NCBI GenBank assembly: GCA_046563655.1
Contig: CM102289.1
Coordinates: 3,162,001-3,226,000 of the forward strand
Source: Yuukianura sp. NJ FZ-2021
Lineage: Eukaryota
DNA: 64,000 bases
Direction: 5' to 3'
Shown here: in pieces, positions 1 to 64,000 of the stretch
Numbering within the stretch: position 1 is the first letter of the stretch
How the letters are laid out: the number at the start of each line of letters is the position of its first letter
Translations under genes and position numbers: made by a program
The notes under the pieces: generated by a model
What the model saw: only the letters and a program-made list of their open reading frames with translations
Databases searched by the model: none
What the model was told of the DNA's origin: nothing

Positions 1-3000
1 TTTCCGTTCACGATCGTTCGAGTACCAATCTACCCTGACTGAAATTGCAAAAATGCAGAGCCCATTCATTCATTAGGGATTCGAGTCCCGTCAGTTGCCG
101 CCAACTTTTGTACAAAACTTTCTCCCCTCCGTCACTTTGTCACTTTTCTCTCGTCAACCCTCAGCCCCGCCCTTCACTTAAGGGATGACAAAAGGACAGG
201 GAAAGGCCCTTAGCCACCACAGAAACCACTCCAGACACTTTGCATGTTCAAGAACACAAAAGCATCCAAATGGGAATGGATGTGACCCAGTGGATTTGGC
301 CTCAGAGAGTGATAAGTCATTTGGCCCTAACTTAACAATTGGCAATGGATGAGGATATGGCTTCATCTTGTTCTGATCGCCTCATTTATAAGTTGCATAT
401 TTTCTACATAGAACACATACACAATTTAATGTTATTATCCAGAGTTTCTTTTTAAGACTCCCGGCACTAACTTCTGCTTTCCCTTCTCTCCCTGGCACCC
501 AAGGGATCTCATTTGGAAGAAAACTTTTTCTGGAAAGAGAGAGAGTGAATCACTATTATTATTATGGGATATTGATACAGTCAGAAAAGAAAAAACTATT
601 TTTGAAACTTTGGTTATAAGGATAAAAGGTTCCTACTTCGTCTTTAGAAAAAAAAAATATCCGTAGGGGAATCAGTCCAATTGACCGTAAAAATGTTTGG
701 TTGTCAGTTCGCTTCCGACTCAACTCCTTTCTCTCTCTGATTCCCAACAGACTTGGAAGTTGACTTGACTAAATGAAATTTTTACAGATTTTAATTCTTG
801 CGTAGTGCACAGATTCCTTCTTCTTCTTCTTCTTTACGTCAAGTTTCCTTCATTTTTTATCTTGAAAGTTAGGTTATGTTAGGGTTGGCGGGAAGAGAGG
901 TAATAGGATGGGTTTGGAAATTGGAATTGAGGGAATGGCAGAATTGAGTGTTCTTTTCGGAATGTGGATGGAAAAGGTGGGAGAAATAATATTGGAATGC
1001 CTCTGAGGAGATGGATGGACTCTAACGTTAGGTTAGGCGGACCTTTGTCTCTCTCCCTTGGTCACTTTCTCTTGGTGGCAGATGATGCAGAGGGGAATGG
1101 AGATGTGACATACCTTGGCTTTTCCTAACTGCATCTCCCTGGGTCTATTGACTGCCCAGAGTCCTTTGCCAGGACAAAGGAACCTGGATTTTTATTGTTA
1201 TTATGTGGTCGAAGGTCTCCTCTTGCTTCAAGACTACTGTCAGACTTGATTAGAAGTCCAAACAGTAGGGTGGCAAGTCCACCGACTTTTACTTTCTACC
1301 GGGTGAAAGCCTAACCACTATCTAACGCCATAAAACCGCGTGTATTGAAAAGGACTCAGCGGGCATTCGCGCAAAAATTTGTTTGTTAGTTTTTTTGCTT
1401 TTGAAAAGAAAGTTTTTGAGGCAACCAGCATTTTATTGTGCGTTATTTTTTCTTATTGTTTTACTAAAATTAATTTTTTAAAGCAATAAATTTTTTTCAA
1501 AGACTTTCTTTTTGGGGCAACTGTGAAGAATGAATTTTGCGTTAGTAATCGATAAATTTCAAACGTTAAAGACAGATATTGAATTCGAAAAAAGAAAATG
1601 GAGAGATCAAGTCAACCTGAAAGATTTCTGGAAATGGAAATTGAGAGAGAAAAATTACCTATAACTGCCTGTGCCATACGCTTTTTTTCTGCGAATAGAA
1701 AGTGTCGGCGGATGGCGTAAGCGTAACTATACGTGCATAAAATTTTCACAGTTCAATTTTTTCAATGAATTGTTAAGGTTATGGTAGCTACGTTAATGAC
1801 AAAATACTCAAAAATGTCTCTGCGCTTTTAGTTAATTTTTATGGACTCACAAAATAAAAGCCGAATTATTGAAAGTTGAAATTGGGATGTAAAATTCTGA
1901 TGACTTGATAGTGTTTTTTTTTCTTTTGCTTTGTAAATCTGTGGATGAAAATACCCTCAATTCCCAAATCTCAAAAGTCTCATTGCAGTCGAAATTTTCT
2001 GTTTACTTTTGGGTTTGTTCGTTTTCGATTTGGTTGAATTCATAGTAATGGGAACCCATTTTTGCATGTAACTTTGTGTAGAGTTTAGAAGAAAGTGAAA
2101 TCTGATTGATCGGTACAGGGTTAGTGACTATCGATTACGCTAGGAACAAAAGGGAGAGCAGCGGAAATAAATAGGGAGCGGAAAACTCTGTCTTTTGCAT
2201 GTCTTTCTTTTGATTCGTTTCCCTTCATTCTTTTGGCTGTTTGAAGAAGCTGCTGAGGCTTTCACTTTAGTTCGTCCAGGATTTTACTAACTACGTCTCT
2301 ATAGTAACCGAACACTCGTGAACGGACTTTTGTGCACCATTCGTACCTTTTCCACAACAAGAAACTGTTATTTATGTACGTGGTGCTTAGCGTGTGGTTT
2401 GGTTCAAGTAATGTTGAGAAGGCGGTGAAGAATGTTCTGGCTCGGTTAAATTAGGTATGTAAACTTCCGTCCAAAAAAAGTCCAGGAATAAGTCTCCCCA
2501 TGACTGGCTCCTTGTTTGTCCGCTGCTTTGCTAACGAAATTCAGCAGTATCCTCCCGTCAAACCTTGGAACTTAACCTGCGTGCCAGAGAAACGTGTTGG
2601 GAACTTTGCCTTGGTCACACATATTATTAGATGTATCGACGGTAATAGCAGGGTGAGCTCTCCTTACTCAAAGTCACCCGGACAACTCGCATTTCTCTCC
2701 AGTCCAAAAGTTTATACCGCCCGCCTTTACGAAAATTGTAGAAAGTTGGAACTTTAGGATCAATCGCATGCTATGGGCTGCGCTAATGTTCGGCTGACGT
2801 GAGGAGAGGCAGAGGCTGAAGTGGAGGGGCATATTGTATGTACAGAACGAAATCAGTGTTGTAAAGTGCATGGCCAATTTGGAAGGAAAAGCAAACGGGG
2901 TTTTTGAGAAATGAAAAGTAGCAAGTATTTGATTGTACCTGTCATAAAGTTATTGGGTTTCATGACTCCTCACGTGTTTCAACTGTTTATTGCTAGTAGA

Positions 3001-3359
3001 CGTTAAATTGGAAGTAAATTATACCAGAGCACATGTCGTAAAACAACTGAAATGAATATTCTATTATTAGCTTTCACTTTTTCCCTTTTCCAACTTATGG
3101 AGATTTTACGGCGAATGGCTCTTAAACTGCTGAAAATCTGAAAGTTCCGAGGGGCGAAGGTTTATTTCTTTCTGCTGCTTGAAACTACTTTAAGCTCCTC
3201 CGTAAGCATATTTTCTCTGGAAATTAATAAAACGCTGCAAATTGAAATGGGGTGTAACCAAGTAGCGGAAGTATACTGCAAAAATATAACTACTACAACA
3301 TAAACCTCCAAGTCATTTGCCAAAGCCGTTTCATGTTTAATATTTTCGAAAAAAAATTT

Positions 3360-3836
3360 CACCTTTGACCTTAACTCGTTAACTCGAACGAACTAAAAAA
3401 ATCTGTTTTTGAAGTCTCTGAGTAACAATACCAAAATTTTAATTTCAAGATAGGTATATACAATGCACAATTCCGAAAGGAAATTGTGCAGCGCATACAA
3501 ACCATTTGTATATTTTCACACAAGTTGCACAAGTTGCACATTTGTGAAAAAAAACACCGCGTTTAAAACGTTTTATATCGTTATTAAGTGGGCCGGAGAA
3601 AATACAAACAAACAAATGGCACTGGGCCGGTTCTTCTACAGAAACCCGAAACCATCCTTTTTTCAAATTTTTCAATAATTGAAAAATGTGATATTTCTTT
3701 TACATTTATTGTAAAATTTGTATAAAAATGGCGTAGTATGTAACGTGAAGACAGACTGACAAACAGGTCGTCGGACATACAGACAGACAGACAGGCAAAA
3801 CACCACAACACATTCACTCAACACGTTCGCTAATAA
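3360..3836 (-). mobile_element. Possible Helentron/DINE-1-like non-autonomous element remnant
   Basis: The minus strand begins TTATTAGCGAACG, followed shortly by a (GTCT)n microsatellite (plus strand GACAGACAGACAG near 3782-3794). This layout is typical of DINE-1/HINE 5' ends. The other end and any hairpin were not identified, so the left boundary is a guess. Confidence 0.3.
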
Positions 3837-6800
3837 ACAAAAACTTGAAATAAATTGGGGTATTAGTAACTTTTGATAAAAAAAATATGAAGTGAGTGTT
3901 TTTTGCATAAGGCTTAACCGTTTCGGTATGTTCAGCAGCAAATAATTATTGGCTTGTTTAACACAATTCGGTAAGGAATGAAGAAAACTCGTTTTTTGGC
4001 GTATTGTGCATAGTTTTAGTAGGTAGGTTAGATTGGGAAAGTAGTGTTCTTTATGTAGTCCATTAGCAAGAGCATGATAGCTCATAAGTGACACATTAGA
4101 GAATCACTTTCCCGCCCTTAACTTTCTGTCTAGCCTCCTCCATTCAAGCGTGCTAATTCCATAATCCATTCGCCCAACCCTCTCAGGAACAATTCTAAAG
4201 TGGTTTTGAGCATACCCTGCACAAGAGTATTGTGAGTTTAACTTAAAACTAGTTCTATCGTGTTTTGCTCTAAAACCACAAACTCTTCCAAAAAAAAATC
4301 CATGTCAAATTTCAACGAAACCGTCAACATGATTTTTTTTTCCAAAAAATGAGATGGGTATAAAAATTTTAATCCAAAAGCAGAACAATCTTGTTGGAGT
4401 ATTCATAAACACGATGAGACTTTCTCTTGTCACTTTACAGCTTTCGATGACAAGATACATTTTTTGACTTGGCAAAAGCAGAAGACTAAAAACTAAAAAA
4501 AAAGTTCTTAAAAAATGAAACGCGCTTCTATTTTTTGTAGACTTTTTTGCTATGGTTTCCTAATCATTTTCTCTTTGTTGCCAGTTCTACTACCAAGCAG
4601 TACCTTGTTCGTCCACCGGATTTGTGTAAGATGAGGTCACCAAATAGAAACCTAATAAAGCCTCTCCTTCATAAGGATGAGTTCAAAGTTAGGCTAACCT
4701 AACGTAACCTTCACAGGCTCACAGCCTTGTAGAAAAAAGCTTATTTGGAAGTATGGGAATTCTCACTTTGGCTTCGCAAACTTTCTCCACTTTCTCTCTC
4801 TCCATTGACTGCGTGATAGGCACCTATAAAGTCTTGGTTTTTATTAAGCAATCTCTTCTCAACCTAGCCTAACCTTAAGACACCAAACGAACATAACCAA
4901 GAGTCACACCACAAGATGCTCAGATCAGACACAAGCCTGACCCTATTTGTATTGTTAGTGCTTAGGTGTGTAAGAGATGAAGTAAACTTGGAGAAAATGC
5001 GATAGTGTTAGGTTAGGCACCAAACAAAACGACTACGTCAACCCTAGGAAATCCAATTTCAAAACTACACCATTAAATTGGGTTAAAAAGCGAGAGAGCA
5101 CAAGTTTTAAACCGAAAAAGCCGAGAAATGCATGACTGCCAATGTTTGTCTTGCAAATTGCGATTGCGTCTTAAGAGGATTGGAAGGAAGAGTGAGTCGA
5201 ATGCTAGATCAGGACTGTGGAGATAAAGATTTGAGTCATTTGTGATGAGTGTAGTAATTTTTAAGAGGCTGTTAGACATGTCTAATGAACGAAGGGTGGC
5301 TGAATCCCTAAGTAGACAACTTTTCGTGCGGTTAAGCTGGTGGAATCAAGTGAAGATGCGACTAGGTTAAGCCAAGGAGAGACTTTGTGGAACAGAAAAC
5401 CTCAAAATAATACGAATGCGGATGTGTCTTGGGTTTTAAGCGAGTCTCTCACTGTATGCAAATGCCATTTAAGAGCGACGGCTACAAAGTCATGCTTTCC
5501 AAGTAAATTTCAATGGGAAAGTGTAGGTTAAGTCCTAGAAAGTCACACGCACAGACTTAATACGAAGACCATCCCTTTAGGCAGCCCTTCACTAGGGTAA
5601 TGACTCACTAATTTACTCCTTTCTGCACTCTAATCGGACTTTCACCTGCTACATGCTTGCTTACAAGCCACATGAATCCTGGGTAACTGTTTACTCCGTT
5701 TGAAAAATTAAAAAAAAAGCCTCTTGCAGAAAATTTTGATCAGAAATTTCAACTTTGAGATAATTTTGCTAAACATTCAATACGAAATCATTATACTACC
5801 GCATTAACTTTACTTTTAATAAATTGGTCTAGATTTCTAAATTGGCTCGATTTCACAACAAATAATGAGGAAACCAAGTTTCTCTTCCATTAATTGCGTT
5901 GAAATAATGAGATAGATATATCAAGCATACATACTAAAATATCCTGTAATAATAAAATGTATCATGTTTTGTATATTTATTAAATACTCTATTGCAAATC
6001 GATGTAACGGTGAACAGTGTCACGTTTCCTTTTGCTCATGTTGTTCAAACTATGGTATTAAAACGTTAAACGTTGAGTTTTTGTAAAATGCACAAGTTCT
6101 TCCACCATAAGCTAGCATCCGAAGTATAACTTGAGCTTTCTGAACATGCAAAACAGTAAACAAAATCTTCGACAAAGGTTTGGACTTTAAAGTTTTGCTC
6201 TTTCTAAAAAAAAAATTTGTAACAGAAAAAAATCAACCACATTCTAGGAGCATAACTATAAGAATGTGAATTTTGTTTTTACTGAAAAAAAAACTCGGCG
6301 AGAAATTTGTTAATCCATGCAGCAACGGCATTTACTCACGAAAATAAGTATTACGTTAGAATGGATTTTTTGAAGAAAAAAAACATCAATTATTGGATTA
6401 CAGCACACGGGAATCGATATGAAATTATGCGTTGCATAGGTTTGGAGCTGTCTAACATGGGATGTAGAGCACCTTCTGTTTTTTCTTCTTCTAAAATGTC
6501 AGAGAAAATTGTACGACGCTTGACTTTGAACTTTACGTCGTCTTTTCAATTTTTTTTACCAGAGATAGCGGATTCAATAACCTTTTTTCGTTTCATATTT
6601 TGATTAGTTAGCGGATGGAGGGGAGGGGGAGAAGGCAGGGGTGGGAAAAGCAGGGTTGCAGAGGAAAATCAATTAATCTTACCTTTCCCGCTTTTTTTAA
6701 AGAAAAGAAAGTGTAATGGGACATCAGCGCTAGTAAGAAGTGCGTTTTCTGAAGAAAGTAGACTTTATAGGCTCCCCGTGAAATTAAAGTCATGGATCTC

Positions 6801-9800
6801 AGGGGCAGATGCTCCAAGAATAAACAAAGTAACCTGAGATTTTAGGATACCTGACAGAATGTACAAGGAGCTTTATAGACAAATTTAAACCTTAAAGCAA
6901 ATTTAAATCTCAACTTCAAACCACTTCAACTTTCTTCGTAAAACAGTAGTAAGCTGAGATTTCGAAAATTAGCGGTACTCGTTTCAAAAATTTTCAAGGT
7001 TTTCTTGATTACACATTAAAAGGTTAGCAAAATTGGTGCCCTTTCGCAAGAGAAATTTTACACGTTGACATATTTTTGAAGAAAAAAAATGCATGGCGGT
7101 CTATAATCGGTTTTGAATGTACTTTTGGTTTTTTTTTTTGAAAAAATTTTTGAAAAAAAAAAAAACGAAAATATTTTTACAATATGAAACGTGCTTTGAC
7201 TTAGAAAAATAGCATCATGTTGGTGGTCATCTCATCTTAAATTAAATTACTGCGAGTGACAGACTAAATTAAGTGCTCAAACAACATCATAAAGCTTGTT
7301 TGCAATACAACTTGTGACACCCACAAAACGCATTTCATAAGCTTGTTCAATTTTTTTTTTCAACTAAAGTCTGCGTTAAAAACAGTTTCACTTTTTAAAC
7401 CAACCAAATTCATTGACAGGAGTGTTTAGATTTATTAGACCCGAAGGGATTGATGCAGCAAATAACGAAATCATTAACCGGAGCTTTTGGTCTGAAAGGT
7501 AAACGAATGTTCTTGCAACACTTTAAAACTTATTCGGTCGAGTGCATAGGTTATAGAACAGACACACACAAAGCGAAAGCAATAGGTGGAAGGTTGCTTC
7601 TAACACAAATCGGAGTCTTAAATCTAACAACTACATTTTCATCGCTCCGGTGCATTTCGCTTGACAAAGACTTTAGACCAATTCCCTTGTAGCCTATTAG
7701 TGAAAGAGGTGTGAAATAACAACCATTTCCTGGTTACACAAACCAGTTTCAAAGATCTAAAATTCAGTTATATTATGCCTACATCTAGCCTAACATTCTA
7801 ATCCAAACTCTCTGATCCAAACTAAATCCTAATTGTGTTGAAATTGAGCCTAAACTAATACAGATTCTGTGGATTCGTAAGCAATCATATGCTTTTGTAC
7901 ACTTCCATGCAGAGGGTAATGGTTCTGATCAAATTTTGATTGAAGGTCTACTTAAGGATGTGTCAGTTTCATCAAAGTCGGATCTTTTCAAAAACCCGGG
8001 TAGAAACAGAAAGAGCTTGGAGGGGAATACGCGCAATGTTAGAAGGAAACCAGCGGAAAGATTCAAAGTAAATTCAAATTCAAAATATACAGGACTAGCG
8101 TCCCAACAGAGTAAAAAATTAAATTCTTATGTTCATTTCCTAGGTATATTTTGAGTAGAAAGAGGTTGGATCCGGGTAGAATGGCCAGAGGGTTGAAGGT
8201 AAGTTGTTAAGGGAAGAAGAAAGACCAACTGGAGAAAATCCCAGGAACTGATTTCTCACTCTGTTCATCTTCTTTCTTGTTGTTGTAGCCTTTGTTCGCT
8301 ACATTCTGGAGTCAACAGACAGATCTCTCAGAAACATACAGACATATACAGAAGACGGAACGGGAAAGAGACAGATGCTTTCCTTCAAGCCTTCTGTCCA
8401 GAAATACTATTTGTTAATAACTTCCGCTTCTGCTTCCAGTTCCCTCAGAAATTGAAAAATAATATTCTCTTTTTTCCGTTCCAAAATAACTCCAAGAAAC
8501 AAGAAATTTTTTTGCAGAAATTTGTTCAAATGCCTGGAGAAAGTAGTCTCATTTCCGTATATTTTAATTTACTTTTAGTTTTTTAGTGCAAACGTGGCTC
8601 GATGCTGACCAAAGTGCGCCATAAATTTTTGAATTAATTTGAAAATTTTTGTCAGACTACTGTAAGGTCAATTAGAGCGTCCTTTTGTTTCTCAGATAAG
8701 AACGCCTAATAATCTCAGTTCTAGAAAATAGTATACAAGAGAGGCGTGCTAGCATCTAAAGTGAACCTAGTAACTAAAAACGACCTGAATAGTTTTCTCC
8801 CCTTGCTAAGAAACTGTTGAGCTGAGCAGTTTTTAAGTTTATGTAGTTAATACGCGGTAGTTTCTGCAGAAATTTACCAACAAGTAGTTTTGGTGGGGAA
8901 GGAAGGAAGGATGAGTGTTCCTTATCTCACTTTGCACGAACAACGGTTCCAGGGGCACGAAACCCGCTAGCCCCTTTAATTTAAACGGCCCAGATGAACT
9001 AAAACTTTTAATGGTGAATAATTTAGCAAGAAAAATAGTTGTGTAATTACAGCCTTCCGTATATCCACCAATGCTGATTAAAACTTTGAACTTTTAGTGC
9101 ACAAGGGGAGTTTGACTACAAATAGTTTACATACTACTTTCGATTTTTCGCGCACAAAAAAAAAGCATTGTGCGGTATAACAAAATTTAAGTTATAAGTG
9201 AAGGTGATACTGCAAAATTAGTAAGTAAAAATTTTTTGTATTACTTACGAATTACTTCTGCGAAGGAATGAAGTGTCAAAAGTCCAAGAATTTGAAACAA
9301 CGTCAGAATTTGGCCAAGTTGCCAAGAGAAGACTTTCAAAAACGGCGTCATTTTGATTTTTGAATGTCAGAGTTTAAACTAGTTTTCTCCATTTTTGCTT
9401 CGTTGGTGTCTTTTCCATTTTCAGCAGGAGCGAAACCTGAATTTGAACACAATTTTTATAAAATTACAAGAAATTTACAGAACCCACATAAACAAAATTA
9501 AATTTGCTAGAACTTGCCTGTATGGCCTCTTTCTGAAGTTCTTAAAACAAAGAAAGAAAAAGAAGGGCGTCTAATTTAGTGTTAAATTTTAGTGAGCTGA
9601 TTGGCTATCCAAGGAGAAAGTTGGAAGTGAAAATTGTTATTGTTGTTAAATTTCAAGACAAACAACACACAAAGTGTAAAGTGTTAAGGCAGGAATCTGT
9701 GATTTGAATCGGTGAAGGAGAAATGAATTAATGAGTTATCCCTCTGCAGGGGTTTCTCTCCCTGTCTTAACAATTTTAAAAACTTTAACTCCGGTTTGTC

Positions 9801-12800
9801 TCGGACTTTTTGGGAGAAGTTTTCCTGAGCCACTAGAAGCAGAGTGTAGGAATGAATGAATAAAATGAGAACTTTAAAGGAACTTTCTCCTGGGTTGAGG
9901 CTTTTCTGGAGGGAGGGTGTAAAAACTTGGTTGTGCTTTCCCTGTATTTCCCTGGCTCACAAAACGTATTCCTGGCAATAGGAGAACAACACAGGGGGAA
10001 ACAGCCAAACGCCAACAAAATCTTTACGACAAAATCCTCGTCAGCCCCCAAAAACTGCCCTTTTGTACTCCCTTTCCTTTTGGCTTGTTTTCCTTTTTAC
10101 ATTCCCCAATAACAACTTTCACCAAATAGGCAGACTTAGGCGCTTGCTCCAATCACGATCTCAAACTGAAACTAAACACAAAATATATTCAAATTGTGGC
10201 GCGTCTCAAGGTAAACGTTTTCTAAATGTCCAGAAGAATTTGCAAATTTTAAACTTTTGAGTAATTCGTACCCTAGTTTTCAAACACATTAGAGCAGCTC
10301 AAAATTTTCTGCAAATTGTTAAATTCAAATTACAAACAACGTAAAGTAGAATTCTAACGGTAGTTTTTTTTTACTGATGCAGCAGTTCAACTTGGATTTG
10401 CAAAGCTCAGTGAAGAGGGTTGATTTTCGTATCGGCTGCTGGCTTTGCGAAGTTTGTTGATAATGATTCAAAATAACAAAATTTGACAGTGAAGAGCTGT
10501 TCTGAAACTAGTCTTCTGGAATCTTTTCAAAAGCATTCAACCGACCAATGTAGTTTTGTATTGAATTCAATTGAATCCGCTTATGCTGCAGTAGCTGGTT
10601 GCCATTACATTCGTTTTCAAAAGATTTACCTCATTTTTTAAAACTGAAAAAGCTAGAAATTGTACTAACAAAAACAGGATCTTTATGAACGATATTGACA
10701 ATTCGCTTTGGTTTATGCAAAAAAGTGACCACAATTCAACTTGGATGCATGTTCACATTTCACGTGTTATACATGACAAGAGAAATTGTCAAAATAAAAC
10801 TGAAAAAATATTTTGAAAATTTTTTTAACCCTTTGTTGAGAGATAAGGTTCAATTGTTAATTATTCAGTAAAAACAAGCAAATAGACCAAAAAAATTATT
10901 TGTTTCCGGAAATAACACAAGCCATTCGGCAATAAAGTGATCGGCACTTTCACCTTGACTTTCAATTTTTTTTCTTTACGTTTGGTTTCTGGAATATTGA
11001 GTTTACTTTTTTCTTCTTCCTAAATATGAGCTATTTTTTGGGTTCAGAAATGTGAGAAATTCTCATCTTTCTGCTTTCTTCATACAGTGCTCTTGACAAA
11101 AGGTTGTGTTAGATCATGATATCATTTCTGGAAAAATATTTGAGAATAGTCACTGCGTGGCTCTGCTATAACGGCCCATGTGATGGTAAACAAGAAGTGA
11201 AGAAGAACCTCTTGAATTGAAAACCACAAAACTAATGGAAAATGCGTCGAACCGACTCCGGCTGGAATTTCTCCCCTTCACTGCACAACTGATTCTGCTT
11301 CCAAAAAACGTCAAAAAATTGTAGCTCACTCTATACTTTTTTTCTAATTGTTGGTTTTAATCTACGACGCCTATAATTTTAATTCAATTAGTTCAAAATT
11401 AATTTAAATTTAAGTTCAACCTACAATTATTTTGATTTTAAATTCGAAAAAAAAGTGAAGTAAAATTCCGAAAAAACGTACAACAAATAAGCTTCCGCTT
11501 TTCACAGGGCGAGGAGTCTAGCGGTCAAACAAATGCAAAGAACTCAAAAACGACAAACTAAAAAAAAATCAAACCGAGCATCTATAGTTCTTTTAGAAAT
11601 TGGGCATTTGGGTCCAAACAGTTTTTAAGAAAACTGAAAAATTTGTGTGTTGCAGCATACACTTGACTTCTTTTTTTTTCAAAATAGGCCCTGTGCAACG
11701 TTGGTTGGCGTTTTAATTTTGGCGCGAGAATGGAATTGAAGTTTCTCATTTAGACTTCCGAAAAGTTACAAGACAAGCTATGAGTTCAAGTGAAAAATCC
11801 TACAAGCTGCCGACACCATTCGTTCATCCCTGAAACCCTGCATGAGGGAGCTGGGAAAAGGTAAAAATTTTTATAATAAACTTTCACCATATTGGGATTA
11901 TAAAATTTCCGTTTTCTCCTGCCCTGCCTCCTTAATACTAAAGTTATCGCCTGCTCGTGCCACAGAATTATAGCGAAGAATCACCATTTAATTAACTCTT
12001 TGCTCAAACTCCCTTTTCCTATCACAGTTTTAAAATTTTGAAATGAAAAGCTTTTCCTTTAAAGTAACAGTTTCCTCTTCCATGCTAACTTTATGTTAGG
12101 CTGCAGACCTTGACGAATTGCCAAATTTCTGCAATAATGTTTTTTTGAAATGGCTTTTTCTTAATTGCCATTTTCCATATTCCTTAATCACTTGGTTCTA
12201 AAGTAGTCTTTTAAGCCTTAGATTCTACCCTGTATGATTAGTTCAAAATCTCTGCTAGTTACTCTGCGGTGGTTGGTGGTGGGAAAGTCATCCATACGAA
12301 GTGCCTGTTTAAACTCCCTTCAGACTCCACTAGTTACCAAAACTAAGGATACTACGCACCCTTAAAAATTAGTTTTCGTTTTAACGACTTTTGTCCAGGC
12401 GCTAGACCGTCTTCCTAGGTCATCAAATGGGATTTTAGTGGGTAAGGAGAGGAATTGAATCATTCGCTACACTTCCACTTTCTCCCCAGAAGAGACAATG
12501 CGAAGTGGAAATGAGTATTTACTTTCATTGGACTTATGAAGATGCTCTTTTCGTTTGAGTTGTAAAGAATCCATTCACATTTAATAGGTAACCGACACTC
12601 ATTTCGTTTTTGCTGACAACGTTAATTTTCCAACACAAACATTAAACCGCGAAATTCAACGAACTTGGTTTCAAATCAGTTGTTAACTCTACCACTGCAT
12701 CAATCTAAATTAAAAAATTAAGTACTACAAAAATTGAAAAAAAGCTCACAAAATATGGTGCAAAATTTGCTGTCATCCGTTAAACTTTGTAATAATCGTG

Positions 12801-12902
12801 AGTTCAAAATGACAATTTTGATGTCAGTTTTAAAATTGAAGAAGTAGTTTCAGACTGAAGATTAACATTTAACATTCTTTGAAAATTCTACTTAACAATT
12901 CA

Positions 12903-13400
12903 TTAGCGTCTGATTAAAAATATGAAATTATAAAACATGGTATAAACTTTTTTTGAGATTCTTGTGACAATCCATGCACCCGCAACGAAGATCCCAATGA
13001 AAAGGCCAATGACATCTAGTGAATAGTATTCAAAGAAATTGAAATCTCTTGCAGCCGAACGTAGTAGTGGAGCTACGGCATATAAAGAATAAACCAAAAA
13101 AGTTGTAAAACTTCTGCTTGTTCTGTGCCTTTTTCTCAAACATGTTCGGAATACTTGCAACGACCTCGTCTTCATCTTCATCTTCATCAAAATTTCTGTT
13201 ATGTTGGTCACAACTCTCTTGGTAGGTATTGGTGACACGACGGTGACTTCGTGACCTCTAGCTGCCAAAGCTTCTAACAATGGCTCATATGTAATCTTGT
13301 GACTCCGAGCAGAAACGAACGAAAGAGACAAAATCTTTGCTCCGAAAACATTTTCAAAAAGTAGGGAGAAAACGGCGCAAAACAGAAATACTTTAAACAT
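12903..13400 (-). pseudogene. UGT pseudogene with a large internal deletion
   Basis: It starts with a signal peptide plus AKILSLSFVSARSHKITYEPLLEALAARGHEVTVVSP. After a (GATGAA)n slippage near 13170-13190 the UGT-like text (DEVVASIPNMFEKKAQNKQ) continues in a different frame. It then jumps to last-exon sequence (LRSAARDFNFFEYYSLDVIG + TM). The UDP-binding domain is absent. Confidence 0.85.
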
Positions 13401-13846
13401 TTTTAAAAATTTCGAACCTAACTTCACTGTATATTTAAGTAAACAAAAAGTGATGAAAATTTGTCAAGTTCAAAAATTCAATGTTAACTTTTGTAATAAA
13501 AAGTCAGATATCCGTATACAACTTATTTTTATCAAGTTTTTCTTTTTAAAATGATTTTTTGATACTTTTGAGTTTATTGGCTGCCAAAAATCACTTGAAC
13601 CAAAAACGAATTTATGAACTTTTTTTTAGTTTTGGAAGTGGACCAAATCACAATGCATTTAATCACAAGTTGAGTGACCAATTTTGGTTAACTCGTCTAC
13701 CTTTCATATCAGTTTAAACACTTTACACTTCTCTTGTTCTTTGCACGCTGTTTTTTTTTTTCAACAAAACCGAAAAAAAACAGTTAAATTTTTAATCATT
13801 TTTATCATTTCTCTAAACGTTTCGTCAAATTCGCCTCATTGACGAT

Positions 13847-15786
13847 TCAATTTCGTTTTTTAGTTGTTGTTACTTTTGCTTTTGGTCGAGGACAAATACA
13901 ACTCCAAACAAACTGACATGACAGCTTCAATATTTTCGTTACTATCCAAACCACTGTAACCAGCACTGCAAAAATTAAGCCAATCACATCCAAGGAGTGG
14001 TATTGGAAGAAGTTGAGTTCACGGGCAGCAGAACGAAGATGCAGCGCCCCTAGACATAAAAACAAGTTTTTGCGTTAAAGTCCAATTTTATATTAATTTA
14101 CACTGTTGCTAAAATAACTTGGCAAAATTTGACTTCACAAAACTTACCATTGTGTCTTATGACATATTCGACCCAGTATACAGCTCTGTCCAGTGGATGA
14201 TTTGGTTGATCACGGAAAGCGTTAGAAATTGCTGACGATTGAGTTTTGTACCTTAGTTTCAGAAAAAACGTTTAAATGCTGACAATAGGTTTAAATAATA
14301 CAAGTGTTAGAGAAAATATGAGCAACAAATTACTAATAGTACATTGGCAAAATTGTGATTACTTTGATTCAGTCAAAATTTTGTTGATTGCTTCCAAGAG
14401 AGTTTCTTCCGTAAAAGTGTTGAAATCCAAAATGACTCCAAATCCCAAATTGTTTGCTTGACGCATGTTGATTTCTTGGTCAGCGAACATCGGAAGGCCA
14501 ACAATCGGAACACCATGGTACACCGCTTCCGTTGTACTTCCAAATCCACCATGAGTGATAAACGCCCTGCGAAAACCGAAAAGGTCATTGACCTTTACAT
14601 TTTGAAAGCAAAGATCATTGACCTCACTTGATTTTGGGGTGACCCAGAACATCCTGTTGTGGAACCCACTTGCTTAGTTTCACATTTGGCGGCAAATCAT
14701 CCATCTCCTCAGTTTCCCACTTCCAAAGCACTTTCTGCTTCAATTTCGAAAAAACATTGACCAAAACTTTTCTTCTTCCTTCCGGCATTGTGTGTGCTTT
14801 TAGTAAACTTCCCATACTAAACAGAATGAAACCATCATCTCCTGAAGTGGAAACGAAATCTTCTAAATCCTAAAAAGATTTCCAATGTTTTCATAAAATA
14901 GCTATTTACAAATTCGATGTTTATGAAATATGAAATGTTATTACAATGTTAGTAGTACCTTAGGAAGTGGTCCAGCAGAATGACAATGCATTCCACCCAC
15001 TTCCACAATGTCCGGCAGAAATGGACGGATCGTTGCAATGCTAAAATGGCTATTGGACAAAATGAGGCTCGTATTTTTTAAAAGTTCAACAACGCCCGGA
15101 GTGCTTTCTCCGAGTTTCTGTCGGTACGCAGACTCCAAGGCTGGAATCAATATCCAATGTAGGATGACCCTCCAGTAACCTTCAGAAACAAAGTTCACAA
15201 TTCGTTCGTAAAAAGTCATGTGATCAGTAAAACCCGCCATAACATTTGGAACAAACGACGGCGGAGATGGATTTCCATACATTGCTGAAACGGCCGGCGG
15301 TACGCTGAGCGGACTGATTAAAACCACGTTTGTTTTGAATGTTGAAACAAATGCAAGAGCGCATTCGTTCATAATTGCTGGCACCAACACGAGGTCAAAA
15401 TTTTGTGACCTCAGAGCTTGAACGTCTGGTAAATCCAAAGTGTCCAGACAGAGTTTCACTAAATGTGGAACGAGGTCTGTGAAACTCATTTGCTTGTTTT
15501 GTTCCTTGTATTTAAACATGTTTGGCATTCCAGCCGTGACCTGTTCCACATCGAAGGTCAAAATTTCCTTGAGATTTTTCACTGCCTTTTTTGCTGGTAT
15601 CGGAGACACAACGGTGACATTGTGACCCCTGCCTGCAAGAGCCTCAAGCAGGGGATCGTAGGTGATTTTGTGACTTCGGGAAGACATGAACGAAATTGAC
15701 AAAATTTTGGAACCGGACGCATCTTTTGAAATGGAAAAAGTGAGTATGGCACAGGCTACAAGTAAAAACTTCCTTAACGAACACAT
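13847..15786 (-). CDS. UDP-glycosyltransferase (arthropod UGT2-like, ER-anchored), intact, 5 exons: 15786-14959, 14869-14628, 14566-14363, 14251-14148, 14049-13847
   Basis: Signal peptide, SH motif and RGHNVTVVSP. UGT signature [44 protein letters not shown]. C-terminal part has AVYWVEYVIRH, a TM helix and a KKRN ER-retrieval tail. All introns are GT-AG with consistent phase. Confidence 0.95.
14582..14624. promoter_or_regulatory. Paired IR-1 nuclear-receptor-type palindromes in UGT intron 2
   Basis: AGGTCAtTGACCT at 14582-14594 and AGATCAtTGACCT at 14612-14624. Confidence 0.45.
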
Positions 15787-15930
15787 TTCCGTCGTTAGAT
15801 TTTGTACCTTTAATGACTACAACAAAAATTGTACTGATGAGATGAACACTTACGTTTTTAAAACAATCAGTGAAATATTATCACTTTAGCAAACAACCAA
15901 GGAGTTTGGTGAAAAACCTAACGTTTAATA

Positions 15931-16230
15931 CTATTTATCTTTCATATCAATTGAAAACACTTGAAAGATCCTGCTCATGTGGTGCTCTTGTTTGGTGTTT
16001 TTCTTTCCAGTGGAACCAACACGTCTGGGGTTGAACAATATTTCCACATCAAATGTCAAACTTTTCTTGAGATTTTTCACTGCCACTGCCTTTTTGCTGG
16101 TATTGGAGACACAACGGTGACATTGTAACCCTTCCCTGCTAGAGCTCGGGCAGTGTGTCATAGGTGATTTTGTGGCTTCGGGAAGACATAAGCGAAATTG
16201 GTAAAAAGTTTTGAAGCGAAAACATTTTTT
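15931..16230 (-). pseudogene. Degraded 5' fragment of a UGT exon 1
   Basis: Clear nucleotide similarity to 15540-15720 (e.g. gagacacaacggtgacattg, ggtgattttgtg..ttcgggaagacat, KNLKKSLTFDVE), with indels and no downstream exons. Confidence 0.8.
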
Positions 16231-16458
16231 TGAAATGCACAGTGTTGCGAAATGTGTAGAAATGACCCAAAATTAATTAATTATTAAGTGTACAAATATT
16301 AAGTGTATACAAATATAAAGAAATATTAAGAATACAAAATTATATTAAGGCGATTGAAAATCGTAATTTTCCAGGAATTTACAGACCCTACAATGAGTAA
16401 AACATGACAGTGGAGACAAAATCTGTCACTTCTTCTAAGCACTCAAAGAAATTACTAA

Positions 16459-17760
16459 CTAAATGGATTCTTCCGAGGAAAATATTTCATCTGACCCTGA
16501 ACTATCAGATGATGAATGCGCGATAGAAGGCGGCGTTTCATCCGACGGCGTTTCATCTGGAAGGTGTGCATTAGAAACATCCGGCACCACGTGATCTCCT
16601 TCCGGATTTGGCTCCGGTGGTAAATCTTGAATCAATTGTGCTCCAGCCCCTCCAGCGACGTCGTCAGCAACACGTTCTACGGTGGCGTCCAGCCAGTACC
16701 CTTCTACAAACTGGAAATTAGAAAAAGAAGAAACCTTAACTTTTTACAAAAACAATTGGTTTCACTTATATTCAAACGTATATTTCGAATTTTGATGCCC
16801 TCAGCATATTGTGATGATGCTCAAACCGTGTAATTTCCTTTCCGCTAAGAATTTCATATGCCCCTACTAGGTGATGAACATGCAATCTAAAACCGTTGAA
16901 AATTACAGAAACAAATTATATTCCTGCCTCACTACCTAAGAACAATGACGCTACGAAATGGACTACTGTTTGTAGAGTTACTGGATGCTTTCCTATTTCA
17001 CGTATTAACTCCATTCAGTTAAAAAAACTACACTCCATTAGTATACTCCATGATGCAAAATCAGTAATAATTAGTACTTGAATCGGTAATAAAATATAAA
17101 GTTGAATATCGGTTAGGTAACCGTCACATACCCGCAAGTACCCCTTCAGAACAAATTCATCCAGTGTTATTGCGAATTTATCGTAACCTGACAATAAAAG
17201 GACAGCATTTGATACTGAACTTATGAAGATTTTAATGTTTAGAGAAAATTACTAATGGGCTGCAGCAACATCTCAATGGTTAAGGGTTCATCTTCGAGAA
17301 TACGTAACACCATCGTGTTTTGCTCCTTGAGGGGGTCAATTGTTCCACATGAGCCTAGTCCAAATGTATACTTCACAAATTCTGCAAATTATTAACAAAA
17401 AACCTTTAGAAACGAATAATTTTTTCTTTCTGTAAATATTGAGTTTAATTTTAGTGTGCTACCTTGATCCAATGGCGGCGTCCCACAGATTTCGACTTGA
17501 ATACGACGTTCATTCTTGTTTTCATACAAACGCCAGTTGGCTTCATGAACAATCGAATGATTGTCCAGAACTGGTAAATTGGACTTCAGAGTAAACGGGA
17601 GCGGACCTACACAGTTAAGTTCATACCCGTCACCCACTGCAATCGTTCTTACCGAAGCGAAATCAACGATTAGTTTAACAAGACCACAAAATATATGAAT
17701 CGGTGATGCGTACGATTGCCTTTTGACTTGATGACTGTTGCCAGGAGATACTTTCCTATT
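16459..17760 (-). pseudogene. Putative multi-exon gene or pseudogene of unknown function
   Basis: Exon-like segments with AG/GT borders at about 17760-17463 (open, ~99 codons), 17381-17253, 17187-17132 and 16710-16459 (84 codons, acidic P/S/D-rich tail ending SSEESI*). The middle exons contain stops or frameshifts. No family recognised. Confidence 0.35.
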
Positions 17761-18095
17761 CTAAACCTCGAAAACGAAGGACAGTCTAAATTACTTTTCG
17801 AATTCGAGACTTGGAAGTTTTTGTTAACAAACAGGTAAAAACAGAAACAATGGGGATTAACTAAGACGGTTCTTTTTATGGTACAAAACCATTTCTACAA
17901 TCATGTTCTTTAATAGCTTGTCAAACTGTTCAAATACACTTCAAATCACAAAATACAGAAATATCTGTAACAAAAAAGAACATTGGACGCCGATATTGTA
18001 GTTGAGCTTCAAATTCAAAAATATGTAGAATTGTGCAGTTCTTACATTTGGGTTAAAAAAATTTTCCTTTACTGATTCTTGGTTTATAAATATAA

Positions 18096-19991
18096 CTAAC
18101 TTCGTTTCTTAGTCTGCATTACACTTGGTTTAGATTTAGGATAAATATAACCGGCAACAACTTTAAAAATTTTTGAAATAATGTACAGCACTGTAATCAG
18201 CGCTCCAGCGATCAGACCAAGGACGTCAAGGGAATGATACTGGAAGAAGTTCAGTTCCCGAGCGGCAGAGCGCAAGTGCTTCACCCCTATTAATAGAACA
18301 TGATTTTTTAGTTTAATATTTTGTTTTATATTATCTAATTTTAAACTTAATTATCCAACTCTATTGAGTTCATAGTTAAGGCTAACTTGGGTTGCTTACC
18401 ATTATGTCTGATCACATATTCAGACCAGTATACCGCTCTTTCTAAGGGATGATTTGGCTGGTCACGAAACGAATTCGAAATTGCAGTGGCTTGTTCCTTG
18501 TACCTTTGAACAAACAAAATCAAAAAATTGGTCAAAACTTTAAATTTAAAAAGAATACAGCGTACTCAGCATTGTTTAAGATTTTGTTGACAGCTTCCAG
18601 GAGAGTTTCTTCCGTGAATGTATTAAAATCCAGAATAATTCCCAATCCTAAATTTTTTGCCTGCTCCATGTTTTTTACTTGGTCACCAAACATCGGAAGG
18701 CCAACAATTGGAACACCATGGTATACTGCTTCCGTTGTACTCCCAAATCCACCATGAGTAATAAACGCCCTATAAAAACATAAGAGGTCATTGACCTCGG
18801 TACTACTGGTTGGAAAGGTCATTGACCTCACCTGATTTTGGGGTGACCCAGCACATCCTGCTGTGGAACCCACTTGCTCAGTTTCACATTTGGCGGTAAA
18901 TCATCCATCTCCTCCGTTTCCCACTTCCAAAGCACTTTCTGCTTCAATTTCGAAAAAACATTGACCAACGCTTTTCTTCGTCCTTCTGACATTGTGTGAC
19001 CTTTGAGCAGAGAACCCATGCTGAAGAAAATGAATCCATCATCTCCAGAACTGGATACAAAATCTTCCAATTCCTGAAAAACACAGGTTTTGCAAATTTT
19101 TCAGAAAATTCACTCATATTGAAACTTATTTTGGAAATTCGAAAATTCAAACTGACCTTGGGTAGTGGTACTGCTGGGTGACAGTGCATTCCACCTACTT
19201 CCACAATGTCCGGCAGAAATGGGCGGATGGTCGCTATGCTAAAATGGCTGTTTGACAGTATGAGGCTCGTGTCTTTCATAATTTCATATACGCCCGGTGT
19301 ATCCTGTCCCAGTTTCTCTTTATATGCTGCTTCAATAGCAGGGACAAGAAAGTATTGGCCAATCGCTCCATACATAACTTCCGTACCAAAGTTAACAATT
19401 CTTTGGTAAAAGTCCATTTTATCCGTGTAGTCCGACATCATATTTGGCACAAATGAAGGTGGATTGGGATTTCCATAGCGACTGGCAACAAACGATGGTA
19501 CGCTGAGCGGACTGATCAGAATAATGTTTGTTTTGAGCGTCGACGCAAAGCCCAGAGCACACTCGTTCATAACGGCAGGAACAAAAATGAGGTCAAACTT
19601 TTTTGACTTTAGAGCTTGAACTTGCGGTAAATCCAAACTTTCTTTGCAAATTTTGACCTGTCCCGGTATAATATCAAATAAGGTTAAACTGCTTATTCTT
19701 TTCCTTCATTTCCATCATGTTGGGCATATGGGCTGTGAGTTCATCAACGTCGAAAGTCAATATTTCTGTAATGTTCTTCACTACTTTCTTTACAGGTATT
19801 GGTGACACGACGGTGACCTGGTGACCTCGGGCTGCAAGGGCCTCCAGAAGTGGTTCGTACGTGATTTTGTGACTGCGCGTAGACATGAACGAGAGCGAGA
19901 GAATTTTAGCCCCGGAGGCATTTTGTGGCCAAATCGTGCCAAAAATGACACAAAATAGAACCACGCCGTTCTTTGTAACGAACGTCGTCAT
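18096..19991 (-). CDS. UDP-glycosyltransferase paralog, 5 exons (19991-19157, 19073-18832, 18769-18566, 18503-18400, 18286-18096), with one +1 frameshift near 19682 (pseudogene or assembly error)
   Basis: Same exon structure and UGT signature ([21 protein letters not shown]...MFGDQ) as the neighbour, with a KKRS tail. Removing one base at AACCTTA restores KQFNLFDIIPGQVKIC, which is colinear with the paralog's KQMSFTDLVPHLVKLC. Confidence 0.85.
18784..18828. promoter_or_regulatory. Paired perfect IR-1 palindromes in intron 2 of the second UGT
   Basis: AGGTCAtTGACCT at 18785-18797 and again at 18816-18828. Confidence 0.45.
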
Positions 19992-20506
19992 TTTCGGCTT
20001 CTATGTTCTAGTTATTCAAAATGCTTGAACAAAGTTTTTCAAACGTACCCTCACTTTTTAAAAATGAAAAGTGAGGAGAAAAACATTTCAACTTCTACTT
20101 TTAATTTAGATTAGCTGACGAATCTGTCATGTGGTGAATTCTTATCGCTTTGTTCAAACAATAGAATCACGTTATCCGTTATCAAGTTTCTCACGGTACT
20201 CAGGACGTTTAATTTTGTGAAATTTGAAAGAAACTTTGAACAGAATCTAGTCATGTGCAACTTTAAAAGGATCAACATTTTTCTGGATGCTAGTGGACGC
20301 ATGTGACCTTGAGCGATATAATCATTGAATGATACTCAACGTTTCGTCTGATCCATCCTAAGTTGTTAAAATCGCACCACGTTTAATACTAAAATCCTGG
20401 ATTAATAGAGATGTAACAAAAAAACAGCATTTCAAAAGATTCAATTTTCAAAACCTAAGCGTTATAGAGAAAATAATGCTTGTTTGAAACTAACATTTAT
20501 AAAAAT

Positions 20507-23500
20507 CTAAAGTCCCTCGACAAGTATGCCTCTGGGGGCAGTTGACGGAACGGCTCCATGCTTTCGCTCGTTGTGAACTCGAAGTTGGCGTGCAGAGGCA
20601 TACGGTTTATTGCAAGGAACGCATATATGTGGGTATTCAATCACGTGCGAGCGCATGTGTTGTCTGAGCCTCCGTGCAAGTTTGAATGCTTTTCCACAAG
20701 TTTGACATTGAAATGGGGTTTCCGTTCGATGAACCGTAGCGACATGCTCTGCCAGGTCATTTCGAAAACCAGTCTTGTAGTCACACTCTGTACAGCAAAA
20801 TGCTGCCTCGGAGTGCAACTTCCTGTGGGCATTTAAAATCCCTCCTCGCCTAAAACATTTAAAAACGTTCACATCTTTAACCACGGGAGAATATTTTCAA
20901 AAAAAAAGTTTCAGAAAACAAAACTCACGTGAAAAATCTCCCACAAATGTCGCATTTGATGGGTTCAATTCCAAGTTCCTTCCAGTGCTGGCCTCTCTCG
21001 TGGTCTTCCAGTTCGGACCGTAACAAGAAACCGGAAGGACAGCAACCACAGAAAAATTTGTATTCTCCCTGTATGCGAAATAAGGTAACGTTTAGTTTAA
21101 GTTGCAAAAAGTGAAATGACATAAACAACAACCGAAGAATACAAACTCGCCAATTTGAAGCGACATTCTCCCATGACTTAACTCACCGTGTGTCGCCTAA
21201 GGTGAAGTTTGAGGTAGGATTCAATCTTAAACGTTTTCGGACAAAACGAACATAAAAATGTAGCAGGAGCCCCAGAATGACGAATATGAATGTGATTTTT
21301 ATAAGACGATCGACTGGCGAAGACTTTTCCGCAGTGTTCGCACTTGTGATTTCTAATCATCTTTTCCTTGTGTGACTGAACTTGATGATGTCGCAAGGAA
21401 ACGTAAGTATGATATACTCTGAAGCACTTGTCGCAACTGTATTCCGCAACTAAAATCATCAGAATTTTAGTGAGAATTGCAATTACTTGTTACGCTTTTT
21501 GTTCTTCAGTAATGTTTTCTTACCTTTGGGACTGGTCGTTTGTTGCCCAAGCGCACTAGCAGTCTCATTTTTCTCCTGCTCCTCTGCATCTTGAATTTCT
21601 TTATCCACATCTAGTGAATTTTTCGATGAGTCATCCCCAACTTGAACGTCCATGGACGTTTCTTCTGAAGTCGAAAAGTTGACAAACGTATCTCCAATGT
21701 GTAATTGAAGATGCTGCCGCAAGCTGGTACGTGAATTGAAATCTTTCGAGGCACAATTTTCCATAGGACATTTAGCTGGATACGACTCGATGTTGTCCAA
21801 CATTTGTAGCATATTAAAATGCTTTTCATCTGGTCTCCCTGCTTTCTCCTGCACATTATCATAATGAACTGTCTTGATGTGTAGACGAAGGTCATACTCT
21901 CGGCCAAAGTAGGTTTCATCCTCACAACCTTCAATGAAACATTTTGCGGGAAATGTCAGTTCTTGTAAACTTCGATAATGGGCTTGGAGTTCATGAAATA
22001 ATTTGTTCTGCTTGTCAAAGTTGAATAAATTCCGAGACGTTCTGACTTTATAGTGAACATCACGAATATGGCGCTTGTACATTTCCTTGTTTCCGAACGG
22101 TCTTGTAGAACGATAATGGCAAGATTCAGCATAACAGTATGCAGGGTAATCCAAGTAGTGTGCAGCATAAAGTTCACGTCGCATTTCCGCTGGTTGTTCT
22201 TCTTGATGCATTTTCGTGACATGGAGGTGCTGCCGAACGTGTCCTTGAAGAGCGCGAAGGGTATCGTATGTTTCGTTCAACCAACAGTCGTCCAACGGAC
22301 ATTGACTTGGGAGGGTTCGACTGTGCAGTGAAGTCATGACATCAATTTCAACTTGAGTGACATGTCCGGGTGGTTTTTTAGGCGGATTCGGGTCCAGATC
22401 CCAATGCATCCGATTGATGTGGGTGCGGAGATAATCTCGATTTTCAAATGTTCTTGAAGAAAAACAGTTTTCCAGTGGACATTTAGTGGGGTATGATACT
22501 GTGTTGGACTTGTCAAAAAGTGTCATAAGTACCGATGTGCTTCCTCTCTTTTTTTCAGATCGTACTTTTCTCCTCGGTTTTCGTATGGTACAGCGTGCGC
22601 TAGGAACTTTTACAACTCTACGACTGTGAGTGCGACGCTGCTGCCGTTTGACGGTGACAATTCGAATTCCTCGGTCATCACTGTGGCACTGCTCCCTCAC
22701 TCGATGTAATTTCAAGTGACGTCGCAGTAATACATCAGTCCAGAACGTCTCTCCGCACTCGGCATTTACGCACTTGAGGGGAATCACTCTTGGTCCTAAG
22801 CTTACTGTACACGTCTTCAATTTGTAGCCTCCAGTCGCAGGCTTTTTTTCATTAGAATCTTCGACCGTGTGTTTCTGAATCCTTGCACTAGACCGTTTAG
22901 CTTGACGATCACGACTGTGTGTCGCTTCACTAACTAATAGCGATGAGGAGGATGAAGAGGTAGGAACCATAAACTTCTTCGCATTTTCTTCTAGAGGCAG
23001 AGGGGCAAATGTAAATAACGTTTGAAACCCAATTCTTTCTGAGTTTTTTACTTGGAAGAAATTCTCATTCCAATATTCTTACCCTGATTCACTGCAATCG
23101 GATCGGAAAGTGGAAATTGTACATCGTCATCTTCAAACTGAAAAAAATCTTCGTCAGGGAAAGACGAAGGAGCCGGCTCTGGAATTTCATGAGGCGGTCG
23201 TACCCCGTCATCAGCAGTTGTGGCGAGATTAAAAATCAGTCCTATTAAAAATTCATAACATTTGGCACTTCATTGCTTCTGCTTTGAACTGGGAATGAAC
23301 AGTGAACTTCAATAGACCCTTACGTTGAACTAAGTCCGATCTAACTTTGTCGATATAATCCGAACTGCTGCGGTTGGAAATGCTTGCATAGTAGGAGGAA
23401 AGTATCTGTGCCTGGACTTCAACTTGAGCCTGACGAAGAGTGCGTTGTAGTCTATTCAGCGCATCGAATGATTCCTTTGCTCGTAGAACCTGCATCAACG

Positions 23501-23792
23501 GCATTATAAAATTATACAAAGTTAGGATCTGATGTATCACCCTTCAAATAAAAACTCGTAATTCAATGTTTACCTTATTGTAACAAGTGGAACAGAAGAC
23601 ATACAGAGAAGGGACGAGTGATATTACACTTGCGATGTCCAGGTCATTCTGACCTTCCGGATGTAAAGTATTCTTCAACAATTTTGCAAAGAAAACAATT
23701 TGCTCCTGCTGATGTAGTGCAAAGGAAACACCAGTGTTAGCACATAGTATACAAGTAGACCCAGCCGTTGTCGTCGTATTTCCCGGCATCAT
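20507..23792 (-). CDS. C2H2 zinc-finger protein with an N-terminal ZAD-like CxxC...CxxC domain; 7 exons: 23792-23574, 23489-23324, 23241-23083, 22990-21524, 21449-21187, 21068-20929, 20849-20507
   Basis: CILC...FCSTCYNKV in exon 1. Many C2H2 fingers (CEHCGKVF..H..H, CSFCPKTF..H..HTGE, CQTCGKAF..H..H). GT-AG introns join in frame. Confidence 0.88.
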
Positions 23793-24563
23793 CCCAAGTG
23801 ACCTGTGTCCGGTTCGGTAGGGTCAGGGCGAGGGCACTGACCTCCCGCTCTCTCCGTCTCCTTTGAATAAAATAATATTCATCAGCTTATAATTGCTTAG
23901 GAAAAGAAGTTAGTATTTATCCCTACCTACCTTCCTACTATTTATCACCTACCAATCGTTAACAGAATTCAAATTGAAGAACTCATCGTAGATGCTACTA
24001 CTGATCCCGATTTGTAAAATGATCAACAAAGCAATTTCTCTATCGATCAATGAACCAAGGAAAGGTTGCAGGTTTGTGATCATGATCATAGCTCGGCACT
24101 TTTGCTCCACTCCCGTTCATACAATCCCCGAGCTTGTTGAGGTAAGGTTTACCAACCGTCATTGTAGCCGTACAATGTAGCCACTTGGGCTTCAATGGGT
24201 GAGTGGCTACACTACCACTACGCGGCCACTTTTGTTGCGGCTTGTTAAGTTTCATAAAAACATTTGATAAAAATATGCTTTTTGATAAAAAAAAAACAAC
24301 GGAAAACGACAAACAAATTATTTTTGTAAAAAATGATTTTGGGTTTCGTTTTATTGTACTCAACGCTTTGATGGTTTTACAGGTTAAGTGGGAAAATATT
24401 AGTTAGCATATTGTAAACTTAAGTATCAATTTCTAAAACTTTACGTTACACAAAAGTTAAACGAAAATTACGTTAAAAATGTCATCATCAGGGAAGTTAC
24501 ACCTTAAAAACATTGAAATTAAAAAAGTTACGCTAGTGTTACTTAATATTACTTATCGTTTCC

Positions 24564-27500
24564 CTATTTTGTTTCTTTTGCCAGCAATTGTGCTACTGTT
24601 GCTGTTCTAAGTTCTTGAATCGGAATGAAAATTCCAAATCCCTGTTCCATCATTTGCTTAATTTCAACTGTCATTAGAGAATCCATTCCCAGTTGACCCA
24701 AATTGTAGTTCAAATCCATTTTTTTCGAATCTGCAATTCCTAAAATAGATGCCAATGAATCCAGCAAATTTATTTTTCCCGCTTCACCGCCATTTTTCTT
24801 CTTTTGGGCCATGACTACTGAAGATTTGATTCCAACTGGATTTTGAAGTAGAATATCCAATGCATTCAAGACAGATCTAGAAAACAAAAAAAAATATTGA
24901 AAAAAACAAAACAAAACATTATTCCAAAATCAGTTTCAGACAAAAGTTCCGTCAACCTTACCTGATTCTTTGTGGATGCGCAGAAGCGATGACTTTGTCT
25001 TCAGATGAACCCCCCATTTCAGATTCGACGTAACCCACGTCTCCTATTGGTCCAAACTGAAGTGCCAAACCGGGCAATCCTTCTGCAATTCTTTTCTCTA
25101 CAAGTCGTTCTGCCATAGAATTTCCAAATCCATAATTTGTTTGACCTGCATTTCCTCTAGCAGAAGTCACACTTGAAAATACACAAAAGTAGTCCAGGTT
25201 AAGTCCACAAAATTCACGACTCGCTCGGTCCAGGTTAATCGTTCCAAATACTTTTGGAGAAACAGCAGCTTCGAAATCGCTTAAACTCATAGACTCAATA
25301 AACGAATCTCGTAGAACCATTGATAGGTTGAAAATTCCACCAATAGGAGCTCGGAGTTGGTCAGACGCCATTTTGAATGCTTCTCGCAAGCTATCGTAAT
25401 TGGTGACATCAGTTTTTGGACAAAGCACTTCTGCTCCTGCGCGTTTCCAATTGGCACAGTGGTATCGTTGATACGAATTGGTGACTCCAGATCGATTGCA
25501 CAATATGAACTTTCTTCCACCGCGGGAAATCATCCAGGACACAATTTCAATTCCAGTTTCTCCTAAACCGCCTACTAGAATGTAGGCTTTTGATGGATCA
25601 AAGTACGTCCGAGGAACTGCTAGTGTCTGAATTCGGGCTGCGTCGTTGTTTTGACCGCGCATGCGCACAATGACCTTATGTGGAGTCGATTCTTTGGAAA
25701 TCCCGCGCAGAGCCTCCTGTACATCTTCTTTGTTGTAGTAAATGGCTGGAAGTGGTTTGAGAAATCCAGCGAATAGGAATTCCTTAAACTTGAGAGCCAC
25801 GCAAGCAGTTAGTGGATGATTCTGTTGGAGTAATTCTGAAGGTGCGATCTTGTGAACAGAAATGTTGGTTGCAGCTTTCGGAACTTCTGATTCAGTCGTG
25901 AAATCAAGAAATCTGCCGTTGTTTTTCAGCGTTACGGGAAATTTCTTGAGCGCAATTGGTCCCTCCACGTTGAGAATGACATCAGCATGTCTCAGTTTTG
26001 CAGAAGTCATACGTTCATCGTCGTCAAAGAATATATTTTCATTAGCGATCTGCAATTGAAAAAATTAAGTAAACTGCACACTGTATTTTTTTTATAAAAT
26101 AAGCTTTTTCGAAAAATTTTTTGGAATTGTGAATCTTACAAATGGAAATGTTGTTTTCAAGAACTCCCGCTCTTTTAAACTCGGGGAGCAGATCAACACG
26201 GTGCACTTGAGAGCATTGGCTAAATGAATGGCCGCTTGGCCCAATGGTGTGCTTCCGTTCGTCACCAATATCGTTTCACCTTCTCTCAAGTTGCCCCGAA
26301 ATAGAAGTGCATATATTGCCTGTAAGAAAAAATGCAGTTAGAAAACGGAACCCAACATATTTCAAATTCTCTGAATAAGTAAACAACAAGAATTAAATTG
26401 ACGGCAATTTTGAAATGTAAAAATTCTTACCGTAAAGTACGACATAGGCAAAGTGGCGCCATCTTCCAAAGTTATGTTGCCAGGCAACTCAGTGGAGAAT
26501 CCGTTCGGTCCAATCTGCATTGTAGTTCCAAGTGCAGCAGAATCCGCAATTCCGATGATTCGTCGTCCCTCGCTATCAGTTCCAGAAAATTCAATTGCGA
26601 ATTTCCTGGTGGAGTTTTTCAAAACTCCTTGGGAAATTTGATGAGACGCTTCCGTAAGTTCTGCTAAATTCAAGGAAGCAAAATGCGTTTGAACAAATTT
26701 TTCTGTTTCAACTGCATTAGTGTACGGAGTAGCTTGAATCCAATTGAACGATTGTGGATCTCCTTCTGTCACCATGTCCAGATAGCATTCCTCAGTTTCT
26801 TGTAGTCTGAGGGGTGGCAGTTCACGGTGGAGATAGAATCCATGCGTACCGTTGGAATCAACTACGTTATGAACCAATTCCAAACTCAAAATGGCGCTAA
26901 ACTGCTCATTTGAAATGTCGAATTCATCGCGTTGAGAAGAAATATAGCGAACTGAAGTTCCGCCGGGTTCTTTGCGTAAGCACTTCACTAATCCAACAAT
27001 TCCAGTTTCAAAATCTTGAGGTTGTGCAGTTAGTAAAATTTGTACAGTGGGATCCAACGCTGCTTTGGTCATCGCTGCCTTCAAAGTGTCAAACCACTCG
27101 TAAGTCAATGTGTTCACCGGAATTACAACTTTGGAAGCACCAGATTTGTCCTGCTCAATCTGAAACAAAGGTAGATATGCGAAAATTATTTACCAAATAT
27201 CACACTCTCCGTTTATTTTTTGTATTTTGTATGTTGTTGTGAAGTTTTACCTTTCGCATGAGGTACGCCACTTTGTCATTGAATTTCTGAATTGCGACAA
27301 GCTTTAGATCGCTGATCTGAAGCCGTAAAATGTCCCATTTCGTTGTATTTAGCATGATAACGAACGCTTTGTTCGGAATGATTCCTGGAACCAATGGGAG
27401 AAGTTCTGGAGAGTGAATAACAACGACATCAGCAGCAGCGTTCGGCGCAAGCGCTTTGAATTCTTGCAGAAAATTTTCCGATTCGGATTCCTTAATCACA

Positions 27501-30500
27501 ACGCCTTCTTCGGCACGAAGTTCAGACCAATCTTCATTTTGCCAGTCTTTGGATTTGAACACTGTCTTTTTCACCTAAATTTTTACAATTAGCATTTTAG
27601 CAAATTAGGATTTCGGAAAATATACACTAGTACTTTGGATTTTGTGGACGCAAAACTTTTAAGCACGGTTTATTAGATTGCATAGAGTCGATAACGAAGT
27701 TAAGCTTACCATGTACTCTGTTCTGAACATATCAATTTCCTTGAAGTGATTCACCAGCGCCTCCTCCGGATTGGCCACAAACTCTACATAATCCAGCATC
27801 AACTTGTCAGAATTGTCTATAACAATGTCCATAAGCGCAGTAGTTCGAGTAACGGCAGAAACTGATTCTGAATTGTGATATGGGAAGAACACGGCATCGT
27901 TTAACATTGGGGCACGTTGAGACAGTGGCTTTCTTGTAGCCCTCTTGGTTCCCATTCCCTCCAATTGAAGCCCTGGACAGAAGATTGAGTTTGTTGCTTC
28001 GTTCACTAAAGCGGGAAGTCCTTCTGTTTGAAACGTTGGATTATTTTCAAAGTATTGCTGAACTAGACCGGGGTCAATCACTACTCGCTCAATCGAGGCA
28101 GGAAGATCCAAATCTCGACTACTTTTGGTCAAAATGAGAGACTGGAGCAGAGAATCCAGAAATGACACCCAGTGATTGGTCCATTTGACTTTGGCGGCTC
28201 CTCGTTCCATTGAATGTGATTGGATCCCACGAAATTTTGGTTTGTACTCGTACCCCCGCAGTTTAAGTTCTTTGTAAATATCATTTGTCGTCATTTGATC
28301 AGATCCAAAGGCTTCAGTAAATTGTTCAAAAGGAAATTCATGTGTTTTGGTGCCCAGTTTTAGAATTTTTCCAGTTGCCAATAGACTATTGGATTCTTCA
28401 ATTTCAAAATGGCCGCTGTTGTTTAGGATTTGCACAAACAGTCTCAGGTTGCCTAATTTAAAAACAAGTATAAATTGAGGAAATCGTTGAAATTATAACC
28501 GACGAAGCTTCAGCATCAAAAATTGTAACGTACTTTCTTTAGACAGCAAAATCGGGCGATGAAATTGAACTGATTCAAAAATCACTGGGAAGTTTTCTGG
28601 ACTGGATTCGTTCAAAGATGCAAATGTTCTCCAAGTGGCATACTAGAAAAAAGGGAAAAAAAAATGTTTTGAAAAAATCCAGTTTTCAAAATTTTTGAAA
28701 AACCTGTGATTGTTCTTTGTGAATGTACTTACCAAGTACATTGTGACTGGACAAATATTTCTTCCATCAATTACATGGTCAGCTAAGAACGAATAATCGT
28801 CACTGCTAAGAGACACGTCAACAATTCCTTCACCGGTCATCCTATGTGGCTATAAGTATTCCAAAGTAAAGTTAGGTTAATTTTTAAGTTAAACTAGATT
28901 CTGTTTAGGGTAGTTAGGATTTCTCACCTTCTTGAAACTTCCGACGTCCCAAGAGACAGAGTGATTCCATTGGACAAATGGAGCAATCATGGGCGTGTCC
29001 ACGGAAACCGGAAATTTGACTTCCTCGTACAGTTTTCCAAAATTTACCGAAATTCCTTGCAAGTAGATGCTGCCCAATGCTTCCAAGAAATGCTTGAGGG
29101 GATCCTGTGCATCTTTTCTAGTCAGTCCAATTCGTTTACAATTGACACTGATTCCTCTGCGCAAAAGAGCTTGTAGTAAAGCATGTGGACCCAGCTCCAA
29201 AATAACTGCATCTTCCGGGATGCGATCCAGTGCAGCAGCGAAGTTGACAGGAGACAAAATATTGTTGGCATGGTAGTCAAGGTTGCAAATTTTACCATCC
29301 TCTGCGTCATCATCCACGACTGAAGTGCTAATCCACTTTTGAGATCTGGATTTTGGATTTGTTGTAAGTCCTGGAATGCGTCCATTGCCAAGCATATTTT
29401 TCAGCTCCGCTCCAGCGGGAAAGACGTATTTTGAGTGAAAAGCGAAACCGTTCGTCGGAACTTCTCGGGCGAAAATTCCTTCGGCTTTTAGCGTAGCGAC
29501 AAAGGAACGTATAGAGTCTTCGGGACCAGAAAGTGTGACGCTGTCTTTTGTGTTGTGACAAGCCGGGAAAATATCAGTTGGGCATCGTGCTGCCAGATAT
29601 GCCCAACTCTGACCAACGGCAGCCATGCTACCTACGATGCAATTCTTCTGCGCAGTCGCAAGGGAAATGCCTCTCCAATAGGCTAGTTCAATTGTTTCTT
29701 CATGTGTGAGGCAATTGTCGGCGTAGCTGCAACTGACTTCTCCAACGGAGTGTCCAATGATTCCATCGGGTTCAATTCCCAAGCTTCTTAAAGTATCAAC
29801 GAGTGCAATCTGGTCAAAATTGTAATTTTAAATTCAAGGTCAAAGGTGAAAGAGTTGGTTTGCAGTAAAAATAAAAGTTACCTGAGTTGAGACAATGTTA
29901 ACAAATGAGTCTGTAACGGTGTCAAATGTTGCTGAATTTAATTTTGACAGAAGATCATAGCCAAGTGGCGCCAAAATTGCAGCGCTTTTCTCCATAGACT
30001 TTCGAAATGGTTCGATTTTCATCAAATGAGCTACAGAGGATTGGGAACCCATTCCAGAAAAAATGTAGAAAATTGGTTGGTGTTTACCTAGTGGCACTTC
30101 CTGTGAAAAATATTTAAAGCGTTGGTTTTTATCATATTCTCAATTAAAAAGTTGGAAATTTCAGCAAGTTGCAAATCGGGTAAAATATGTTCTTGTTCGG
30201 AAAGGATGGTGAAAGTTATGTGCATTGTAAAACAAAGCACATAATTGAAAAAAAATTGGTAAAAAAAATTTGCAATTGCAAAACGGAATTGCAATTCTGT
30301 AAGCTTTATAATTCTTACTAACCTCAATCTGTTTGGCTTCCAGACGACTTCCATTAATGTGGTGTATCGGCCAATTTAAATAAATCTAGTATTTATTTAA
30401 TCAAAACTTAAATCTAGGATTAAGTGTGTGTTGGTCGACACCTGACTGCTGAGTGACGAAAAGTGTGGTTTTTGGCAGGGTGGTGGTGACTCTCAAAGTT

Positions 30501-33500
30501 ACCGCCACTCTGGACTCTAAATCTAAACTTATGGGAAGTTGAGATAGGCGCTGAAAAGCGCCGAAACACTACATTCCTTCCCCTCTAAGAAAAGCCACTT
30601 GCCAAAACGTTTGGAAGGGGAGAGAGAAGGACAAGGACCCCAGCATCGTGGTACTTGGTGGGAACCACTGCTTAAGACGGTGGAGGTGGACGAGGCCTCC
30701 AGCAGCACCAAGGTTTTACTAAAACCATCCGCTGAGGGGGTGAGGAAGGTTAAGGTTAGGAAGTGAAGTGACCTTTCACTAAAGAGGAGGTTACAAACAG
30801 AACTGGGGACCTTACTCTAACCTTAGAATTATGTACACTAAAACCGTTACAGTTCAGTTTTTCTTGCCTTTAGCGACACGCGGAAGAACCGGACGACGTA
30901 GAGTCGGTGCAGGGCCTGGAGTTGCTTCCGGGGAAGTAAAAGGACTTTGGTTAGGGCACGTTGTAGTGTAGTCGTCTTCGTCCGGAGACTCATTTTCCGG
31001 AGAGGGTTTAGAATCGGCGTGATTGTTCTCCGTAGGAAGGTGCGGAGTCAGAATCGGAGCGGACGAATAGAGAGACGAGACTTTCCGTGACTTTGGAGTG
31101 GACTGTGGACTTCGTGACGTCACTGGCTCTGGGACTGCAGTGTTCAACGCCACTTCCTCCCTCTCCAAACGAAACGAAAACAGTGCCAATTGTTCGTCGA
31201 CCTTTGACCTTGGTGAGAACCGGATTGGACGAGCGTTGAGGGACCTCTGTTTGGTGTCCTCGTCGTGTACGACTTTTGCACGGGTATCCGTGGCTGACTC
31301 GGTTGGATTTTGAAAAACTGTAATAGACTCATTGAGAACACTTTCCAATGTTAAGTTTTTCACAAAATTGCAACTTGACAAACTTTTACCAATTTCAAAC
31401 CAATTTAGTTTTACCTTACCCATAAGGTCACGGCCAAGTAGAGAAGAACCAGTTGTGACTGGGAACCGATGTGACACAATTTCACCATGGTACATGACTG
31501 TCGTCAGTAACTCACCCTTTGGTCGAAATGTCACGTCTGGATATCCTTTGAAAACGAGGTTTGACTTTTCCAAAGTCGGAGAACCGAGCGATTTCCAAAA
31601 ATCCTCGGAGAGCAGACTGTGCTCAGAACCTGTGTCTAATTCAAAGGAATGGGAAACACCATTGACAATTAGACTTACACACAGTTCCTTACGTTTGACA
31701 GAGTGAACGTGGTTCACTGTCGAAATATTTGAGATTCTGCTGTCGGCAGAATTATCACGTCGGTCATGGACTGACTTTCCCTTTGACCTGCAGAATTTAG
31801 CGAAATGACCCCGTTTTCCGCACGAGTGACATTCCACGTCCTTTTTGTCACAGTCCCTAGCACTGGAGTGACGATTGGATCCGCAATTAGGGCAATTCCT
31901 GTTTTGGTTATCCTGTGGGACATGATTAGACTTTGGTTGAAACTTTTTACCATTACCCTTCCCTTCACGAAAAACAGCGTTGACGATCTCCTCGTTCTGT
32001 TCCGAGTTCCCATCACGAATGAGCTGTTGCGACTTGGTCGCAAGTTCATGCGATTGGGCTAGAGAGAGTACGTCGGCGAGGGAGATGTCGTTTTCCTTTG
32101 TGAACAGTTGTTTCTGCGCTGCGGCGTTACCTAATCCTAGGATAAACTGATCACGGAGACGAGTGTCAAGACAACATGTGAATTTACAAGTTGTGGCTAA
32201 TTTCCTTAGTTCAGCCAAAAATTCAGCAACTGACTCACCATGTTGCTGTACCCTTTTACCAAATTTGAAACGTTCCGAAATCACCTTCGGAGACGGTTTG
32301 AAGTGACTCGACAACGTGTCGATGAGAACTTGTAGTGACTTTGACTTAGGATCCTCAGGCGACAGAAGATCCTTCAGTAGCGTGTACGTACGCATGCCCA
32401 GAGACGAGCAGAAGACGGCTCTGCATCTTGTCTCTTGTTCCTTTTCGTCAATTCCATTTGACAGAAGAAAGAACTTGAACAGATCAGTCCAATCGTTAAA
32501 GTCGTCCTTGTCCTGGTCGAAGGACGGAACCGAACCGATAACGTGGACGAACTGGGTCGTTTTGGAAGAGCTGCCAGAAGCCATGTTATGCTGTTCCTCA
32601 GATATGATCAGTTATACAACTCACAATGATTCGATAATGTAACGTTATGGGGAGAGGTGAATTTCGATTTACCGTGCCCAAATTGTTTACGATTACCGTT
32701 ATCCAGTTGTGTGGTTGTTGCCTTCCAGTGATGTATAATTGCTTGTTGACTAGCCACGCCAAATGTGGTGTATCGGCCAATTTAAATAAATCTAGTATTT
32801 ATTTAATCAAAACTTAAATCTAGGATTAAGTGTGTGTTGGTCGACACCTGACTGCTGAGTGACGAAAAGTGTGGTTTTTGGCAGGGTGGTGGTGACTCTC
32901 AAAGTTACCGCCACTCTGGACTCTAAATCTAAACTTATGGGAAGTTGAGATAGGCGCTGAAAAGCGCCGAAACACTACAATTAAGAACAGCGTAACCACG
33001 GAACGGATGCCCGGGAATGTTCAATTTGTGGATTTCATGACTCAGGGCTGCTAATTCTTTGTGGTGTTCAGTTTTCGCCAACTATATGTAAAAAAAATGA
33101 AGTTACAATTTTTTTTATTTTTAAAAATTTTGGAAATTCTTTGCTCTACCTTATTCAACGCAAACTCGACTGCTTCCGAGGTTCTGCCCGAGAAGGGAAC
33201 AATGAGCGGAATGGAATCGCATTCTGGCGTTTGAAATTGCGCGCCAGGTTTAAAAATTCCATGAACATTGGCTCCGCCCCACCCAAACGAGTTGAGTCCA
33301 AACAGCCCCCGCTCCCATTTTGTATTTTGAGTGACAACCTTGAGGCGTCCGTCAGTCAGCGCAGGAATCTCAGGATTTGGAACATTGTAGTGCAGGTTGG
33401 CCGGTATGAGGCCTGTTTGGGCAGCGACAACCATTTTGGCGACACTGGCAAGACCAGCGACAGGTTCCAAATGACCGACGTTACTTTTGACAGAACCAAT

Positions 33501-34712
33501 CAGAAGCGACTTTTCACGTGTCCCTCCTGAACAGAATACTTCAGCAACAGAGTTCAGTTCTTGTGGATCTCCAGCCTTGGTTCCAGTACCGTGAGCTTCA
33601 AAATACTCGATACTAGATGGCTCCACTCCAACTTCTGCATAAGTCTCCTCCAACAGAATTTTTTGAACTTGACCTGAAGGGAATGTCAAACCATTTGCTT
33701 TGTAACCGTCAGTGTTGCTCCGAATGTTGACGATTGTTAAGTATTCTCGTCGAGCAGAAGATTTCTTTTGCAAAAGTATCACAGCAATTCCTTCACTTCG
33801 AACGTATCCGTCACCTAATTGATTTTAGCAAAAACGAAGGCTAATCAATTTCAGCTAAAGTTAGTTAAGATTCCGCTTTTTATAATAATTTATGACACTG
33901 TTTAGGTTTAAAATTTCACAGGCTTACCTGAGATATCGAAACTTTTACATTTTCCATCAGCCGAAAACATGCCTAGTTTGTGACTATGGAACGACACGTA
34001 AGGATGGAGAACCAAATTTGATCCGCCGACAATTGCCGAATCGCATTTTCCTAGCCGAATGGCGTTGACTGCCGATTCGAGTGCAATCATACTTGAGGAA
34101 CAGGCAGTATCAACTGGAAAGCTTGGGCCTTTGAGGTCAAAAGTAAACGAAATCCGATTGGCTATCATGGACCTGTGATGTCCAGGAGAGACATAACCAT
34201 TGATAAAATCGGGATGAGCAGACAGGAAAGTTTCCGAATCGCTTCCAGACATGCCAATAAACACTCCGGTTTTCGTTCCGCGAAGTTCAACAGGATTCAT
34301 TCCTAAAACACAGGTTTAGTAGAACTCATAGTAATCCAAACAAAACTTGTTTCTTCGAAATCCAAAAATTTGGAATTCAAAAGCTTCAGATTTGAGAAAA
34401 AAATTTCGGCGTACCTGCGTCAACAATAGCTTCATGTGTCAGTTCCAGGAGCATGCGCATTTGAGGATCCATTGACTGTGCCTGTTTATGATGAACTCCA
34501 AAGAACTGAGCATCGAACTTGTCCAGGTTCATGATTCGTCCATTCCGTTCTGGCAGACCGAGAAATCCTGGAGTCCATCTTGGACGTTCCCTCGTCACCA
34601 TATCTTGACCACTCAGAAGTTTTTCTTGAAAAACTTCCATGTTGTCCGAATCCGGCAGCTTGGCTGAAATTCCGGATACGACGATGTCTCCCGTGAACAA
34701 GGTGAAAGGCAT
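24564..34712 (-). CDS. Fatty-acid-synthase-like type I megasynthase (KS-AT-DH-psiMT-psiER-KR-ACP, no TE), ~2057 aa, 14 exons; exon 4 is interrupted by an LTR element
   Basis: Exons: 34712-34415, 34302-33928, 33814-33150, 33081-32980 + 30352-30323, 30100-29882, 29809-28928, 28849-28733, 28642-28534, 28452-27710, 27574-27251, 27159-26431, 26319-26140, 26049-24962, 24876-24564 (6174 nt, in frame). Motifs: KS DTACSSS / EAHGTGT / KSNVGH; AT GMGSQ / GHSVGE / AFHS; DH HVIDGRNICP / LDSLLQ; KR GGLGETG / VLRD / FSS / GQTNYGFGN; ACP LGMDSL. Confidence 0.93.
30358..30573 (-). repeat. 3' LTR
   Basis: Appears identical by eye to 32764-32979. Confidence 0.95.
30854..32584 (-). CDS. Gag-protease ORF, truncated at the start of RT (576 aa)
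   Basis: Gag capsid motifs (QQHGESVAEF, RLRDQFILGL), zinc knuckles (CPNC..H..C, CHSCGKRGHFAKFC) and an aspartic protease (LDTGS, LLGRD). The pre-RT ARPIRF segment is fused to a P/S-rich tail. No RT, RNase H or integrase core. Confidence 0.9.
   Translation of the reverse strand: MASGSSSKTTQFVHVIGSVPSFDQDKDDFNDWTDLFKFFLLSNGIDEKEQETRCRAVFCSSLGMRTYTLLKDLLSPEDPKSKSLQVLIDTLSSHFKPSPKVISERFKFGKRVQQHGESVAEFLAELRKLATTCKFTCCLDTRLRDQFILGLGNAAAQKQLFTKENDISLADVLSLAQSHELATKSQQLIRDGNSEQNEEIVNAVFREGKGNGKKFQPKSNHVPQDNQNRNCPNCGSNRHSSARDCDKKDVECHSCGKRGHFAKFCRSKGKSVHDRRDNSADSRISNISTVNHVHSVKRKELCVSLIVNGVSHSFELDTGSEHSLLSEDFWKSLGSPTLEKSNLVFKGYPDVTFRPKGELLTTVMYHGEIVSHRFPVTTGSSLLGRDLMGKVKLNWFEIGKSLSSCNFVKNLTLESVLNESITVFQNPTESATDTRAKVVHDEDTKQRSLNARPIRFSPRSKVDEQLALFSFRLEREEVALNTAVPEPVTSRSPQSTPKSRKVSSLYSSAPILTPHLPTENNHADSKPSPENESPDEDDYTTTCPNQSPFTSPEATPGPAPTLRRPVLPRVAKGKKN
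32764..32979 (-). repeat. 5' LTR
   Basis: Direct repeat of 30358-30573. Confidence 0.95.
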
Positions 34713-37171
34713 TTTCAAATCAGGTCAATTTTTTAATTCTAAGATTCCTCACTTCCAATCTTTTATGAGAAATATGCGCTTATTTCAGTTTCCTGTATTT
34801 TGTATTAATTCTGCTTGTTTTGAGTTAGACTACGTTGTCTTTTGATTCAAACCGACGTTTGTACTGAAACTGCTGCTACCAGAGTAGCTGAAGTTGAACT
34901 GTGCGTTGAAGTTTTCCGAGTGACAAAATGAAATTTTTTCGTCCAGTTATATACAAATCGAAAAAGCATTAGTCCTTCCTGGATTCATGGATTTATGACA
35001 AAAATGTAAATTGAAGTGGGGAGTTTAGATTATGGTTGTTATTGAGTGACTTCCATGAATGATGTCAGTCAGGATGAAATCATAACTTATACCTTATTGT
35101 TGAGCTAAAAACGTGTCTGGAGTCGTAAGGTAGCAATCCAGATAATCTAAAAATATAAACCTTGACTTCAAACTTTGGAACTGTCATGTCCATTTCCACG
35201 GCGTCTGTCCAAGGACGTAATGTTGTGAACAGATTTTCATGGACATAAACATTTCCTCAGAAGTTATGCTAATACTGTGCCTGTTTGAGTCTGTTTCCTT
35301 GGCTTCCCTTGACCTAGAGTTAGTTGCGTAAGCCATGTTAACGCAACGGTAGGTGTAACTTTATAAGTTCCGTAGGTTAATGTAATGATAAAATTGATCA
35401 TGAACCTTTCTGTTTTCACTTTTATAAATAGTAGAGAACATGTTTTGAGTGATGTCATGAGAGTGGATAGGTATGGAAATAGTTGACTTGAAACAAACGA
35501 GTTCCGTGCAGTTGATCAGTTCGCATTATTTGGTGACTTCATGAGTTTACACGCAAATGTAGCATGTCTATTTGGAACACTTGAAAATTGTTTACGCAGA
35601 GTATGATGTCAGTTTGATTCCCGACCCGATACTCAATACGCATATTTGTTTTAGTAATTTAATGAAAACTGAAGAGTTAATTATTTATTTATTAATTATT
35701 AACTTGAGTGAATTATTTCACATTAATCATGCCAAATTGCGACTTTCTTACACAAAAACAATTTTTGTTTCGGTCTTTTTCCAAACAATTTGTTGCGTAT
35801 CTGCTCAAAATTCCTCAAAAGTTATAACTTTTGACGTGTCACAAAACCACTGGAATGCAAAACCCAAGGCTAAATATCAAAATTTCAAAGTCTCATGTAC
35901 TGGTTTTATAACTTTGAGCATTTTGTTTCTAGGAATTGTATAAATTGTTAAAATTTTTTAGTAAAAGAAGAACTTGATAAAATTCAACATTTCCTAAAGC
36001 TGCTTAAATAGGTTTCCTACAAAAAAAATTTTTTTTGTTCAGATTTTCATTGATTTATAGTCCTTGCATTTTAAATTTTAAACGACAAAACAGTATGTAA
36101 TTTTGCCATTAAAATGCTCATAAAATGTCCAAATCGGAGATAATTATTAGTTTTACTTTCAACCGGATGGTTTCAATAATTCTTTGCCAAGTCATGTTTT
36201 AAAGTAGTTACCTCCAAGGCTACTTATTCTTGTCTTACCAAGCCATTGGCATATCACTCTCACAAAAACATGTAATTTTGGGTGTTGAATTCCGATTTAA
36301 ATTTTAGCATTTCCAATTTTACATTGATTTTCCATGTCAGTTCATGTAATGTTTGCATTATTTTAAATTCAGCCTTAGTGCCCTTCGGCGTCCGCTTTAA
36401 GGAAAGTTTGGGAATTAAATATAATTAAGTAACTTTGCATGTGAAGTTAACAGTTAATGGTTGGCTTAGGAAGATTTTCGGCTGTGATAACTTCCAGAAT
36501 AAAAAGGCAACCGCAACCGCACTGCTTCTTCTGAAGTATCTGAAGGCGTTTTGCACAATATCCTACAAGAATTTTCAAGTCTGGACCGTTGCGTTGTCAA
36601 AAATGCTCACTACCTTCGAATTGAGCGTTTTCAGAAAATTTTTAGCATCTGCTACTAAATATAATTTACTTGAAGTCGAATACAGCCAAGAGCTGGATAA
36701 ACTCGTAGTTGTTAAAGGTGGTAAATTGCGTTTTATTGGAACAATTGCGTTAGTTATTCATTGTGCAGGCGTTGCTGTTTGTCTACTTCGAGCGATCACG
36801 ACGGATTCCATTAGCCTAAAAGCTGTTGCAGCGTTTATGAGTTTGACAGTCTTGGTCGGAGTTGCGTATCGCATTCCAATGATGTTAAATACCAACGAGG
36901 TTGTTACTCTTGGCAACAACATTTTGGTGATCAACGATGTCTTGAGTAATTTTATCAATCAATCAATCAATTTTTATTTGATTTGGCCTTTTGCCCTATC
37001 AATTACAAATCCTGCAGCTCATTTAAGTTAAAAGTAATAAAACAAATTAGCAAAGTCAAGTAGGTAGAAAAATTAAAATAAGTAAGAAGATGTAAGTAAT
37101 ACGAAGTCAAAAGTAGAATTAGGGGGACTTAATGATGTGTGCAATGGGAGAGAATTAGAGGTGTCCCGCGG

Positions 37172-40100
37172 TCATCGGTTCAGGGTAGGCTCGAACATTG
37201 AGAGTACTTTTTGATTTAAAATTTGGAGGTTCTTGATAAGTGTGATGTCGTTGTAATGTGAACTGACCCAGACAATTGGGCATTGGGACGGTGGGATGTG
37301 CAAATGAATCCGGTATGTGTTAGTCTGTGGGCAGGTCCATAGAGCGTGGTAGTAAGACAGTTGGTCCCCACAGAAGCTGCAGGACTTTTCTTTGAACTGG
37401 CCGAGATCAAGCCATTTTCGGTTGTGGTAGACCTGGTTCATGTTCAGCCGGATCTGCATGACTGTTCTGGTGAGGTAGGCTGGGAACCGTTTTGAAAGTA
37501 ATTCCTTCGCCGGGAAATCGTTCTCAAGGGTAGAGTAGTGTGGTATGGAACTGGACAGCAATGCACGACTCTTGTCTGATTCACGGTAGAAGTTCGCAAG
37601 GTTCTTGATTATTGTTTTTGTTTTTGCTCTGATGTCATGTAAGTTTCCCCGGTCATAGGCTCCCTCTTCCCCAATTTGAGTAAGGGCAGCTCTAAGCTGT
37701 AGGCACCAACTGTATTTTTGATCAGGGTAGAGTAATGTAACTTTCCTTAGTTGTAGGTATGCGTTTTTTGTGAGGTCAGAGCAAGATTTTGTGTGGAATT
37801 TTGTGAACAGTTGCCAGGCTCTTTTGATTATTTCGAACTCTAAGGGAGGAGACCCTGTCTCTAGCCGTATGAAGTACCGGGGAGTAGTGAACGGTAAGTG
37901 GAAAACTCGTTTGTAATAGTTTTGTTGAACCGTTTCTACGGTGTTAGAATGTAGTAAACCCCAGGTTTCACAATTGTATAAGGTTGTGGATGTTACAAGT
38001 GAGTTGAGTAGCATCTTAACCGTCCACAGGTCAGTGTAGGCAGATTTCTTGAGTAAACCCAAGACTGCTCCTTGTGCTGAAGTTCCTTTATCAACTGCGT
38101 TCCTTGCAGCTTTGTGGAATGTGCCGTTAGATTGGAAGATCACACCAAGGTACTTGTATTCTGCCACTGTTTCTATCCGTGTTCCATTCCAAAAGAACAG
38201 GTCGTCTTTTCGTAATCTTCCCGATCGACGGAAAGGTATTACCTTTGTTTTTGTAAGGTTGACCTGGAGACCTCTGGCTTTGAAGAAGTTCGAGGCGATT
38301 TTGATTTTCTCCTGGAGCAGTTCCTTGGACTGTGCTGTGATTACAAGGTCGTCAGCGTATAGCAGAACATGAATAATACGGGAGCCCAGAGTGTAGCCTT
38401 TGAGTAGTGAATTGGTGAATCTGCTTACTAGGTCTTCAATGAACAAATTGAAGAGGGTGGGACTGGCGGATTCACCTTGGAGCACCCCTTTCATTATTTT
38501 AATTGGATCGGTGAGTCCTTCGCTGGTGTTAACTTGGGTAGTGGCGTTGTCATAAAGGGACTTGAATATTTTTAGAAATTTGGTGGAGACACCCATGTTT
38601 CCCAGGACTTCCCAGAGTAGAGAGTGGTTTGGAGTGTCAAAAGCCTGTGACAAGTCAACGAATGCGACATACAACTCTTTTTGTTTCAACATCTGGCATT
38701 GAACCATACTCGTTAATGTAAATATGTGGTCAGTGCAGGATCTAGATTTTCTGAAGCCAGCTTGGAAGTCTGAAATTTTGTTGTTGACATTTATCCAGTT
38801 GTTGAGTCTCGTGTTCAGTACTTTAGTAAACAGCTTTAGTATCGTATTCATTAGCGATATTGGACGGTAGTTTTGCGGCTGGTCTTTTGGTCCTTTTTTG
38901 TGTAATGGGAGTATTCGAGTATTACACCAATGCGGTGGCAGTATCCCGTTCTGTAGAATATTTTGGAAGAGAGTAACCAGGAAAATTAGAATGTTTGGGG
39001 TGGCTGCTTTCCATAACTCATTTGGGATTTTGTCAGGACCTGTTGCTTTGCGTGTTTTTAACGACTTTGTTGCCATCCTTATCTCGATTGCTGTTACTTC
39101 ACGATCTAGTATTTCATTTTCTACGAATGGAGTATTGAGGAGTTGCTGATTCGGAACGTCACGGGCTTTAAACAGGTCCTGGAAGTGTTGGAACCACGTA
39201 TCCTTCGGGATTTTGTCTTGAGAGGTTGGTTGAGCTGTGAAGTATTTTACCGCCTTCCAGAAGTTTGCCGGGTCTTTGGATGAGTGGAGATGCGACACAA
39301 AATTTGACAGGAACAGGGCTTTCTTGTGAACTAGTTGTTGTTTGTATAGTTTCTGGGCTTCTATGTAGCGTCGTGCACATGCCGCTCTGTTCTCTTCGTT
39401 GCTCCTTCTCAACTTGCGGAGGGCGTTGTTTTTCCTCCATTTCGAGGAGTTTAATTCCGCGTCAAACCATTTAGGCTTTGGTCTTACTGGTTTTGGTTTC
39501 GACTTTGTGTGGTTTCCTGTTTCCTTCGCTGTTTCTAGAACTTTTTGTTGTAGTTGAAGACTTGCTTCGTTTGCATCATTGATGTCATAATTTAGAGAAG
39601 TCTCAAGGAGTTTAAAAAATTCATATTTAGCCATTTTTTCTGTGGGAATTGTAATTTTCTCTTGGGTCAGACCGTTATGTTTCTGCAGTTGGTTCACTGT
39701 TTTCTGAAGTGAGACGAGCAAAGGGAAGTGGTCGGAATGATGCCAGTCTAGTATTTTCAAGTCATTGACGTTGTCCCTCCAGTTCTGGGATGTGAGGACA
39801 AGATCTACCACGCTGCACCCTGCGTTTGCCGGATTTACCATTGTTATTTCTCCTTGTTCATCTCCTGTTATTGCTCCATTACAAATTGTAAGGCTACACT
39901 CGGCAGCAACTGATAGCAAGTTTCTCCCATTTCCGTTTATCAACTTGTCCTTGCTTTTTCTTTTGTACAATGGAGTGGTGTTTCTTTCCCCGGTTCTAGA
40001 ATTTAAGTCTCCCATTAGCAGTACCGGTTTGTTCGTGAATTTCAGAGTTTCAAGTGTATCGGTCACTAGTTTTTGGTTGGATTTGTCCGGAGGAATGTAG

Positions 40101-40420
40101 GCGAATAGCAGGAGAAATTGTGATTGATGATTGCGGACTGTTAGTAGTATGGAGTGCTCCGTCGTCTCTAGCAAAGTGATTTCGGAGTCTATTGAGTTGT
40201 GCCAGCCAAATATGAAGCCCCCGTAAGGGCGACCCCTGTCTTGTTTTTTGGCTAGAATTTGGTGAACTGTATATTCTTGCTGTAGTCTGAGGTTTTTATA
40301 ATTTTCCCATTGCATTGATTCTGATAGGCAGAAAAGAGAAGGTTGGAGGCTCAAGAATTCGTTCCAGAAAGTCGGTCCTAGGTTATTTACACTTTTTGCA
40401 TTCAAATAGAAGATTGTCAT
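37172..40420 (-). CDS. LINE ORF2: AP endonuclease + reverse transcriptase + C-terminal CCHC-like finger (1082 aa)
   Basis: APE motifs (YLNA, LSE, GDLN, SDHFP), RT motifs (YRPISL, QAGFR, AFVDLSQAFD, GVLQG, LYADD, YKYLG) and CSFC..H..C. Confidence 0.95.
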   Translation of the reverse strand: MTIFYLNAKSVNNLGPTFWNEFLSLQPSLFCLSESMQWENYKNLRLQQEYTVHQILAKKQDRGRPYGGFIFGWHNSIDSEITLLETTEHSILLTVRNHQSQFLLLFAYIPPDKSNQKLVTDTLETLKFTNKPVLLMGDLNSRTGERNTTPLYKRKSKDKLINGNGRNLLSVAAECSLTICNGAITGDEQGEITMVNPANAGCSVVDLVLTSQNWRDNVNDLKILDWHHSDHFPLLVSLQKTVNQLQKHNGLTQEKITIPTEKMAKYEFFKLLETSLNYDINDANEASLQLQQKVLETAKETGNHTKSKPKPVRPKPKWFDAELNSSKWRKNNALRKLRRSNEENRAACARRYIEAQKLYKQQLVHKKALFLSNFVSHLHSSKDPANFWKAVKYFTAQPTSQDKIPKDTWFQHFQDLFKARDVPNQQLLNTPFVENEILDREVTAIEIRMATKSLKTRKATGPDKIPNELWKAATPNILIFLVTLFQNILQNGILPPHWCNTRILPLHKKGPKDQPQNYRPISLMNTILKLFTKVLNTRLNNWINVNNKISDFQAGFRKSRSCTDHIFTLTSMVQCQMLKQKELYVAFVDLSQAFDTPNHSLLWEVLGNMGVSTKFLKIFKSLYDNATTQVNTSEGLTDPIKIMKGVLQGESASPTLFNLFIEDLVSRFTNSLLKGYTLGSRIIHVLLYADDLVITAQSKELLQEKIKIASNFFKARGLQVNLTKTKVIPFRRSGRLRKDDLFFWNGTRIETVAEYKYLGVIFQSNGTFHKAARNAVDKGTSAQGAVLGLLKKSAYTDLWTVKMLLNSLVTSTTLYNCETWGLLHSNTVETVQQNYYKRVFHLPFTTPRYFIRLETGSPPLEFEIIKRAWQLFTKFHTKSCSDLTKNAYLQLRKVTLLYPDQKYSWCLQLRAALTQIGEEGAYDRGNLHDIRAKTKTIIKNLANFYRESDKSRALLSSSIPHYSTLENDFPAKELLSKRFPAYLTRTVMQIRLNMNQVYHNRKWLDLGQFKEKSCSFCGDQLSYYHALWTCPQTNTYRIHLHIPPSQCPIVWVSSHYNDITLIKNLQILNQKVLSMFEPTLNR

Positions 40421-40495
40421 GTTGGTTAAAAATGTTTCGCTGCAGGATCCTGTACTTGTTTTGTTTAGTAGGCTATTGATAGGGCGGCCGAGTCC

Positions 40496-40859
40496 TCATT
40501 TTGGGGTAGGGAATGAGCTTCGAGTGGCCGAAGCAAAGGTTCTGGGAATAGTCGGATTTGATGTTCCTGGTGCTAGAGTTCGGGATTCATAAGCCCGTTG
40601 TCTTAATTCGCGATTTTTTTGTCTTTCAAGTCTGGTTTCCGCAGTAAGGTCTTCGGTAATGGAGTAAATGTCTTTGTTTTGTATGAACGTCTTCCGAAGC
40701 TGTAGAGCTCGCATGCGTTGGGCAAATGTAGAAATTCGAACTTTAATTGGGCGGGGCTTATCAGACGACGGGTTCAATTTTCCAATTCTGAATGCATCTT
40801 CTACGTTGACCGGAACGTTGTAGTGGTTAAAAAAGTCGTTGGTGATGTTCATCGTGTTT
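40496..40859 (-). CDS. C-terminal part of LINE ORF1 (5'-truncated)
   Basis: RIGK...KPRPIKVR...ITEDLT is typical of LINE ORF1 C-terminal regions. It lies directly upstream of ORF2 and is cut by the TSD. Confidence 0.75.
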
Positions 40860-42682
40860 TTGAGTAATTTTATGATTTGAACAAAGTCTTTATTTCATTT
40901 TGTAATAATCATTTTACTAACGTAATAAGGTTTGGTAACATTCAGAGAATTTTTTTGAATGCTTGTTGCAGAACGGAAATTGCAAATTGTAACAGATGAT
41001 ACGCTGAAAACGGAAACACGCGGAAAGTTGTACGCAGGCGCCATTCTCTTTATGTTGTCATGCTTATCAATTTCAACATTGCAAATTGCTGCAATCAACT
41101 TTACGCTATTTCCCACTTGGTGGAGTCGCATCATGTACGTTACAGCAATATCGTTTTCCACAACCGTTTTCCTGTGCGACATGGCGGTCTTAACGGCAAT
41201 ATTTAATACCGTCCATGATGATAATCAGATTTGGGCTACAAAAAGCGTGGTAAGTTTGAAAACACGTAAGAAAAAATTGTTTATGGATATTTTGGTATGG
41301 ATTTTATGAAGTGCTAAAATATTGTTTTGTATAGCGCTGAAGGACCAAAAACTTTGGAAGAATCGCAAATTTGCTTTGACCTTTACCGATCCATGCAACT
41401 TCTCAACCAACTACATAACACTGTATTCGGTACAGTGTTGATCCCTATCTTTAAAATGCTACTCATTATCTGCCTATGTTCAGTTACTTACTTCCTCGTG
41501 CGGTTGCGCACAACTTTGCACATCATCGTCTACGTTATTTTTGTGCTATACGCTATTTGCTTGGTTGTTGTCCTTGTGCCAGCAGCACTCCTTATGTCGA
41601 ATGTATTCAACATTTCGTCCACATTTCATAGCAACATGGTAGAAAGCACGCCAGAAGTTGGAAATGATGGCAAACAAACACAGATTGTGCTGCGATCAAT
41701 TCCAGTTCTAAAATGTACCATTGGCGACTTCTATCACATGGAATCGGTTAGTTTGATCCTATTTGTGGTGTTCAATAGTGATTTGTAGCCAATTTTTTAA
41801 ACAAGCGGATTTAATTTTTACAGGAAGCTAAGTTAACCCTGCTGGATACCGTGGCTCGTGGAATTGCTTTTGTTCTTTTGTCAACCAATTACTGAAGGAA
41901 CGATTGCTCTGATTCAGTAGGTCTATGAAGATGTGGCTTCATGTTAGACTTGTTAGATTGATTTTTAGTAAATTACGAAAAACGGTTCTGGAAATTGTAG
42001 AAAATAAGTGAACTGATAATGAAAATAAACTTGATATTTAACATTATTATAATAATATATATTTCTTTGCATTTGTTTTACATTTTTCTCATTTTATGAA
42101 AAGGAGAAAACTTGCTTTTCTTGTGGTTGCGAATTCAAATTGCAATTTTTTTTTCGAATAAAAAGTAAGACCTCGATTAAAACAATCCTTAAATTGGAGG
42201 GTGTTACATTTTATTGTGGGTGCAGCTTTTAAATCCTCTTTACAGTTTTCACACATCCGTATTCAACTGAAGTTCTCAGCGTGCTTTACTTGAGGTTTTC
42301 CGAAACTAAATTTTAAACGTTAAGTGAAAGCTGTTTCCATCTTTTTTATAAAATAAATTCAGAGATTATTAGAATTTTAAGTAATTTTAGATTCAATTTA
42401 AGGTATTTTCCAGCAACTTTATTTTAATTTTCATTTAATATAATTTGTTAGTCATAATATAGTTAAGCTGAAATCAGACTTCCGTTAAGGTGATTTTTGA
42501 GTTGGAGTTGAGTTCTCTCGTTCTTGAAGGATCTCAGGCAACTTGCCGTAGGATGTCGCTAATGAAGAAAGTTGTGCAAGTCATCACTCCCAATCCCAAT
42601 TTGTCCATTGTTTGAGCTTGTTCTTGAAGTTAAAGCTTAGACAAATTTCAAAGCAACATTGAAATTTTTGAAAACCAGAGCA

Positions 42683-43095
42683 ATGGAAACAATAAGTAGA
42701 GCCACTGTCGTTGAAAAAGAAAATGAGAATCTCATTTCTCGCACGCAAGCAAAAAAAACCTGCGAAATTGAAAATTCGACAAATGAAGACAAATAGCACT
42801 TCATAAAATATGATGTGGCGGACAATGTTTTTGTATACGCTTTTAAAATACGCTAAATTCAGCAGTTATAAAAAGTATTTTAATGTCTGCCTTGCGCACC
42901 ATTTTAATTGCAATTCTGCTCGTTTTTGTAGGGTTTGGAATCACCGCAGGGTGTCGTAGCTATTGTTTGCGTAGTTTGTCGTAGTTTGCGTTCTTTTTAT
43001 TTCCACGGCCTGTATTGTTGGTTGGGCAGAATCCGTGGAATCTGCGTGGAATTTTGCCGCCTGCTACAATTTTGTGTCAGCATTGCACCCAACAG
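42683..43095 (+). pseudogene. Acyl-CoA desaturase remnant 1
   Basis: METISRATVVEKENENLISR start. Pieces match exon 2 (gggtttggaatcaccgcagggtgtc) and exon 3 (gtttgcgttctttttat..tacaattttgtgtcagc) of the 57320 gene, with deletions. Confidence 0.85.
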
Positions 43096-44038
43096 TCACT
43101 ACGCATATACTTAATCATAGTAATTTTTTGAAAACTGAGTTTGTTAATTATTTTGAAATTAGTCATGCCAAGCTACGCCTTTTTTGCACAAAAGAATCTT
43201 TGTGTCAGTCTACTTCGAAATAATTTGTTGCCAATCTGCACAAAATACCCCAAAAGTAATAACTGTCGGGGACGCCTAACAAAACTGATGGAATGCCCTG
43301 TAGAATGCAAAATCCAAAGCTAAGCAATGAAACTTCAAGGTACAGAATTTTTAATTTTAACATTTTGCTCGTAGAATTGGATAAATTGTTAAAATTAATA
43401 TTCTTCTGCAGAAAAGTAAAATTTGATCAAATTCAAGTTTTCCTGAAGGTGCTTAAGAAGGCTTCCAAAAAAAACGTATTCTGTGTTCAGGTTTCAATGG
43501 ATTTATAGTCTTTTCATTTATAATTTTAAATGCAAAATAGTATGCAATTATGACATTAAAGTGCACACAAAATGTCCACAATCATAGATAATTATTAGTT
43601 TGACCTTTGACCGGATGGTCTTAATAATACTTTCCCAAGTCAAGTTTTCAAGTAGTTACCTCATATTCTACTTATTGCCTTACCAGGCCATTGGCATATC
43701 ACTCTCACAAAATCAGGTAATTTGGCTTTGAATTTGGATTTCAATTTGAGAATTTTCAATTTTACATTGATTTTACATGTCCGTTCATGCAAAGTTGGAA
43801 TAATTTCAAACTCACAGTCTATTTAGTGCTTAAAATTTATGAACAGTCAGGGGAATTAAATATCATTAAGTAGGTTTACCGTTGAATGTTACAATTAAGG
43901 GTTAGGTCAAGACGATTTTCGTTTGCGATAATTTTTGGAATAAAAAGACAACCGCACGGCTCATTGAGCATGATCTGAAGGCATCTTTTTGCTAAAACCT
44001 AGAAGAATTCTCACGTCTGAACAGCGATATTGTCAAAA

Positions 44039-45431
44039 ATGCTAACTAACTTTGAGCTGAACAATTTGAGAAAATTTTTAGCCGCTGCTACAAAATTCAA
44101 CTTAATTGAAGTTGAATACAGCCATGATCTGGATAAGCTTGGAGTTGTTAAATGCGGTAGGCTGCGTTCTTGTATTGGAACAATTGGTTTATTTTGTCAT
44201 TGTGCAACCATTGCTCTTTGTCTACTCCGAAGTGCCACGGCGAGTTCTACTACTCTAAAAGCTGTAGCAGCGTTTTTCGGTTTGGCGATCTTACCGGCGG
44301 TTGGATATCGCATTCCAATGTTGTTAAATAGCAACGAAGTTGCTCATCTTGGGAACAACATTTTGGTGATCAATGACGTCTTAAGTAATTTTATAACGAA
44401 ACGTTCATTTTGTGTTGTAATGACATTTTACTTACACTTTGTTTTTGATGCTGGACGTGTTACGATGATTTTTTTTAATATTTGTTGTAGAACGGAAGTT
44501 GCAAGTTGTAACAGATGCGCCTAAAACAGAAACTCGCGGAAGGTTTTCCGCAGGCATCACTATCTTTATGTTGATATGCTTATGTTCTGCGGCACTTCAA
44601 ATTGTTGCCGTCAACTTTGCGATGTTTCCTAATTGGTGGACAACGATGATGTGCGTTGCAGTAATAACGTTTTCCACCGCAGTTTTCCTGTGCGATATGG
44701 CTGTCTTAACAGCACTATTTGTACCGTCCATTTTGATAAGTAGATTTGGGCTACAAAAGGCGTGGTAAGTTATTTGAAAACACCCATAACAAAAAGAAAG
44801 TATTCACAAAACACTTTTTTGAATGGTTTGGATGGCATGAGTTGGTAAAATTGTCTTTTGTATAGCGCGGAAGGAGCTAGAAGTTTGGAGGAATCGCAAA
44901 TTTGCATTCACCTTTACCGCTCCATGCAACTGCTCAACCAACTACATAACACTGTATTTGGCACAGCGTTCATCCCTTTATTTAAAGTGGCACTCATTAC
45001 CTGCATATGTTTGGCTACTTACTGTCTCGTACGGCTGCGCACATCACTGCACATCATCGTCTACATTATTTTTGCCTTGTATATTTTCTGTATGGTTTGT
45101 ATTCTTTTGCCAGCAGCACTCGTTATGTCGGGTGTATTCAACATTTCGTCCAAATTTCATCGCAACATGGCAGAAGGCATGTCAGGAGCTGAGAGTGGAT
45201 ACAGACAAATGCAGATGGTGCTACGAGCAATTCCTGTTCTCAAATGTACCATCGGTGACTTCTACCACATGGAATCGGTTAGTTTAGTTATAGCTTGTGG
45301 TATTCAATAACGATTTGTAGCCAATTATTTTAAACTAACGCATTGAATTTTTACAGGAAGCTAAGCTAACTCTGCTGGATAGCTTGGCTCGTGGAATTGC
45401 ATTTTGTCTTTTGTCAACAAAAGATTATTGA
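44039..45431 (+). CDS. Gustatory-receptor-like multipass membrane protein, copy 2, intact, 368 aa (exons 44039-44384, 44491-44764, 44866-45277, 45357-45431)
   Basis: Several hydrophobic helices, YRSMQLLNQLHN, and a C-terminal IGDFYHMES|EAKLTLLDSLARGIAFCLLS with a phase-0 last intron. Size and layout resemble the arthropod GR/7TM chemoreceptor superfamily. The family call is inference. Confidence 0.7.
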
Positions 45432-46457
45432 ACCAACGTTTGTTCTGGCCAATGGGTACTTATACACAACTGTATCACATGTAAACGGGCACGTATTACA
45501 TCTACAGATGTAGCTTTTTATATTAGACTTGTTAGATTGAGTTTTAGTAAATCGTCAAAAACGGTTTCCACATTTGTAGAAAATATCAACCAAGCCAGTT
45601 GTATATTTTAAAACCTCCTTTTAGTCCTTATATTATAACACCTTGCCTTTTAGTAAATTTATTCTTAATTACATTTTTAGTATTCTTCGTTGTGTAATTC
45701 ACGCGACATGACAGCATTTAATCCGAAACGAAAAACTCCTTTGATGTAGTCAGTATAGTTTTAGCTGTGTAATATGTTAGGCTAATCGCTAATTTCAGAC
45801 CTATTATGTTCAAATAAGTATTTCCGTTTGCACACTGCTTATATTAGAAACGCCACAATTAGAGGAAATTGATTTTTACCATTTCTTTACCATTCCTTTA
45901 CGAATAGAAGGAATTTGCTTTTTCTTATGTTTTTGTTTTTTTTTGCAGTTAGTTTTTACTTAAAAGATTTTAAGTTGCAGTTATTTTGCTTTTTTGAAAC
46001 AATAAGTACTTTAAGGTTTCGTTTAGAATAAATACTTAAAATGCGGAAAGGTTTCATGTTATAGTGTTTCAGTATTCAAATCCTCTTTCACCGTTTTCAC
46101 ACTTCCGCTTTGAAATGGAGTTCTCACACTAGTTTATCAGAGTTTTTCGAAATCCACAATAAATTCCAAACGCTGATTGAAAGCTGTTTCATTTTTTTTC
46201 TAAAATAAATTCAGAAAAGGACTTGACTAATTTTAGATTTATTTTAAAGTATTCTCTGGCAACTTTGTGATATTTTTCTTAAGGCAAAAGGACTGATTTC
46301 GTAATTAATTTGCTAAAATCGGGCTTCCGTAAAGGTGATAAATTTTGTGTTCGACTTAAAGTTAGTTCTCACGTTCTGAAGGGTTCCCAGGCGAAGCGCC
46401 TTAGGAAGTCGATGTTTTTGAACTTCGACAATTTTGAAATTTTCAAAAACCAAAGAA

Positions 46458-46755
46458 ATGGAAAAAATAAGTAGAGCCACAGCTGTTGAACAAGAAAATC
46501 AGAATCTCATTTCTCGCACGAAAGCACAAATACCCCAGGAAATTCAAAATTCGACCAACGACGAAATTCCACTGATCGATCGAACCTTTCCCGTTGAAAT
46601 ATTTTGGACGAACGTTGTACTCTGCATAACACTTCATATTTCGGCGGTGTATGGTTTGTAGCTTATTCCCGCTTCTGTGTTACTGGATGGGGAGAATCTG
46701 GGTGGTATTTTGTCGCTTGTTAAAATTTTCCGTGTCAGCATGGCACCTAACATTC
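46458..46755 (+). pseudogene. Acyl-CoA desaturase remnant 2
   Basis: MEKISRATAVEQENQNLISRTK...IFWTNVVLCITLHISAVYG (exon 1), followed by a stop and fused to exon 3 sequence (ggatggggagaatctg). Confidence 0.88.
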
Positions 46756-48970
46756 ATTACGTATATATTTATGTCATAGTAATTTTTGGAAAATTGTGCT
46801 AATTAATTATTCCGAAATTAGTTATGCCAAGCTACACCTTTCTTACACAAAAAAAAATCTTTGTCTCTGTCTTCTTCGAAATAATCTGCTGCTGCCTATC
46901 TGCACAAAATTCCCCAACGGTTATAACTTTTGGTGTCTTAAAAGCCGATGGAATGAACGGTAGAACGCAAACCGCAAGGCTAAGCAACAAAATTTTAAGT
47001 TACCAAGTACAGGATTCATAACTTTGAACATTTTGTTCGTAGGAATTGGACAAATTGTTAAATTTAATATTCATTTTTTATTAAGAAAAAGAACTTGATA
47101 ATATTCAACTTTTCCTTAAGATGCTTAAGTAGGTTTTTCAAAAAAAAATATTTCCTGTTCAGGTTTCAATTGATTTATAGTCCCTTCATTTAAAATTTTA
47201 AATGACAATATAGTATGCAATTACGCCATTAAAGTGCGCACATGGAATGTTCAATCTCAGAGATAATTACTAGTTTGACCTTTGACCGGATGGTCTTAAT
47301 AATACTTTTCCAAGTCGTGTTTTCAAGTGGTTACCTCATAAGTTACGACTTGTTTTACAAAGCGAATGGAGTATCACTCTCACAAAATCAGGTAATTTTG
47401 TTTTGAGTTTGGATTTCAATTTTAGAATGTTCAATTTTACATTGATTTTACATGTCCGTCCATGCAAAGTTGGAATAATTTCAAATTCTCAACCTATTTA
47501 GAGCTTCCAATTTATGAGAAGTTGGGGAATTAAATATAATTAAGTAGGATTACCGTTGAATTTTACAATTAAGGGTTAGGTTAGGACGATTTTCGGTTGT
47601 TATAATTTTTAGAATAAAAAGGCAAACGCACGGCGTACTCTGCACGATTTGAAGGCGTTTTTTGCTATAACCTAGAAGAATTCTCACTTCGGAACACTGA
47701 CATTGTCCAAAATGCTGACTAACTTTGAACTGAACAATTTGAGAAAATTTTTAGTCGCTGCTACAAAGTTGAATCTAATTGAAACCGAGTACAACCAAGA
47801 GCTTGATAAAATCATAGTCGTTAAAGCTGGTAGACTGCGTTCTTGTATTGGAACAATTGCGTTAGTTTGTCATTGTGCAAACATGGCTCTTTGTGTGCTT
47901 CGAAGTGCCACGGCGAGTTCTATTACTGTAAAAGCTGTAGCAGCGTTTTTCAGTTTGTCGCTCTTGCCGGCTCTTGGGTATCGCATTCCAATGTTGTTAA
48001 ATACCAACGAAGTTGCTCATCTTGGGAACAACATTTTGGTGATCAATGATGTCTTGAGTAATTTTATAACAAAATCTTTATTTTGTGTTGTAATGACAAT
48101 TTACTAACGTTTTGCGCATACGTTGAATTTTCTTTTTAATATTTGTTGTAGAACGGAAGTTGCAAATTGTAACAGATTCTGCGCGTAAAGCAGAAACTCG
48201 CGGAAGATTGTCGGCAGGCATCACTCTCTTTATGTTGATATGCGTATTTTCTTCGGCATTTCAAATTGTTGCCATCAACTTTGCGCTATTCCCTACTTGG
48301 TGGGCATTTATGATGTACGTTACAGCAATAACGTTTTCCTACGCAGTTTTCCTCTGCGACTTGGCTGTCTTAACGGCAATATTTGTACCGTCCATTTTGA
48401 TAATACGATTTGGGTTACAAAAAGCGTGGTAACCTAATACTAAAAAACACACATAAAAAAAATGCTTTTTTGAATGGTACGGATTTTATGAAGTGGTAAA
48501 ATTTTGTTTTGTATAGCAGCGCTGAAGGACCAAGAAGCTTGGAGGAATCGCAAAATTGCGTTCGCCTTTACCGGTCCATGTAACTTCTGAACCAACTACA
48601 TAACACTGTTTTCGGCACAGCGTTGATCCCTTTGTTTAAAATGGGACTCATTACCTGCATATGTTTGGCTACTTAGGGTCGTATGCTTAATACCAAAGTA
48701 AGCGTAACCTTACCTTGACTCACAGGTCAAAGTAAGGTTTTCATATGTTTAATGCAGTTTTCAAATTACTTTGACCAATGGTTCAACCCGTGGTCAACTC
48801 AACTTTACCCTCGAGTAAAAGTTAGGATTTCATATGTTTAATCGAAAATGTGACACTTGGTAAGCTGAGTGAACCGTAACCCGAGGTCAAAAATCTAACC
48901 CTGGTCAGGGGGTAGGGTTAGCGATCAGTTTTTTCCGAAATTTTAGAAATTTTACTTTTAAAAAAAAATA

Positions 48971-50306
48971 ATGGCTAATGAAACTTCATTTTCTCGCTTA
49001 AGACGACTTTGTAGACGACTCCACCGTCGTCAACTAATCAGAAAAGTACCGTTGATCAGATTGAAGGATCGTGAAAATCCCCTAGAATTTTACAATGGAA
49101 TTGAGTTTAAAAAAAGGTACCATATGTTCAAAGATACTGCTAGCTATGTGATACGTTTAATTGCTCCGGAATTAGTCAGTGAACAAAAAAAAAGGCTGTC
49201 AACTACCTCCAACAATTCAATTTTTGGCCGTCCTACGATTCTACTGTACCGGAAGCTTTCAAAACCTCATCGGAGATTACTCTACTCTGAATCAATCGAC
49301 AGTATCTCGATTGATCAAGCGAGTCTCAAAAGTTATTGCCAAAATGTTGCCAGAATATGTCAAGTTCCCCTCGTTTCCAGAAGCTGCGTCTGTTCGTGAA
49401 CGTTTTTACGAAATTGCTAGTTTTCCTGGTGAGTTACAAGTTTAACATAGTTATTTGTACTGATGTTTGCTATTTTACATGCAAATTAATTTTTTTTAAC
49501 AGGAGTAGTAGGAGCAGTTGACTGCACCCATGTCAAAATAAACAGTCCGGGAGGTGACGATGCTGAACTATTTAGAAACCGGAAGGGACATTTCTCAATT
49601 AACGTTCAAGCAGTTTGTGACGGGGATCTGAATTTCACAAATCTTGTGGCCCGATGGTATGGATCAGCACACGATAGTAGAATCTTTGACAATTGCATCT
49701 TATCGCTAAAATTGGAAAATCAAGAAGTACCCGGAATACTGGTTGGGGATTCTGGTTATGCCTTAACGCAGAATCTCATGACTCCTCTAAAAAATCCAAG
49801 AACGAGACCCGAGTTAAGGTTAGCAAAACAGTTATGTTTAAATTAGGTGTTAAGTTTAAATTTAATTTTTAGGTTTTAAAATTTCTGGTTTAATTTTTAA
49901 ATCCAATTTGTAATTTAAAAATTTTAGGTACCAAAAAGCTCAAATCAAGACCCGAAATTGTATTGAACGGTGTTTTGGAGTATGGAAAAAACGATACCCT
50001 TGTCTGAACCACTTGAGGCTGAAGCTAAACACTTGTCTCGTTGTTATTACTGCTTTAGCAGTTCTACATAACATCTCAAGGTAATTATACATAACTTTTA
50101 AATTACGCTGAACTCATGCTGATTAAATGAACTCATGCTGATCAATGCAATTTCAGCCAATATTTATGAAATCTTTTAGGAAACGAGCCGACATTCATGA
50201 AAATGACTACTTCCAACCGGAAGAAGATGAAGAATTGGATAATGATGAGTTCACAGTTGCTGGGAGGGCTAAACAGCAAACAATCATTAATACTTATTTT
50301 GCCTAA
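48971..50306 (+). CDS. Harbinger DDE transposase (HARBI1-like); exons 48971-49428, 49503-49818, 49928-50080, 50180-50306; frameshift in the A9 run at 49185-49193
   Basis: LRFYCTGSFQ, GAVDCTHV, WYGSAHDSRIF, LVGDSGY, IERCFGVWKKR, VLHN. Confidence 0.9.
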
Positions 50307-50377
50307 ATGAATGAATACTTTGTGTTTTATTTAGAACAACAATCTCAGAAATACCGTAATGTTGTTAGCAATTAAAG

Positions 50378-51538
50378 TTATTTCTCAAGTGCTTTCTGCA
50401 GAATTTTGAGTTCAAGGTCGTGTTTTGCTTCTTCAAATGCCATTTTGTTTCTGTTCGTGTCACGCCGAATTACAGCATCCTCGTATTCTACACGAAGTGT
50501 TTTCAGTCTTAGCTGGTGCTCCTCGTATTCCATGTCGACCAAACTGCTTCTCGGGTCCTTTTCTCTTTTCCGTTTTGTTATAGTTGGTGTTTCTGCAAAC
50601 AGAAAAAAAAACAGGTAGCATTATCCTTTATTCGGTTGTTGAATTCAAAAATACGCTATAACTTAAGTACATACCTCCAATTCTGGTCTTCACTGTCGCT
50701 AACGTACTGACCTGAATATCATTTTGGATAACGGTACCGTCTTCGTCATAAAAAAGTACTTCCTGAGATTCGTTTCCGGTAACGTCTTTAGTTAAAAAAA
50801 AATTTAATCACCAAATTTGAATTCTTCGCTATGATTTAGTTTAGGTTTTTAATTTCTACCTTCGTTCATGCCGCTGACATCGTTTGCAACGTCCATATTA
50901 CTGAGATTGTCTGAAATATTAAATAAGATTTATAATACGGAGTTGGTTAAAAACATACAAAGCAATCGCTGAAGTAAAAATTTACAAATTACCATACACT
51001 CCATCCGAATCTAATTTGTTTTCCAACGATTTCATTTGGCTTGGGACGAGAGACATAATCCGTATAGTTTCTGGTTTCAAGTCCGGTGTTTTCTTTCCAC
51101 CTCCAGTTTTGTAAAGTTTTTTACGATGTGTTGAAACCTATTATTGATGTTAAAAGAAAAATATTATATGCAATGATCTGAATTACACCAATTCCAAAAC
51201 AGTATTTCATATAAGATATCATGCCGTACGTCTTTTTTTGCTCGTTTCTTGGAGTTCAACCACCAGTTCTTCAATTGAGGTGCTGACCGCTTCTGGACAC
51301 CATTGTCACTCGAAAATTTTGAGCTAATTTTTGTCCAGATTTCTTTTTTCTTATTGTTTGTTCCGTAATCTGTTCTTTTGTCCTCAATGATTGCCTTGTG
51401 CTCAGTTACCAGCTCGAGTAGCAGAGTCTTTTCGTATTCCGAAAATGGTTTAGCCTTCGCTACCCATGGACAGCTTCCAACTTCATCTTCCAGCTGGGAA
51501 TGTTCGTTTTCAGAGTCACTACCTAACTGTTGTGCCAT
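50378..51538 (-). CDS. Harbinger Myb/SANT-like DNA-binding protein (multi-exon; internal exons not fully resolved)
   Basis: FSEYEKTLLLELV..KKKEIWTKI..RSAPQLKNWWLN in exon 1 (51538-51230), KTGGG in exon 2 (from 51137), and a coiled-coil-like C-terminus ending ALEK*. Confidence 0.85.
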
Positions 51539-52799
51539 TAGAACTAGTTGTTTAATAATTACGAATTAGCAAATTGAAGGAAAAATTAGAAAAAAGGTAA
51601 TGAGTTCGGTTTTGCAATATTTCCATATTACAATTTTACACACAGCTGCGATTAGTTAGTTGTCACATTTTTTCGCCACTAATGCTCAACTGCATACGTG
51701 AAGGAAAATGTGACAAGTGGAAACTAACCTTCGGTTAACCTGACTTTGACCGTCAGGTTAGCCAGCCTCGGTTCACTTTTTCATTAAAAATATGAAAATA
51801 ACTTTGACCCAGGGGTTAAGGTTAGGTCGTGGTTAGGTGAACCAAGGTCAAACCTTACTTTGACTTTGGCATTAAGCATACGACCCTTACTGTCTCGTGC
51901 GGCTGCACACATCTCTGCATATTATCGTCTACGTTATTTTTGCCTTGTACATTATTTGTATGGTTTTTATCATTTTGCCAGCAGCACTCATTATGTCGAG
52001 TGTATTCAACATTTCGTTCAAATTTCATCGCAACATGGCAGAAGGTATGTCAGGAGCTAAGAGTGGATCCAGACAAATGCAGATGGGGATACGATCAATT
52101 CCAGTTCTTAAATGTACCATCGGTGACTTCTACCACATGGAATCGGTTAGTTAAAGCTTTTGGTGTTCGATACCGATTTGTAGCCAATTATTTGAAACAA
52201 GCGGATTGAATTTTTACAGGAAGCTAAACTAACCCTGCTGGACAGCTTGGCTCGTGGAATTGCATTTTGTCTTTTGTCAACAAAAGATTATTGAACCAAC
52301 GTTTGTTCTGACCAATGGATGCTTTTACACAAACACAAACGTATCACATGTAAACGGGCACGTACCACATCTGAACATGTAGCTTTTAATAGTAGGCTTG
52401 GTATTCGATGTAGCGAGCATAGTTTTAACTGTAATATGTTAGGCTAACCGCTAATTTCAAAGAAGTATTTCTGTTTGCACAGTGTTAATATTAGAAACGC
52501 CACTATTAGAGGAAATTGATTTTTACCATTTCTTTACATTTGCTTTTTGTTCTTTCCATTTGAATAGAAGAAATTTGCTTTTTCTTTTGTTTTTGTTTTT
52601 TTTTTTTTTTTGCAGTTAGTTTTTACTTAAACGATTTTAAGTTGCAGTTGTTTTCTTTTTTTGAAACAAAAAGTACTTTCAGGTCTCGTTTAAAACTTCT
52701 TACAAAGACGATGTAAATAAGTAGCGTCAGACCAATTATAAACAAGCACCGCGCATGCATTGTTGAACCTGACCTCTGATATTATTAGAGGTTAAGGTC

Positions 52800-53085
52800 A
52801 AACAACGGTCGGAATCATAGTCGTCACTCAAAGACGCCGTTCACGCAAACCACTGCATGTCGAATTGGTCCACAGGTTTCCGAAATGTAGAGTAAACTAT
52901 GACCTTCCGCTCTGACCTTGTTAGACGTCACTCGAGGTCATCAAAATGGCATTGCCGCAAACCGTTTCCGAGTCTGTCCATCCGTTTGCGAATTCCACAG
53001 AAAAAGATGACCTTGAGCTTTGACCCTGTTGGAGGTCACTCGAGGTCATCAAATTGGCATTCCCGCAAACCGCTTCAGAGTCTAA
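52800..53085. repeat. ~108-bp tandem repeat rich in TGACC/GGTCA (probable transposon remnant at a duplication junction)
   Basis: ATGACCTT..GTCACTCGAGGTCATCAAA.TGGCATT.CCGCAAACCG at about 52899 and 53007, plus a decayed copy upstream. Confidence 0.7.
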
Positions 53086-53730
53086 TTTTGTGGTAGTAGT
53101 ACCTAATTTTCAGGTACAGAATTCTCAAATTTGAATATTTTGCTTGTAGGAATTGGATACATTGTTAAAATTAATATTCCTTTGCAGAAAAGTAAAATTT
53201 GATAAAATTCAAGTTTTCCTGAAGCTGCTTAAGTAGGTTTCCAAAAAAATTATTCTGTGTTCAGGTTTCAATTGATTTATAGTCTTTTCGTTTAAAATTT
53301 TAAATGAGAAAATAGTACGCAATTATGCCGCTAAAGTACACATGAAAATTTCAAAAACATAGATAATTATTAGTTTGAACCTTGACCGCATGGTCTTAAT
53401 AATACTTTCCCAAGTCAAGTTTAAGTAGTTACCTCATATTCTACTTATTGTCTTACCAGGCTATTGGCATATCACTCTCACAAAATCAGGTAATTTGGCT
53501 TTGAATTTGGATTTCAATGTTAGAATTTTCAAGTTTACCTTAATTTTACATATCCGTCCATGCAAAGTTGGAATAATTTCAAATTCACAACCAAATTAGG
53601 GCTTTAACAATTTTTAAGGTGGAAGCGTTATATTTATCCGACCGTTTTAAACAAAATTTTTGAAGCAAATGTTTTGTGACGTTTCTCCTGACAACCGACT
53701 CAATTTCTTGAAAGTTAAGCATGCTTCACA

Positions 53731-54263
53731 CCAGGTGGTGGCAAAAACGTCCTAGCGACCAAAAACCGATTTTTGAAATGTAAACAAACTCTCGCAGTGA
53801 CGTCATTCCGAGAAAATACAGGTTTATCACAAGGTAAATAGAATACTCCTAGGTAGTGCAAATGGAAAGTTTGTTTGGTTGGCATGTCAAAAAAAATGAC
53901 GTCACCAGCTGAAAAATACCGGAATTCTGCGTATTAATGATGGTGTCCTATAGAAACCCGCAACCCGCATCTTGTTTACATAGATGCCAGGGGGTTAAAA
54001 TATCACGATTACGGTATTTTTTCAGCGGGTGACGTCACAAACAAAAATTGCGTTGGTTGCTATGGGCGCCATTTGCAGGGGGCTGGGTTTATCAAAGTTT
54101 TTAAGGTATTTTTAAGTTAACAGCGAAAGTTTTGAGGCTAAAATGATGAAAATGTTGAACAGCACTGTATATGAGGTATTTGTGATGAAAAAATTCCCAT
54201 AGTAACTAGATTTTGAAAAAAACAATCCTAAACAACCTTACCTCTAGTATTCTATTTACCTTG
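53731..54263. mobile_element. MITE with an 8-bp TSD (P- or hAT-like), nested in another foreign segment (~53615-54545)
   Basis: GCTTCACA direct repeats at 53723-53730 and 54264-54271. Perfect 18-bp inverted repeat CAAGGTAAATAGAATACT at 53830-53847 and 54246-54263. An internal inverted pair lies near 53899 and 54012-54036. Confidence 0.65.
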
Positions 54264-55031
54264 GCTTCACACAAGATTTTATTTCACGTCCGAGTGTAAA
54301 TTACAGCTTCCATATAGCTGCTGCTAATAGAGTGTACCTATGCGATAGCTCGAACTCCCTTGGTCATTTGACCTCCCAGGTCAAAGGTCAAAGTCAAGAT
54401 AAATTTTAAATTGCGCACAAACTGCGCACTAACTGCACAGTTTATCATTTTTGGAATTACCAATTCTTCCAGAAAGTCATTCCCACAAAACCCTACCTTT
54501 CTCAGAAAATTACACTAATTTTATGCCAACAGTATATCCAGGTTGTGATAAAATTCAACGTTTCCTAAAACTACATTAAGTATGTTTTCAAAGGAATGTT
54601 TTGTGTTCAGGTTTCAACTGATTTGTGGTGTTTCCATTTAAAACTTTAAATGACAAAGTGATATGCAATTATGCCATTAAAATGCTCACGAAATAATCAA
54701 CATCACAGATAATTACCGCTTTGAATTTGGATTTCAATTTTCGAATTTTCAATTTCACATTGAGTTTACATGTCCGTTCATGCAAAGTTGAAATAATTTC
54801 AAATTCGCAGCCTATTTAGTGCTTCCAATTTATGAAAAGTTGGGGAATTAAATATAATTAAGTAGGCTTACCGTTGAATTTTACAATTAGGGGTTAGGTG
54901 TTGGACGATTTTCGGTTGTGTTAATTTTTAGAATAAAAAGACAACCGCACTGCTTATTCTGCACAATCTGAAGGCATCTTTTTGCTATAACCTAGAGGAA
55001 TCCTCGCGTCTGAGCATTGACGTTGCCAAAA

Positions 55032-56408
55032 ATGCTCACTAACTTCGAGCTGAACAATTTGAGAAAATTTTTAGCCGCTGCTACTAAGTTTAATCTAATT
55101 GAAATCGAATACAGCCAAGATCTGGATAAGCTTGGAGTTGTTAAATGCGGTAGGCTGCGTTCTTTTATTGGAACAATTGCTTTAGTTTGCCATTGTGCAA
55201 CTATTGCTCTTTGTCTACTCCGAAGTGCCACGGCGAGTTCCGTTACTCTACAAGCTGTAGCAGCGTTCTTCGCTTTGGCGCTATTGTCGGCGGTTGGGTA
55301 TCGCATCCCAATGCTGTTGAATAGCAACGAAGTTGCTCATCTTGGGAACAACATTTTGGTGATCAATGATGTCTTAAGTAATTTTACAAAGGAAACTCTA
55401 TTTAGTGTTGTAATGACACTTTACTTACGTTTTGCACTTGCGTTGATTTTTTTTAATATTTGTTGTAGAACGGAAGTTGCAAATTGTAACTAATCCTGGG
55501 CGTAAAACAGAAACTCGCGGAAGCTTGTCCGCAGGCATCACTCTGTTTATGTTGGTTTCCGCATTTTCTGCGACATTTCAAATTGTTGCCATCAACTTTG
55601 CGCTGTTCCCTAATTGGTGGACACTTATTATGTACGTTACAGCAATATCGTTTGCCACTGCAGTTTTCCTGTGCGACCTGGCTGTCTTAGCAGCAATATT
55701 TGTACCGTCCATTTTGATAAGTAGATTTGGGCTACAAAAAGCGTGGTAAGTTAATATTAAAACACACATACCAAAAAGAAACTACTCACAAAATACTTTT
55801 TCGAATGGTTTGGATGGTATGAGTTGGTAAAATTGTCTTTTGTAAAGCGCGGAAGGACCAAGAAGTTTGGAGGAATCGCAAATTTGCGTTCATCTTTACC
55901 GCTCCATGCAACTCCTAAACCAACTGCATAATACTGTATTCGGCACAGCGTTGATTCCTTTATTTAAAACGGCACTCATTGCCTGCATATGTTTGGCTAC
56001 TTACTGTCTCGTGCGGCTGCGCACATCACTGCACATCATCGTCTACATTATTTTTGCCTTGTATATTTTTTGTATCGTTTGTGTTCTTTTGCCAGTAGCA
56101 CTCATTATGTCGGGTGTATTCAACATTTCGTCCAAATTTCATCGCAACATTGCAGAAAGCATGTCAGGAGCTGAGACTGGATACAGACAAATGCAGATGG
56201 TGCTGCGATCAATTCCAGTTCTAAAATGTACCATCGGCGACTTCTACCACATGGAATCGGTTAGTTCAAGCTTGTGGTGTTGAATAGCGATTTGTAGCCA
56301 ACTATTTTATACAAACGGATTCAATTTTTACAGGAAGCTAAACTAACCCTGTTGGATAGCTTGGCTCGTGGAATTGCATTTTGTCTTTTGTCAACAAAAG
56401 ATTATTGA
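55032..56408 (+). CDS. Gustatory-receptor-like multipass membrane protein, copy 4, apparently intact, 369 aa (exons 55032-55377, 55469-55745, 55848-56259, 56334-56408)
   Basis: Colinear with copy 2 and in frame. The intron 2 acceptor is AAG instead of TAG. Confidence 0.7.
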
Positions 56409-57319
56409 ACCAACGTTTGCTCTGACCAATGGGTACTTATACACAAACACAAACGAATCACACGTAAACGGGCACGTACTAAATCTGCAGATGTAGTTTT
56501 TAATAGTAGATTTGTAATTCAATGTAGTCAGTATAGTTTTAGCCGTAATACGTTAGGTTAACAACTATTTCCAGACCTATGTTCAAAGACGTATTTCCGT
56601 TTGCACAGTGCTAATATTAGAAACACCACTAGTAGAGGAAATTGATTGTTACCATTTCTTTACATTTGTTTTACGTTCTTCCCACGTTTCGAATAGAACA
56701 ATTTTGCCTTTTTTGTTTGTTTTTTTTTTGTGCAGTTAGTTTTTGCTTAAAGGATTTTAAATTGCAGTTATTTTTTTTTTTGAAACAAAAAGTTTAAGGT
56801 CTCGTTTAAAACAAATACTTAAAGTGCGGAAAGGTTTCATGTTATAGTGTTTCAGCATTAATATCCTCTTGCACCGTTTTCACACTTCCGCTTTGAAATG
56901 GAGTTCTCACCCTAGTTTAGCAGAGTTTTTTGACATCCACAATAAATTGCAAACGTCGATTGAAAGTTGTTTCGCTTTTTTTTTCTAAAATAAATTCAGA
57001 GATACACTTGACTAATTTTAGATTTATTCGAATGTATTCTCTAGCAACTTCGTGATATTTTTTTAAGGCATAAAAGACTGATTTCTTAATTAATTTGCTA
57101 AAATCGGGCTTCCGTAAATGTGATAAATTTTGTGGCCGACTTGAAGTTATTTCTCACGTTCTGAAGGGTTCTCAGGCCAAGAGGCTTAGGAAGTCGATGT
57201 CGCTAATTAAGAAAGTTGTGCAAGTCGTCACTCTCAATTTGTCAATTGTTTGAGCTAGGTGCTGCAGTTAAGCCTTAAAAACATTTCAGAACAATTTTGA
57301 AATTTTGAAAACCAAAGCA

Positions 57320-58726
57320 ATGGAAACAATAAGTACAACCACAGTTATTGAACAAGAAAATCAGAATCTCATTTCTCGCACGAAAGCACAAAAACGCCAC
57401 AAAATTCAAAATTCGACGAACGAAGAAATTGAACTGATCGATCGAACTTTTCCCTTAGAAATATTTTGGACGAACGTTGTACTTTGCATAGTACTTCATA
57501 TTTCTGCGGTGTATGGTTTTTACCTTGGACTCACTGGGCATGTCATGTGGCAGACAATGGCTTGGGGTACGTTTTCAAAAAAAAAATTAAGGCTAAATTC
57601 AAAAATTTTGAAAAGTATTTTAAATTCTGCTTTCGCCCTTTTTTAGTTGCTTTGTTGTTCGTTTTCGCGGGGTTTGGCATCACCGCAGGATGTCATCGCT
57701 ATTGGGCCCACAAGTCTTTCAAGGCAAAACTTCCTCTACGCATGCTCCTTGGCGTAATGCAAACGTTTGGTTTTCAATACAGCATTTACGACTGGAGCCG
57801 AACACACCGAATACATCACAAGTACTCGGAGACTAATGCAGATCCACATAACGTCAAACGTGGCTTTTTCTTTGCACAGCTTGGTTGGCTTTTGGTCAAA
57901 GAACACCCAGCAGTGACCCAGAAAAGGAATGAAATGGATTTTAGCGACTTGGAAGCTGATCGTATTGTCATGTTTCAACACAAGTAAACATCTAAGAAAA
58001 AAAGAGCACCAGAAAAAATTCATGCTTCTTGTAAAATTTTTGATTTTTTTTAATTTTAAAATACTTTTTTGATTCACACAGATACTACTGGAGGCTAGTC
58101 GCAGTTTGCGTTCTTTTTATCCCCACGGTGTGTGTTATTGGATGGGGAGAATCTGTGGAATCTGCATGGTACTTTGCCGCTTGTTACAACTTTTGTGTCA
58201 GCATGAACATCACTGGACTTGTCAACAGCGCCGCTCATCTCTGGGGATCCAAACCTTACGACAAGTAAAACATAAATAAAATTTATATATAAGTTATATA
58301 AATATAATTTATATAATGTTTTTCTCAATTATAATTTCGCTTAGGGGGATCAATCCATCGGATAATTTGCTGGTGGCGTTTTTGTCCGGTGGTGAGGGAT
58401 CGCACAATTATCATCACACGTTTCCGTGGGACTACAAAACAGATGAACTGGGGCACTACTATTACAATCCAACGGCAGCATTTTTAGATATCATGGCATG
58501 GATTGGTTGGGCCTATGACCTCAAAACAGTTTCGGAAAATGTCGTAACTGCTCGGGCGAGCCGAACTGGAGACGGATCTCACTCGTCATCTCATGCCCAC
58601 CATGGTGGTGGTCCATGGGGCTGGGAAGACGTAGACATTCCAAAAACAGACGCTGAAGTGACACAGATTTTGCATTCCTGGACTCCAGTAAAAGATGACA
58701 CGAGCCTATCAAAAACAAAATCTTAA
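57320..58726 (+). CDS. Acyl-CoA desaturase (delta-9/SCD-like first desaturase family), 382 aa; exons 57320-57566, 57647-57983, 58082-58264, 58345-58726
   Basis: His boxes HRYWAH, HRIHH and HNYHH; also GITAG, ETNADPHN, VNSAAH, KPYD, FPWDY and GWAYDLK. Splicing is in frame. Confidence 0.95.
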
Positions 58727-61700
58727 TTTTGATGTGAAACTAATACTTATTGTTGCAAAAATATGTAGTAAACAATTGGGTCAATAAAGCTTTCAAAATC
58801 TAATTAATTCCAACCCTATACTCGGAGTTTATAACTCATCAAACGGAGGGTTCCCTCGCACTTTTAAATTAATAACTAGTTTCTGAACCAACCTATTTTT
58901 TTTTTTCAAAATTGTTTCCCTCCGCATTTGTTATTAAAAAGCTCGCAATGAATTTTCAACTTTCATTTTTCTTTTAAAAACAAGAAATTCAACCGTAACA
59001 TTCCTGGAGGGTATTTGAATCTCCCGCGCCTTGGAAAATGAAATTAACTGAAATTCAAATATTTCCGCTTCTCTTTTCTCTTGGGAGCAAAAGACTGCAT
59101 GTTCCATTTTCACCAATAATTGATGCGCAGACTCAACAATAATTCATGTAACAATATGTCAGCATGATTTCAAATTCAAAAAAAGTAGAAAAGTTTTGTG
59201 TCTTGAAATGACATCTCCAGAGACGTCATTTCAAAAACAAAAATATAAAAGAAAAAGAAAGTCAGAACAAAAATCAAATTGGATTTTTTCTTTGTGTACG
59301 CACTACACGCAGGTTGTGCAGGTTCACATAATCGTTCCATATGTTGCACACAGTTGCACTCGAGAGGAACCAGCACAAGATGTGAACAAAAAAGAAATTG
59401 AGTCACAAGGAAAAGAAAAGAGGCTCCGCTTGTTGCGGAAATGAATACAAAGTAAGTTTTTGGCTGACAGAGCACACGACAGAGACGGGCAACAAGGATA
59501 GTAGTGCATAATTCCCTCTCCTTTTCTCTTTTTTCCATTTGATTGTGTCTCCATTGTAAGAAGGGAGAAAGGCGGGGGAAGAAGGGAGAAAGCAGGGATT
59601 GGCAAAATGAAAAAGACTCAAGTTGGAACACAAAGAGGAGAATTTTCAGAGATGGGCACAGAGGGAGAACGTGCGTAGCAGAGGGTGGAAGGAAATGGTG
59701 ATTGCGTAGTTTGAGACGAGAATAAATATGTATTTATGCATGAAATGATACTTTCACTTTCCAGAAATAATCCACTTTTGGAGAAAAGGAAGGAGAAAGT
59801 GCACAAAGAGAATCATAACTTTTAGTGCAGCCTCTTGTTTGTTTCCGGTGTTGCTTTTTTAACGTACTAGTTGAAATTGTTAAACAATTTTTTTAGGAAA
59901 GTTTGGAGAATATGTAAAAAAAAATCAAAAATACAAAAAAGTGAAAGTGGCTGCGGTTTTTTTTTCCTAAAATATTTTTTTTTTATTTAACACAGAACTG
60001 AAAAAAATAACCTAAATATTTTTTATATGTTTTTGTTTAAATAAAAACTGTATGTCAGTACGTTAATTCATTAATTTCCGATCTCCCGCTCTTTCTTTTT
60101 TCTCTTTTAAAATTGAAATGGAGACAAACAGAGAAGAGAAAGTTTTGTTCTCGGCCGTTGCTTTCCTCTCTCTTGGTTTTGGTACATTTACTTTTCAAAG
60201 TTTCTTTCCATGCAGTTAATTAAATGGGCGGGAAAAGTTGTAAGGTTTTGAGAACTAAAACTTTTTACTATGGTTCTACAGTTCACAGTTCTAAAGATCA
60301 ATAATAATCAGGAAAGTTGTGACAATTGCTTTTAGAAAAACCGGAAGTAAGAGTTGTTTTAAACTTTGAACAAGAACACTTTTTGAAAAAGTTTAAACTT
60401 CCAGAGACAGAACTTGGCGGATGCAATTTAGAACAAGGAATTTCTACCGCTTCGCATGTCATCTCCTTTTATCTTCCGCAAGTCAGAAGTAGGTCAAATG
60501 CTTTCGGTCACCAAAAACCTTTTGTGTTGTGAGCATACTTGGAACGACATTGTGTTTTGTCCGTACCGAAACATAACCGATCTAAAATTCGGTTTTTTAC
60601 CGCCAAACCCCAGCTTGTCAAGTTTGGAAATTTAGTTTTCAAAATTTTTGTATTAGTAGGGCTGTGTATAAAATTTATCGTAGCACCATATTTTGGAAAC
60701 ACCTTTTGATTTTTGAACTAAATAATTTTTTTTGAAGTTTCATACTTTCCTGACGTACCGGTTTGATATACCGTTTCGTACGGTTTGAAATATACTCTAA
60801 GTACTCAAGCACATGCGACATGCGGAAGAGTAGGAGCAAGATATTTTAGGTTCCCATAATGTGAAACAGAGGAAGGAAGGAAGGGCGCCATTATTCAAAA
60901 CATGTTCTAATTTTTTTGAAGCGTTCCGATTTCAAAAATCTCGCGCGCTTCCTCGCCATATGGTTGCTGTGCTCCCATTGCAGTCCAAACCATCATCATC
61001 ATCTTCATCATTCCCCTCGCAAATCTCAAGTTCTTCTGAGACTTTGCTCAAAAACTTAAGTTCCTAATCATACATGCATGGAATACGAAATTACGCTTTT
61101 TCAAAAGTTCTCTCCCTTCCAAAGTCCCTCGTTTCAAAAATTTCCTTTCTCCCGTTCCCCATGCGCACTGTCACCCAATTTCCAAAATGACTCTGTTTCC
61201 CGCTTCGCTCTTTTGTTTTAATGGTTCCTACTCGCCGTTTTTGATGAGTACTATAATTGTGTCTAATTCCAATTTCATTACACTAATCCACTTGTCTGTT
61301 CCATAAACTTCAATTATCCTGCTCATTCCCTCCTTCAAATGGTCCATAAATGTTTTACTTTAAGTGACTTCCAATTGTTTAATTGGAACACATTTTCAAA
61401 AAAGTTAATTTTTATTTTAGAAAAAGGCATAAAATTTTTTGAAATGGCTACCGCCAGCAGAATCAATGATGAGCGCCCTAAAACTAACAACTTTTAGCTT
61501 TGTCCGTAAAATCTTAAAAAACAGGAACAGGAAATGACTCTGTTTTTCAGAGTTGGGCATCGCACATTTTCCCTCGAGTATCATATGCATGTAGTCAAAC
61601 ACGCCTTTTGGTTAGGAAAATAGAACTCCTCTCCATTTTTCCATTAGTGGGCATAACACACCTATAAAAGAGAAAGTAGCCGTAATAAAACAAGTCATTT

Positions 61701-64000
61701 CCAGTTATGAACAGTGGGAGACCCTGAACACAGTTTAGTAACAGAGATGGGCACCGGGATTTGAACTCCGAATTTTATGAGGCAATGTCACCAAAAAAGC
61801 TACAAGCTTTTCGAATTTAAAATTTTCCCGGGCTCAGTTCTCAGAAACTCTCAGTTCCTGTCATTACTAGAACGAGAAAAAAAAGTTGTTGTAGGAAACA
61901 TTAGACGTTTTTTGGAAGATGTGACTAGGTTGCATAACGAGCAATGAATAAAAACAGGGCGGGAAATACAGCTTTTTTGAATTTTCCTGTACAAACAACA
62001 TGATCTGGGATGAGAGTGTAACGGTGTAAGGGGAGAAGGTTATGATAGAGATGGGATTTTAAGAAGGTTTTTTCAAAAACTTGTTGGCGGTAAAAGCAAA
62101 ATGTGGATGGATTTGAGTTTTTGAATTGAGCGCGCCCAAGGTTTTGGAATGTTTGAATTAATTCTGATCACGTTTTCAAATTGAGCCGGTTCTGCACCAC
62201 CAAAGTCTTTTCCGGCAGCGAGATGTTAAAGCCATGGATTGTTGTCCATTAGTGTTGAGAGGAAATGGCGGCATTTTTGATTCGTTGTGCAAATATGGCG
62301 GCAATTTTTGAAATTGTTCCAGGAAGGAACAAAATCTGAAGAACACAAAAAAAATTGAATCCAACTTTTCAAGCACATTACAAAATTATGCAAAAAAGTA
62401 AAAGGAACCTTGGAATTTCAAAACTGAAATGAAAATGTTACAAAATTATAATTTTTATGTCCAAACTGATTGCACAAAAGAAGACAACGCAACGCGAAAA
62501 ACTAAAGGAAATCAACGATCCGAAAAATCCGGGACAAAAACCCGGGTAATTTATTTTCTTACAAATTATGTGCAACCGTAACGCACCAGAAAAGCAATAG
62601 AGCGGAAGCCTTTTCCCTAGTTCTGAGGAAAAGGCAAGCCTTCTAGATTCATTGTAATGGAAAAGAAGGTGGGCGGGAAGGATTAAGGACAAGAGAAATG
62701 GAGGGAGCGGGAGATTCAAACTGTACAATAACAGCGACGGCGGCATTTTCTTTGGAACCGGGAGATTTTGAAAATTTTGTTCCTTTCCTTGTGTACGCTG
62801 TGTAACGTAACAGGAAGGAAGCAGGGACCCTTGGACCCTTATTTTTTTTTTGGTACCGCTATTGACTGCGAGAGAAGAAAAAAGAGCGGGAAAAAGGAAC
62901 AAAATATAAAATATGAAAAGAGAACTGAACCAATCTCTGCTGTCCAAAAGATGAAGATGAATGTCAAAACCCGGGTAGGGACAAAATCCGGGCTTTCAAA
63001 TCATAATTCCCTCTCTCCCTCGTACACAATACCCAACTATGGCCAACACTGCCACTATCACTATAGATGGACATGGAGTTTGGAAATGGACATGGAGATT
63101 AGAGATTCGAAATATTCTCCGTCGCGTTCGCTCCTCCATTACAATGATTTTCAATATCAAAGGTCAGTTCCAAATCCGATTTTTGTCACTGGAAAGATAA
63201 CACCCAATCTTCACCAGGCGGAACAAGGTTCCTTGACGATGAAAAATGAATTTGCTTTAACAGGTTGTGTACTACCTCGCTTGTTGGTAAAAAACTGGAC
63301 AAAAATTGTTGGTACCAATGTAAAATTTAAAAATTCTGTTTTTTTAATTGTTATGACTACGAATCCCCATGAAATGAAAGACACTCTTTCTCTCTCTCTG
63401 TCTTTTTTTGCAAAATCGAAAAAACATGAGTTATTACTCAACCTGTTGAAGAAAATCAAAGTCAACAAACCTTGAGGCGGACGAATTATACCCGGATTTT
63501 TCCCTGGGGCGTAAATTATGCCTCCCCCACTCTCAAACTTGTCAAAGGTGAGCCTGATGATTTGAATTTACTGTGTACGATTCCCGCTCTTTTTCTTCCA
63601 GCGTTCAATTTTATCCCCCCGTAACTCATCAGTTATGTCCGTGCACTTTTAGCATCCAAAAGTGAAAGTGAAAATGGGCTCGTTGGTCAAGTTGAAGGTG
63701 AAAGCAGAATCCTTTTAGTCTTCCCAATTCAAGATGCATTTGGAATTGGTTTCAGAGTGCAGGGCGGGACTTTTTTTTTTCAAAAAAAGGAAAAGGGCGC
63801 TTAAGTTCAAAATTGGTATTCTGGACGACTCTGGGGAAATGTGAAAGTTATACACGTTCCTTAGGACTTAGGAGCAGTGCATTAGGACAAAGTATGTGCA
63901 TGGAGAGAAAGTGGACAGGAGAGAGCAGCAGGAAGATGCAGTCACATTTTACAAATCCAATTTCCCCCGCCAAGCTCAAAATTCTTCCCGCACCGAAAAA

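Follow-up and report, generated by a model that had tools for sequence, protein, structure and literature searches.

Our analysis points to an ordinary chromosomal neighbourhood of a springtail-like hexapod genome, in which one unusual FAS paralogue has turned into a polyketide-type enzyme and the neighbouring genes are members of large families that lie nearby by chance. We regard this reading of the 64-kb window, that is, of the whole stretch of DNA analysed, as probable, if well short of certain. Judging by its motifs, the synthase would act iteratively on malonyl units, carrying out condensation, keto reduction and dehydration but no double-bond reduction, and its product would be a conjugated enoyl or polyene chain, released either by an unlinked hydrolase or, in the manner of EcPKS1, by self-cyclisation to a pyrone. 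A trans-acting enoyl reductase may supplement it. The neighbours, namely UGT-A and UGT-B, both of the endoplasmic-reticulum type, the UGT fragments, a C2H2 gene and an SCD-type desaturase, would stand beside it by chance and not form one pathway.

A Pfam profile search of 57 ORFs across 12.9-59.7 kb placed FAS/PKS domains in 9 ORFs (ketoacyl-synt N and C, KAsynt_C_assoc, Acyl_transf_1, a weak PS-DH, FAS_pseudo-KR, KR and PP-binding), UDPGT in 6, C2H2 fingers in 3 and FA_desaturase in 1, together with the transposon domains gag/aspartyl protease, RT plus endonuclease, DDE_Tnp_4 and Myb. All gene types that a preliminary description had claimed for this locus (megasynthase, UGTs, desaturase and zinc-finger gene) were found by this search and by gene models, and the bounds proposed for a cluster, 12903 and 58726, are ORF ends. 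The synthase, the zinc-finger gene and the UGT array lie on the minus strand and the desaturase on the plus strand (Table 1). The description also spoke of gene-free flanks. At E<=0.001, Pfam matched none of the 16 ORFs of at least 90 aa that lie in these flanks (1-12.9 kb and 59-64 kb), a coarse test that genes with short exons could escape. No tRNA or Rfam matches were found in the 64-kb window.

Table 1. Features of the window, with the coordinates of their parts.
Feature	Position	Strand	Parts	Basis
UGT remnant, N-terminal ~60-100 residues joined to C-terminal membrane anchor, middle absent	12966..13391	-		tblastn, Pfam, self-blastn
UGT-A, intact UDP-glycosyltransferase, 5 exons	13847..15786	-	exons 15786-14959, 14869-14628, 14566-14363, 14251-14148, 14049-13847	Pfam, tblastn, alignment
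Duplicate of part of UGT-A exon 1	16042..16237	.		self-blastn, 82% identity
UGT-B, tandem paralogue of UGT-A, 76% nucleotide identity	18096..19991	-		tblastn, self-blastn, alignment
C2H2 zinc-finger gene	20507..23078	-		Pfam, regex count
FAS-derived, putatively iterative synthase	24564..34712 (34712-24564)	-		Pfam, tblastn, 14-exon model
Young non-autonomous LTR retroelement in synthase coding exon 4	30353..32984	-	direct repeats holding LTRs 30356-30573 and 32762-32979; internal ORF 30857-32611	repeats, TSD, ORF domains
Four tandem copies of desaturase 5' unit (5' flank + exon 1)	35708..57526	+	exon-1 pseudo-copy 46428-46721	self-blastn, tblastn
LINE inside array copy 1	36955..40947	-	ORF 37175-40495	Pfam, self-blastn
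PIF/Harbinger-like insertion in array copy 3	48675..51886	.	DDE_Tnp_4 ORF 49490-49843 (+); Myb/SANT ORF 51167-51565 (-)	Pfam, self-blastn
Delta-9-type (SCD-like) acyl-CoA desaturase, intact, 4 exons	57320..58726	+	exons 57320-57566, 57647-57983, 58082-58264, 58345-58726	Pfam, tblastn

The synthase carries KS, AT, DH, KR and ACP in FAS order on one polypeptide, as animal type I FAS/PKS enzymes do, and its full order is KS-AT-DH-(short linker)-psiKR-ER(degenerate)-KR-ACP. Pfam detected no psiME/methyltransferase domain in it, and the short linker stands in that place. The protein is collinear with FAS by tblastn, and its spliced model has 2049 aa. At 2049-2057 aa it falls ~350-450 residues short of canonical FAS, which has 2392-2513. 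The KS keeps Cys-His-His, the AT keeps GHSVGE, which is the FAS/malonyl form, the DH keeps HxxxGxxxxP and D..Q, and the catalytic K/S/Y of the KR and the ACP serine are also kept. In the cofactor loop of the KR, the GGLGG[FM][GA] shared by all 12 aligned relatives is replaced by GGLGETG, and because of this change the activity of the KR, and with it the polyene prediction, is uncertain.

The ER is the domain that departs most from FAS. It is 29% identical to parrot FAS and 27% to bumblebee FAS, two enzymes that share 63% in this domain, whereas the KS stands at 55/54% (60% between those two FAS), the AT at 44/46% (54%) and the KR at 44/49% (58%). Measured by these identities, the decay of the ER is domain-specific and not evenly spread divergence. 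Within it NFRD has become NLAE and GSGGVG has become GSTPLG, so that the NADPH-binding glycines are gone, and the EIGKFD and LLD stretches, which we take from the pig FAS structure to be the site of the catalytic Lys and Asp, are absent; the functional ER of a canonical FAS is therefore missing. So is its C-terminal thioesterase, as the stop codon falls 11 codons past the last ACP helix. A tblastn search with six TE-bearing C-termini found no TE-like sequence in the window (best E=0.39 outside the ACP), and none of the three ORFs downstream of the synthase had a Pfam match. By its sequence the synthase would thus belong with the functional AFPKs of the EcPKS1 kind, which combine FAS architecture with an inactive ER and no TE. 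Since the ER is degenerate and the TE absent while the other motifs are intact, an unsaturated or polyene product is predicted, and here the preliminary description, which had proposed such a product from a non-canonical megasynthase, is borne out as far as the KS, AT, DH and ACP motifs can tell.

What could be taken for a 2.9-kb intron of the synthase was rejected as such and is an LTR element with identical 218-nt repeats and a 5-bp target duplication. The direct repeats that hold the LTRs match at 218/218 positions, the ends are TG..CA, a PBS-like tract and a purine tract are present, and the duplicated target is TTAAT; the element has the features of an LTR retrotransposon. Its internal ORF encodes gag, a zinc knuckle and an aspartyl protease only, and as it lacks RT and integrase the element is non-autonomous. 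The complete identity of the LTR-bearing repeats indicates that the insertion is very recent. Reading exon 4 as an empty site gives a frame that is open over 2057 codons and 14 exons with no stop or frameshift, which indicates that constraint on the synthase lasted up to very recent times. The 12 other junctions, the LTR-element junction apart, are GT-AG introns of 68-135 nt. Read-through into the element meets a stop 14 codons beyond the junction, and the interrupted allele would probably yield just a KS fragment. This element, the frameshift in UGT-B and the repeat structure of the spacer between synthase and desaturase are new relative to the preliminary description.

That description had counted 2-4 UGT copies. 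Of these UGT-A alone is intact, UGT-B is apparently frameshifted and the other two are fragments. Folsomia and Allacma UGTs served as tblastn queries for the remnant. UGT-A best matches two Folsomia candida UGTs, at 44% identity; it has a signal-peptide-like N-terminus, the UGT signature and a C-terminal membrane anchor, as expected of a UGT (GT1). UGT-B has the motifs of UGT-A, but its frame apparently shifts by +1 near 19680, within exon 1. The shift would mark a pseudogene or else a fault in the assembly. The UDPGT match of the remnant is limited to profile positions 446-493, and its nucleotide identity to UGT-B exon 1 is 76%. The ORF overlapping the exon 1 duplicate had no Pfam match. The zinc-finger gene has ~7 classical fingers and atypical PxKCPxxxC repeats by regex count; it has no recognisable orthologue, and its Atlas look-alikes were uninformative.

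The desaturase has the His boxes HRYWAH, HRIHH and HNYHH of the delta-9 type. It is 65-67% identical to stearoyl-CoA desaturases, its core exon shares 57-66% identity with SCDs of animals ranging from fish to insects, and its best named matches are from Orchesella (64-65%). Synthase and desaturase are arranged head-to-head, and only ~1 kb of the spacer, ahead of the repeat array, is unique. The 22.5-kb spacer between the two genes consists of the four array copies, which are units of 3.3-4.4 kb diverged to 74-89% identity, and two transposons, one of them a LINE whose ORF is uninterrupted over 1107 aa and encodes endonuclease and reverse transcriptase.

The preliminary description proposed a candidate animal biosynthetic gene cluster. 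On this reading the chain made by the synthase would be further desaturated, the neighbouring UGT(s) would then glycosylate it, and the zinc-finger protein would control the genes locally. The synthase, zinc-finger gene and UGTs do lie close together on one strand, the synthase and desaturase are head-to-head, an ER-dead synthase would give a lipophilic aglycone of the type that UGTs accept, and one insect UGT is known to take a polyketide as its substrate (PMC5719414). The tight packing of four same-strand genes speaks against chance, and co-location of the three families would have a probability of 3e-4 to 1e-3 under a uniform random model, a rough estimate based on Folsomia counts and inferred, not computed on this genome. 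Against a cluster, UGT-B is apparently frameshifted and two UGT copies are fragmentary, the synthase is interrupted by the LTR element in this assembly, and the desaturase works on acyl-CoA and is highly conserved and housekeeping-like. Nor do we know of any animal pathway-specific C2H2 regulator. The UGT, PKS-like and zinc-finger families are also large in springtails, as F. candida has 46-48 UGTs (PMC10087712), 30 type I PKS "clusters" by antiSMASH and a zinc-finger expansion of 123 genes (PMC5490193). The description had itself conceded that proximity would be expected if the UGT and desaturase families were expanded, and by these proxy counts this is partly the case. In F. candida the best-match UGTs and desaturase are on one 4.38-Mb scaffold with accession numbers ~100-170 apart, which weakly suggests that they are non-adjacent. 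We consider a cluster unlikely. That the locus is, or was before the LTR insertion, a native arthropod cluster, in which an independently ER- and TE-less synthase makes a malonate-built polyene that passes to the desaturase and the adjacent UGT, appears decidedly improbable, and the cluster claim overall is speculative, with a low probability.

A two-gene lipid module, with the synthase and desaturase divergent from a shared control region and making a cuticular lipid or pheromone, would leave the UGTs and zinc-finger gene unrelated. Such a module would be consistent with the head-to-head arrangement, with a spacer that is secondary (four desaturase 5'-unit copies plus the LINE and Harbinger-like insertions), with the use of insect FAS paralogues for cuticular hydrocarbon synthesis (PMC10764717) and with the existence of springtail cuticular lipids of fatty-acid-pathway origin (PMC10825826). 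However, the saturated acyl-CoA on which a delta-9 desaturase works does not come from a synthase with a dead ER and no TE, and the original spacing is inferred, as any array copy could be ancestral; we find the module rather unlikely. The synthase could instead be a functionless, dying FAS duplicate in a transposon- and pseudogene-rich stretch, and the loss of ER and TE, the LTR insertion in an exon, the UGT-B frameshift, the UGT and desaturase fragments, the many transposons and the G-to-E change in the KR loop all fit decay. Yet the 2057 codons hold no stop or frameshift across 14 exons once the insertion is set aside, the catalytic motifs of KS, AT, DH, KR and ACP are kept, divergence is concentrated in the ER and the 100% identical LTR-bearing repeats make the insertion very recent. 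We find a decaying locus an improbable account. The chance neighbourhood around one altered FAS paralogue remains the reading we prefer. The locus would then mostly illustrate chance, since tailoring-like genes can be expected to turn up next to a synthase where detoxification families have expanded. If the UGT and desaturase were true partners, they would form a rare animal gene cluster, the first animal-encoded one for a polyketide glycoside, opening a way into the unsolved question of where arthropod glycosylated polyketides come from and giving a model for such pigments and defence compounds.

Whatever the status of the cluster claim, the synthase itself is worth study. Biochemically characterised animal FAS-like polyketide synthases come from molluscs only, while arthropods have thousands of sequences and almost no chemistry, according to PMC10764717. 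A hexapod synthase that combines FAS-like KS and AT with a dead ER and lacks a TE offers a natural test of what minimal changes turn a FAS into a polyene synthase and of whether this conversion arose more than once. Its product could be new, as springtail chemistry is described as poorly known (PMC10825826).

Canonical FASN gives the best overall matches (38-40% over ~2000 residues, KS 54-57%) and has the same domain order, but the synthase differs from it in its degenerate ER, absent TE, shortened psiME region, altered KR loop and shorter length. AFPKs in the sense of Lin et al. 2024 have a KS that groups apart from the FAS clade and has a reduced FAS-HMM score. The KS of the window synthase scored 621 bits in a proxy HMM, not the authors' own, against 558-709 for six named FAS (leave-one-out) and 437 and 463 for two beetle proteins. 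The KS tree grouped it with crinoid and parrot FAS (SH-aLRT 92) in no starred clade, a placement that does not resolve its position, on a branch of 0.64 compared with ~0.3 for canonical FAS. EcPKS1 of the sea slug Elysia chlorotica has no TE and an ER without NADPH-binding residues, so that polyenes are formed, and lies outside any gene cluster according to its authors (PMC7280274). EcPKS1 and EcPKS2 share with the window synthase the FAS-type domain order, the missing C-terminal TE, the defective ER and an intron-bearing animal gene. However, the AT of EcPKS1 is GHSMGE, and the synthase is nearer to FAS by sequence, with its ER-KR exon scoring 214/208/200 bits against fly/pig/human FAS and 172/149 against EcPKS1/2, and its KS-C exon 238 bits against FAS and 201/188 against EcPKS1/2; for this reason its losses of ER and TE are probably independent of theirs. 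The arthropod AFPKs (ar-clades 1-4 of Lin et al. 2024) are FAS paralogues proposed to make specialised lipids, and they generally keep the TE (PMC10764717) that the window synthase lacks. In two beetle "fatty acid synthase-like" proteins, one of 2026 aa from Diabrotica and one of 1825 aa from Asbolus, the chain likewise stops past the ACP and the glycine motifs of the ER are degenerate. For the UGTs the closest parallel is DcUGT2 of Dactylopius coccus, a membrane-bound arthropod enzyme that glycosylates a polyketide aglycone to give carminic acid (PMC5719414); the abstract of that report mentions no genomic linkage between UGT and synthase, and the linkage in the window is physical only.

The preliminary description had listed a FAS-like synthase, UGTs, a zinc-finger gene and a desaturase in this window, and Pfam searches together with gene models confirmed and refined that list. 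Among the 57 ORFs searched between 12.9 and 59.7 kb, UDPGT was found in six, FAS/PKS domains in nine, C2H2 fingers in three and FA_desaturase in one, along with transposon domains (gag/aspartyl protease, endonuclease plus reverse transcriptase, DDE_Tnp_4 and Myb/SANT). The window is eukaryotic, with a G+C content of 33-44%, and its introns are short and of the GT-AG type.

Features of the window, with coordinates on the forward strand
Feature	Coordinates	Strand	Description
UGT remnant	13391-12966	-	N-terminus fused to anchor
UGT-A	15786-13847	-	intact, 5 exons; signal-like N-terminus, UGT signature, membrane anchor
UGT remnant	16042-16237
UGT-B	19991-18096	-	tandem paralogue of UGT-A, 76% identical
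Zinc-finger gene	23078-20507	-	~7 classical C2H2 fingers plus atypical repeats
Synthase	ATG 34712 to stop 24566-24564	-	14 exons; modelled by tblastn with FAS relatives and splice-site enumeration
KR cofactor loop of synthase	25590-25570 region	-	model residues ~1743-1749; from alignment
LTR element	30353-32984	-	inside coding exon 4 (KS-AT linker); sole long "intron" of the synthase
LINE	insertion 36955-40947; ORF2 37175-40495	-	1107 aa, no stop; endonuclease and reverse transcriptase; breaks the array
Desaturase pseudo-exon	46428-46721
Harbinger-like element	48675-51886		breaks the array in copy 3
Desaturase	57320-58726	+	4 exons; all 3 His boxes

The synthase has the domain order KS, AT, DH, short linker, psiKR, ER, KR, ACP, and at 12 of its junctions lie introns of 68-135 nt with GT-AG ends. 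No methyltransferase or psiME remnant was matched by Pfam in the ORF at 27203-27574. The stop codon lies 11 codons past the ACP helix, and a tblastn search of the whole window with six TE-bearing C-termini, at E up to 10, returned only noise (best E=0.39); none of the three ORFs downstream of the gene has a Pfam match. The synthase lacks a TE.

An alignment with 12 relatives was used to check the catalytic motifs. The KS retains its Cys and both His, the AT retains GHSVGE and FAFHS, the DH retains HVIDGRNICP and FLDSLLQ, the KR retains Lys, Ser and Tyr, and the ACP retains the DSL serine. In the ER, NFRD is replaced by NLAE and GSGGVG by GSTPLG, and the EIGKFD and LLD stretches, which carry the catalytic Lys and Asp, are absent. 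Because the ER is only 29% identical to that of the parrot FAS and 27% to that of the bumblebee FAS (63% between those two), while the KS (55% and 54%, compared with 60%), AT (44% and 46%, compared with 54%) and KR (44% and 49%, compared with 58%) fall less far short of the identity between the two FASs, the decay is specific to the ER. At the KR cofactor loop the synthase has GGLGETG in place of the GGLGG[FM][GA] of all 12 FAS-like relatives, and this Gly-to-Glu change could alter NADPH binding.

The synthase is newly broken in this assembly by an LTR element. Two direct repeats of 218 nt (30356-30573 and 32762-32979) are 100% identical, the element ends in TG..CA, a TGGCG primer-binding-like site lies past the 5' LTR and a purine tract ahead of the 3' LTR, and a TTAAT target duplication flanks the whole (32984-32980 and 30357-30353). 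Pfam matches in its internal ORF of 585 aa are weak and limited to gag, zinc knuckle and aspartyl protease; neither RT nor integrase was detected. The element is non-autonomous and very young, the insertion being very recent because the LTRs are identical. Read-through from exon 4 into the element gives ...GYAVLNCSVSALFSAYLNFP and then a stop, whereas removal of the element and one TTAAT copy restores ...GYAVLNGSRLEAKQIE, followed by an intron of 222 nt that starts with a GTTAGT donor, and the whole frame is then open across 2057 codons. The interval 32973-30101 was considered as a 2873-nt intron with a weak GTTTCG donor and rejected, given the LTRs and target duplication; cryptic splicing of the same interval would stay in frame and may be a conceivable rescue route. 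The LTR also contains an AATAAA-bearing palindrome oriented as the host synthase gene.

The two tandem UGT genes differ in their condition. The frame of UGT-B exon 1 changes near 19680 (19660-19700), the original frame meeting a stop near 19678, at a place where UGT-A is continuous; UGT-B is either a pseudogene or the product of an assembly error. A mini-intron of 52 nt or ~36 nt that would rescue this exon was rejected, as its splice signals are poor, its phase is wrong and conserved residues would be lost. With the N-terminal exon as query, the best UGT matches come from Folsomia candida (two proteins, both 44% identical, at 239 and 228 bits), followed by a UGT of the springtail Allacma at 34% and insect proteins at 30-35%. 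An Atlas search with the zinc-finger protein returned only generic C2H2 look-alikes, none of them informative.

The core exon of the desaturase is 57-66% identical to stearoyl-CoA desaturases of fish, molluscs and insects, with the best named matches (64-65%) in the springtail Orchesella cincta, and the gene looks like a conserved SCD-type enzyme. Going by the best matches of the UGT and the desaturase, the DNA would come from a springtail or something closely related. The spacer between synthase and desaturase (35.7-57.5 kb; 35708-57526) is an array in which a unit of 3.3-4.4 kb, comprising the 5' flank and first exon of the desaturase, occurs four times in tandem at 74-89% identity. This diverged 3-4 kb array is visible only by self-blastn, and Tandem Repeats Finder reported nothing at a score of at least 100. 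Each copy contains an ORF of 140-200 aa without a Pfam match (for example 36429-37028, 44021-44521, 47676-48104 and 55014-55490). The LINE that interrupts the array is possibly still active, and the ORFs at 40499-41224 beside its ORF2 may be its ORF1. In array copy 3, a DDE_Tnp_4 ORF (49490-49843, plus strand) and a Myb/SANT ORF (51167-51565, minus strand) form the two-gene layout of PIF/Harbinger elements. Only ~1 kb of unique DNA separates the synthase ATG from the first array copy; since the spacer is made of array copies and two insertions, the synthase and the desaturase are head-to-head neighbours.

Octocoral terpene clusters are animal precedents for gene clusters, and the preliminary description had proposed that the synthase, UGTs, desaturase and zinc-finger regulator form one biosynthetic cluster. 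Whether such a neighbourhood would arise by chance was estimated from proxy numbers of F. candida rather than from this genome, at a density of ~1 gene per 7.7 kb. F. candida has 46-48 UGTs (PMC10087712), and its 221.7-Mb genome holds 36 antiSMASH clusters, 30 of the 36 being type I PKS, and a zinc-finger expansion of 123 genes (PMC5490193). On these figures, a UGT locus would fall among the five nearest genes of a given synthase with a chance of roughly 0.3-0.8%, and with ~30 synthase-like loci at least one synthase-UGT adjacency would be expected in roughly 10-20% of genomes. A triple with one specific further family would be rare (roughly 3e-4 to 1e-3 per genome). Any two "tailoring-like" families would have drawn the same flag, however, and the scan spans very many windows; if such families make up ~4% of genes, the rough estimate rises to ~1.6% per synthase and tens of percent per genome.

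A lead for macro-linkage comes from F. candida, where the best-match UGTs (XP_021960380.1 and XP_021960451.1) and desaturase (XP_021960553.1) lie on the same 4,384,456-bp scaffold, with UGT and desaturase accession numbers ~100-170 apart; this is not proof of adjacency. One member of the F. candida UGT cluster is named "UNC93-like protein MFSD11" at source and is probably a fused or mis-named model. Taken together, we consider a biosynthetic cluster at this locus improbable as a hypothesis. A partial version, in which only the synthase and the desaturase belong together, is slightly easier to credit and still unlikely. In the parts of the literature available to us on arthropod FAS-like enzymes, springtail polyketides and animal BGCs, no springtail FAS-like synthase beside UGT genes is described.

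Protein searches, including a profile-free scan of 1.84 billion representatives at E<=0.001, found no close relative of the synthase. Among the best 150 of 27,522 matches, full-length FAS-like proteins reach ~40% identity and a few short fragments 44-49%; the ER-KR exon is at most 39-40% identical to 19 matched proteins of 645-2000 aa, and when the whole protein is compared, its identity to the FAS of bumblebee, parrot, crinoid, tick and mite is 37-40%. A metagenome scan with the ER-KR exon gave 65 pattern matches, none of which tblastn confirmed, and no related locus. Horizontal transfer was rejected, as the gene has 13 spliceosomal-type introns and its best matches are animal FASs. A rapid KS tree with 27 rows places the synthase only tentatively, on a long branch: it joins crinoid plus parrot FAS (SH-aLRT 92, at a node that is not starred), with an end branch of 0.64 compared with ~0.3 for canonical FAS. 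With a FAS-KS HMM built from six named FASs as our own proxy for the published test, the synthase scores 621 bits, the six FASs 558-709 (leave-one-out) and two TE-less beetle proteins 437 and 463.

In a comparison with proteins of solved structure, the ER-KR exon reaches 214, 208 and 200 bits with fly, pig and human FAS and 172 and 149 with the mollusc (Elysia chlorotica) FAS-like PKSs EcPKS1 and EcPKS2; for the KS-C exon the scores are 238 for FAS and 201 and 188 for the two PKSs. EcPKS1 is described in PMC7280274 as without a TE and with an ER without NADPH residues, hence its polyenes. The synthase shares both hallmarks, yet its AT has the FAS-type GHSVGE rather than the GHSMGE of EcPKS1, and it appears not to be a member of the mollusc clade. 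Arthropod AFPKs, according to section 10 of Lin et al. (PMC10764717), generally retain a TE; springtails figure in the available part of that paper only for a horizontally acquired PKS. Insects, too, have TE-less, ER-dead FAS relatives: one "fatty acid synthase-like" protein each from the beetles Diabrotica and Asbolus stops right after the ACP, and the glycine motifs of its ER are degenerate. The synthase is a real and noteworthy variant that combines a FAS-like KS and AT with EcPKS1-like losses, and it probably represents an independent FAS-to-PKS transition.

Follow-up and report, generated by a model that had tools for sequence, protein, structure and literature searches.

Animal FAS-like polyketide synthases (PKS) were recognised just recently. 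To our knowledge, EcPKS1 and EcPKS2 of the sacoglossan Elysia chlorotica are the only characterised ER0, thioesterase (TE)-less polyene pyrone makers among them. Both enzymes (PDB 9CQ1, 9CTK/9CTL) have the domain order KS-AT-DH-MT0-psiKR-ER0-KR-ACP and, according to PMC11831141, the ACP at the C-terminus explains the pyrone; TE-independent release through the pyrone is published in the same paper and in PMC10764717 (Lin et al. 2024). In the latter, mollusc AFPK clades 1–3 are without a TE, the architecture of arthropod AFPKs is described as FAS-like, 'including a TE domain', and hydrocarbon synthesis is tied to insect FAS paralogues.

The gene analysed here was located in a window (the whole stretch of DNA that was analysed) of 64,000 nt from a host that is probably an arthropod. 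The domain order of its model was the same as that of EcPKS1/2, and in all of them a C-terminal ACP replaces the TE and the ER is retained structurally but eroded. The EcPKS-type combination of an ER0 and an ACP C-terminus was found in the model, which differed from EcPKS1/2 in its probable arthropod host and in a shorter psiME region. The proteins are also non-orthologous, as the KS exon of the model matched human FAS at 1.2e-68 versus 3.2e-57 for EcPKS1 and 1.1e-52 for EcPKS2, and the KR exon matched Drosophila FASN1 at 5.4e-62 versus 1.6e-49 and 2.6e-42, respectively. Since both exons were nearer to true FAS than to EcPKS1/2, the resemblance to mollusc AFPKs lies in the architecture and does not reflect orthology, and membership in the sacoglossan EcPKS1/2 clade (mo-clade 1) was rejected because FAS chains outranked EcPKS1/2 for the KS and the KR exons. 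The synthase joins a known kind, a TE-less FAS-like layout being already known from mollusc polyketide synthases. The view of the earlier note that a departure from canonical animal FAS marks an oddity was overstated, as TE-less forms are in print for molluscs and were common among the retrieved relatives, 24 of 76 ending near the end of the model.

Gene model and the insertion in coding exon 4

The FAS-like synthase gene extended from 34712 to 24564 on the minus strand, as did all of its features listed below, and comprised 2,057 codons and 13 GT-AG introns of 68–222 nt. The sole stop codon of this model was the terminal one when an LTR element and one copy of the TTAAT sequence flanking it were excluded from the reading. 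The KS was encoded by three exons (33150–34712; Pfam ketoacyl-synt and Ketoacyl-synt_C) and kept the Cys-His-His motifs DTACSS, EAHGTGT and KSNVGH. Coding exon 4 was cut by the insertion; its first part, the KS-AT linker (32980–33081), was assigned by tblastn and sequence, with matches of P0004 and P0007 remaining in frame as far as 32983/32968, and its remainder past the insertion (30323–30352) was assigned by sequence. The AT with the motif GHSVGE (28928–30100; Pfam Acyl_transf_1, E 6.1e-49) was followed by the DH with the motif HVIDGRNICP (27710–28849; detected by Pfam), encoded by three exons including one of 109 nt (28642–28534), and by a short pseudo-methyltransferase remnant with a pseudo-KR (26839–27574; Pfam FAS_pseudo-KR, E 1.2e-16). 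An ER-homologous, eroded region (ER0, 25588–26838) with a GSTPLG loop at 26256–26239 preceded the KR (24962–25587; Pfam KR, E 1e-42), which contained GGLGETG and the Ser-Tyr-Asn stretch FSSV...NYGFGNS. The last coding exon (24567–24876; Pfam PP-binding, splice acceptor and frame) encoded a linker and the ACP and was closed by a TAG stop codon (24564–24566). The catalytic motifs of KS, AT, DH, KR and ACP were all present, including NYGFGNS and GMDSL. In the best overall explanation, which is considered probable as a whole, the gene encodes a megasynthase of the iterative type I that derives from FAS and has the domain order KS-AT-DH-(short psiME)-psiKR-ER0-KR-ACP.

The insertion in coding exon 4 was a 2,622-bp LTR retrotransposon (30358–32979, minus strand), recognised by its LTRs, target-site duplication, primer-binding site and purine tract. 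The LTRs (32979–32764 and 30573–30358) were 216 bp long, had TG...CA ends and were 100% identical, which indicates a very young insertion. Copies of the target-site duplication TTAAT were located at 32980–32984 and 30353–30357, a TGG-type primer-binding site was present past the 5' LTR and a purine tract ahead of the 3' LTR. The one ORF of the element (30854–32611, 585 aa) encoded zinc knuckles and an aspartyl protease (Pfam Asp_protease_2). Reverse transcriptase and integrase were absent from the 2,622-bp element, so it is non-autonomous as it stands. The frame stopped at codon 494 and, with a coding exon interrupted by the retrotransposon, the full protein cannot be encoded by the copy as assembled, so that no full-length enzyme may be made from it.

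The C-terminal end and the search for a thioesterase

The ORF 24564–24929 had the C-terminus ...LGQLGMDSLMTVEIKQMMEQGFGIFIPIQELRTATVAQLLAKETK, directly followed by the stop codon. The acceptor of the last intron (24961–24877, CAGGTAAGG...TTTTCTAG) placed the exon start at 24876, exactly where the earlier note had it. The PP-binding match (Pfam, E 8.9e-10) covered residues 37–99 of the 103-residue last exon, and the stop was located 4 residues past the end of the ACP model and 37 residues past the pantetheine serine, which is residue 2019 of the model within GMDSL; the protein ended with ...LLAKETK, and Pfam detected no domain past the ACP. The next minus-strand ORF began with MMPGN at ~23792, ~772 bp downstream of the stop, close to the ~770 bp proposed earlier. 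A single AATAAA/ATTAAA hexamer separated the stop from this gene, an AATAAA at 24350–24355 (minus strand), 209 nt past the stop; it is a possible poly(A) signal, weak as it lies in an AT-rich region.

The whole window, translated in six frames into 2,680 fragments, was scanned with a TE profile built from 148 thioesterase tails, which revealed no thioesterase (best E=5), while a TE-bearing positive control from outside the training set was recovered at 4.6e-62. Accordingly, no TE remnant was detected by this profile in the 24.5 kb downstream of the gene. The tblastn search of the whole window with the TE-bearing proteins P0001, P0005 and P0009 gave no TE match better than E=1.7. The spacer to the next gene (23790–24563, minus strand) contained no ORF with a family, GxSxG or TE signal: GxSxG was absent from all six frames of 23790–24566, and no Pfam family was found in five spacer ORFs, including 24040–24402, 23949–24116, 23992–24180 and 24203–24406, or in the two ORFs opening the next gene. 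The claim that the megasynthase stops right after the ACP with no TE was confirmed by Pfam, the splice acceptor and the TE searches; the claimed lack of a TE-like GxSxG ORF in the spacer was borne out in six frames, and the HMM scan for a thioesterase, which the earlier note had called for, was negative across the window.

Many relatives of the model had a similar end. In the C-terminal alignment, 14 of 76 relatives ended within 5 residues of the model end and 24 ended at -2 to +28 residues from it, while 44 had tails longer than 200 aa. P0004 (fatty acid synthase by its source name, 1,932 aa) terminated at PP-binding, as did the millipede P0074 (CHUAL_007875, 2,097 aa), and PF00975 was detected in neither of them at E≤1. 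With P0178 (CHUAL_007878), the second of the Chamberlinius hualienensis pair, they ended at most 4 residues from the end of the model, all three without PF00975, but they differed from it in a well-kept ER and were 35–38% identical to it overall; the millipede pair was also placed elsewhere in the trees than the model. PF00975 was missing in 8 of 120 listed proteins, including Solenopsis, Myzus, Cinara, Macrosiphum and Callosobruchus records. No description of a TE-less arthropod FAS was found in the open-access papers searched. The C-terminus of the synthase looks natural, as relatives stop at the same point. In the explanation favoured above, 24876–24564 is probably the true last exon and there was probably never a thioesterase exon at the locus.

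Relationships of the synthase and erosion of the ER

The KS resembled animal FAS more closely than microbial or animal PKS and fell inside the animal FAS/AFPK clade, as expected of an AFPK. In the PDB search it matched FAS at 1e-68 and bacterial PKS at 1e-36 or weaker. Region-wise alignments were used for the trees, and in the careful concatenated tree the animal clade was separated from two PKS outgroups with 100/100 support. Canonical arthropod FAS and the model were collinear in all domains up to the ACP, with the model differing in the missing TE (~300 residues), the eroded ER and the long branch. The highest identity among the retrieved proteins was shown by the Orchesella dallaii FAS (P0258), 41.6% overall and 55% over KS-AT. 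Overall identity to any retrieved protein was 38–42% at best, and no ortholog above ~50% identity was found among the proteins searched. The synthase has no cis TE and is judged not to be the housekeeping FAS, and it departs from canonical animal type I FAS in the stop just past the ACP and in the GSTPLG loop. According to PMC10764717, the arthropod AFPK clades ar-1 to ar-4 are also of the divergent FAS paralogue type, re-labelled AFPK in that paper, but carry a TE, which the model lacks. In a protein-cluster search with the KR exon, the nearest matches were bacterial and algal KR fragments, which gave no guide to taxon or family. The best named match of the neighbouring desaturase was from Orchesella cincta (65% identity), other matches reaching 66%.

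The end branch of the model was 0.83–1.35 long versus 0.15 for Orchesella, and the model was placed, with moderate support, with the Orchesella-containing FAS clade in the careful concatenated and mixture-model trees but left unplaced by the KS-AT tree. It paired with the TE-less P0004 in the C-terminal tree (98 SH-aLRT) and in the careful concatenated tree (82/83), and this pair joined the Orchesella FAS clade (82/95 concatenated; 93 in the mixture model). The concatenated quick tree lacked this pairing, and neither the KS-AT quick tree, in which the model fell in a basal polytomy, nor the mixture model resolved it. All of the rows involved in this pairing were long branches. P0004 is likely the nearest relative of the model, and a TE-less ancestry shared by the two is held with moderate confidence because their pairing was not stable across the trees. 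The best overall explanation makes the synthase, with good probability, a long-branch duplicate of arthropod FAS, the host probably being a springtail-like hexapod.

The ER region differed from the other domains in the extent of change. Among alignment columns conserved at ≥90%, the model had changed 33 of 73 in ER, compared with 3 of 80 in KS, 4 of 45 in AT, 8 of 47 in DH, 3 of 18 in psi, 3 of 26 in KR and 1 of 12 in ACP, while canonical FAS differed from their own consensus in a median of 0–2 conserved columns per domain. The profile ratio, for which the score of a domain with profiles of canonical FAS was set in proportion to the median of the canonical proteins, was 0.23 for ER versus 0.76 for KS, 0.65 for AT and 0.60 for KR. 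Pfam detected only an ADH_zinc_N remnant in the ER region, with 12.7 bits at a cut-off of 31.8. Of 146 aligned sequences, 137 had a glycine loop of the form G[STAGC]GG[VI]G; that of the model was GSTPLG. The loop was non-canonical in eight sequences, the model among them, and seven of the eight stop after the ACP. Judged from these alignments, the ER is selectively eroded, having lost its glycine loop for NADPH together with roughly half of the positions conserved in the family, and it is predicted to be inactive. This erosion is an independent argument against a bulk saturated fatty acid as the product. In accordance with it, the proposal of the earlier note that the enzyme makes a specialised product and not bulk fatty acid gained partial support, although the product cannot be named from the sequence. 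In the TE-less P0004 and P0074 the ER was well preserved (Pfam ADH_zinc_N and ADH_zinc_N_2; ER ratios of 0.66 and 0.79), so TE loss alone does not imply a polyketide product.

Product, release and alternative explanations

The best explanation of the locus, and on balance a probable one, is a TE-less, ER0, FAS-derived synthase whose product would retain double bonds and whose copy in this assembly is interrupted. If intact, the enzyme would make not palmitate but a chain in which double bonds remain, such as a polyketide-type lipid that is polyene-like or reduced in part. Release without a cis hydrolase could occur by spontaneous lactonisation or cyclisation, as published for EcPKS1/2, or with the help of another enzyme that uses the acyl-ACP as its substrate. 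Both the product type and the release route are predictions from domain content. The release in trans or spontaneously that had been proposed before agrees with the lack of a cis TE and with the EcPKS1/2 precedent; it stays a proposal, and none of the 24 scanned ORFs (at least 108 aa) in the window was a hydrolase or thioesterase that could serve as a release partner.

The locus could also encode a fully reducing FAS without its own TE, in which the ER works and a separate thioesterase or transferase frees a saturated acyl chain, the product being an ordinary or chain-length-shifted fatty acid, for instance for cuticular lipids. The chain of vertebrate FAS is known to be freed in trans by a separate thioesterase, and TE-less forms were frequent among arthropod FAS-like proteins, including P0004 and the millipede P0074 with their well-kept ER. 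The link of insect FAS paralogues to hydrocarbon synthesis, reported in PMC10764717, points the same way. Such an enzyme is nevertheless unlikely here, as the ER is the one collapsed domain (33 of 73 columns, the ratio of 0.23, GSTPLG and the sub-threshold Pfam remnant), whereas the catalytic domains other than ER are kept.

The splitting of coding exon 4 by the retrotransposon with the closure of the frame at codon 494, the eroded ER and psiME region and the long branch would also fit a locus decaying as a whole into a pseudogene, the missing TE being a recent truncation and part of the decay. This is rather improbable, since the insertion aside, the 2,057 codons ran without a stop or frameshift over 13 consensus introns, and the identity of the LTRs makes the insertion very young. 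Erosion was limited to ER and psi, with the KS, AT, KR and ACP motifs intact, the end point was common to 14 of 76 relatives including the probable sister, 38% identical overall, and no TE remnant followed downstream. A hidden TE exon was dropped after the negative tblastn, TE profile, spacer Pfam and GxSxG scans. An exon might still have been missed if it lies beyond the window or is joined by alternative splicing around the TAG, for which two weak GT sites, in frame and within 100 nt of the exon end (24668 and 24596), could be invoked; TE-like coding potential was, however, absent from both strands across the window, a same-strand zinc-finger gene followed by two UGT genes starts ~772 bp downstream and relatives stop at the same residue, which makes such an exon extremely improbable.

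For the TE-less, ER0 synthase favoured above, a possible, still tentative history is that a duplicate of the housekeeping FAS in the springtail lineage lost the TE first, as in P0004, and then enoyl reduction, converging independently on the sacoglossan ER0, ACP-terminal polyene-pyrone type. If this were true, the gene would be a candidate for the origin of polyketide-like chemicals in the defence or cuticle of springtails, and this chemistry would be subject to a natural, segregating knock-out in the form of the young LTR insertion. Since the retrotransposon interrupts this copy, functional claims depend on an uninterrupted allele. Together with the numerous relatives that stop at this residue, the locus indicates that ACP-terminal FAS derivatives occur in arthropods too, and in at least some of them TE loss accompanies ER decay, as in seven of the eight sequences whose NADPH loop is broken, the model included. 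These proteins are specific candidates for the makers of arthropod lipids and polyketides that are so far unexplained, and they offer a case in which the exit of chains from a synthase without a release domain can be tested.

The C-terminal end of the synthase

With the retrieved relatives as a guide, the FAS-like synthase (34712-24564, minus strand) was modelled with 13 short GT-AG introns (68-222 nt), resulting in 2,057 codons. Pfam searches of the ORF pieces detected KS, the KS C-terminal extension, AT, DH, FAS pseudo-KR, KR and ACP, and the model recovered a 109-nt DH exon hidden from the ORF list. The motifs comprised DTACSS, EAHGTGT and KSNVGH in KS, GHSVGE in AT, HVIDGRNICP in DH, GGLGETG and NYGFGNS in KR, and GMDSL in ACP.

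The last intron (24961-24877, consensus CAGGTAAGG...TTTTCTAG) is followed by an exon beginning at 24876, the coordinate given in the earlier note. The C-terminus ...LGQLGMDSLMTVEIKQMMEQGFGIFIPIQELRTATVAQLLAKETK* closes the stop-to-stop ORF 24564..24929 on the minus strand. Pfam PP-binding covered residues 37-99 of the 103-residue last exon (E 8.9e-10), and the protein stops four residues past the end of the ACP model, at TAG 24566-24564. A single AATAAA is present, 209 nt past the stop codon, and the next minus-strand ORF, which opens a C2H2 zinc-finger gene, lies about 772 bp downstream. The statement in the earlier note that the megasynthase ends right after the ACP without a thioesterase (TE) was correct as written.

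A TE profile was run over the whole window. Trained on 148 TE tails taken from relatives and applied unfiltered to all 2,680 six-frame fragments with a length of 15 aa or more, the profile gave a best E of 5 and no TE, while the positive control, the relative P0001 from outside the training set, scored 4.6e-62. A tblastn search of the whole window with three TE-bearing relatives (P0001, P0005 and P0009) yielded no match better than E = 1.7 for their TE parts. No Pfam family was matched by the spacer ORFs, and GxSxG was absent from every frame of 23790-24566.

On the same strand, the downstream 24.5 kb encodes a multi-C2H2 zinc-finger protein directly downstream of the synthase (20507-23822, minus), followed by two tandem UDP-glycosyltransferase genes (12903-16272 and 18532-20000, minus), several exons of which matched Pfam UDPGT. 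The first ORF of the zinc-finger gene has no Pfam match and an apparently ZAD-like CxxC...CxxC N-terminus. An uninterrupted 1,107-aa ORF of a non-LTR retrotransposon (37172-40495, minus) encodes endonuclease and reverse transcriptase (Pfam RVT_1, E 1.1e-38); it lies upstream of the synthase, at a distance of about 2.5 kb from its start, and coincides with strong GC and AT skew at 36-42 kb. Between the two lies a 200-aa open frame (36429-37031, plus) rich in hydrophobic stretches and belonging to no Pfam family. An acyl-CoA desaturase gene (about 55000-58800, plus; exon 57433-57987, Pfam FA_desaturase) is found about 20 kb from the synthase, so that the neighbourhood holds two genes of lipid pathways. 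Among named proteins, the desaturase exon was matched best by one from Orchesella cincta (65%).

An LTR retrotransposon in the synthase gene

Coding exon 4 contains, between KS and AT, a 2,622-bp LTR retrotransposon (32979-30358, minus). Its two 216-bp LTRs are 100% identical, start with TG and end with CA, and the element is flanked on both sides by the 5-bp target-site duplication TTAAT (30353-30357 and 32980-32984). Internally, the 5' LTR is bordered by a TGG-type primer-binding site and the 3' LTR by a purine tract. The single ORF (585 aa) encodes zinc knuckles and an aspartyl protease (gag-protease); neither reverse transcriptase nor integrase was found in the element, and no further copies of the LTR or the interior were found in the window. 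The insertion was placed in the coding sequence because the in-frame alignment of the relatives reaches the LTR edge and the flanks join to ...HPFRGYAVLN/GSRLEAKQIE, the usual KS-AT linker. As assembled, the frame closes at codon 494, and all 2,057 codons are open once the element and one TTAAT are omitted; therefore, the synthase copy in the assembly is disrupted. The LTR identity and the otherwise clean ORF mark this disruption as very recent; it could affect a single haplotype only.

Erosion of the ER domain and the ends of relatives

Domains were compared by counting changes in columns conserved in at least 90% of relatives and by a profile ratio, i.e., the score on profiles of 118 canonical arthropod FAS, or 71 in the case of the psi region, divided by the canonical median. 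In ER, 33 of 73 conserved columns were changed (ratio 0.23), against 3/80 in KS (0.76), 4/45 in AT (0.65), 8/47 in DH (0.48), 3/18 in the psiME/psiKR pseudo-domains (0.36), 3/26 in KR (0.60) and 1/12 in ACP (0.58). By this comparison, ER is selectively eroded. No ER-region exon reached a Pfam ER family, the sole Pfam trace in the region being an ADH_zinc_N remnant at 12.7 bits versus a cut-off of 31.8; in the same scan, ADH_zinc_N and ADH_zinc_N_2 were both matched in P0004, the TE-less likely sister, and in P0074, the millipede protein CHUAL_007875. The NADPH loop G[STAGC]GG[VI]G was present in 137 of 146 aligned ER regions and reads GSTPLG in the model. From its sequence, the domain is probably an ER0 (eroded enoylreductase), retained for structure and not for catalysis.

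Non-canonical loops were found in eight proteins, the model included, seven of which end right after the ACP; the remaining one (GSGAVG) has a TE. The broken-loop relatives (P0042, P0087, P0110, P0139, P0088, P0089 and P0049) are spread over several supported clades, which suggests repeated joint loss of the loop and the TE among FAS-like relatives. The opposite mix was observed in P0005, a FAS-like protein of the mollusc Pinctada imbricata, which has a TE and an eroded ER (31 conserved columns changed, ratio 0.28); its precomputed Pfam annotation includes methyltransferase families.

When the KR exon was searched exhaustively against 1.84 billion representatives, 27,522 proteins were obtained at E<=0.001, none of the best 150 exceeding 49% identity, and word-based searches reached at most about 40%; therefore, no close orthologue exists in the sets searched. 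The best FAS match of the model came from Orchesella (41.6% overall, 55% over KS-AT). Along with the desaturase match to Orchesella cincta, the short introns and a G+C content of about 38%, this would fit a collembolan or some other early hexapod as the putative source. Two stretches of P0020 (3,397 aa), the first protein in the exhaustive search, match KR, and its end lies 3 residues from that of the model; either the protein is FAS-like with two modules or gene prediction has fused two tandem genes.

The C-terminal alignment comprised the model and 76 relatives, a non-random sample of KR-search matches and hand-picked canonical FAS. In 44 of the 76, over 200 aa follow the model's end, corresponding to the TE; 24 end within -2 to +28 residues of it (14 of them within 5), and the others have intermediate (three) or short tails (two, of 42 and 54 residues) or are broken off early (three). 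PF00975 was missing in 8 of 120 proteins among the matches listed. Named TE-less records include a tandem millipede pair (Chamberlinius hualienensis CHUAL_007875 and 007878) and proteins of Solenopsis, Myzus, Cinara, Macrosiphum, Callosobruchus and Eretmocerus, of which the Eretmocerus record is marked partial. Some adjoin near-identical TE-bearing FAS in trees and may be isoforms or incomplete predictions.

Relationships and product release

In a quick psiKR+KR+ACP tree, with ER columns left out, the model and TE-less P0004 were joined at 98 SH-aLRT. With KS-AT alone, the model fell into a basal polytomy of the animal clade; with C-terminal columns added, the pair was not recovered in the quick tree and was recovered at 82/83 in the careful one, adjoining a clade made up of the Orchesella dallaii FAS with two unnamed proteins (82/95). 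An LG+C20 tree of 23 rows united these five at 93, their internal order being open; all are long branches. There is moderate support for the model as a duplicated FAS of a lineage resembling springtails, sharing the lack of a TE with P0004. This reading argues against recent truncation, because P0004 is only 38% identical to the model overall.

According to passages of PMC10764717, every animal FAS has a TE, arthropod AFPKs (animal FAS-like PKS) are FAS-like in architecture, 'including a TE domain', and mollusc AFPK clades 1-3 have none. For most TE-less AFPKs the offloading route is described there as unknown; for EcPKS1/2 of the sacoglossan mollusc Elysia chlorotica it is possibly spontaneous pyrone formation. 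EcPKS1/2 are presented in PMC11831141 as KS-AT-DH-MT0-psiKR-ER0-KR-ACP, the polyenes being explained by the nonfunctional ER and the pyrone by the ACP C-terminus. Their architecture is the same as that of the window's synthase; however, they are not orthologous to it, its KS and KR exons scoring higher with human, pig and Drosophila FAS than with EcPKS1/2. No description of a TE-less insect or springtail FAS was found in the open-access literature searched; the ACP-terminal layout itself is of a kind already published.

The earlier note had concluded from the missing TE that release must be in trans or spontaneous, and took this to point to a specialised product. TE loss alone is no proof of polyketide chemistry because TE-less relatives with an intact ER exist, and the copy at hand is interrupted by the young retrotransposon. 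A specialised product released without a TE in cis is nevertheless a reasonable reading for this synthase, and the erosion of its ER strengthens it.
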